38,324 bases of DNA from Nitrospirota bacterium (GCA_030638335.1 DAOWET010000001.1:1-38324); one strand, 5' to 3'; shown: positions 1 through 38,324, numbered from the stretch's first letter. The notes: a model not told the origin generated them from the letters alone. Translations and numbers: made by a program.

Positions 1-97
1 CAGACTCGATCCGAGGGGTGGGAACCACCCCGCTTAAGAATATGATGTTATACATTATTGAACAAGCAAGACAGCCTGATATTGTGGCGGCCTTGCT

Positions 98-868
98 TTA
101 AAACCAAACTTCCTTTAGGAATAACCCCTGTGCGGGCGCTGTGGGGCCAGCGGCATCACGAGATTTGGCATCCAGGACTCCAGGGATATCCGAAGGGGCT
201 AGCTTTCCTCTGCCCACCGCCACAAGCGTACCCGCCATGTTCCTGACCATGTGCCTTAAAAACCCCTCACCCGCGATCTCAAACCTTATAAAACTCCCTG
301 CAAGGGTGAAACCCATGAAACCTATCTCTCCTGTCTGCTTGCAGCTTACCTCAGTCACATTACGCACCGTGTCCTTCACATCCGAGCCAGCGGCCATGAA
401 GGACTTAAAATCGTGCCTGCCCTGAAAATGCCTTGCCGCCTCCGCCATGGCAGCAGTATCCAGTGGAATTGCATGGTGCCACACATAGCGGGAGATAAAG
501 GGAGAAACGTTGTCTGAATTAGCGATCAGATACACATAGCGCTTTCCGGCAGCATCCCTTATGGGATGGAAGTTCTCAGGAACATCTTCCGCCTCAAGCA
601 CACGAACGTCAGGCGGGAGGTTCGCGTTCAGGGCTTTGCGCATGGTCGGCTCGTCAAGGTTCGAATCCGTTTGAAAACATACAGCCTGCCCCAAAGCGTG
701 CACTCCCGAGTCCGTTCTTCCGGCAGCGACAACAGATGCATCCTCTCCGGTCACAGTGCTTACGGCCCCTGCGAGCACGTCCTGCACAGTGCGCTCCCCC
801 TGTGCCTGGCTCTGCCACCCGGCGAATTCCGTCCCGTCGTACTCGATTACCAGCTTGATATTTCGCAC
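98..868 (-). CDS. truA: tRNA pseudouridine(38-40) synthase
   Basis: Motifs EYDGTEFAGWQ, AGRTDSGVHA (catalytic Asp), GFLRHMVR and TAPAQGLFL; GTG start. Confidence 0.97.
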   Translation of the reverse strand: MRNIKLVIEYDGTEFAGWQSQAQGERTVQDVLAGAVSTVTGEDASVVAAGRTDSGVHALGQAVCFQTDSNLDEPTMRKALNANLPPDVRVLEAEDVPENFHPIRDAAGKRYVYLIANSDNVSPFISRYVWHHAIPLDTAAMAEAARHFQGRHDFKSFMAAGSDVKDTVRNVTEVSCKQTGEIGFMGFTLAGSFIRFEIAGEGFLRHMVRNMAGTLVAVGRGKLAPSDIPGVLDAKSRDAAGPTAPAQGLFLKEVWF

Positions 869-890
869 AATACAATTTTACCCTAAAACC
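855..890. promoter_or_regulatory. Overlapping divergent sigma70-like promoters, probably leaderless
   Basis: Plus strand: TTGATA(855-860)-18 nt-TACCCT(879-884)-6 nt-ATG 891. Minus strand: TAAAAT(880-875)-6 nt-GTG 868. The intergenic gap is only 22 nt and has no SD. Confidence 0.5.
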
Positions 891-1958
891 ATGGCGAAGG
901 ATCTGCTAAAGAGCTTACTGCCTCAGGTCAGGGAAAACTGCAATATCTCCGACGCAGGGCACTGGGGCTTCTACTCCACATGCGGACTACTCCTGAGACT
1001 GCGGGAGCTATACCGGTCGGAGCTTGGACTGCACCCGGGCGAATCCATAAAGAACGAGAACGTACTCCCCTGGATAGGAAAGCGCGAGGAACTCTGGGCG
1101 GAGCTTGAGGACGAAGAACTCAAGGACATAACAATAGGCGACAAGACCTTCGGGCCCTTTGACACAGATGGTGTCAATCGCTCCATAGAAGCCGCTGGGT
1201 TCATATACGGGGCCGGGCTTGGACAGTTCATGAAGCCTATTTTCTTTCTTGCCGAACTGGAATCAGCTTCTGAGATGAATGGCTTCCGTGTTCTTGTTGC
1301 AGGGAAGGAACATGCCCGCGACCTCTCCGTAAATCCCGCAATGTCGCGCGGTGCGACCATAATAGCCAGGCGCGACATTACGCAAACGCTCATATACGGC
1401 AGGTTCGAGGAGTTCCTCTCATCACGGAACAGAAAAGGTGCACTTGTCCTGGGCTTTAACCACTACGGCATAAACGGGCCCGATGACATGGAGGCGCTGG
1501 GAAATGTTGTAGACAGCGAGCTCTTGAGTTTCATTCACCACGAGATCGGAGAGATGCATGTCTCAGCCAATACCAACCTCAGGCTTTCAGAACTCATCTC
1601 CTCCCTTGCCCCGCACGGAAGGGCTCCCTCGGCAGTGCGCGATATAAAGGACGTGCTTGCCGACACGGTTGACGGAGGAATGCTCAGGCATATAACTGAC
1701 AATAAAAAATCAGGCTCTCTGGGACTTTACATATCCTCGCTCTCAGGGCTCAGGTACTCGCTGTCCCTGCCCCTGAGAAAGGCCTGGCAAGGCTTTGGCA
1801 CAGACGTGAGATGGGACAAGGTGGAGGAGGCCCGGGCCAACATTTACAGTGCAACTCTGGAGCTTGCCTGCAGGCTCTCCGAGCTTACCGCCAAAAGACA
1901 TGGCTCACCCGAAAACCTCGCTGCCAATGTCGAAGGTCTTCTTCCATGTAATAGTTGA
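891..1958 (+). CDS. Conserved hypothetical protein (Sfum_1244-like family)
   Basis: The N-terminal QVRENCNISDAGHWGFYSTCGLLLRLRELY and later IHHEIGE resemble this family as I recall it. Start moved from 756 (which overlaps truA) to the in-frame ATG at 891. Confidence 0.7.
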   Translation: MAKDLLKSLLPQVRENCNISDAGHWGFYSTCGLLLRLRELYRSELGLHPGESIKNENVLPWIGKREELWAELEDEELKDITIGDKTFGPFDTDGVNRSIEAAGFIYGAGLGQFMKPIFFLAELESASEMNGFRVLVAGKEHARDLSVNPAMSRGATIIARRDITQTLIYGRFEEFLSSRNRKGALVLGFNHYGINGPDDMEALGNVVDSELLSFIHHEIGEMHVSANTNLRLSELISSLAPHGRAPSAVRDIKDVLADTVDGGMLRHITDNKKSGSLGLYISSLSGLRYSLSLPLRKAWQGFGTDVRWDKVEEARANIYSATLELACRLSELTAKRHGSPENLAANVEGLLPCNS

Positions 1959-2030
1959 CCTGCCACTGCTTGCGCCCGTATACTTAACACCTATGAAACG
2001 GGCGGTTGAAAATGCACTGGGATAAGCCCT
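1955..2030 (+). pseudogene. Decayed duplicate of the argS promoter and first codons (MKRAVENALG*)
   Basis: 1976-2030 matches 3224-3278 at 46/55 nt, with the same TTGAC-18-TANACT-8-ATG spacing and a premature TAA at 2023-2025. Confidence 0.8.
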
Positions 2031-2087
2031 GAAAGCCGATAAAATTGAAGCGCCCAGCTATCTTACTATATAATATATTCTGAAACT

Positions 2088-3176
2088 ATGAAAAAAATAT
2101 CAGCAAAAACCCTTATAACGAACCTGGCCCTCTCACTCATGGCCACACTTCTATGCATTGCTGTGGTCGAAGGGGCCTTCAGGGTAAAGGCATACCTTTA
2201 CGAGAGCGATCTGTATGCGAAAAAGGACAAGATAAAAGAGAACCTGCAAAATAAAGGTTTCCTTTCGAACACTGATTTTGGAACAAGGATCCAGCCCAGC
2301 AAATACGAAGACATATTCTTCGAACTCAAACCCCTCCAGCAATGGAACTACCTTGGCGCCGATGTGTCCACGAGCAGCATGGGCTTCAGGGACAGGGAGT
2401 ACACTGTGGAGAAGGCTCCCGGCACTTTGCGCATATTCGGTATCGGGGATTCCATAATGTTCGGACAGGGCGTGCCTCAGGAAGAAACTTACCTTTCACT
2501 GCTTGAGGCCATGCTGAACAAACGCCACCCGGAATATAACTGGGAGGTCATAAACTCCGCAGTGCCTGACTACAACACCTCGGCGGAAGTGGAAACACTT
2601 CGCTACAAGGGGCTGAAGTACAAGCCCGACCTGGTGGTCATGGGGATATGCACCAATGATTTCGACATGCCTGCCCTGGTTTTCTACATGGGACTGCCCG
2701 ACGAGCGCAACATGGGCCGCTATTTCTCGCTACAACATTCTTTTTTCGTCCAATATATCAGACACAGGATGAAGCGGGAACCATTTCTTATTCCAGGGTT
2801 CACTCACAAATACGTCGAGATGTCAGGCGGAAAAGGAGTGTTTAAGGCGATAAAGGAACTCAAGAGAATATCTATCATAGGAGATTTCCCTGTGCTTGTG
2901 TTCCACCTTGCCAATGACACCAACAAGAACGTCATGGACCTCATGAAGACCGCAAACGCCTATGGCATGCCTGCTGTAGACGTCTCACCTATGATCCAGA
3001 GATACATGAAATATCAGGGCATAAAGGATTACTTCGACTCCGCGCTCTCCGTATCCGACGGGCACCCCTCATCCACCAGCCATGAAATAGCTGCAAACGC
3101 CCTTTTTGAATATCTTGAAAGCAGCGGGCTTGTCAGCATGTTGCTCTCCAAAGAACCCGGCCCTTCATCACGGTAA
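2088..3176 (+). CDS. Membrane-anchored SGNH/GDSL hydrolase family protein
   Basis: N-terminal hydrophobic helix; block I GDSIMFG, block II INSAVPDYNT, block III GICTND, block V DGHP. Confidence 0.85.
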   Translation: MKKISAKTLITNLALSLMATLLCIAVVEGAFRVKAYLYESDLYAKKDKIKENLQNKGFLSNTDFGTRIQPSKYEDIFFELKPLQQWNYLGADVSTSSMGFRDREYTVEKAPGTLRIFGIGDSIMFGQGVPQEETYLSLLEAMLNKRHPEYNWEVINSAVPDYNTSAEVETLRYKGLKYKPDLVVMGICTNDFDMPALVFYMGLPDERNMGRYFSLQHSFFVQYIRHRMKREPFLIPGFTHKYVEMSGGKGVFKAIKELKRISIIGDFPVLVFHLANDTNKNVMDLMKTANAYGMPAVDVSPMIQRYMKYQGIKDYFDSALSVSDGHPSSTSHEIAANALFEYLESSGLVSMLLSKEPGPSSR

Positions 3177-3202
3177 GCTCACAGCAAACCGGGCATCTTG
3201 AT

Positions 3203-3240
3203 TTGACTTACCCCATCGGTCAGCCGTAAACTTAATCCCT
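3203..3240 (+). promoter_or_regulatory. argS promoter (leaderless geometry)
   Basis: TTGACT(3203-3208)-18 nt-TAAACT(3227-3232)-8 nt-ATG; no SD. Confidence 0.6.
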
Positions 3241-4890
3241 ATGAAACGAGCGGTTGAAAAAGCACTCAGAGACGCCCTCTCGGCCATTGGGGCTGATGCC
3301 TCGGGCCCTATCGAGATACAGATCCCAAAGGACGAGACACACGGAGACCTGGCCTCCCCAATAGCCATGGGCCTGGCCAAGGAGCTCCGGAAGTCGCCAC
3401 GTGCGATCGCGGAGGACATTGCCGCACATATAAGCGAGCGGGCAGCAGACACCTTTACCCGAGTGGAGGTGGCGGGGCCGGGTTTTCTGAACTTCACCTT
3501 TTCCCCTGACTTCCTGCACAAGGGCGCGCTTGGCATACTGAACAAGGGTAAGGAGCATTTCAGCTCTGACGTGGGTGCCGGCACACGCGTACAGGTGGAG
3601 TTCGTAAGCGCCAACCCCACAGGCCCCCTGCACCTTGGGCACGGACGCGGAGCAGCACTTGGGTGCGCGCTCTCAAACCTGCTTGAGGCCGCAGGCTATG
3701 AAGTTGTTCGCGAGTACTATGTCAACGACGCCGGGCGGCAGGTGAGCCTGCTTGGCCAGAGCGTCTTTGCGCGCTACCAGGAGCTTCTTGGCAACTCATA
3801 CCCCATCCCCGAGGACGGGTACAAGGGCGACTACATATCGGATGCGGCCCAGTCCATCCTGGACAAGGAAGGCGATAAACACAAGGGCTCCTCCTTTGAA
3901 GATGCCTCCAGCTTCTTCATAGATACCTCCCTGGGGCTCATGCTGGACGTAATAAAAGAAGACCTCGCGGACTTTGGTGTGTCCTTCGACTCCTGGCAGA
4001 GCGAACGGGCGTTGCACGACGAGGGGGCTGTAAAGCACGCTATAGATTTCCTCGCGGGCAAGGGCCTGATCTACGAAGAAGGCGGCGCAAGATGGTTCCG
4101 CGCCGAGGACTTTGGAGATGACAAGAACCGCGTGGTCATAAAGGCAGACGGCAACCACACATATTTCGCCTCGGACATAGCCTACCACCTCAAAAAGGTG
4201 GAAAGCGGTTTTACGGAAGTGATAGACATATGGGGCGCTGACCACCACGGCTACGTGCCGAGAATGGAGGCGGTCATGGACGCCCTTGGCCCGGGGCGCG
4301 AACACCTGAAGGTCCTGCTTGTGCAGATGGTCTCCCTCCTGAGGGGCGGAGAGCCGGTGCAAATGTCAAAACGCTCCGGGAACTTCGTGCCCCTCAAGGA
4401 AGTAATGGAAGAGGTAGGCGCGGACACCACCAAGTTCATCTTCCTCACACGCCGGCACGACAGCCAGCTCTCCTTTGACCTGGAGGTGGCAAAGGCCGAG
4501 TCCTCCGAGAACCCGGTCTTCTACATCCAGTACGCAAACGCCCGCATCTCAAGCATATTCAGGAAGGCCAGTGACGTGGGCGTATTAACTAATAACCTGG
4601 AAAACGCCGACTTAAGCCCTCTCACCGATAACGACGAGCTGCGGCTCATACGCAAGCTCCTCAGTTACCGCATGACCCTGGAGGGCGCCGCACTTGCGCG
4701 CGAGCCACACCGGCTGACCTTCTACCTGCAGGAGCTTGCTGGACTCTTCCACCCCTTCTACAAGCACCACCGCGTGCTCACAGAGGACGCCGGGCTCACC
4801 ACTGCCCGCCTGGCCCTTTGCGAGGCAGTGCGCGTGGTCATACGCCACGCCCTTGGCGTGCTCGGCATCTCGGCCCCTGACCGCATGTAG
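3241..4890 (+). CDS. argS: Arginine--tRNA ligase
   Basis: VEFVSANPTGPLHLGHGRG, WGADHHGY, MSKR, YIQYANARI and C-terminal APDRM. Confidence 0.98.
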   Translation: MKRAVEKALRDALSAIGADASGPIEIQIPKDETHGDLASPIAMGLAKELRKSPRAIAEDIAAHISERAADTFTRVEVAGPGFLNFTFSPDFLHKGALGILNKGKEHFSSDVGAGTRVQVEFVSANPTGPLHLGHGRGAALGCALSNLLEAAGYEVVREYYVNDAGRQVSLLGQSVFARYQELLGNSYPIPEDGYKGDYISDAAQSILDKEGDKHKGSSFEDASSFFIDTSLGLMLDVIKEDLADFGVSFDSWQSERALHDEGAVKHAIDFLAGKGLIYEEGGARWFRAEDFGDDKNRVVIKADGNHTYFASDIAYHLKKVESGFTEVIDIWGADHHGYVPRMEAVMDALGPGREHLKVLLVQMVSLLRGGEPVQMSKRSGNFVPLKEVMEEVGADTTKFIFLTRRHDSQLSFDLEVAKAESSENPVFYIQYANARISSIFRKASDVGVLTNNLENADLSPLTDNDELRLIRKLLSYRMTLEGAALAREPHRLTFYLQELAGLFHPFYKHHRVLTEDAGLTTARLALCEAVRVVIRHALGVLGISAPDRM

Positions 4891-4910
4891 CTAATTGCTT
4901 TGAGACGATC

Positions 4911-5013
4911 TTCGGGGCTGGATACAGCGCATATACTGCGCAATGGAGGACTCGTGGTATAGGGATACAACTTCGTCCTCCATTGCTTGTCTCTGCACTA
5001 TCCCAACCCCGAA
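4911..5013 (-). repeat. Structured hairpin element, copy A
   Basis: Long imperfect inverted repeat with perfect 12-bp arms at 4940-4951 and 4975-4986. On the minus strand the outer stem pairs fully using G-U pairs and one bulge. GAA/GA internal loop as in copies B and C. Confidence 0.8.
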
Positions 5014-5120
5014 TCTCTACGTCAGACGCGCGAACTTCCGCTGAACTCAGGAAAACTACTAATTAAAAACATTTCTATAACAATATGCTAAAGGGGTAAG
5101 GCCACTACAACACCCAGAGA

Positions 5121-5135
5121 AGTGCCCGTGGCACT
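5121..5135. repeat. Short REP-like palindrome (GCCACGGGC family)
   Basis: AGTGCC-CGT-GGCACT; related motifs at 5282, 19195 and 19325. Confidence 0.55.
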
Positions 5136-5281
5136 CTTTTAACTGGTGGCTGTCTGCCCCAACCGCATGCAATTCATCTTTTCCCTTTAAAAGAATCTTC
5201 TAATAAGGAATTAATGTTCAGGTTCTGTAGCGCATGAGATAAAACTGAACACGGTTTCTGATTCGTTCATATACAAGTAAG

Positions 5282-5302
5282 GGGCCACGGGCCCTTTTAT
5301 TT
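5282..5302 (+). repeat. Short REP-like palindrome GGGCCACGGGCCC with T-rich tail (possible weak terminator)
   Basis: Identical 13-mer at 19195-19207. Confidence 0.55.
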
Positions 5303-5335
5303 ATCTTTGCCGTAGGTTCGAATTATCGCAGACCC

Positions 5336-5443
5336 CCACGGTTTCTGATTTAGTGTAGATGCAAAGAAGAAAGTATGAAGGAGTACTTCTTCGTACTTCG
5401 AATGCTTTATTCTGCCGCAGATGCGCTGAATCAGGAAGCGTGG
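5336..5443 (+). repeat. Structured hairpin element, copy B
   Basis: 108-nt hairpin pairing on the plus strand through several G-U pairs, with GA/GA and GAA/GA internal loops; homologous to 19339-19436. Confidence 0.85.
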
Positions 5444-6181
5444 TTACTCTTCTTGGTAGCCGCAGGAGTAACACCCCCACTTCTCATACAACTCATACCA
5501 GGCAAGTTCTCCCCCGCACTGCGGGCACGGCTTCTGATCCGCTGATGCTTCGTCCGGCTCCTGCGTTTCAGCCACATCAAAATCCAGCGAACTCACAAGT
5601 GTCTCCATCTTCTCGTCAGACGGGGCTGAGGGCGCTGATTTGAGATTCTTGTGGTTAAGCTTGTCCTTGAAGGCCACCATTTCATCGTCGAGCATCCTGG
5701 CGGCCTCGTCCATCCTCTGCTCGGCCTTCTTGATCATGCTCTCGCCGTCCGTGGCCTCGGATTTGGCCTGCTCGTACTCGTCATTGAGCTGGCGCACCTC
5801 GTCATTGAGATCCTCTATCCGGGCCTTCAGCTCCTTTGCGCGCCTGGCCGAGTTGCTCATCTCATCCCTCTTTTCGTCAAGGGCTTGGGCGAATAGCTTC
5901 TGCTGTTTCTTGAGGGTTGTGCGCTGCTGCTCGGCAGAGGCCAGGATGTCGTCCTTGTCAAGGTCCGCGGCGTGCTCCATGGCCTTCAGGGCCGCGCTCA
6001 CGCGCTTGCCCTCGTCAGGGATCTCTCCACGGAAGGATTCCATCATCTTGATGAACTTCACGACCGTTCCGCCCGCCTTGGCCATCTCGCGCCTGAGGCG
6101 GTCAGCGATCTGCTCCCTGCTCAGCTCAAGTATGCCCGGCTTTTTGGCAGACAAGCTTTTCCTATCCCCGGATTTCCCCAT
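5444..6181 (-). CDS. Hypothetical coiled-coil protein with C-terminal Zn ribbon
   Basis: Long charged helical region, then CPQC-x13-CYSC at the C terminus; strong promoter directly upstream. Confidence 0.8.
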   Translation of the reverse strand: MGKSGDRKSLSAKKPGILELSREQIADRLRREMAKAGGTVVKFIKMMESFRGEIPDEGKRVSAALKAMEHAADLDKDDILASAEQQRTTLKKQQKLFAQALDEKRDEMSNSARRAKELKARIEDLNDEVRQLNDEYEQAKSEATDGESMIKKAEQRMDEAARMLDDEMVAFKDKLNHKNLKSAPSAPSDEKMETLVSSLDFDVAETQEPDEASADQKPCPQCGGELAWYELYEKWGCYSCGYQEE

Positions 6182-6215
6182 AAGTCATTATACCTTAAGA
6201 ATATTTTACCATCAA
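6182..6215 (-). promoter_or_regulatory. sigma70-like promoter (leaderless geometry)
   Basis: Minus strand TTGATG-17 nt-TATAAT-5 nt-ATG(6181). Confidence 0.65.
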
Positions 6216-6254
6216 GATGCTGGGCAATGTTATTTTATTTGCCCGATTGCCCGA

Positions 6255-6291
6255 TTGACAATACTGAGCCGCTATTGTTATAACAATTGCC
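6255..6291 (+). promoter_or_regulatory. ilvE promoter (leaderless geometry)
   Basis: TTGACA(6255-6260)-18 nt-TATAAC(6279-6284) with an upstream TG, then 7 nt to ATG 6292; no SD. Confidence 0.6.
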
Positions 6292-7206
6292 ATGTCCGTG
6301 AAGGCTGATAAGATATGGATGGACGGGAAACTCGTCAACTGGGACGACGCCAAGGTCCATGTCCTTACCCATACCCTGCACTACGGCCTGGGAGTGTTCG
6401 AGGGCATCCGCTGCTACGAGACCCCTGAGGGCCCGGCCATCTTCCGCCTTGACGAGCACGTGGAGCGCCTCATAAAGAGCGCGTCCATATTCCAGATGGA
6501 GATACCCTTCTCGCACACGGAGATCTGCGAGGCCATCAAGGTCACGGTTAAAGAGAACAAACTACAGGAATGCTACATCCGGCCCATCGCCTTCATAGGC
6601 GCGGGCGCAATGGGCCTTTACGCCAAAGAAAACCCCATCCAGCTCTCAATTGCCGCCTGGAACTGGGGCGCGTACCTTGGCGAGGACGGCATAAATAACG
6701 GCATAAAGGTAAAGACCTCTTCATTCATCCGGGGCCACGTGAACTCGAACATGACCATGGCCAAGGTATGCGGCTATTATGTAAACAGCCAGCTTGCAAA
6801 GAACGAGGCCATCTCCTGCGGGTATGACGAGGCCCTGCTTCTTGACACCGAGGGCTACGTGAGCGAGGGCAGCGGGGAGAACGTCTTCATAGAGCGCGGC
6901 GGAGCGCTCAAGACCACCCCGCTTACGAGCATCCTGGAGGGCATCACCCGCGCAAGCGTCATCACCATGGCGCATGACGAGGGCATAGAGGTCAGCCAGG
7001 AGCGTTTCACGCGCGACGAGGTCTACATATCCGACGAGGCATTCTTCACAGGCACTGCGGCGGAGATCACTCCCATTCGCGAGCTTGACGGGCGCACCAT
7101 CGGGTCAGGCAAACCAGGCCCCATCACCAAGAAGATTCAGTCCACCTTCTTCGACACAGTAAAAGGGAAAAACAGCAAATACAGCTCCTGGCTCTCCCAC
7201 ATTTAA
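6292..7206 (+). CDS. ilvE: Branched-chain amino acid aminotransferase
   Basis: [22 protein letters not shown] (PLP Lys), [15 protein letters not shown] and [11 protein letters not shown]. Confidence 0.97.
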
Positions 7207-7290
7207 GCCCGAAACACCCGCATACAACACCCCTGGCAGCATACTCCCTGGATCGAGTCCTGTCATGCCAATTCACTGGAATGAAACAAT

Positions 7291-7325
7291 AAAAATGGCC
7301 TCCGGCACACAGCCGGAGACCATTT
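7291..7325 (-). terminator. Rho-independent terminator, possibly bidirectional
   Basis: Minus strand AAATGGTCTCCGGC-TGTGT-GCCGGAGGCCATTTTT, lying between convergent genes. Confidence 0.75.
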
Positions 7326-7348
7326 GAAGTCTTCGCTATTTAAGGATA

Positions 7349-7873
7349 TTACTGTGCAGGAGCTTCCTTATCAGGGGCGGGCGCTGCCTCGGACTCCTGT
7401 GCCGGGGCATCAGCCGCAGGCTCTGCATCCGCGCTCTGTGCTTCCTGTGCCTGTACAGCCGGGGCATCTTCAACAGGCGCGGCCGATTCGCCCGCAACTG
7501 GCTTCAGCGCTGCAACTGCATCAAGGGCATCCAGCCTCAGGGAGCTGTCAGGATATTCCTTGAGGAACTCCTCAAAGGCCTTCAGGGAATCGGCATTGTC
7601 ACCCTGTACCGCCATGTTAAGGGCATCGTTGAACTTCTGGAGTTCCACCTCGTCGATCTCGATGACTTCCTTGCCCTTCCAGTAGACAGCGTCAGCTTCA
7701 TCAGAGGCCGCACCACGCACGCCTCCCACTGCCGTTGTCACTGATGCCTTTTTCTTCGGCGTGATCCCCTGAACCCTGCTTTTGAGGCTGCTCCAGAAGG
7801 ACTTGCCCGCGGCCATGCTCGTGGCAGGGACGAACAGGGATAATGCGATTATGAGAATAATTGCATGTTTCAT
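7349..7873 (-). CDS. Small secreted protein with a TPR-like helix pair and an Ala/Pro/Glu-rich tail
   Basis: Signal peptide MKHAIILIIALSLFVPATSMA; TTAVGGVRGA motif; FEEFLKEYPDS resembles YbgF/BamD-type TPRs; SD GGAGGTG upstream. Confidence 0.8.
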   Translation of the reverse strand: MKHAIILIIALSLFVPATSMAAGKSFWSSLKSRVQGITPKKKASVTTAVGGVRGAASDEADAVYWKGKEVIEIDEVELQKFNDALNMAVQGDNADSLKAFEEFLKEYPDSSLRLDALDAVAALKPVAGESAAPVEDAPAVQAQEAQSADAEPAADAPAQESEAAPAPDKEAPAQ

Positions 7874-7953
7874 GATACGTTCACCTCCAAGGTGTTCTCA
7901 AAAGCTGTTTCAGGGAACCATAGACATTTTCCCGTTTCCTATATTCTACCATG

Positions 7954-7984
7954 CCCCCATGGCCCCTGGAAGGGGCCATGGGGG
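7954..7984. repeat. Perfect 14-bp inverted repeat hairpin
   Basis: CCCCCATGGCCCCT-GGA-AGGGGCCATGGGGG, 13 nt after the stop of the large NHL gene. Confidence 0.75.
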
Positions 7985-7997
7985 TTTTAGAGTCATA

Positions 7998-10900
7998 TTA
8001 AATGGGGCCAAGCAGCTGGAGCGACATGCCCCTGAACTTGGTCGACACATGCGGGTCAAGCTCGTATGCCTTGGTAAAGGCCTCCTTGGCCTCCTTCTTC
8101 ATATCGAGCCTGATGTACGCTCTGCTCAGGTTGATCCAGATGTATGGGTCTTGCGGCTCCAGCGCCAGGGCGTCCTCATATGATTTGCGGGCCTTGCCAT
8201 ACATGCCGTCCATGAAATGCAGGTTGCCGAGGTTGTTGACAACCGAAGAGTTCCCAGGCTCAAGCTCATAGGCTTTTCCCAGGGATTTCATGGCCTCCTT
8301 GGTCTCCCCGCTCTCGGCAAAGACTATGCCCAACTGCAGGTACGCGTTAACGTCCTTGGGGTTGTCCTGGATCGCCTTGATAAAGCGCTTGCTGCGGAGC
8401 TTCACCCTGATCTGCCTGAGGTTCTGGAACTCCTTGTTGAACTTCTCCTCGATGCCCGCGCGGGTGACCTCTCCGGGCCGCCATTCCGATTCCGGAAGGT
8501 TCGCGGGCTTGAACATGGCCCAGGCATCGCGGAGGTCCATTATACCCACAAGCTCCTGAGGCTTCCACTTGTAGTACTTCCTGCTGCCTTCCTCCCACGC
8601 CTCCATGAAGGTCTTGCCCATGAGGGTGGCCTCTACCGGTACCCATACAGAGTCCTCGTACACAACGAAAAGGTTGTCGTGGGTGTCAGTGCCCAGAGCC
8701 TCTACCTTGCCCACCTCGAACATCATGAACATATGGCCCGGGATGTCCAGGATCTTTGTCCTTATGCCAAGGCTCTCAAGTGAAGCTGCGTATAGGGTCA
8801 CCAGGTCGTCGCAGTCGCCGCTCTTGCGCTTGAGGGTCTCTCGCGGGTACTGGAGGTAGTCCACCAGGTCAATATTGTTGGAGGTCTCCTGGTACGGGGT
8901 GCTCGGGTCAATTATGTATGTCATGCCCAGCACGCCAAGGGCGTCAAAGAACACGCTGCCGTAGAGCAGCGGGTCGCTGGTGTCCCTGTATTGCGTGATG
9001 ATGCCGCGGGTGAACTCCAGCACCACCGTGTCCTTTGTGGTGACAAAGGCGGCCATGCGCTCTCGCACGTCCCACTTCATCTTGTGCTTCTCAAAGACAT
9101 TGATAGCGTGGTTGGAGCTGTAGCTCCTGAGCTCCTGGTTGGCATAGTAGGAGACCGTTATCTCGGTCTGCACCGGGGTGTCCTCAGTGACCTTGAGTAT
9201 TTGGTTGTTGAACACTGCCTTCAGGTCCACCTCGACCTCGCCCCTGGGGGCAAGGTCCCTGACCTCGGTCTCCCATGGGAAGTCCATGAAGTCCTTGATC
9301 TTAAAAGCGACCTTCAGGCGGGCGATCTTGTCCATGGTGTTGTTCGTGATCTTTATACGCCCGACACCGTCGCTCTCGTAGTTCTTGTATGTGTTGGAGA
9401 ACAGGTCCTCCATCTTGATGATGTCCATCTCTATGGGAGGACGCGTGGCAACCAGGGTCTTGGTATCAATGGACACCTTGTCGCTCTCCAGTTCGTCGGA
9501 ACTCACGGCCGAGACAAAGAAGGTGTACTCGGAATCAGGCGATAGGCCACCGGCAATATAAGTCGTCTCCTCCGACCTTCCGGTCTCCACGAGTTTGCCG
9601 TCCTCCTGGCGGTAGATTGCGTAGTAGGCAATATGGCCGCCCCTAACAGGCTTCCATGACAGACTCACAGACCACTCCTGCGGCTCTACCGCAAGGTTCA
9701 GAGGTGCTGCGGCCGTATATTTGGCAGGTATGGCCTCAATGGAGGCGCTCAACTTGCCCTCGTTGCCCTCATCAGCCCGGGCGGACACGCGGTAATAGTA
9801 GGGCCTGTCAGGCTCCAGGTCGCGGTCCACATAGCTGTTGCCGCTCACCTCGGTGACCTTCTCATACGGGCCGGCGGCATCGTCAGACCGGTAGACAATA
9901 TATCCTACGACAAAAGACGCATCGCTCCTGTCCCAGAAGACATTGGCAGAGCGCGTTCCGCCACGCGCCCTGATCCCCCGCAACACAGGAGGCGTATACA
10001 CGTTCACAAGCTCCTGGACACGGTTACTGTCCGGGTCGGACACAAAGAGCCTTATGTTGTTCTTTGCAATCAAGGCCAGGGGCTTTACCATCTCGCCGTT
10101 GCCGCGGACCTTCTTGTCTCCGGGAGAACCGAATTCCCTGACATAGGCGCCCTGCTTGTCAAAGACCTTTATGGTGGGCCCGCCCTGGTCGAGCACCAAT
10201 ATCTCGTTGTCTGTCACGGTAAGGGCCACGGGCTTGTCGAAATATGAACCCTTCTCCCCGCGCTCTCCAAACTCCTTGATCATCATGCCGCTGGTGGCAA
10301 AGATCAGGACGGACTTCTTCTTGTCGTCGAGCACATAGAGCATGTCGTTGGAATCAAACTCCATGTCCGTAGGGCCCTGCAGCAGGTCGTCCGAGCCGCC
10401 TTTGCCAAGCACGCCTATGAACACCCCGTCGGAGCTGAAGGCCTGCACCCTCTTGCTTGCCTTGTCAGATATGAACACGTCACCCGAGCTTGAGACGACA
10501 ATATCGGATGGGCTCTTGAAATAGCCCTCCCTGCTGCCTGAACCGCCGAAGTGGAAGTCCACATCCAAGGAGTCGGGTTTCAGTTTGTATACGTTCTTCT
10601 TCTTGCCGTCAACGACCCAGAGACCTCCGTCATGTGCGACAGCCACCGCAACAGGCACGACCTTGTCAAGGGTGATCTTCTTAAGGAGCTTGCCGTCCTT
10701 TATTGCCAGGACAGCCTTTTCCTTCGTGTTTATCCCGTAGACGATCCCCTTCTTGGAATCCCACGCGAGAGTCTCTAAAGAGAAATCCTGGTCAGAGGCC
10801 CATACCACCGAGGTGGGAGGAGGCGCGTACTCCAGTTCCACCTCGCCGTTTTCCCTCTGCGGAAGGAATATCTGGATTATGCCGCGCTTGGGATCGGCCA

Positions 10901-11720
10901 CAAACACCTTGCCGTCCCTGGACACGTCCATTCCCGCAATGCTCTCGAACTGCGCCCGGCCCGTGCCCTTTGTGCCAAAGGCCTCCTGGAACCGGAAACC
11001 ATAATTGAATTTCTTGACGCTGAAGGTCTCCACATCGGACACAAAGATACCGTCCATGTCAAGGGCAAGTGAGGAGGGTTCTCTGATGCCCTTTATCCTC
11101 TCGATGTAGTCCCCGTTCTGACTGTAGACCTTGACGAACTCGTCCTGGACGTCTACGACATATATATATCCCCTGTGGTCTACAACCAGGTCCACGGGCT
11201 TTTTAAGTACCTCTTCGCCCTCGCCCCGGTTGCCAATGGAGCCAAGGTAGACGCCGTTTGGGCCTATGACCTGCACCCGCTTGTTTCCGGTGTCAGCGAC
11301 GTATATTATTCCCTTGTATACGAAAATGCCGTTAGGAGAGCTGAACTGGCGGGGCTTGCTGCCCTTTGAGCCAAAGGAGCTTATGAACTTGCCGTCCTTG
11401 CCAAAGACCGTTACCCTGCCAAGGCCCGCGTCCACCACATAGAGCGTGTCACCGTACAGCGCTATGCCGCGGGGCTCTTTTATTATTCCCTTCCATTTCT
11501 TGTCCTTGCCCCCGAGGAAGAACTTGATATTGCCGCTGGCGTCCATGACAGAGACCTTCTTGTTCTTCTGGGATGTGTATATGGTCCCGTCATCATCCAC
11601 CTCTATGAACAAAGGGTTTCCGGCAATGATCTCGCCCTCATAGCCAACCTTCGACATCATCGCCCAAGAGGTAAACGGTAGTGCCACAAGCAGAACAGCA
11701 ACCAGGAATAAACGTCTCAT
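7998..11720 (-). CDS. Large secreted NHL-repeat / fibronectin type III / transglutaminase-like / TPR protein
   Basis: Start placed at ATG 11720 (MRRLFLVAVLL signal peptide; G-rich SD). Two NHL blocks (e.g. IYVADTGNKRVQV), two FN3-like domains (YYYRVSA, LSPDSEYTFFVSAV), a SGDCDD/PGHMF/VPVEAT core and C-terminal TPRs. Confidence 0.85.
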   Translation of the reverse strand: MRRLFLVAVLLVALPFTSWAMMSKVGYEGEIIAGNPLFIEVDDDGTIYTSQKNKKVSVMDASGNIKFFLGGKDKKWKGIIKEPRGIALYGDTLYVVDAGLGRVTVFGKDGKFISSFGSKGSKPRQFSSPNGIFVYKGIIYVADTGNKRVQVIGPNGVYLGSIGNRGEGEEVLKKPVDLVVDHRGYIYVVDVQDEFVKVYSQNGDYIERIKGIREPSSLALDMDGIFVSDVETFSVKKFNYGFRFQEAFGTKGTGRAQFESIAGMDVSRDGKVFVADPKRGIIQIFLPQRENGEVELEYAPPPTSVVWASDQDFSLETLAWDSKKGIVYGINTKEKAVLAIKDGKLLKKITLDKVVPVAVAVAHDGGLWVVDGKKKNVYKLKPDSLDVDFHFGGSGSREGYFKSPSDIVVSSSGDVFISDKASKRVQAFSSDGVFIGVLGKGGSDDLLQGPTDMEFDSNDMLYVLDDKKKSVLIFATSGMMIKEFGERGEKGSYFDKPVALTVTDNEILVLDQGGPTIKVFDKQGAYVREFGSPGDKKVRGNGEMVKPLALIAKNNIRLFVSDPDSNRVQELVNVYTPPVLRGIRARGGTRSANVFWDRSDASFVVGYIVYRSDDAAGPYEKVTEVSGNSYVDRDLEPDRPYYYRVSARADEGNEGKLSASIEAIPAKYTAAAPLNLAVEPQEWSVSLSWKPVRGGHIAYYAIYRQEDGKLVETGRSEETTYIAGGLSPDSEYTFFVSAVSSDELESDKVSIDTKTLVATRPPIEMDIIKMEDLFSNTYKNYESDGVGRIKITNNTMDKIARLKVAFKIKDFMDFPWETEVRDLAPRGEVEVDLKAVFNNQILKVTEDTPVQTEITVSYYANQELRSYSSNHAINVFEKHKMKWDVRERMAAFVTTKDTVVLEFTRGIITQYRDTSDPLLYGSVFFDALGVLGMTYIIDPSTPYQETSNNIDLVDYLQYPRETLKRKSGDCDDLVTLYAASLESLGIRTKILDIPGHMFMMFEVGKVEALGTDTHDNLFVVYEDSVWVPVEATLMGKTFMEAWEEGSRKYYKWKPQELVGIMDLRDAWAMFKPANLPESEWRPGEVTRAGIEEKFNKEFQNLRQIRVKLRSKRFIKAIQDNPKDVNAYLQLGIVFAESGETKEAMKSLGKAYELEPGNSSVVNNLGNLHFMDGMYGKARKSYEDALALEPQDPYIWINLSRAYIRLDMKKEAKEAFTKAYELDPHVSTKFRGMSLQLLGPI

Positions 11721-11870
11721 GCGTGCACCCCCCCGATATTTTCTATATTGGTTCTCCATGTTGGGATATTACACCTGCCAAACACATCTCTATTGTCATT
11801 ATAGCAGAATTCCCTTGCCAGATAAATTAATAAAAATATGGTATAGAATATAGATATATATAGGTATTAT

Positions 11871-12329
11871 ATGAGAAAAACCCTGCTAAAAGTGCTTCTG
11901 GCGGTATCAGTAGCAGTGGTCCCGGTCCCGGCCATGGCTGGTGAGTCCTGTAAGATGAACATGGAGATCGCCGATGCCCTGTTCTCAGTGGTTGGAGACA
12001 TCGGAGTGCCTGTCCAGTTCAGCGATATCGGCTGCACGGTCTTAATGCGCGATGAGATGTGCGCGATGGAGCAGATCGGCTTTGACGAATCGGCCGTGGT
12101 CAAAGACTTCTCAACTGGAGAGGAGACCCCGATGAGCACGGCGTATTTCGTGGTTGCCTCTGGCGTTGAGACACCCCTTGGCTCAGGCGTCATAGCCTTT
12201 GCCAACAGGGACAGTGCGGAGAAGTTTGTATCAGACATGGGCAAGGGAGAGGTCATGGACTACGCCGACTTCATTCTGAGCAAGGTGGACCTCATCCGGG
12301 GGGTGGACAAAGCAAGGGAGCGGCTGTAG
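11871..12329 (+). CDS. NosL-like periplasmic protein (divergent)
   Basis: Signal peptide; C-KMNM-I-D, FSDIGC, VKDFSTGE, AYFVV and TPLGSGVIAF...AEKF follow the NosL pattern. Confidence 0.7.
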   Translation: MRKTLLKVLLAVSVAVVPVPAMAGESCKMNMEIADALFSVVGDIGVPVQFSDIGCTVLMRDEMCAMEQIGFDESAVVKDFSTGEETPMSTAYFVVASGVETPLGSGVIAFANRDSAEKFVSDMGKGEVMDYADFILSKVDLIRGVDKARERL

Positions 12330-12479
12330 CGGATAGCAAACAACCCTTTGTAACTTAAGGTTTTTCCAATGCATAAGGGGAGGTTGTGCCGCATGGCCTG
12401 AAGCTCAACCCTGAGGGGTGTCTTCTCCATTAACCGGCCCGGTAACTGGCCCGGCAATTATGTTACAATTGGTATTCTT

Positions 12480-12920
12480 ATGGAAGAAGTGGGCGTAGTC
12501 ACCAAAGTGGACGGCATCACCGCCCACGTCTCGGTCGAGCGCAAAACCGCTTGTGAGCACTGCACTGCGGGTACGTGCAGCCTTACGGCGGATGACGCGA
12601 GATTAGAGGCCATAAACGAGGCCGGAGCAGTTGCGGGCCAGCGTGTGCGCGTCAGCCTGCGGGATTATACATATGTCTCCGGGTCTTTGTTCTTCTATGG
12701 GGTGCCGGCCCTGGCGCTGATCATGGGCGCTCTTCTGGGCCTGGGAGTATTCAGCGAATGGTTCCCGGGCAAGGATCCGGAGGCCGTAGCAGCAGTGTCA
12801 GCCTTCGTGTGCATGGTGCTGTCGCTGGCAGTGGTGAAACTCTGGAGCCGGAAGGCAGAGCGCAAGAGCGCTTACCAGCCGGTTGTAGTGGAAATCCTTG
12901 ACAATGGTGGAAGTTCATAA
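12480..12920 (+). CDS. RseC/MucC family membrane protein
   Basis: MEEVGVV, ACEHCTAGTC cysteine motif, YGVP and two TM helices. Confidence 0.85.
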   Translation: MEEVGVVTKVDGITAHVSVERKTACEHCTAGTCSLTADDARLEAINEAGAVAGQRVRVSLRDYTYVSGSLFFYGVPALALIMGALLGLGVFSEWFPGKDPEAVAAVSAFVCMVLSLAVVKLWSRKAERKSAYQPVVVEILDNGGSS

Positions 12921-12955
12921 ACTGCAATGATACATTGAGAGGGGGACATACCTGA

Positions 12956-15049
12956 ATGCCGATGATCGAAGTCGAGAATATTCGCAACATTGTGGTTACC
13001 GGCCACGCCAAGGCCGGCAAAACCTCACTTGTAGAGGCCATTCTCCACAACTCCGGCGCCATCAACAGGCTCGGGAAGGTAGAGGAAGGCACCACCATCA
13101 CTGATTATGAACCCGAGGAGATAGACCGTCAGATAAGCCTGTCCTCGGCCCTGGCCTTCTGCCAGTGGAAGGACCACAGGATAAACATCATAGACACCCC
13201 GGGGTTCATCAACTTCCTGGAGGACACCAAGGGTTCCATGCGTGCCGCTGACGGCGTGGTGCTCATGATAAGCGCGCTTTCCGGCATCAAGGGAGAGACC
13301 GAGAAGATATGGGGCTTTGCCACGGATTTCAACCTTCCGGTGGTTGCCTTTGTAAACAAGATGGACAAGGAGTCCGCTGACTTTCAGAACGCGCTGGACG
13401 GGATAAAGAGCCTTCTGAACACCGAGCCCCTGCCCTTGCAGATGCCCATTGGCGAGGCCCAGGGTTTCAACGGTGTTGTAGACCTTCTGGACATGAAGGC
13501 CTATACATACGCGGACGGAAAGGCCACTGAGGGCGAGGTCCCCGCCGATATAAAGGACAGGGCCGATGAGCTCAGGAACGTCATGATCGAGCGCGTGGCC
13601 GAGGCTGACGACGAGCTGCTGGAGAAATACCTCGAAGGCGGTGAGCTCAGCCGGGATGAGATCGTAAATGGCATAAAGGCCGGGACCATTGCCAAACAGT
13701 TCGTGCCGGTCACATGCGGCGCTCCCAACCTTAACATCGGCATAAAGGAGCTCATGGACGCCGTAACCATGTGCCTGCCCTCCCCTGTGGAGATGGCCGG
13801 GGCCAACCCGATAAAGGGCATAAACCCCAAGGACGACTCCGAGGCAGAGCGCAAGCCCTCGGAGGACGAGCCCTTCTCAGCCTATGTGTTCAAGACCGTA
13901 GCCGACCCCTTTTCGGGAAAACTCTCATTTTTCAGGATACTCTCAGGCAAACTCGCGCCTGATTCTTCCGTAATGAACGCATCCACCGATAACAAGGAGC
14001 GCATAGGCCAGGTCTTCTACCTCCAGGGGAAAAAGCACGAAAATGCCGAAACACTCACAGCTGGAGAGATCGCTGTTGTAGCCAAGCTCAAAGGGACATC
14101 CACTGGAGACACCCTGTGTGACGCCTCAGACCCCATACGCTATGAGACCGTAAAGTTCGCCGAGCCCCTTATCTCATACGCCATTGCCCCAAAGAGCAAG
14201 GGCGACGCGGACAAGGTGGGCTCAGGGCTGCATCGCATACTCGAAGAGGACTCGTCCCTTGACTTCCACATGGACGAAGAGGCCCATGAGATGATTCTGG
14301 CCGGCATGGGCCAGCTCCACCTGGAGGTCACGCTGGACAAGCTCAAACGGAAGTTCGGCGTTGAGGTGGAGATGAAGTCGCCGAAGATCCCCTATCGCGA
14401 GACCATCACCATAGCAGCCGATGCCAAGCACAAACACAAGAAGCAGTCCGGCGGCAAAGGCCAGTATGGCGAGTGCGCTATCAGGGTTGAACCGCTACCG
14501 CGTGGCAGCGAATACGAGTTCGAGAACAAGATCGTAGGAGGCGCCATCCCCCGCGGCTTCATACCCGCCGTTGACAAGGGCATTCAGAAAGCAATAAATG
14601 AGGGCATCTACGCCGGGTACAAGATGGTAGACCTGAAAGTATCTCTCTATGACGGCTCTTACCACGCAGTGGACTCCTCGGAGATGGCCTTCAAGATAGC
14701 CGGCTCCATGGCTATAAAAAAGGCCGTGGAACAGGCCAAGCCCATTGTTCTGGAACCTGTCATGAACGTGAACATAACAGTGCCGGACGAGTTCCTTGGC
14801 ACTGTTATAGGCGACCTCAACGGCAGGCGCGGCAAGGTACAGGGCATGGACCAGGCGCCAAACTCAACGAACCAGAAGGTCTCGGCAGCGGTCCCCATGG
14901 CCGAGATGCTCACATACGCAAACCAGCTTCAGAGCATGACAGCCGGACGCGGCATTTACACGATGGAATTCTCCCACTACGATCCTCTTCCCAAGCAGCT
15001 CACGCAGAGACTGCTGGAGGAGAAAGCAGCCCAGGAGGAGGAGAAGTAG
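12956..15049 (+). CDS. fusA: Elongation factor G paralog (EF-G2 / EFG II type)
   Basis: Full EF-G domain layout (HKKQSGGKGQYG, GSYHAVDSSEMAF) with divergent GTPase motifs GHAKAGKTS, EIDRQISL and DTPGFINF; not in the str operon. Confidence 0.9.
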   Translation: MPMIEVENIRNIVVTGHAKAGKTSLVEAILHNSGAINRLGKVEEGTTITDYEPEEIDRQISLSSALAFCQWKDHRINIIDTPGFINFLEDTKGSMRAADGVVLMISALSGIKGETEKIWGFATDFNLPVVAFVNKMDKESADFQNALDGIKSLLNTEPLPLQMPIGEAQGFNGVVDLLDMKAYTYADGKATEGEVPADIKDRADELRNVMIERVAEADDELLEKYLEGGELSRDEIVNGIKAGTIAKQFVPVTCGAPNLNIGIKELMDAVTMCLPSPVEMAGANPIKGINPKDDSEAERKPSEDEPFSAYVFKTVADPFSGKLSFFRILSGKLAPDSSVMNASTDNKERIGQVFYLQGKKHENAETLTAGEIAVVAKLKGTSTGDTLCDASDPIRYETVKFAEPLISYAIAPKSKGDADKVGSGLHRILEEDSSLDFHMDEEAHEMILAGMGQLHLEVTLDKLKRKFGVEVEMKSPKIPYRETITIAADAKHKHKKQSGGKGQYGECAIRVEPLPRGSEYEFENKIVGGAIPRGFIPAVDKGIQKAINEGIYAGYKMVDLKVSLYDGSYHAVDSSEMAFKIAGSMAIKKAVEQAKPIVLEPVMNVNITVPDEFLGTVIGDLNGRRGKVQGMDQAPNSTNQKVSAAVPMAEMLTYANQLQSMTAGRGIYTMEFSHYDPLPKQLTQRLLEEKAAQEEEK

Positions 15050-15050
15050 G

Positions 15051-15827
15051 ATGCTTCAGCGCACATGCCTTATTGCCATAGCGCTTATGGCACTGTGCGC
15101 GCCGGCGCTTGCGGCCCAGACGGCACAGGCGCCCCGGACAGACGAGACGGCCCAGCCATCCCGGATGGATGAAATGACCGGAATGACCGGGGGCGTGCTT
15201 GCAAACAGCACCACGCCGCTGCTGGAGGAGGACATTGACGCGATAATTGCAAACTCCGTCCCTCCTCCCCTTACAGAACCCGTGCGAGTAAGGAGCGGCA
15301 TGCTCTCGGTCAAGCTCGAAAGCGCCTCCTTTGGCCTTACGCTTGAAGAGATAGGCAGGCAGGCGGGCTTTGAGGCGATCATCACACCGGAGGTCGCAAG
15401 CAAGGAGCTGAGCACAACGTTCCGTGACATGGAACTGCAAAAGGGCATCCAGCGCCTGCTCTCGCTCATCAGCCACCGGAACTTCTTCATCTACTACGGC
15501 GCGAACGATTCCATAACGAGGATAGAGGTATACGGCACGGGCACGGTCCAGAAGCCCGGCAAGGGGCGGCAGACCTATACGCCCTCAACAAGCCCCGCAA
15601 GGAGCCGCTCAGGCAGGAGGGTTGTGACACCTTCGACCACATTTAAGAGGCCGAGCGTTTCACGCCGCACCGTGCCGGCCCGCGAGCCCGCAAGGACAAC
15701 TCCTCCGGTCACGAGGGTGTCGCCTGAGAGCAGGACGGATAATGCCGATGGCGATGACGTGGAGGTGCCATATATCGTGCCCCAGCAGGAGCCGCAATAC
15801 GTACCGCCCTACAATAGAAGACGGTAA
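15051..15827 (+). CDS. Secreted protein with STN/secretin-N0-like domain and disordered Pro/Arg/Thr tail
   Basis: Signal peptide; LSVKLESASFGLTLEEIGRQAGF...LSTTFRDMELQKGIQRLL pattern; starts 1 nt after the fusA paralog stop. Confidence 0.65.
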   Translation: MLQRTCLIAIALMALCAPALAAQTAQAPRTDETAQPSRMDEMTGMTGGVLANSTTPLLEEDIDAIIANSVPPPLTEPVRVRSGMLSVKLESASFGLTLEEIGRQAGFEAIITPEVASKELSTTFRDMELQKGIQRLLSLISHRNFFIYYGANDSITRIEVYGTGTVQKPGKGRQTYTPSTSPARSRSGRRVVTPSTTFKRPSVSRRTVPAREPARTTPPVTRVSPESRTDNADGDDVEVPYIVPQQEPQYVPPYNRRR

Positions 15828-15876
15828 GAGGATATGAAATACAGACCGGAGAGCACTGAAAGGACCACCCGAGACG

Positions 15877-18681
15877 ATGGACCCCAAAGACTACAAGGAC
15901 ACCCTTAACCTCCCCTCAACAAGCTTCCCCATGAAGGCAAACCTCCCAAACCGAGAGCCCGAGATGCTGAAGCAATGGGAAGAGGACGGTCTGTATGAAA
16001 AAATGCTCAAGCGCAACGAGGGCAAAGACACATACGTGCTGCACGACGGCCCTCCCTATGCCAACGGGAACATCCATATCGGCCACGCGCTGAACAAGAT
16101 ACTCAAGGACATCATAGTCAAATACAAATCCATGACAGGCCACTATACGCCCTATGTGCCGGGATGGGACTGCCACGGCCTGCCCATCGAGCACCAGGTG
16201 GACAAGAAGCTGGGCAAGAAAAAACGCGAGATAAGCATAGCCGACAAGCGTCTCCTGTGCAGGCAGTACGCGGATAAGTTCGTGGACGTGCAGCGCGAGG
16301 AGTTCAAGCGCCTCGGTGTGCTTGGAGACTGGGACAACCCGTACATAACCATGAGCTTTGATTACGAGGGCGCGATTGTAAAGGAATTCCTCGAGTTCTA
16401 CAAAAAGGGCTACGCATACCTGGGCAAGAAACCCGTGCACTGGTGCCCCTCATGCGTTACCGCGCTTGCGGAGGCAGAGGTGGAGCACGCGGATAAAACT
16501 TCGCCCTCGGTGTTCGTTAAGTTCAAGCTAGAAGCAAAAGAATCTTCTAATAAACTAAATCTGCCTGCTGGCAAAGAAGCTTTTATTGTTATCTGGACCA
16601 CTACTCCATGGACGCTTCCGGCAAACCTTGCGCTAGCCGTAGGAAACAACATTGAATATGCAGCAGTCCTTAACGAAAAGAAGGACGAATTCATAATCGT
16701 GGCAAAAGACCTTGTCTCAAAGCTCCATGAAAAGGGAGTCCTGCCAACGGATAATATATACAGGACTTTCCCTGGCTCAGACCTTGTAGAAATGGAAGCA
16801 TCACATCCTTTCATAGACAGGAAATCAAAGATAATTGACGCATATTTTGTCTCAACCGAAGAGGGTTCGGGAATTGTCCACATAGCTCCCGGCCACGGTC
16901 AGGACGACTACCAGGCCGGCCTCGCCCACGGACTTGAGATACTTGCCCCGGTAAACGATTACGGCAAGTTCGAGGGAAGCGGAGTGGAGGAGATAGAGAA
17001 CCAGTTCGTCTTCAAGGCCAACGATACCATCATAGAAATACTTAAAACAAAAAACGCCCTGCTTTTGAGCGAGGACTACCCGCACTCCTACCCCCACTGC
17101 TGGCGATGCAAGAAGCCGGTCATCTTCCGGGCCACGGAGCAGTGGTTCATCTCCATGGAGCATGAGGGCCTGAGGGAAAAGAGCCTCAAGGAAGTGGAAA
17201 AGACCCGCTGGATACCCGAGTGGGGACAGGACCGCATCCACGGCATGATCGAGGGCCGGCCGGACTGGTGCATATCCCGCCAGCGCTCATGGGGCGTGCC
17301 CATAGCGGTGCTCAAATGCACGTCCTGCAAAGAGCTTGTAAGGGATGACCGGGTAAACGAGATAATTGTCAAGGAGTTCACAGAGCATGGCGCGGACGTA
17401 TGGTATACAAAAGGCGCTGGCGCCTTTATGCCCGAGGGGTTCAAGTGCAAATGCGGCTCAGGGGAGTTCGAGAAAGAGACGGACATACTTGACGTATGGT
17501 TCGATTCGGGCGTGAGCTATGCGGCCACGTTAATACCTGAGCGCGGTTTTCCCAAGCGCGACCCAAGTGAGCCCCCCGCGGACATGTACCTTGAGGGCTC
17601 AGACCAGCACAGGGGATGGTTCCAGAGTTCCTTGCTCGCATCCGTTGGCACACGTGGACACGCCCCATACAAGACCGTGCTCACCCACGGCTATACCGTG
17701 GACGGCAAGGGCAAGAAAATGTCCAAGAGCCAGGGCAACGTGGTGGCCCCACAGGACGTGATCAAGATGACCGGGGCTGACATACTGCGCCTCTGGGTCT
17801 CTGCCGAGGACTATCGCGGGGACGTGCGGATCTCAAACGAGATACTGGCCCGCCTTACAGAGGCATATAGAAAGATAAGAAACACGTCGAAATACCTGCT
17901 CGGGAACCTCCACGATTTTGACGGCGGCGATTATTCATCTGACCTGCTGGAGATAGACCGATGGGCAATGAGCAGTCTACAGCATCTTATAAAGAACGTG
18001 AACTCGGCTTACGAGAACTACACCTTCCACGAGGTCTACCACCGTCTGCACCACTTCTGCATAGTGGACATGAGCAACCTCTACCTCGACATTCTAAAGG
18101 ACAGGCTCTATACCTTCAAGGCTGACTCAAAGGAGCGCCGCGCGGCGCAATGGGTGCTGAACGAGATACTCATGAGCATGACCCGCCTCATGGCCCCGGT
18201 GCTCTCCTTCACCGCTGAGGAGATATGGCAACACATTGAGAACACACCATCGGAAAGCGTGTTACTGACCGACATGCCCGCGCCCCGCGACGAGTTCATT
18301 GACGACGAGCTTGAGGCCCGGTGGGTGAGTATTCAGTCCGTGCGTGATGAGGCGAACAAGGCCCTTGAGCTAAAGCGCGCTGAGAAGTTCATCGGAAACT
18401 CCCTTGAGGCCAAGGTAACGATACATACCAGCGACAGCGGGCTGCGCGAACTCCTTGAAGCCCATGCCGCGGACCTCCCCACCATCTTCATCGTCTCGCA
18501 GGCCGGTGTCACCTCGGAGGGAGAGGGTACTTACAGGAGCGAAGAGATTGCCGGGCTCTCCATCTCCGTGGAAAAGGCCGACGGCGAGAAATGCGCCCGG
18601 TGCTGGAACCGCAGCCTGAGCGTAGGCACAATCACCGGGGCGCCGGATATCTGCGAGCGCTGTAACAAGGCTGTTGCATGA
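15877..18681 (+). CDS. ileS: Isoleucine--tRNA ligase (type 1)
   Basis: DGPPYANGNIHIGH, PGWDCHGLPIE, WTTTPWTLP, KMSKS and C-terminal Zn finger CARCW...CERC. Confidence 0.98.
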   Translation: MDPKDYKDTLNLPSTSFPMKANLPNREPEMLKQWEEDGLYEKMLKRNEGKDTYVLHDGPPYANGNIHIGHALNKILKDIIVKYKSMTGHYTPYVPGWDCHGLPIEHQVDKKLGKKKREISIADKRLLCRQYADKFVDVQREEFKRLGVLGDWDNPYITMSFDYEGAIVKEFLEFYKKGYAYLGKKPVHWCPSCVTALAEAEVEHADKTSPSVFVKFKLEAKESSNKLNLPAGKEAFIVIWTTTPWTLPANLALAVGNNIEYAAVLNEKKDEFIIVAKDLVSKLHEKGVLPTDNIYRTFPGSDLVEMEASHPFIDRKSKIIDAYFVSTEEGSGIVHIAPGHGQDDYQAGLAHGLEILAPVNDYGKFEGSGVEEIENQFVFKANDTIIEILKTKNALLLSEDYPHSYPHCWRCKKPVIFRATEQWFISMEHEGLREKSLKEVEKTRWIPEWGQDRIHGMIEGRPDWCISRQRSWGVPIAVLKCTSCKELVRDDRVNEIIVKEFTEHGADVWYTKGAGAFMPEGFKCKCGSGEFEKETDILDVWFDSGVSYAATLIPERGFPKRDPSEPPADMYLEGSDQHRGWFQSSLLASVGTRGHAPYKTVLTHGYTVDGKGKKMSKSQGNVVAPQDVIKMTGADILRLWVSAEDYRGDVRISNEILARLTEAYRKIRNTSKYLLGNLHDFDGGDYSSDLLEIDRWAMSSLQHLIKNVNSAYENYTFHEVYHRLHHFCIVDMSNLYLDILKDRLYTFKADSKERRAAQWVLNEILMSMTRLMAPVLSFTAEEIWQHIENTPSESVLLTDMPAPRDEFIDDELEARWVSIQSVRDEANKALELKRAEKFIGNSLEAKVTIHTSDSGLRELLEAHAADLPTIFIVSQAGVTSEGEGTYRSEEIAGLSISVEKADGEKCARCWNRSLSVGTITGAPDICERCNKAVA

Positions 18682-19178
18682 GGGGAAAGGCCCTACTCGT
18701 TGCTGCCACGGTTATAGTAGTGACAGCGCTTGACCTTGTGACCAAACACCTGGCCGCAACTCGCATAAGCCATTATGAGCCCATCGAGGTCCTGCCGTTT
18801 TTCAACCTCGTGAACGTGCAGAACAGGGGCGCGGCCTTTGGGATGTTCTCGGCCCTTGGAAGCTGGTTCTTCATCGCCATAAGCCTCGCAGCCATAGCCT
18901 TCATCATATACCTGCTGGTCAAGACGGACGAGAGCCCCTTGGCACTGGCCCTCATAATATCCGGGGCGCTTGGCAACCTTGCCGACCGCCTGTTATTTGG
19001 CTATGTAAGGGATTTTCTAGACATACATGTGGGAGAGCACCACTGGCCCGCCTTCAACCTGGCCGACTCCGCCCTTACCGTTGGGCTTGCGCTTATTATC
19101 ATCCTTCCACTGATCCACGGCTTCAGGGACAAAAAAGAGGCCGGGCCTTCAGAGCCTTCAAAACCGGGCACGCAATAA
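18678..19178 (+). CDS. lspA: Lipoprotein signal peptidase II
   Basis: DLVTK, NRGAAFG, GALGNLADR, VRDF and FNLAD; overlaps the ileS stop (ATGA). Confidence 0.96.
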   Translation: MRGKALLVAATVIVVTALDLVTKHLAATRISHYEPIEVLPFFNLVNVQNRGAAFGMFSALGSWFFIAISLAAIAFIIYLLVKTDESPLALALIISGALGNLADRLLFGYVRDFLDIHVGEHHWPAFNLADSALTVGLALIIILPLIHGFRDKKEAGPSEPSKPGTQ

Positions 19179-19194
19179 AAAACTCCCTGCCGCA

Positions 19195-19207
19195 GGGCCA
19201 CGGGCCC
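19195..19207 (+). repeat. Short REP-like palindrome GGGCCACGGGCCC
   Basis: Identical to 5282-5294. Confidence 0.55.
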
Positions 19208-19324
19208 ATTTTAACCGGAGGCTTCCGCCCCGACCGTATTCAGGATATGCAACGTAGGACCTGATCTTGTATTGAAGGTGTTTATTTAGGAGGATGCAGA
19301 TCGGGTCGACTCGACCTATTACGG

Positions 19325-19340
19325 GGTGCCCGTTGGCACC
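19325..19340. repeat. Short REP-like palindrome GGTGCC-CGTT-GGCACC
   Basis: Near-identical to 5121-5135; abuts hairpin element C. Confidence 0.55.
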
Positions 19341-19436
19341 TGATTTGCTGTAGCTGGTAGGAAGAAAGCATGAAGGCGTATAAACATACGTCGAATGCTT
19401 TATTCCGCCGCAGATGCAGTAAACTCAGGAAGCGTG
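19339..19436 (+). repeat. Structured hairpin element, copy C
   Basis: Homologous to 5336-5443 (shared TCGAATGCTTTATTCyGCCGCAGATGC...TCAGGAAGCGTG) with compensatory stem changes. Confidence 0.85.
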
Positions 19437-19438
19437 AG

Positions 19439-19924
19439 CTACTTTTTTGTGCCGACTCTGGTAATCGCAACCTTACCCGTGCGCACAAGCTCCTTGATGC
19501 CCATGGGCTTCATCATATTAACAAAGGCAGTCAACTTGTCCTCGGTGCCCGTGATCTCGATGGTCAGGGTCTTCTCAGAGGAGTCCACCACCTTGCCCCG
19601 GAAGATATTCGCGATCTCGATGGCCTCAAGCTTCCTGTTGGCCTGAGGGGCGATCTTCAGCAGTATCATCTCGCGCTCCACGTGGTCCAACTCGAGCATG
19701 TCCGTGACCTTTATCACGTCGATGAGCTTGTTGAGCTGCTTGGTGATCTGCTCGATGATCTGGTCGTCACCGCTTGTGACAATGGTCATCTGGGAGATCT
19801 TCGAGTCCAGGGTCTCGCCAACCGAGATGCTCTCGATATTGTAGCCTCGACCGCTGAAAAGCCCGGCAACACGGGACAGCACCCCGAATTTGTTCTCAAC
19901 CAGAAGGGATATCGTATGTCTCAT
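19439..19924 (-). CDS. ilvN: Acetolactate synthase small (regulatory) subunit
   Basis: MRHTISLLVENKFGVLSRVAGLFSGRGYNIES (ACT domain) and ELVRTG. Confidence 0.97.
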   Translation of the reverse strand: MRHTISLLVENKFGVLSRVAGLFSGRGYNIESISVGETLDSKISQMTIVTSGDDQIIEQITKQLNKLIDVIKVTDMLELDHVEREMILLKIAPQANRKLEAIEIANIFRGKVVDSSEKTLTIEITGTEDKLTAFVNMMKPMGIKELVRTGKVAITRVGTKK

Positions 19925-19925
19925 A

Positions 19926-21665
19926 TTACTTCACCGCCCTGAGTTTTTTCTTTTTCGCACTTTTCTCTATCGACTCGTCGAAAAGCATATGGTCTATGGA
20001 AGCTCCTGCAGGCACCATGGGGTAGACCTTTTCGTGCCAGTCCACCTCAAAGTCCATGAACACGGTTTTATTGATCTTGAATGCCTCCTTGAGCACGGGC
20101 ACCACCTCAGAGGGCTTGGTGGCCCTCAGGCCCACGGCGCCGTATGCCTCCGCCACCTTCACGAAGTCCGGGGTCACGTCCAGGCCCGTATGGGAGTAGC
20201 GCTCGTCAAAGAACAGCTCCTGCCACTGGCGCACCATACCCAGGAACCGGTTGTTGAGTATTGCCACCTTCACGGGAAGCTTGTTTATCACTGCGGTGGC
20301 AAGCTCCTGTATGTTCATCTGTATGGAGCCGTCTCCGGCGATGTCTATGACAAGTTTGTCAGGTGCCGCAAACTGCGCCCCGATGGCCGCGGGAAAACCG
20401 TAGCCCATGGTGCCCAGGCCGCCCGAGGTCAGCCATTGGCGCGGTTTCTCGAACTTGTAAAATTGCGCTGCCCACATCTGGTTCTGGCCCACCTCCGTGG
20501 TGATGATGGCGTCGCCCTTTGTCAGCTCGTGGATCTTCTCCACCACGAACTGGGGTTTGATAACGTCATCGCTTTCCGCGTAACTCATCGGGTGCTCAGC
20601 CTTCCATGCGTCTACCTGCTTGAGCCACTTTTTCCTCACCGGGGCCCACTGCTTCTGGTCGTTGTCCTTAAGCAACTTGTTAAGGACCGTAAGCACGCGC
20701 TTTACGTCACCGACTATGGGCACGTCCACCGGGATGTTCTTCCTTATGGATGTGGGATCTATGTCGATGTGGATGATCTTTGCATTGGGCGCAAAGGTCT
20801 CTATGGTTCCCGTGACACGGTCATCAAAGCGCATGCCCACGGCAACAAGCAGGTCGGCGTTCTGTATGGCCATGTTTGCATAGTAGGTGCCATGCATGCC
20901 CGGCATGCCCAGAGAGAGCTTGTGGGAGCCCGGGAAACATCCAAGGCCCATGAGCGTCATGGTCACCGGGGTATCCGTGAGCTTGGCAAGGGCCGTAAGC
21001 TCCTTGGACGCACCGGAGAGGATCACTCCTCCGCCTGCAACGATCACCGGCTTCGTGGCCTTTGAGATAAGGTCCGCGGCCTTTTTGATCATGAACTTGT
21101 TGCCCTCGTATTTTGGACGGTAGCTCCTGATGTCCACTTTTTCGGGCCAGATGAACTCGGTCTTGGCCACGGTCACGTCCTTTGGCAGGTCCACCAGCAC
21201 CGGGCCGGGCCTGCCGCTTGTGGCAATATGGAAGGCATCGCGTACGATCTCCGCCAGGTCTTCTATATTGTTTGCAAGGAAGTTGTACTTGCAGCATGGG
21301 CGGGTTATGCCCACGATGTCAGCCTCCTGGAAGGCGTCGTTTCCAATGAGCATGGTGGGGACCTGGCCGGTAAACACTACCATGGGGATCGAGTCCATCG
21401 ATGCCGTGGCAATGCCTGTGACAGTGTTGGTTGCACCCGGCCCTGAGGTGACCAGCGCCACCCCTGCCTTGCCGCTTACCCTGGCGTAGCCGTCTGCGGC
21501 ATGCACAGCGCCCTGCTCGTGCCTGGTAAGAATGAGCTGCAGTTTCTTGTCATCATACAGGAGGTCGAAAATATTAAGTACAACGCCTCCGGGGTATCCG
21601 AAAATATGCTTTACCTTCTCGCGTTTCAGGGATTCGAGAAAGATCTCTGCTCCGGTCATTTTCAT
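19926..21665 (-). CDS. ilvB: Acetolactate synthase large subunit, biosynthetic
   Basis: [20 protein letters not shown] and the ThDP motif GDGS...NN. Start placed at ATG 21665 (MKMTGAE) behind SD GAGGAG. Confidence 0.97.
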
Positions 21666-21715
21666 AGTTGAATCTCTCCTCTGTCCATCGTAGTGCCGGT
21701 TAATCTGTAAAAAAT

Positions 21716-21724
21716 ATTCTACCA
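21716..21724 (-). promoter_or_regulatory. Extended -10 element upstream of ilvB
   Basis: TGGTAGAAT; the same 9-mer lies at 7943-7951 (minus) upstream of the 7873 gene. Confidence 0.45.
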
Positions 21725-21824
21725 CAAAAGGGGTGGGCCTTCGCCATTCGTGCGCCAATACTGTCCATAGATGCACTACAGATGCACTACACCGGGCCAG
21801 TATGCGCCTTTTGGAAAGGGAGGG

Positions 21825-21915
21825 AGGGGCCTCCCTGGGGGAGGAGGCCCCTTTAGAGAAATGAGTGAAACGTTGACGGCCCGCCCGCCTTTATATAGGG
21901 TCGGCAGGCGGGCCG
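21825..21915 (-). terminator. Two GC-rich hairpins downstream of ftsZ (terminator or 3' structure)
   Basis: 13-bp stem 21877-21889/21903-21915 (one G-U on the minus strand) and perfect 10-bp stem 21825-21834/21843-21852; poor U-tract. Confidence 0.5.
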
Positions 21916-21923
21916 GGACAGAC

Positions 21924-23429
21924 TTATGTGTCGCGCCTCGTACCCACAGGCTTCCTGAGGAAGGTGGGTATGTCCAGCGGGTCTTCCTCGTTCAGAAGGC
22001 TCCCCGAAGACAGAGAAGACAGTGATTTCGAGAGTATGCGCTCCGAGCCCCGGTAGCCAATGTTGCGCTTGCGCTTGGGACGGCCTGTCGAGCCGACAGT
22101 GGCCGGAGCCTCATTCTTCCGGGACTCCTTGGCCTCAATGCCGGCAAATGCCGGAAGCTCGGGCTCAAGCGCGGGCTGCTCCATCACAGAAGCGGCTTCC
22201 GGCACAGGAGCGGCTTCCGGAGCCTTTTCAGTGGCTGCGGTCCTCTCAGCGGTGGCCACGGTCTCATGCGCCATGACCTCCTCAAGCACCTCTGCGTCAT
22301 GCATCTCCATCACAGGCTCTTCCTCGCTGCAAAGCTCCTCAAGCACCCCCTCGCCAGCTTCGCGCACAACGATGCTCTCCCTGTCATGGGTGGGCTCCGG
22401 TCTCACTGGAAGCGCCTTCACAGATGCGGCCTTGGCAGCTTCCATTACGTCCCCGGTGGCAATTTTAGAGTCCTCGAACTGCGTGGCTATCACCGTTACC
22501 CTTATCTCCTCCTTGAGGTCGGGGTCAATGACCGCTCCAAGCATTATGTTCGCGCCGTCCTTTGAGGACTCGTACACCGGGGCAGTTGCTTCCTGCACGT
22601 CGTTCAGAGACAGCGAAAGGCCGCCGGTGATGTTTATAAGCACTCCCTCCGCTCCCTCGATGGAGTTGTTCTCCAGAAGCGGGTTCGATATGGCCTTCTT
22701 GGCAGCGTCGTAAGCTCCGCCTTCTCCCTTGCCGCTTCCCATGCCTATTACCGCGCGCCCCGCGTTCTGGACCACTGTCTTTACATCGGCGAAGTCCAGG
22801 TTTATGAGGCCCGGGATCAGCACCAGGTCGGATATGCCCTGCACCGCATGGCGCAGCACGTCGTTTGCGATGGCAAAGGACTCTAATAAAGGCGTGCCCT
22901 TCTCAACGACCATGGATATCCTGTCGTTGGGGATAACTATCATCGTGTCAACCATGTCCTGCAACTCAAGAATGCCTGCTGTTGCGTTGCGCTTTCTCAC
23001 CCCGCCCTCGTAGAAAAAGGGCTTCGTGACCACGGCCACCGTGATAGCGCCAAGGCTGTGGGCCACCTCAGCCACCACCGGGGCCGCGCCCGTGCCGGTG
23101 CCTCCGCCCATGCCCGCCGTGATGAAGACCATGTCCGCGCCATCAAGGGCGCCCGCGATAATGTCCCTGTCCTCAATTGCGCTCTCGCGCCCCACCTCGG
23201 GCTTGGAGCCAGCGCCAAGCCCCCTTGTGATGCTGTGGCCGATCTGAAGTTTCTCGCTTGCCATGGACGTGTCAAGCACCTGCGCGTCCGTGTTGATGGC
23301 AATGAAATCCACGCTGCGGATGTTCGAGGCGATCATGTTGTTCACCACGTTTCCGCCAGCTCCACCGACCCCTACTACCTTGATGCTTGCGTGCTGTTTC
23401 CCCCCTTGTGCTTCTTCAAGTTCAAACAT
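21924..23429 (-). CDS. ftsZ: Cell division protein FtsZ
   Basis: GVGGAGGN, GMGGGTGTG, NLDFAD and C-terminal LDIPTFLRK. Confidence 0.98.
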   Translation of the reverse strand: MFELEEAQGGKQHASIKVVGVGGAGGNVVNNMIASNIRSVDFIAINTDAQVLDTSMASEKLQIGHSITRGLGAGSKPEVGRESAIEDRDIIAGALDGADMVFITAGMGGGTGTGAAPVVAEVAHSLGAITVAVVTKPFFYEGGVRKRNATAGILELQDMVDTMIVIPNDRISMVVEKGTPLLESFAIANDVLRHAVQGISDLVLIPGLINLDFADVKTVVQNAGRAVIGMGSGKGEGGAYDAAKKAISNPLLENNSIEGAEGVLINITGGLSLSLNDVQEATAPVYESSKDGANIMLGAVIDPDLKEEIRVTVIATQFEDSKIATGDVMEAAKAASVKALPVRPEPTHDRESIVVREAGEGVLEELCSEEEPVMEMHDAEVLEEVMAHETVATAERTAATEKAPEAAPVPEAASVMEQPALEPELPAFAGIEAKESRKNEAPATVGSTGRPKRKRNIGYRGSERILSKSLSSLSSGSLLNEEDPLDIPTFLRKPVGTRRDT

Positions 23430-23474
23430 GTTCCCTCCTGACGTTTCGGTTTTCCCGATCTATTGAATTCCTGG

Positions 23475-24725
23475 TCAATTCCTCGATATTCCGTATTCGC
23501 TCCGCGACCTCCTGAAACCAAGGCTCACAGGTTGTGTCAACACCCTCTTAATACCCCTGAGCCTGTTTCTCATGCTCTCCATGAGGTCGTCGTATTCGCT
23601 CCATTCCTCCTGCACACCGTGGAGTACAAGCCCCACTGCCGTGGAATACATGGGGTCCGTGGGGACGTCCACGCCTGTCATGTTCTCCGGCACTCCTATG
23701 CGTACGGGTATGCCCAGCTTGGCCTCGGCAACCCTGTCCATTCCTTTAAGCAACGCGGCACCGCCAGTGAGCACCACGCATGAGGTCTCGGCAGAGACGA
23801 GCGCATCCACCACCTCTTCCCTGAGCAGATCGAATATCTCCTCACAGCGAGGCAGTATGATCTCACCGAGGTTTGCGCGCCGCATCTTCACCGCCCTGCC
23901 GTCCATGGCGGTCACGTCCATCTGAGAGGGTCCATCGAAGCTGTCTATGGCATAGCCGTATGCCTTCTTCACCCTCTCGGCCTCATGCTGCGAGACCTTC
24001 AGCCCTATTGCAATGTCATTTGTAAAGTGGTTCCCGCCCACCGGGATACTTGCGGCATGACATAGCCCGCCCTGGCGGAATACCGTAACGTCAGTGCTTC
24101 CCCCGCCGATGTCCACCACAGCGACACCGTTTTCCCGCTCATAGTGCCTGAGGACCGCCTTTGCAGAGGCTATGCCCTCAAAGACCACGTCCTTTACGTA
24201 GAGCCCGGCGCGAGTACAGCACTTTGTAACGTTCTCAACACAGGAATGCGCCGCTGTAATGAGCATCACGTTGGCCTCAAGGCGCACGCCCGCCATACCC
24301 ACGGGCCGGACTATGCCGTCCTGGCCGTCCAGGACATAGTCCGTGGGCATAACGTGCAGCACCTCCCGGTCCAGAGGCACAAGTACCGTGCCGGCAGAGT
24401 CGATCACATCGTCCACGTCCTGCTCAGTGACCTCGCGGCCCCTTATCCCGGTGGTGCCATAGCTTTTCATGCACCCCATGTGAGAGCCGCTGACCCCGAC
24501 ATAGACGTGTCTGATATTCACTCCAGAGGACTCCTCCGCCCTTTTAAGAGCCTCGCGTATGGAGCCGGTCACGGCCTCCATGTCCACGACCACACCTTTC
24601 CTCATGCCCGCCGACGGCGCAATACCAATGCCCGTCACCTCCGCAGCCCCGCCCATCTGGCGTGCCACCACCACGCATACCTTTGTGGTGCCAAGGTCAA
24701 GGCCGACTATGTGCCTGCGGCTCAC
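23475..24725 (-). CDS. ftsA: Cell division protein FtsA
   Basis: GLDLGTTKV, VDIGGGST, VLTGGAALL; dcw position. Confidence 0.96.
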   Translation of the reverse strand: MSRRHIVGLDLGTTKVCVVVARQMGGAAEVTGIGIAPSAGMRKGVVVDMEAVTGSIREALKRAEESSGVNIRHVYVGVSGSHMGCMKSYGTTGIRGREVTEQDVDDVIDSAGTVLVPLDREVLHVMPTDYVLDGQDGIVRPVGMAGVRLEANVMLITAAHSCVENVTKCCTRAGLYVKDVVFEGIASAKAVLRHYERENGVAVVDIGGGSTDVTVFRQGGLCHAASIPVGGNHFTNDIAIGLKVSQHEAERVKKAYGYAIDSFDGPSQMDVTAMDGRAVKMRRANLGEIILPRCEEIFDLLREEVVDALVSAETSCVVLTGGAALLKGMDRVAEAKLGIPVRIGVPENMTGVDVPTDPMYSTAVGLVLHGVQEEWSEYDDLMESMRNRLRGIKRVLTQPVSLGFRRSRSEYGISRN

Positions 24726-25477
24726 TGGATCACCTCCGCCACCGGCTTGACTATGACCCTGTTTGCGAACCTGAGGTCTATGTAGTCCACCTGTATGGGC
24801 CGTCTCCTTATCTCCTCGATAAGGTCAAAAAGCCTTGTGAGCTTCTGCTCATAGGAACCTTCCCCCACCTTTATCTCAAGGCCGTCTATCCTCACGGCAA
24901 GGTCCTTTGCATCTCCGTCAAGGCCCACGATCTCAACACTTCGAGCACGCTTTGCAATGCCCGCGTCGTTGATGACGGTTGCCAGACGCAGGGCCTCCCG
25001 GAACTCCTTCGTGTCCCTGGTGTCATAGGCCTCTATCACAGGGAGGAACCTCTCCTGTCTTCCAAGTATGCGGTCGAGCTCAATGCCCTCATCGTCAACT
25101 ATCAGGTAGCCGTTACTTCTTTTAAGCAGGGCCTGGGGCTGGCTCTCCTCCACCCTCACCACAAGGGTGTGCGGCAGTTCCTTGCGTATGCTCACCCGCC
25201 TTATCCACGCGGATGAGTGCAGCCTGTCATAGAGCCTCTCGGTGGAGAGCAGCAGCAGGTTCTCCTTGCCCGTGACCCTCATCAGCGCCATAAGCTCTGC
25301 ATCCGACAGATGCTGGTTGCCGTGGATCTCCACACGCCTCAGCTCGAACACGTCGCTTGCGGCGAACATGTAGAGCCCGCCCACGGCCAGTCCCACTACG
25401 AACATCACCAGTACTGCCTTCATGCCAAGCACAAGCAGCCTTGCCTTGAGCCTGGACTGGGCATTCTTTTTCCTCAT
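24722..25477 (-). CDS. ftsQ: Cell division protein FtsQ/DivIB
   Basis: TM helix, POTRA-like region (IHGNQHLS...RKELPHTLVVRVEE) and YIDLRF. Start at 25477 overlaps the ddl stop. Confidence 0.9.
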   Translation of the reverse strand: MRKKNAQSRLKARLLVLGMKAVLVMFVVGLAVGGLYMFAASDVFELRRVEIHGNQHLSDAELMALMRVTGKENLLLLSTERLYDRLHSSAWIRRVSIRKELPHTLVVRVEESQPQALLKRSNGYLIVDDEGIELDRILGRQERFLPVIEAYDTRDTKEFREALRLATVINDAGIAKRARSVEIVGLDGDAKDLAVRIDGLEIKVGEGSYEQKLTRLFDLIEEIRRRPIQVDYIDLRFANRVIVKPVAEVIQ

Positions 25478-26394
25478 TTCATTTTCCTTTCGCCTGCTCG
25501 TCCGGCCAGAGCGTCTTTTACTATCTCCTCCAGAAGGGCCTTGAAATCCAGGCCCGACAGGGCGGCGATCTTCGGAAGCAGGCTCGTTTCCGTCATGCCA
25601 GGAATAGTGTTGACTTCCAGGGCGTAAATGTCGTTGCCATCCACCAGGAGGTCCACCCTCGTGGCACCGCCGCACCCAAGGGCGCGGTGGGCCGCAAGCC
25701 CGGCCTCCATGGCGAGCGCGTATGACCTTTCATCCATCTCCGGCGGCAGGATGTACTGTGTCTTGCCGGCCGTGTACTTTGCCTCGTAATCGTAAAATTC
25801 ATTTGTGGGCCTGACCTCAACGCCACCAAGGGCGCGCTCGCCAAGCACTCCTATCTGCACTTCCTTGCCCTTTATGTACCGCTCCACGAGCGCTGGGCCC
25901 TCATACTCAAGCGCAGCCTCGAGCGCGTCTTTTAGCTCTTCCTTTTGGGTAACGATAAATACCCCTATGCTTGAGCCCTCGCGCGAGGGTTTCACGACAA
26001 CGGGCAAGGGCATCTTTACTTTCTCATCCATCGAGCTTATGACCTCATACCCGGGCACCTTGATCCCTGCGCGCTCGAACAGTGTCTTTGAGAACACCTT
26101 GTCCATGGCGACAGCTGAGGCAAGCACACCCGAGCCCGTGTATGGGATGCCCATGACCTCCAAGAGCCCCTGCACCGAGCCGTCCTCTCCCGTGCCTCCG
26201 TGAAGCGCGATAAAGGCAAGCTCCACACGCTCTTGCCTGAGCCTTGCGCAGAGGTCCGCCCCCACGTCTATGTCCACGACATCGTATCCAAGCTCCCTCA
26301 GGGCTCCGGATACGGCGGCACCGCTCTTAAGAGAGACCTCCCTTTCCGCAGAAGTCCCACCAAGAAGCACTCCTATGCGAAGGCCGTCTTTCAT
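25474..26394 (-). CDS. ddl: D-alanine--D-alanine ligase
   Basis: GGTSAEREVSL, LHGGTGEDG, EGSSIG, FYDYEAKY and EVNTIPG. Confidence 0.97.
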   Translation of the reverse strand: MKDGLRIGVLLGGTSAEREVSLKSGAAVSGALRELGYDVVDIDVGADLCARLRQERVELAFIALHGGTGEDGSVQGLLEVMGIPYTGSGVLASAVAMDKVFSKTLFERAGIKVPGYEVISSMDEKVKMPLPVVVKPSREGSSIGVFIVTQKEELKDALEAALEYEGPALVERYIKGKEVQIGVLGERALGGVEVRPTNEFYDYEAKYTAGKTQYILPPEMDERSYALAMEAGLAAHRALGCGGATRVDLLVDGNDIYALEVNTIPGMTETSLLPKIAALSGLDFKALLEEIVKDALAGRAGERKMK

Positions 26395-27329
26395 TTACCT
26401 ATCACCCTTATCTCAGGATCCAGCCTGATGCCGTGGACCTCTTTCACTTTTCCAGCCACAGCATCCATGAGGATCATGAAACTGCCGGCACTGCCCCTGC
26501 CCCTGTTTATGAAAAAGTTCGCATGAAGCCTGCTCACGACTATCCCCTTCTCCTCCATGGACTTGCACCCGGCGCTATCGATGAGTTCCCCGGCCGATTT
26601 CCCTTCCGGGTTCTTGAACACACACCCTGCGCTTCTCTCGCCAACCGGCTGCGCGGACTGCTTGCGCCTCAGGAACCCATCCATACGCTTTGCCACATCG
26701 GCCGGGTCGTCACTCCTCAGGCAAAGCGTGACCTCCGTCACCACGCCGGCCCCGGAAAGAGAACTCCCCCTGTACACAAAGCCCGCGTCTTCCACACCAA
26801 GCTCACGTACCGTGCCGTCAAAGCCCACAAGCCTTATCATCTGCACAACGTCCTTTATCTCAGTGCCGTAAGAGCCCGCGTTTCCGGCAACAGCGCCCCC
26901 GAGCATGCCGGGAATGCCTGCCAGTGCCTCGATGCCGGAGAGGCCCTCGCGCCTGCAATATGCAAGCAGCTGCTGCAACCTCACTCCCGCCCCCGCGCGG
27001 ACCCTGACCTCAGCCCCTTCACCGCCGGTTGCCTCAAGCGACTTGAGCGCGCCCACATGGACCACAAGCCCGGGCACCCCTCCGTCCCGCACAAGCAGGT
27101 TCGTGCCGCCGCCAAGGGCGACAACCGGGGCCCCGCACTCCATGGCAGCCCTCATCACCCGCACAAGCACGTCTTCGCTCTCAGGCACGGCAAAGACCTC
27201 GGCCGGCCCGCCTATGCCAAGCGCGGTATGGCTGGCCATGGGCTCTCCGAACCTGACCCCCGCGGATGGGCCAAGTGCGCCAAGGGCATCTTTTAAAAAT
27301 CCGGCCTTACTCCCTGCCTTACCCATCAT
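26391..27329 (-). CDS. murB: UDP-N-acetylenolpyruvoylglucosamine reductase
   Basis: IGGPA, GGGTNLL, GIPG.LGGA..NAG, SAGCVFKNP and HANFFIN; start trimmed to ATG 27329. Confidence 0.93.
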   Translation of the reverse strand: MMGKAGSKAGFLKDALGALGPSAGVRFGEPMASHTALGIGGPAEVFAVPESEDVLVRVMRAAMECGAPVVALGGGTNLLVRDGGVPGLVVHVGALKSLEATGGEGAEVRVRAGAGVRLQQLLAYCRREGLSGIEALAGIPGMLGGAVAGNAGSYGTEIKDVVQMIRLVGFDGTVRELGVEDAGFVYRGSSLSGAGVVTEVTLCLRSDDPADVAKRMDGFLRRKQSAQPVGERSAGCVFKNPEGKSAGELIDSAGCKSMEEKGIVVSRLHANFFINRGRGSAGSFMILMDAVAGKVKEVHGIRLDPEIRVIGK

Positions 27330-28686
27330 TAAGCTTCCTGACAATGTCCTCTCCAGCCTTCCATACGTTGCCCGCCCCGAGGGTAAGCACCATGTCACCT
27401 TGCTTTGCCTTTTGGCAGACCATCTGCACAGCCTCTTGCATCGAGGTCGCATATTCCACAAGCCCCTTGTCCATTTGTGCGGCAAGGGCCTTTGAGTCCA
27501 CACCCTCAATGGGCTGTTCGCTTGCAGCGTAGATATCAAGCAGCACCACCTTGTCGGCCGACCCGAAGCTCTGCGCGAACTCATCCATGAGGTCCTGGGT
27601 GCGCGAATATCGGTGGGGCTGGAACACGACAATGAGCCTGCCGCCGGAGAAGGCTCCGCGCGCGGCCTCAAGCGTGGCCGTTATTTCCGTAGGGTGGTGT
27701 CCGTAGTCGTCATAGACCCGTACTCCATGGCCCTCACCCTTGAACTCCATCCTGCGCTGTATGCCCTCGAACCCTTTAAGCGCCTCGCGGATCTTCTCCA
27801 CCGGCACCTTAAGCTCCATGGACACGGCTATGGTGGCAAGGCAGTTAAGCACGCTGTGCCTGCCAGGCACCGGAAGCTCAAAGCGGCCAATGGACACGCC
27901 CCTTAGGAAGGCTTCAAAACTCTGCTTCATGAAACCCTGCTCCACGTTAGCGGCCCTGAGTTCCGCGTCTTCAGAGAAACCATATGTCAAAAGTTTTCTG
28001 TGCACCTCAGGCACAAGGTCCTTGACGTTGGGGTCGTCCACGCAGACCACCGAGAGCCCATAGAAGGGCACGTTGTTCATAAAGGTCAGGAAGGCCTCCT
28101 TCAGCGTGTCCATGTCCCTGAAGTAATCCATATGCTCCCTGTCAATGTTCGTGACTATTCCCACCGTGGGGTTCAGCTTCAGGAAGGAGCCGTCAGACTC
28201 GTCAGCCTCGGCCACGAGGAACTCACCGCTTCCAAGCACCGCGTTGGTGCCCAGGGCCTTGAGTTTCCCGCCGATGACCACCGTCGGGTCCAGGCCGGCA
28301 TGTGCAAGGATGGTGGACAGCAGGCTCGTGGTCGTGGTCTTCCCGTGGGAGCCGGCCACAAGCAGCGAGTACTTGAGCCTTCCTAGCTCCGCAAGCATCT
28401 CCGCCCGCGGTATGACCGGTATGTGCCTCTTTGCGGCCTCCACCACCTCGGGGTTGTCGTCCTTTACGGCAGAGGAGACAACCACCACATGGGCCCCCTC
28501 CACGTTGAGCGCTTCATGGCCAATATGCACCTTGATACCAAGCCCCGCAAGCCTTTCGGTCGTGGCGGTGGCGCGGATGTCCGAGCCCGTGACCTCGTAG
28601 CCAAGGTTCTTAAGCACCTCTGCTATGCCGCTCATGCCTATGCCGCCTATGCCTATAAAATGTATGACCTTGTATCTCTCAAACAT
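27319..28686 (-). CDS. murC: UDP-N-acetylmuramate--L-alanine ligase
   Basis: GIGGIGMSG, GSHGKTTT, EADESD, DDYGHHPTE and FQPHRYSRT. Confidence 0.98.
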   Translation of the reverse strand: MFERYKVIHFIGIGGIGMSGIAEVLKNLGYEVTGSDIRATATTERLAGLGIKVHIGHEALNVEGAHVVVVSSAVKDDNPEVVEAAKRHIPVIPRAEMLAELGRLKYSLLVAGSHGKTTTTSLLSTILAHAGLDPTVVIGGKLKALGTNAVLGSGEFLVAEADESDGSFLKLNPTVGIVTNIDREHMDYFRDMDTLKEAFLTFMNNVPFYGLSVVCVDDPNVKDLVPEVHRKLLTYGFSEDAELRAANVEQGFMKQSFEAFLRGVSIGRFELPVPGRHSVLNCLATIAVSMELKVPVEKIREALKGFEGIQRRMEFKGEGHGVRVYDDYGHHPTEITATLEAARGAFSGGRLIVVFQPHRYSRTQDLMDEFAQSFGSADKVVLLDIYAASEQPIEGVDSKALAAQMDKGLVEYATSMQEAVQMVCQKAKQGDMVLTLGAGNVWKAGEDIVRKLNDG

Positions 28687-29785
28687 CGTTTTTCCCCTTC
28701 TTGACCAGGCTTATCGCAAGATCAACAACTTTTGAGGACGCGTCCACACGCCCAAGGCCGCGCGCCGCCCTTCTCATCTCGCCCCTCAACTCCTCCGAGC
28801 CGTACAGCTTCCTGATCTCGGCCGCAAGCACCCCGCCCTCAAGCTCCCTGTCCGGGATATGTATGCACGCCCCGGCATCACTGAGCCTCTGGGCGTTGTA
28901 TGACTGGTGACCCCCGGCATAAGGATATGGGATGATGATCGCCGGGCGGCCAAGGGTCGTGATCTCCGCAAGGGAGGTCGCCCCGGCCCTGGATACCACG
29001 ATATCCGCAACAGCGTAGGCCTCGGCCATCTCCCTGATAAAAGGCGCCGCCATTGCGCGGAAACCCATATTGAGGTAGGCCTTCCTGACGCGCTCAAAGG
29101 ACTGCTCCCCGCACTGGTGCACGAACTGTATGTGTTCCCTGATATCCAGCATCATCGTAAGCGCGCTCACAACAGCCTCGTTTATCCTCAGCGCCCCGGC
29201 ACTGCCCCCGATAACCAGCACGGTAATACGCTGGGGGTCGAGCCCGAAGAGCTCAAGGGCATGTTCCCTGCGCCCGGAAAGCACGCTTGCTCGCACCGGG
29301 TTCCCTGTCAGGTGGGTCTTGTGCCTCGGAAGGTCGGACATGCTGTCATAGTATGTGACCGCTATGATGTCAGCCACGTTTGCAAGCATCCGGTTGGCAA
29401 GACCAGGCACAAGGTTCTGCTCAAGGATAAGCGTTGGGATGCCCAGCATGCGCGCGGCCATCACCGGGGCGGCGGAAACATAGCCCCCGGTCCCGATAAC
29501 TATGTCAGGCCTTGTGGCGCGGAAGAACCTCAGCGAGCTCCATGTGGCAATCATGAGCCTGAACACGGACACCGCCTTCTGGAGAATTGATTTCCCAAGC
29601 ATGCCGCTTGCCTGCACAAAGCGTATAGGGTAACCAAGCTCCGGGATCACCCGTGCCTCAAGCCCCTGCTGTGTTCCCATGAACAGCACTTCGTTAAGCC
29701 CGTCCCTTTCCTTCAGTTCCTCCGCAACAGCCACCCCGGGGAACAGATGTCCGCCAGAGCCGCCTCCAGCTATGACTATCTTCAT
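28679..29785 (-). CDS. murG: Undecaprenyl-PP-MurNAc-pentapeptide GlcNAc transferase
   Basis: GGGSGGH, GTGGYVS, EQN..PG, GGSAGA and SRAGA. Confidence 0.97.
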   Translation of the reverse strand: MKIVIAGGGSGGHLFPGVAVAEELKERDGLNEVLFMGTQQGLEARVIPELGYPIRFVQASGMLGKSILQKAVSVFRLMIATWSSLRFFRATRPDIVIGTGGYVSAAPVMAARMLGIPTLILEQNLVPGLANRMLANVADIIAVTYYDSMSDLPRHKTHLTGNPVRASVLSGRREHALELFGLDPQRITVLVIGGSAGALRINEAVVSALTMMLDIREHIQFVHQCGEQSFERVRKAYLNMGFRAMAAPFIREMAEAYAVADIVVSRAGATSLAEITTLGRPAIIIPYPYAGGHQSYNAQRLSDAGACIHIPDRELEGGVLAAEIRKLYGSEELRGEMRRAARGLGRVDASSKVVDLAISLVKKGKNDV

Positions 29786-31026
29786 TTCTTCCGACCATAT
29801 ACGGCCCTCTTGGCCTTCTTGCGCTCTAGGATGTCAGTGAACTTGTCTTCCTTCTGAGCGATGTAGCTCTCGTTCCGCTGCGCGGAGCGGGAGTAGTTCA
29901 GAAGCAGCCCGACCGCGGTCATGTTCACGAGCATGGAGGAGCCCCCATAACTTATAAAGGGAAGCGGAAGCCCCTTTGTGGGGAGCAGCCCCGTGACCAC
30001 TGCCACGTTCACCAGGGCCTGCATCGCTATCATCAGCGAGAGCCCGTAGGCCATGTAGTACTCAAAGCTCCCTTCCTTCCACCTTCCAGAGACCATCAGG
30101 CCGCGCACGAAGATGAGAGAAAAGAGCATCAGGATGCCTATTGCCACTATCAGGCCAAGCTCCTCCCCCACCATCGAATAGATGAAGTCCGTATGCACCT
30201 CCGGGAGGAAATCCAGCTTCTGCCTGCTCTTGCCAAGGCCCCTTCCGGTGAGCCCCCCGCTTCCAAAAGCTATAAATGACTGCACCAGCTGGAACCCGCT
30301 GTCGTGGCGGTGCTGCCACGGGTCAAGGAACGTTACCACCCTCTGAAGCCTGTAGGGCTTCATCAGGAGCATTACCACCGCTGGCAGCCCAAGCACCAGA
30401 AGGGAAAACATATACCTTATCTTCACGCCCGAGATGAACAGTATCCCTACTGTAAGGGCGCCAAGGCTGATCGCCGCGCCGAAGTCAGGCTGGAGCAGGA
30501 ATATCATCTGGAAGACCAGCATAACGGACACCGGCATGAGGAAATACATGAACTGCGGGTCCACGCCCTTTTCCCCGGCCATGCGCCTGGCCCTGGAACC
30601 AGCCACCGCATTTTTAAATCCCTCCGAGGACAGGAACCACGCAAGGTACATCACCATGGCGAGCTTCACAAGCTCCGAGGGCTGGAAGGTGGAAGGCCAG
30701 AGCCTGAGCCAGCGCCGCGCTCCGCCCGCTTCCACGCCAAGGCCCGGCACGAAAACAAGCATCAGGAGCAGCATAGAGACCACAAGCACCGGCACCGGCA
30801 GGCGTTTGAGCGTCTCCTTGTCAAAGACAAAGGCCACCCACATGGCGGCAAAACTTATCAGGACAGTGAAGAGATGCTTCTTCAGGTAATGGAACTCGCT
30901 CACGTGCTTTTTGGCAAGGGTGGGCGTGATCACGGAGGTCGAGCTGTAGACCATCAGGACCCCCAGAAACACAAGGGTCAAGGTAGCAAGCAGCATCCAC
31001 CTGTCATATGTGCGTACCCCTATCAC
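29782..31026 (-). CDS. ftsW: Peptidoglycan polymerase FtsW
   Basis: GARRW, FQPSE, QPDFG, LPEVHTDFI and KGLPLPFISYGGSS. Confidence 0.97.
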   Translation of the reverse strand: MIGVRTYDRWMLLATLTLVFLGVLMVYSSTSVITPTLAKKHVSEFHYLKKHLFTVLISFAAMWVAFVFDKETLKRLPVPVLVVSMLLLMLVFVPGLGVEAGGARRWLRLWPSTFQPSELVKLAMVMYLAWFLSSEGFKNAVAGSRARRMAGEKGVDPQFMYFLMPVSVMLVFQMIFLLQPDFGAAISLGALTVGILFISGVKIRYMFSLLVLGLPAVVMLLMKPYRLQRVVTFLDPWQHRHDSGFQLVQSFIAFGSGGLTGRGLGKSRQKLDFLPEVHTDFIYSMVGEELGLIVAIGILMLFSLIFVRGLMVSGRWKEGSFEYYMAYGLSLMIAMQALVNVAVVTGLLPTKGLPLPFISYGGSSMLVNMTAVGLLLNYSRSAQRNESYIAQKEDKFTDILERKKAKRAVYGRKK

Positions 31027-32378
31027 AGCGCCCTCACCGCCTCCTTGAACCTCCTGCCCCGCTCTTCAAAATCCCTGAACATGTCAAAACTCGCGCAGGC
31101 CGGAGACAGGAGCACAGCGTCCCCCGGACTGGCCAGCCACGATGCCATTCGTACCGCCTCGTCCATGTCAACCGCATACTCGCACCTTGTGTTGCCGGAA
31201 AGGGCCGCTCCCATCTTCTGCGCGGCCTCTCCTATCAGGACCATGGCCCTGCATCTGGCGTCCACCACCTCTTTAAGCGGAGAAAAATCAGAGCCCTTGT
31301 CCCTGCCGCCTGCTATGAGAACGACCTTCTGATTACTAAACCCCTCAAGGCTCTTCATGACCGCATCCACGTTCGTGCCCTTTGAATCGTTTAAGTAACT
31401 CACTCCCTCGGCCTCGCGCACGAACTCCACCCTGTGCTCAAGGCCAGGGAATTCCCGAAGGGCCTCTGCTATTTCCGCAGGAAGGCAGCCCGAGCTTATG
31501 GCAAGCAGTGAGGCTGCCATTGCGTTTTCAAGGTTGTGCACTCCCTTTATGCGGATATCCTCACAGGCAATAAGAGCGCCGTCGTGCTCGCCTCCGGTGT
31601 TCAGATAAAGATGTCCGTCCCTGACAAAACACCCCCTGACCTCACCGGCCCTGCTGAAATAAAGCACCTCACGCCCCGGCACATCCTTTATATGGCGGTC
31701 CTTGAGGCTGGCGCATCCCGGGTCGTCCGCGTTCAGCACAAGCACGTCCCCTTCTGACTGGTTCCTGCATATCTCCGCCTTTGCCGCCATGTACCCCTCC
31801 ATCGAGTCATAGCGGTCCAGGTGGTCGGGCGTTACGTTTAAAACCGCAGCCCCCTGAGCGTGGAACCGGTCTATGGTCTCAAGCTGGAAGCTCGAGACCT
31901 CCACCACGACACAGTCCGCGCTCTCCCCGGCGGCTGCTTCAGCCGACAGCGGTTTTCCGATATTCCCGCCCAGGAGGCATTTGCGTCCAGAACTCTCTAT
32001 CATCAAGGCAAGGAGGCTCACCACAGTGGACTTCCCGTTGGTCCCGGTTACGGCATGGAAGGGCGTGTGCTCAAAGGCGCGCCAGGCGAGTTCAAGCTCG
32101 CCGATGACCTCTACCCCCCCTTTGCGCGCACGGCTCACGGGGTCAATGTCAGAGGGCACGCCGGGGCTCATCACAACGAGCTCCGCGCCTTCAATAAGGC
32201 CGTCGGGGTGCCCGCCAAGGGCAAGGCGCACCGAGGGCTCAAGCCCTTTTACCGCATCCCTGAGCTCTGCCTCTGCCTTCATGTCAGTGACCACCACCTG
32301 CCGCCCCTGGCGGACAAGCAGGTTTGCAGCCCCAACGCCGCTTCTTGCAAGACCAACTACCACTGAGTAACCTCCCAC
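31023..32378 (-). CDS. murD: UDP-MurNAc-L-Ala--D-glutamate ligase
   Basis: GLARSG, TGTNGKST, EVSSFQL, DHLDRY, NDSKGTN and SPACASFD; alternative GTG start at 32363. Confidence 0.97.
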   Translation of the reverse strand: MGGYSVVVGLARSGVGAANLLVRQGRQVVVTDMKAEAELRDAVKGLEPSVRLALGGHPDGLIEGAELVVMSPGVPSDIDPVSRARKGGVEVIGELELAWRAFEHTPFHAVTGTNGKSTVVSLLALMIESSGRKCLLGGNIGKPLSAEAAAGESADCVVVEVSSFQLETIDRFHAQGAAVLNVTPDHLDRYDSMEGYMAAKAEICRNQSEGDVLVLNADDPGCASLKDRHIKDVPGREVLYFSRAGEVRGCFVRDGHLYLNTGGEHDGALIACEDIRIKGVHNLENAMAASLLAISSGCLPAEIAEALREFPGLEHRVEFVREAEGVSYLNDSKGTNVDAVMKSLEGFSNQKVVLIAGGRDKGSDFSPLKEVVDARCRAMVLIGEAAQKMGAALSGNTRCEYAVDMDEAVRMASWLASPGDAVLLSPACASFDMFRDFEERGRRFKEAVRAL

Positions 32379-32382
32379 CTTC

Positions 32383-33465
32383 CTACCTCACCTTCAATGT
32401 GGCAAGGCTTAAAAGAGCAAGTACTATTCCCACGATCCAGAAACGCACAATGACCTTTGACTCTGGCCAGCCCTTGAGCTCGAAATGGTGGTGCAGGGGG
32501 GCCATAAGGAATATCCTCTTTCCAGTGAGCTTGAACGAGGCCACCTGCAAGATGACCGAGAGGGTCTCCGCAACGAATACCCCTCCCACAAGGGCAAGCA
32601 CTATCTCCTGTTTTGAGATAACTGCCAGCGTACCAAGCGCCCCGCCAAGACCTAAAGAGCCCACGTCTCCCATGAAGACCTCGGCCGGATGGCTGTTGTA
32701 CCAGAGGAAGCCGAGGGCCGAACCGAACATGGCCCCGCAGAAGATGGCAAGCTCTCCGGTATGTGGCAGGTACAGGAGCTGAAGGTAATCGGCAAGGCCC
32801 TTGTGTCCCGACATATAAATAAGCGCCCCGTTTGCAAGGGCCGCAACCGCAATAAGCCCGATGGCCAGCCCGTCGATCCCGTCCGTGAGGTTCACCGCGT
32901 TTGAGGAGCCCACGATGACCAGTACGATAAAGGGCAGATAGAACCAGCCCAGGTTAACGAGCCACTTCTTGAAAAATGGCACGCTGAGCATGGACGTGTA
33001 CTGGTCCAGATGGTTCGCGCTCAGGAAGAGCCCTATGCCAAGGGCGCATATGATCTGGAGCGAGAACTTCAGCCTCGAACTCAGCCCCTTGGAGTTCCTC
33101 CGGGATATCTTCAGGTAATCGTCCAGGAAGCCTATGCCTCCAAAGAGCCCCAGGGAGACCAGCATGATCTGCACATAGGTGTTTGAAAGGTCGCCCCACA
33201 GCAGCATTGACACAAAGATGGAAAGCAGAATTATCAGCCCGCCCATCGTGGGAGTGCCTTCCTTTGTCTTGTGGCCTTCGGGCCCGTCGTCCCGTATCTG
33301 CTGGGTCAGGCTCATGCCCCGGAGCCAGCGTATGATGACAGGGGCGAAAACAAAGGTGACCAGCATGGCGGTCAGCACCGCAAGCGCGCTCCTGAAGGTG
33401 ATATACCTGAAAACGTTAAACGGAAAATATACGCTATGAAGACTGTATAGGAATTTATATAGCAT
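32383..33465 (-). CDS. mraY: Phospho-N-acetylmuramoyl-pentapeptide transferase
   Basis: GTPTMGG, NAVNLTDGIDGL, FMGDVG and MAPLHHHFE. Confidence 0.98.
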   Translation of the reverse strand: MLYKFLYSLHSVYFPFNVFRYITFRSALAVLTAMLVTFVFAPVIIRWLRGMSLTQQIRDDGPEGHKTKEGTPTMGGLIILLSIFVSMLLWGDLSNTYVQIMLVSLGLFGGIGFLDDYLKISRRNSKGLSSRLKFSLQIICALGIGLFLSANHLDQYTSMLSVPFFKKWLVNLGWFYLPFIVLVIVGSSNAVNLTDGIDGLAIGLIAVAALANGALIYMSGHKGLADYLQLLYLPHTGELAIFCGAMFGSALGFLWYNSHPAEVFMGDVGSLGLGGALGTLAVISKQEIVLALVGGVFVAETLSVILQVASFKLTGKRIFLMAPLHHHFELKGWPESKVIVRFWIVGIVLALLSLATLKVR

Positions 33466-34844
33466 TAGCCGTTGCCTCCCCCTTCGGCGTTAAAGGCATA
33501 GCCGTTTACCTCCTTGAGCACGTTCTCCATCTTCATGCTCCTTGAGCCCTTTATAAGCACCGTATCTCCCTGCCCGAGCATCTGGCGCAGGAGCACCCCG
33601 GCACGGCTGGCGTCATCTGCGCAGACTGCCTCTCCGCCAGCCTTCTGGAACTCCTCGGCAGCGGCACGCATCTCCTTGCCCACTGCTATAAGAACATCCA
33701 CCTTCAGCTCTGCCATCCACCTGCCGAGCTTCCTGTGCGCTGTCTCTGAATAAAGCCCAAGTTCGAGCATGTCCCCAAGCACCGCTATCGCGCGTTTACC
33801 CCTCTGGCGGAGAAGCTCCTTTATGGCCTCCTCCATGGAAGAGGGGTTGGCGTTGTAGACATCGCTGATTATCGTGCTGCCGTTTATGTCCTTGAATTCC
33901 AGGCGCATGGGAAGGCCTTTAAAACCCTCAAGCCCGCCACTTACGTCCTCTGCGGAGAAACCGAACAGATACCCGGCCGAGGCAGCGGCCAGAGCGTTAT
34001 AGACATTGAACATGCCGCTCAGGCGAAGCCTTACAGGGGCATCCCCGTTTGGCATGTGCAGGTGGAAGCTTGTCTCCCTCTGTCCAAGGGCCACGTCAGA
34101 TGCGCGCACGTCAGCATCATCAGAGGTGCCAAAGCGAAGGAGGCTTCCTTTATATAGGGAGATCCCCTCCATCAGAAACTCGTCATCAGCGTTCACCGCT
34201 GCCGAGCCCACGGCCTCCAGAAGCTCCATCTTCGCCAGCCTCACCGAGGCTATGTCCCTGAAACCCTCTATGTGCGCATAGCCTATATTTGTGATTATCC
34301 CGAAATCGGGCTCCGCGATGCCGCAGAGCTCCCTTATGTCGCCAGGGGCGCTTGCGCCCATCTCAAGGACCGCAGCCTCGTGGTTCTCATCCATATCCAG
34401 CATGCTAAGCGGCAGCCCGATCTGGTTGTTGAGGTTCCCGGAGTTCTTGAGCACGCTTAGCCTGGTGGAAAGGATGGACGCTGACATCTCCTTTGTCGTG
34501 GTCTTGCCGTTTGTGCCCGTGATGCCCAGCACCTGTGGGTCGTACTTTATCCTTATATAGCGGGCGATATTCTGAAGCGCCTTTAACGTGTTGTCCACAT
34601 GTATCACGGTCTTGTTCGAAGGCGGTGCCACCGGGGGAATGCTCACGATGGCGCCGGCGCTTTTCTTAAGCGCATCGGCAACGAAATCGTGGCCGTCAAA
34701 ACGCTCGCCCTTTAGAGCCACGAAGAAATCCTTCTCTCCTATGGAGCGGGAGTCGATGGAGATGCCCTCAACGCCATTGTGCCTGCCAAAGAGGACCCTG
34801 CCCCCCGTGGCCTCAAGCACTTCTTCAAAGGTCAGCCGCTGCAT
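33465..34844 (-). CDS. murF: UDP-MurNAc-tripeptide--D-Ala-D-Ala ligase
   Basis: TGTNGKTTTKE, NLNNQIGLP, DVYNANP, GDMLELG and KGSR. Confidence 0.97.
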   Translation of the reverse strand: MQRLTFEEVLEATGGRVLFGRHNGVEGISIDSRSIGEKDFFVALKGERFDGHDFVADALKKSAGAIVSIPPVAPPSNKTVIHVDNTLKALQNIARYIRIKYDPQVLGITGTNGKTTTKEMSASILSTRLSVLKNSGNLNNQIGLPLSMLDMDENHEAAVLEMGASAPGDIRELCGIAEPDFGIITNIGYAHIEGFRDIASVRLAKMELLEAVGSAAVNADDEFLMEGISLYKGSLLRFGTSDDADVRASDVALGQRETSFHLHMPNGDAPVRLRLSGMFNVYNALAAASAGYLFGFSAEDVSGGLEGFKGLPMRLEFKDINGSTIISDVYNANPSSMEEAIKELLRQRGKRAIAVLGDMLELGLYSETAHRKLGRWMAELKVDVLIAVGKEMRAAAEEFQKAGGEAVCADDASRAGVLLRQMLGQGDTVLIKGSRSMKMENVLKEVNGYAFNAEGGGNG

Positions 34845-36319
34845 CAGCCCCCCTTCTCCATCGAGTGTATGGCCTCGCGGGCCACCTCGATGTCGCTGAA
34901 CATGGTGCGCACACCGGAGATTTCCTGGTAATCCTCATGGCCCTTGCCCGCTATAAGGACAGTGTCCCCGGGAGATGCTTCAGCCATGGCCGCATGTATC
35001 GCTTTAGCGCGGTCCGGCTCTACCATGTAATTGCCGTTTCCTGCACCGCGAACAATATCCTCAATGATCGTCTCCGGGTCCTCGCTGCGCGGGTTGTCCG
35101 AAGTGATTATGCTGAGATCGCTCAACTGGGTTGCCGCAGCCCCCATTACGGGCCTCTTTGCCTTGTCCCTGTCTCCCCCACAGCCAAAGACCGTGATAAC
35201 CCTGCCGCCCTTGCGGGTAAACTCGCGCGCGCTCTCGATCAGCCTACTGAGGGCGTCTCCGGTATGGGCAAAATCGATGATACAGAGGAATCCCTGACCT
35301 TCCTCCACCTTCATGAACCTCCCATTAACTGCACCGGCCTTTGAGATCGCTGAAAGGGCCTCTGGCATATCAAACCCCAGAGACACACAGGCCCCGGCTG
35401 CGGCCAGGATGTTCCAGACATTGGGGCGCCCAAGCATAGAGGTCCTGACCTCATGGCTCCGGCCCTCGAAAGATACGGTGAAGCTGAGCCCCTCCTGAGC
35501 ACTGTGTATATCGCGTGCCACTATGTCCGCATCCTCCGTGGTTGCGTAAGTGATGACCTTTCCTTCACATAACCGGGCAAGCTCGCGCCCATAGGGGTCG
35601 TCCACGTTAATGATCGCCGGCCCATCGAGGAGTTCAAGGAAGAGCCTGCTTTTGGCTCTAAAATACTCTTCCATCGTGTGATGGAAATCCAGGTGCTCGC
35701 CTGTGAGGTTCGTGAACACCGCCGAGGCAAACCTTGTTGAGTCAGCCCTCCTCTGGGCAAGGGCATGGCTTGATACCTCTGAGGCCACGTGCGTGCAACC
35801 TGCCTTGAGCATCTCGGCCAGCAGGCCCTGGAACTCCGGCGCTTCGGGCGTTGTGAAGGGAGCCGGGAGGGTCTTGTCCCCAATAAAGTAATTGATCGTG
35901 CCCACCATGCCTACCTTCTTCCCTGCGGCCGACAGGGCGGAGCGCATCATATGTGCAGTGGTGGTCTTGCCGTTTGTGCCCGTGATACCCACAACATCCA
36001 TGCGCTCTGATGGGCGGCCATGGAACACGCTCGAAAGATGGGCAAGCGCGCTCCTTGCCCCTGCTACCCCGACATAAGGTGTCTGCGTGTCCATCGCCTC
36101 CGGACGCGTTGGGCCCTCTGCAACTACGGCTGAGGCGCCTTTTAGAAGGACATCACCTATGTAGGCGGCCCCATCGAAGCTCTCGCCCCTGAGCGCCACA
36201 AAGACATCTCCGGCCTCAAGCCTGCGCGAGTCGTACGCAACCCCGGCGACTTCCACGTCAACCTGTCCGCTTATGCTGTCCACGCCTTTCATGGCCTCTA
36301 TCATCTCCCCGAGCCTCAT
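34844..36319 (-). CDS. murE: UDP-MurNAc-dipeptide--meso-DAP ligase
   Basis: TGTNGKTT, TTPE, EVSSH, FGCGGDRD, DNPR (meso-DAP-type) and AGKGHE. Confidence 0.97.
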   Translation of the reverse strand: MRLGEMIEAMKGVDSISGQVDVEVAGVAYDSRRLEAGDVFVALRGESFDGAAYIGDVLLKGASAVVAEGPTRPEAMDTQTPYVGVAGARSALAHLSSVFHGRPSERMDVVGITGTNGKTTTAHMMRSALSAAGKKVGMVGTINYFIGDKTLPAPFTTPEAPEFQGLLAEMLKAGCTHVASEVSSHALAQRRADSTRFASAVFTNLTGEHLDFHHTMEEYFRAKSRLFLELLDGPAIINVDDPYGRELARLCEGKVITYATTEDADIVARDIHSAQEGLSFTVSFEGRSHEVRTSMLGRPNVWNILAAAGACVSLGFDMPEALSAISKAGAVNGRFMKVEEGQGFLCIIDFAHTGDALSRLIESAREFTRKGGRVITVFGCGGDRDKAKRPVMGAAATQLSDLSIITSDNPRSEDPETIIEDIVRGAGNGNYMVEPDRAKAIHAAMAEASPGDTVLIAGKGHEDYQEISGVRTMFSDIEVAREAIHSMEKGG

Positions 36320-36323
36320 TGAC

Positions 36324-38033
36324 CTAGAAATCCCCGTTCCTGACCAGAAGGATGTTCTTGTCCCGGAAATCGTCCCTTGGCACGTTCATGTAAGCCAGTG
36401 CCTGCGAAGCTATAGCACTGAACGCAGGGGCTGCCACACGTCCGCCGTAGTACTGCTTCTTTGGCTCGAACACCACAACTACAAGGGCAAAGCGGGGATT
36501 GTCAGCCGGCACAAAACCCACAAAGGAACTTACATAACGTTCATGGGAGTACTCTCCAGAGTCAGGGTCGATAAGCCTGGTGGTGCCGGTCTTGCCAGCC
36601 ACGAGGTTTCCGCTCACCGCCGCCTCGCGCGCGGTGCCGCCCTCCTGGGTCACGGAGATCAGGATGTCCTTCAGGATGTTGGTCGTATGGGTGGAGATTA
36701 TCTGGTCACCGAGGCCGGGATTGAACTGCTTGAGAACCGTACCGTCAGATGCCACCACCTCTCTGACCACATGCGGAGAAACAAGCCAGCCGCCGTTTGC
36801 AACCACGGCGTATGCCCTCAGGATCTGAAGCGGGGTGACCGCGACCTCGTATCCGATGCTTATTGCGGCTTGGGATGTCTCAGACCATCGCTTGGAATCC
36901 CTCACTATGCCCGGGGCCTCCCCTGGCAGGTCCACGCCCGTGCGAGAGCCGAACCCGAACTTGCTGATGTAGTCATGGAAGGTGCGGTTGTCCAGCAGGC
37001 TGCCCATCTGGATCGTCCCCACGTTTGAGGAGGTCTTGATCACCTCTGTAAACAGAATCCTGTCCTGGCGTCTGGAATCGTACACCCTCATGGGCCCCAC
37101 GTCGATGAAACCATCGCTTACGTCAAACTCCGTGTGCGGGGTAACCACTTCCTCTTCAAGCACGGCAGCTGCCGTCACCACCTTGAAAGTGGAGCCCGGC
37201 TCATACGGGTCGGTAATTGCCCGGTTTCTGCGGCTTGAGATCCTGGAGCCGCCGGGGTCATTGAGGTCATAGGTGGGCCTGCTTGCCATGGCGAGTATCT
37301 CGCCGTTATAAGGGTCCATCATGATAGCGATGGCAGAGGCCGCTTCCCATTTCTCGATCGCGTCATCCAGTGCCTGCTCGGAGATATACTGAAGCCCCTC
37401 GTCTATGGTGAGCACAAGCCCGTTGCCCCGGCTCTGCACATCCAGGCCCTCGGAGAGCGTTCTTCCGGCAGCGTCCTTTGAGACAAGGATCTTCTTGACC
37501 TCTCCTTGCAGGTCCTCGTTATATTCAAGCTCCACCCCCTCAAGGGGCTGGTTATCCACTCCCACAAAACCGATAAGGTGCGAGGCGAGCCTTCCCTTTG
37601 GATACAGCCTCTTGGACTCCGGGAGGAAACCCACCCCCTCAAGTCCCAGGCCCCTCAGGCGCTCGGCAGGCGCGGCCTCCATCTTGCGCTTTATCCATAC
37701 GAAATTCCTGTTTGACCGCAGAGAGGCCAGCACACGGTCGTAACTGCGTCCTGTAGCGTCTGAAAGCGCTGAGGATACCGCACCCGGGCTCTGAACTCTG
37801 AAAGGCCTGCCGTATACTGAGTAGGAGTCAACGTTCACGGCCAGAGCCCTGCCGCGCCTGTCAAGGATCAGGCCGCGGTTTACGGAGACGTCCACCTGCA
37901 CCTGCTGCTGATTGCGCGCCTTGGCGGCCAGGGCATCATGGTCCAGAAGCATCAGGTCAGCAAGACGAATGCCTACCAGCAGAAAGCCGAACATCACTGC
38001 TGTGCTCAGTACTGCCGCGCGCTTGCTCTCCAT
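36324..38033 (-). CDS. ftsI: Class B penicillin-binding protein (PBP3)
   Basis: RG.ILDR, R.YP.G, SxxK (EPGSTFK), SxN (SSN) and KTG. Confidence 0.95.
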   Translation of the reverse strand: MESKRAAVLSTAVMFGFLLVGIRLADLMLLDHDALAAKARNQQQVQVDVSVNRGLILDRRGRALAVNVDSYSVYGRPFRVQSPGAVSSALSDATGRSYDRVLASLRSNRNFVWIKRKMEAAPAERLRGLGLEGVGFLPESKRLYPKGRLASHLIGFVGVDNQPLEGVELEYNEDLQGEVKKILVSKDAAGRTLSEGLDVQSRGNGLVLTIDEGLQYISEQALDDAIEKWEAASAIAIMMDPYNGEILAMASRPTYDLNDPGGSRISSRRNRAITDPYEPGSTFKVVTAAAVLEEEVVTPHTEFDVSDGFIDVGPMRVYDSRRQDRILFTEVIKTSSNVGTIQMGSLLDNRTFHDYISKFGFGSRTGVDLPGEAPGIVRDSKRWSETSQAAISIGYEVAVTPLQILRAYAVVANGGWLVSPHVVREVVASDGTVLKQFNPGLGDQIISTHTTNILKDILISVTQEGGTAREAAVSGNLVAGKTGTTRLIDPDSGEYSHERYVSSFVGFVPADNPRFALVVVVFEPKKQYYGGRVAAPAFSAIASQALAYMNVPRDDFRDKNILLVRNGDF

Positions 38034-38323
38034 TAATCCGCTCTCCCCTGTCTTGTCTCTGAGGCCTGTCTCACAGAGACATAGTCACGCTTTACGTAAA
38101 CAACACGTTCCCTGTCAGGTATGCTCAGCGCCAGGCCCTTGTCCCGCATGTGCTGGATGGAGCGTAAAGAAAAAAGCTCCGCCTCCATGGTTTTTCTTTC
38201 CTTGAGGGCCTGTGCCTTGCGGCTCTCCAGCTCTCCTATCTGGTATTCGAGCGTCGTAATGCCGGAGACCGTCCATACAATTCCGAATATCCCGGCAAAA
38301 AGCGTCAAGGCAAGCACAAAGGT
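38033..38323 (-). CDS. ftsL: Cell division protein FtsL-like (5'-truncated by window edge)
   Basis: TM helix followed by coiled coil, directly upstream of ftsI; reading frame open to the window edge. Confidence 0.7.
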   Translation of the reverse strand, partial: TFVLALTLFAGIFGIVWTVSGITTLEYQIGELESRKAQALKERKTMEAELFSLRSIQHMRDKGLALSIPDRERVVYVKRDYVSVRQASETRQGRAD

Positions 38324-38324
38324 C

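What the first reader, a model, noticed from the sequence alone, without database searches (positions are those of the whole stretch)
4911..19436. Family of ~100-nt structured hairpin elements with covariation, each antisense to and abutting a gene 3' end
Seen: three elements, A (4911-5013, minus), B (5336-5443, plus) and C (19339-19436, plus), share one architecture: outer stem ending tgYa, a GA..GA-type loop, a short stem, a middle stem, a GAA/GA internal loop and a 7-bp apical stem. B reads aaagtat-GAA-ggagtac-loop-gtacttc-GA-atgcttt; C reads aaagcat-GAA-ggcgtat-loop-atacgtc-GA-atgcttt; A reads gcaatggaggac-GAA-gttgtat-loop-ataccac-GA-gtcctccattgc. B and C differ by compensatory changes (agaa/ttct vs ggaa/ttcc; tttagtgta/tgcgctgaa vs tttgctgta/tgcagtaaa). 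A has largely different stem sequence but keeps the loops. Most non-Watson-Crick stem positions are G-U on one strand only, so one single strand appears to be under selection to fold. In all three cases that strand is antisense to the adjacent gene and ends 0-20 nt from its stop (argS, the 5444 gene, ilvN). Inference: a structure-conserved ncRNA or ssDNA mobile/recognition element carrying protein-binding loops. From memory, the core resembles the GAGGCGTAC...GTACGTYGA palindromic repeats of Nitrospira and deltaproteobacterial genomes, for which I know no assigned function.
Basis: partly seen in the sequence, partly recalled or inferred. Interest (0 to 1): 0.8.

Follow-up and report, generated by a model that had tools for sequence, protein, structure and literature searches.

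The report
Conserved hairpin core of IS1380-type MITEs
The three hairpins are copies of a roughly 104-base structured core carried by small non-autonomous transposons that IS1380-type transposases move, a core that keeps its fold on one strand in bacteria of many phyla and has multiplied to about 200 copies in this genome.

Summary
A, B and C fold far better on one strand than on its complement, and each abuts a gene's 3' end antisense to it. They belong to a family of 196 copies in this 2.78 Mb draft genome. In 141 of 148 full-length copies the same strand folds better, and covariation is strong.

An exact motif scan plus a covariance model found the same 104-nt hairpin ("R1") in metagenome-assembled genomes (MAGs) titled as many phyla. 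There, and in about 9 copies in this genome, R1 is the left internal module of a 230-290 bp element with 13-17 bp terminal inverted repeats (TIRs) and 4-bp target-site duplications (TSDs). Autonomous 1.6 kb IS1380-family elements carry the same TIRs but no R1. In a relative, one such element splits an IS1380 transposase gene, flanked by a 4-bp duplication.

[quoted passage not shown] A, B and C are copies without TIRs, set in mosaic repeat clusters.

What R1 does is inferred, not shown. The best guess is a strand-specific RNA structure. No Rfam family and no paper I found describes it.

The parts
4904..5023 (-). Element A: R1 hairpin (core 4911-5013) with an extended outer stem; 'type 1' variant, no TIRs
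   Evidence: Fold -68.2 kcal/mol against -51.4 for the complement. The covariance model scores 85.1 bits at 4911-5013.
5024..5104 (-). Conserved ~75-80 nt module 5' of type-1 R1 copies on the element strand
   Evidence: It is shared by about 40 type-1 copies in the flank listings. Its role is unknown.
5121..5135 (+). Small GC hairpin plus T-run (terminator-like); itself a repeated module
   Evidence: Terminator scan: 5 sites found in 4850-5500 against 0.5 expected. Similar hairpins recur beside TIRs elsewhere in the genome.
5245..5297 (+). Truncated 5' half of an R1 copy fused to a terminator-like hairpin (5279-5297)
   Evidence: A 14-nt exact match to the start of B at 5250-5263. The same half-R1 plus hairpin arrangement is seen upstream of other copies. 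Terminator scan.
5336..5443 (+). Element B: R1 hairpin, 'type 3', abutting the stop of ORF 5444-6181 (minus strand)
   Evidence: The covariance model scores 95.2 bits at 5338-5442. Fold -56.0 against -27.5. Contig word depth is 293 here against about 10-20 in the flanks of run X1.
19195..19332 (+). A second, unrelated repeat family directly upstream of C
   Evidence: Query positions 496-654 of window 18700-19900 match 15 or more other places in G000 at 70-87% identity.
19333..19436 (+). Element C: R1 hairpin, 'type 3', 2 nt from the ilvN stop
   Evidence: The covariance model scores 76.4 bits. Fold -43.4 against -27.0. In the closest relatives shown (G010, G007) ilvN is followed by an ordinary GC hairpin plus T-run.
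3241..4890 (+). argS, the gene abutted by A
   Evidence: TIGR00456, 444.7 bits.
5444..6181 (-). Unnamed 245-aa ORF abutted by B
   Evidence: ORF list. No NCBIfam family at E<=1e-20.
19439..19924 (-). ilvN, the gene abutted by C
   Evidence: NF008864, 225.5 bits.

Best explanation
[quoted passage not shown] These are mobilised in trans by IS1380-family (piggyBac-related, recalled) transposases.

**The intact element.**
- It is 230-290 bp long.
- Its order is left TIR (13-17 bp, starting CCC/CCT), R1, a short junction, a second variable palindrome (P3), right TIR.
- It is flanked by a 4-bp AT-rich target duplication, often CTAG, TTAG, TTAA or ATAG.

**In this genome.** The family has expanded to about 200 R1 copies. 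Only about 9 are intact MITEs. The rest, including A, B and C, are R1 modules without TIRs, recombined with other small repeat modules into mosaic clusters that fill intergenic regions at gene 3' ends.

**How it likely works (inferred).** R1 is kept foldable on one strand only, through G-U pairs and conserved GA/GA, GC/AA and GAA/GA internal loops, across lineages whose TIRs have diverged. It is therefore under selection of its own. My best guess is that it acts in RNA, as a strong one-directional structure in transcripts that enter the element.

**Why it sits antisense at stop codons (inferred).**
- Insertion goes into stop-codon-like tetranucleotides at gene ends.
- Selection removes copies whose strongly folding strand, and the co-oriented terminator modules, would lie in the sense transcript of co-directional genes.
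For: **Family, strand asymmetry and covariation in this genome**
- 196 copies.
- The model strand folds better in 141 of 148 full-length copies, mean -49.1 against -34.6 kcal/mol.
- Covariation is well above the shuffle and slide controls.
- G-U cells outnumber A-C cells 239 to 49.

**Across phyla**
- All 80 fetched loci match the model, 76 of 81 matches over all 104 positions, at 44.6-96.1 bits and GC 34-65%.
- On that alignment 83.6% of cells pair against 62.1% in shuffles. Covariation is 0.545 against 0.160, and 0.07-0.11 when slid.
- R1 is strand-asymmetric in 40 of 40 loci; P3 is not (24 of 40).

**MITE anatomy**
- TIRs and P3 are visible in the flank listings.
- 19 of 46 loci have perfect 4-bp direct repeats at the TIR edges, against 1-3 of 46 in four offset controls.
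- In G004, an IS1380 transposase reading frame is split by one complete element flanked by ATAA on both sides.

**Parent insertion sequence**
- 27 of 35 analysable metagenome loci hold 1.57-1.83 kb elements. Their TIRs (CCCG[CG][AT]TATTTCA...) match the MITE TIRs of G000, G004 and Bin_338, and they show CTAG/TTAG/TTAA-type flanks.
- Four of their ORFs score 397-431 bits on NF033539, whose cut-off is 180.
- In G046 a transposase fragment is preceded by that genome's MITE TIR, 14 of 16 bases.

**Context in this genome**
- 129 of 157 copies have the 3'-side gene on the opposite strand, at a median gap of about 10 nt.
- Between co-directional genes the split is 55 to 15 (p=1.7e-6). Convergent intergenic regions are enriched (chi-square p=1e-21).
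- Plus-strand terminator-like hairpins lie upstream of B.

**Patchy distribution**
- 6 of 41 genomes, this one and its relatives, have matches.
Against: - A, B and C themselves have no recognisable TIRs or target duplications. The 16-mer TIR pattern with up to 3 mismatches gave 4 window hits against 2.6 expected, and none lies near them. Their membership therefore rests on the shared R1 core, and how TIR-less copies multiplied is unexplained.
- No IS1380 transposase was found in G000 (92% complete, 300 contigs), in the complete genome G041, or in G002, G012, G042 and G045.
- R1 is absent from all 80 autonomous IS1380 loci at E<=1. It is therefore not a remnant of the parent IS, and its origin is unknown.
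- The RNA-level role is not shown. No RNA run holds the locus.
- No sigma-70-like promoter was found in 4850-5500.
- T-tracts after the hairpin are not enriched in the forward direction: 3.2 against 2.6 T per 10 nt, n=58, p=0.13.
- The asymmetry also holds with DNA energy parameters, in 136 of 148 copies.
- In other phyla the orientation rule is weak: 38 of 63.
- Gene calls in G000 come from my own crude ORF scorer.
- Copies within a genome are related, so shuffle controls overstate significance.
Confidence: 0.65

Rival explanations
1. R1 copies are independently transcribed small RNA genes. In this view the conserved tandem-GA and GAA/GA loops bind a protein or act in trans, and the transposon is only their vehicle.
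For: Loop nucleotides are conserved and the stems covary across phyla. The fold is specific to one strand. Type-1 copies share a conserved ~75-nt 5' module and a pyrimidine-rich 3' tail, which could serve as promoter and terminator.
Against: No promoter-like site was found. No RNA data exist for the locus. The flanking genes share no family: 142 ORFs were scanned. No candidate partner protein was identified. About 200 near-redundant genes per genome is unusual for an sRNA.
Confidence: 0.12
2. R1 acts as single-stranded or extruded DNA. Hairpin formation by R1 and P3 would bring the two TIRs together for the transposase. Alternatively, the orientation of R1 is set by replication, so that the weakly folding strand lies on the lagging-strand template.
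For: The asymmetry persists with DNA energy parameters, in 136 of 148 copies. The intact element is TIR, hairpin, hairpin, TIR. The R1 forward strand lies on the C-rich strand: flanks are negative in 127 of 171 copies, and a coding-symmetrised skew is negative in 91 of 122, p=5e-8.
Against: The DNA-level asymmetry is small: median -4.75 kcal/mol against -15 as RNA. P3 shows no asymmetry. Autonomous IS1380 elements transpose without R1 (0 of 80 loci). In the same genome, genes show no strand bias against that skew (688 of 1414), so the skew may not report replication direction. Replichores cannot be defined in a 300-contig draft.
Confidence: 0.13
3. R1 has been taken over by the host as a gene-end insulator. 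Its strongly folding strand would face transcription converging on the 3' end of the abutted gene, stopping or processing antisense read-through.
For: 129 of 157 copies are oriented this way, at a median of about 10 nt from the stop. Copies are enriched in convergent intergenic regions. In the window, A and B guard argS and the convergent ORF from each other's read-through, and C replaces the ordinary ilvN terminator seen in the closest relatives.
Against: 55 copies lie between co-directional genes, where no convergent transcript is expected. The orientation rule is weak in other phyla. There is no T-tract enrichment. Most related genomes do without the element: 35 of 41 searched had none.
Confidence: 0.08
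4. The copies are REP/BIME-type elements moved by a RAYT (Y1) transposase, or integron attC-like recombination sites.
For: They sit at gene 3' ends in mosaic clusters, with many short tandem arrays. Like attC bottom strands, the folding strand is antisense to the upstream gene.
Against: No Y1_Tnp (PF01797) match in G000, while the same search rang in 6 of 14 control genomes. Intact copies have TIRs and 4-bp duplications, which neither class has. No RYYYAAC/GTTRRRY boxes are visible in the alignments (inspection only). The neighbours are housekeeping genes, not cassette arrays.
Confidence: 0.02

Closest known systems
Bacterial MITEs in general (Correia/NEMIS, ERIC/IRU, RUP, Nezha)
   Same: They are short, carry no ORF and have TIRs plus a target duplication. 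They occur in many copies at gene ends, and their transcripts are predicted to fold into long hairpins. Their TIRs are shared with an autonomous IS. These general features are taken from passages of reviews PMC10969869 and PMC3184786. Orientation-dependent effects of ERIC and Correia on mRNA are recalled, not read.
   Different: Here the internal hairpin, not the TIRs, is the conserved part across phyla. It keeps specific internal loops and covaries, and most copies in this genome have lost the TIRs altogether.
IS1380 family insertion sequences (relatives of eukaryotic piggyBac; that relationship and the family's 'CC ends, 4-5 bp duplication' are recalled)
   Same: They share the TIR sequence, the 4-bp YTAR-like duplications and the end dinucleotide. 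Their transposases score above the NF033539 cut-off.
   Different: The autonomous elements are about 1.6 kb and contain no R1 (0 of 80 loci). The MITE interior is therefore not a deletion remnant of them.
Chunjie MITE of Geobacter uraniireducens
   Same: It is a deltaproteobacterial MITE of 178-235 bp with many partial copies lacking TIRs or direct repeats (passages).
   Different: Chunjie has 21-bp TIRs and 9-bp direct repeats and is A+T-rich (PMC3184786 passage). Here the TIRs are 13-17 bp and the duplication is 4 bp. The original paper (PMC2516098) is not held, so the sequences were not compared.
REP/BIME elements with RAYT transposases
   Same: They are extragenic, sit at gene 3' ends and form mosaic clusters of palindromes.
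   Different: REPs are 20-40 nt with no TIRs or target duplication and need a Y1 transposase, and none is found here.
Integron attC sites
   Same: They are imperfect palindromes of about 60-140 nt that function as one folded strand, which is antisense to the upstream ORF and starts at its stop codon (recalled).
   Different: No R''/R' boxes are present. Copies are dispersed next to housekeeping genes rather than in cassette arrays. TIRs and target duplications are present in intact copies.
Rfam families
   Same: None reaches any threshold.
   Different: The window at gathering threshold gave 0 hits. Region 4850-5500 at E<=10 gave only two chance-level hits. Ten cross-phylum loci at E<=0.1 gave only Acido-Lenti-1-like hits elsewhere in L073.

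Membership tests
MITE (non-autonomous DDE transposon) | Terminal inverted repeats | tested here: met
   Met for intact copies: 46 of the cross-phylum loci have arms matching at 10 or more of 12 positions; about 9 G000 copies do; the G004 copy has 21-nt arms at 86%. Not met for A, B and C themselves.
MITE (non-autonomous DDE transposon) | Target-site duplication of fixed length | tested here: met
   19 of 46 loci have a perfect 4-bp duplication against 1-3 of 46 in offset controls. ATAA flanks the insertion in the G004 transposase gene. ATAG flanks two G000 copies.
MITE (non-autonomous DDE transposon) | Small size and no coding capacity | tested here: met
   TIR-to-TIR distance is 230-290 bp. 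Stop codons occur in all frames by inspection. No ORF test was run.
MITE (non-autonomous DDE transposon) | TIRs shared with an autonomous IS | tested here: met
   27 of 35 IS1380 loci carry the same TIR core as the G000, G004 and Bin_338 MITEs. The G046 IS end matches that genome's MITE TIR at 14 of 16 bases.
MITE (non-autonomous DDE transposon) | Evidence of insertion (filled versus empty site) | tested here: met
   An IS1380 transposase profile is split at positions 222/223 by the element. Weak support at A: one X1 contig (depth 3.2) joins 4889 to 5188.
IS1380-mobilised element | Cognate transposase resident in the same genome | tested here: inconclusive
   None found in G000, G041, G002, G012, G042 or G045. 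One disrupted copy in G004, a fragment in G046, and weak hits in G043 and G044. Draft MAGs often lose IS copies, but G041 is a closed chromosome.
REP/RAYT | Y1 (HUH) transposase gene in the genome | tested here: not met
   PF01797: 0 matches in G000, while the control search rang in 6 of 14 genomes.
Integron attC | R''/R' core sites (RYYYAAC...GTTRRRY) and cassette arrays next to intI | tested here: not met
   The motifs are not present at the hairpin bases in alignments A2 and A5 (inspection only). The flanks are housekeeping genes. The intI gene was not searched.
Any Rfam RNA family | Covariance-model match | tested here: not met
Structured functional RNA (new class) | Transcription of the folding strand | not testable with these tools
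   No RNA run holds the locus.
Structured functional RNA (new class) | Covariation beyond what relatedness gives | tested here: met
   the observed score exceeds both the shuffles and the slid-partner controls, which preserve relatedness. R-scape was not available.

The most novel reading that the evidence does not exclude
R1 is a previously undescribed class of structured nucleic acid, most likely an RNA, that rides on IS1380-type MITEs. It has been kept under purifying selection for fold and for three purine-rich internal loops across at least eight phyla, while the TIRs around it were exchanged. On this reading it gives the element, or its host, a real function. Candidates are a one-directional transcription insulator at gene ends, a protein-binding RNA, or an aid to transposition. 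It would not be inert palindromic filler.
Probability: 0.3. Interest if true: 0.75.

Novelty: new variant of a known kind. Interest (0 to 1): 0.55.

Why it matters
MITEs are usually treated as lineage-specific junk defined by their TIRs. Here the reverse holds. The TIRs differ between lineages and track local IS1380 relatives. A 104-nt internal hairpin keeps its loops and base-pairing, on one strand only, from Bacteroidota to Desulfobacterota.

That pattern points to a function for transposon cargo that nobody has assigned. It also gives a defined and testable motif: a covariance model, a cognate transposase family, and TIRs.

There is a practical side too. The family makes up a visible share of the intergenic DNA in this genome. 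It probably causes many of the 300 contig breaks, since 17 copies lie within 150 nt of contig ends. It also reshapes the 3' untranslated regions of housekeeping genes such as argS and ilvN.

Tried and rejected
- **Rfam.** No family matched.
- **RAYT/Y1 transposase.** None in G000.
- **R1 as a remnant of the parent IS.** Rejected: 0 matches at E<=1 in 80 IS1380 loci covering 196 kb.
- **An intact IS with MITE TIRs in a closed carrier genome (G041).** Only four TIR pairs 258-269 bp apart were found, and none at IS length.
- **TIRs around the disrupted IS1380 copy of G004.** None were clear (one search was a strand slip that I corrected).
- **TIRs beside A, B and C.** Not found.
- **Forward-strand terminator idea.** T-tracts are not enriched and there is no promoter-like site.
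- **Automated TSD count.** My first script over-extended the palindromes and was wrong. It was replaced by the controlled count.
- **A shared neighbouring gene.** 142 flanking ORFs show no common Pfam family.
- **Expression.** No RNA holder is listed for window 3300-7300. The contigs laid can show neither strand nor RNA ends.
- **Literature.** Searches returned no paper describing this element.
  - Two 2026 preprints on non-coding mining contain none of my MITE or transposon terms ('find' passages only).
  - Chunjie differs in TIR and direct-repeat length.
  - The original Chunjie paper is not held.
  - The IS1380 mentions in PMC4133298 and PMC11578231 are unrelated.
  - Supplements were not consulted.
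- **Chance expectation for the scan pattern.** The figure of about 0.06 is my own arithmetic, not a tool result.

Full report
**1.

The three elements are at the stated coordinates and align over about 105 columns. Each folds into a long rod-like hairpin far more stable than shuffled sequence, and clearly more stable than its own complement:
- A: -60.6 against -43.7 kcal/mol.
- B: -56.0 against -27.5 kcal/mol.
- C: -43.4 against -27.0 kcal/mol.
- The z-scores are -9.6, -9.0 and -6.5.

A's stem extends to 4904-5023. The abutted genes are argS, an unnamed 245-aa ORF and ilvN. In each case the well-folding strand is antisense to the gene and ends 0-20 nt from its stop.

**2. It is a very large family in this genome.**

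The window is contig C240 of a 2.78 Mb, 300-contig draft.
- Four rounds of nhmmer converge on 196 non-overlapping copies, and none is hit on both strands. Seventeen copies lie within 150 nt of a contig end.
- Of 148 full-length copies, 141 fold better on the model strand: mean -49.1 against -34.6 kcal/mol, median difference -15. With DNA energy parameters the figure is 136 of 148.
- I aligned 42 diverse copies (A3) and wrote a 41-pair structure derived from B's minimum-free-energy fold.
  - 80.6% of cells pair, against 66.4% in shuffles.
  - 31 pairs change on both sides.
  - The covariation score is 0.457 against 0.225 +/- 0.009 (0 of 500 shuffles reach it), and 0.09-0.21 when partners are slid by 1-3 columns.
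  - RNAalifold on its own found 25 of 31 pairs with double changes.
- G-U cells outnumber A-C cells 239 to 49, so one strand is being kept foldable.
- Model R1, built on this alignment, finds 135 matches at E<=0.001 among the 150 candidates scored.
- The unpaired motifs that stay constant are:
  - GYAGAU on both arms, forming a symmetric GA/GA loop.
  - GAAG on the 5' arm opposite C-GA on the 3' arm, forming a GAA/GA loop.
  - In most lineages, GGCG opposite CAAC, forming a GC/AA loop.

**3. Orientation is non-random in this genome.**

I used a home-made ORF scorer that calls 2554 genes with 85% coding density.
- Of the 196 copies, 4 lie inside called genes and 35 lack a neighbour on one side.
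- Of the remaining 157, 129 have the gene on the element's 3' side on the opposite strand, at a median gap of about 10 nt. The gap on the 5' side is 224-289 nt.
- Between co-directional genes the split is 55 antisense to 15 sense (p=1.7e-6).
- Convergent intergenic regions are over-represented and divergent ones depleted. Convergent, divergent and tandem counts are 74, 13 and 70, against a background of 205, 274 and 668 (chi-square p=1e-21).
- Genes further away show no orientation bias.
- The rule holds for every subtype.
- Copies 5-63 nt apart are always on the same strand. Copies 100-330 nt apart are mostly arranged minus then plus, as A and B are.

**4. The hairpin is not lineage-specific.**

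Among this genome and 40 relatives, only 6 have matches: G000; G004 with 33; G002 with 2; and three genomes of one genus in another family with 7-13 weaker hits.

I then scanned one genome per prokaryote species for a strict exact pattern of the conserved loop nucleotides. It matches 33 times in G000. By my own arithmetic, fewer than one match is expected by chance across the whole collection. The MAG titles name Deltaproteobacteria/Desulfobacterales/Thermodesulfobacteriota, Aminicenantes, Lentisphaerae, Verrucomicrobiota, Kiritimatiellia, Chitinophagaceae/Saprospiraceae, Fibrobacterales, Eubacteriales/Oscillospiraceae and Legionellales, and several genomes have 5-9 hits each.
- All 80 fetched loci match R1. 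Of 81 matches, 76 cover all 104 positions. Scores are 44.6-96.1 bits and GC is 34-65%.
- On that model-fitted alignment 83.6% of cells pair against 62.1% in shuffles. Covariation is 0.545 against 0.160, and 0.07-0.11 when slid.
- The 142 flanking ORFs belong to unrelated housekeeping families.
- No Rfam family matches.

**5. What the hairpin belongs to.**

Listing the flanks of the cross-phylum copies and of about 9 'type 2' copies in G000 shows a larger unit:
- a 13-17 bp terminal repeat beginning CCC/CCT (AGGG in the Bacteroidota set);
- R1 immediately inside it;
- a short CCC-GNA-GGG junction;
- a second, variable palindrome (P3, 50-140 nt);
- the inverted terminal repeat.

In G000 the left end reads CCCGCTTATTGCA and the right end TGAAATATGCGGG.

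The evidence that this unit is a mobile element is as follows.
- With six symmetric boundary choices allowed, 19 of 46 loci have a perfect 4-bp direct repeat at the TIR edges, against 1-3 of 46 in four offset controls. Typical repeats are TTTA, CTAA, ATAG, TTAG and AAGT.
- R1 is strand-asymmetric in 40 of 40 of these elements. P3 is not: 24 of 40, -23.4 against -22.2 kcal/mol.
- In relative G004 an IS1380-family transposase frame is interrupted between profile positions 222 and 223 by one complete element flanked by ATAA on both sides. This is a direct insertion event.

**6. The mobiliser.**

- In MAG G046 an IS1380 transposase fragment at a contig end is preceded by a terminus that matches that genome's MITE TIR at 14 of 16 bases.
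- I used that fragment to fetch 80 related metagenome loci. Of the 35 with enough flank, 27 show 1.57-1.83 kb elements. Their TIRs (CCCG[CG][AT]TATTTCA...) match the MITE TIRs of G000, G004 and G046, and they show CTAG/TTAG/TTAA-type flanks.
- Four of their ORFs score 397-431 bits on NF033539, whose cut-off is 180.
- None of the 80 loci contains R1 at E<=1.

The elements are therefore MITEs that borrow IS1380-family ends, and R1 is their own cargo rather than a deletion remnant. It is from memory, not from a call, that IS1380 elements have CC ends, make 4-5 bp duplications and are related to piggyBac.

**7. What A, B and C are.**

None has a recognisable TIR nearby. They are R1 modules embedded in a mosaic.
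- A carries a conserved ~75-nt 5' module shared by about 40 'type 1' copies.
- B is preceded by a truncated half-R1 fused to a terminator-like hairpin, and there are two plus-strand terminator-like hairpins between A and B.
- C follows a second, unrelated repeat family.
- The whole 554-nt argS to ORF spacer is repeat DNA.
- In the closest relatives shown (G010, G007), ilvN is followed by an ordinary GC hairpin plus T-run where C now sits.
- In run X1, contig depth spikes at A (74) and B (294) against about 10-20 in the flanks. One low-depth contig joins 4889 to 5188, which is a possible strain without the A unit.
- How TIR-less modules reached about 185 copies is not explained. Recombination among MITE copies and decay of the ends are the obvious candidates.

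**8. How it most likely works.**

*Shown:*
- It is mobile-element DNA with IS1380-type ends.
- Fold and loops are conserved on one strand across phyla.
- Orientation and position are non-random in this genome.

*Inferred:*
- TIRs differ between lineages while R1 is held constant with compensatory changes, so R1 must matter either to the element's spread or to its being tolerated.
- The G-U excess and the three-fold larger asymmetry with RNA than with DNA parameters favour an RNA-level role.
- The 4-bp targets resemble stop codons on one or both strands, which explains insertion exactly at gene ends.
- Terminator-like hairpins of the kind seen on the plus strand upstream of B lie upstream of several other copies on the element strand. 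I therefore read the 55:15 bias between co-directional genes as loss of insertions that would place the strong hairpin and these terminators in the sense transcript.

*Against this reading:*
- No promoter was found, T-tracts are not enriched, and there are no RNA data.
- A DNA-level or replication-linked role stays open. The R1 forward strand lies on the C-rich strand in 91 of 122 copies after cancelling coding skew (p=5e-8). But genes in this genome show no bias against that same skew (688 of 1414), so its meaning is unclear.

**9. Comparison with what is known, and novelty.**

- The element is a MITE by every defining feature tested on intact copies.
- It is not REP/RAYT.
- It is not attC-like in sequence or context.
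- It is not Chunjie, which has 21-bp TIRs and 9-bp repeats (review passage).
- It is not in Rfam.
- Five literature searches returned no description of it. That covers open-access papers and bioRxiv only.

I file it as a new variant of a known kind: an IS1380-type MITE family whose defining, cross-phylum conserved part is a structured internal hairpin of unknown function.

Noticed in passing
window 1955-2030 and 3203-3278: A 76-nt direct repeat at 75% identity. The second copy covers the region just upstream of argS and its first ~12 codons; the first copy lies between the 756-1958 and 2088-3176 ORFs. It looks like a duplicated promoter/5' region.
   Followed up: no
window 19195-19332: A second dispersed repeat family of ~125-145 nt, directly upstream of C. 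It has 15 or more other copies in G000 at 70-87% identity, several in tandem (for example C267, C168, C125).
   Followed up: no
window 5121-5135 and 5279-5297; also G000 C286, C8, C41, C133: Small GC hairpins of the GGGGCC-ACG-GGCCCC type followed by TTTTA/TTTAAACTGG are themselves repeated modules. They are often chained after a MITE TIR, or inserted in the apical loop of R1 as in L007.
   Followed up: partly
G000 C237:~8100-8330, C286, C26, C299 (flanks of type-1 copies): A terminator-like hairpin, ACAAGGCCGCC...GGCGGCCTTGT, encloses one to three tandem copies of a ~20-nt unit (TCGGATCGAGTCTKACGACC). This is another repeat family next to R1 copies.
   Followed up: no
G004:C45:13669-15138 (L184): An IS1380-family transposase gene is disrupted by a complete R1-MITE with an ATAA duplication. 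It also carries a short tandem duplication and a TAG further on, so it is a dead IS copy.
   Followed up: yes
G000 genome-wide: A degenerate 13-mer for the MITE TIR, with up to 1 substitution, matches 151 times. Many matches are solo or enclose other module contents 70-560 bp apart. No shuffle control was run. This suggests a wider MITE superfamily with exchangeable interiors.
   Followed up: partly
G000 genome-wide: The R1 forward strand lies preferentially on the C-rich strand: 127 of 171 flanks, and 91 of 122 after cancelling coding skew. Genes show no bias against that skew.
   Followed up: partly
L073 (Saprospiraceae MAG) 1594-1638, 1775-1806, 2410-2454: Three sub-threshold matches to Rfam Acido-Lenti-1 (31.6-35.5 bits, gathering score 37) near an R1-MITE. 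This may be another small repeated hairpin family in that genome.
   Followed up: no
G000 type-3 copies: In 18 of 55 type-3 copies abutting an opposite-strand gene, the called stop codon lies 1-13 nt inside the R1 match. In those cases the element may supply the last codons and the stop of the gene.
   Followed up: no
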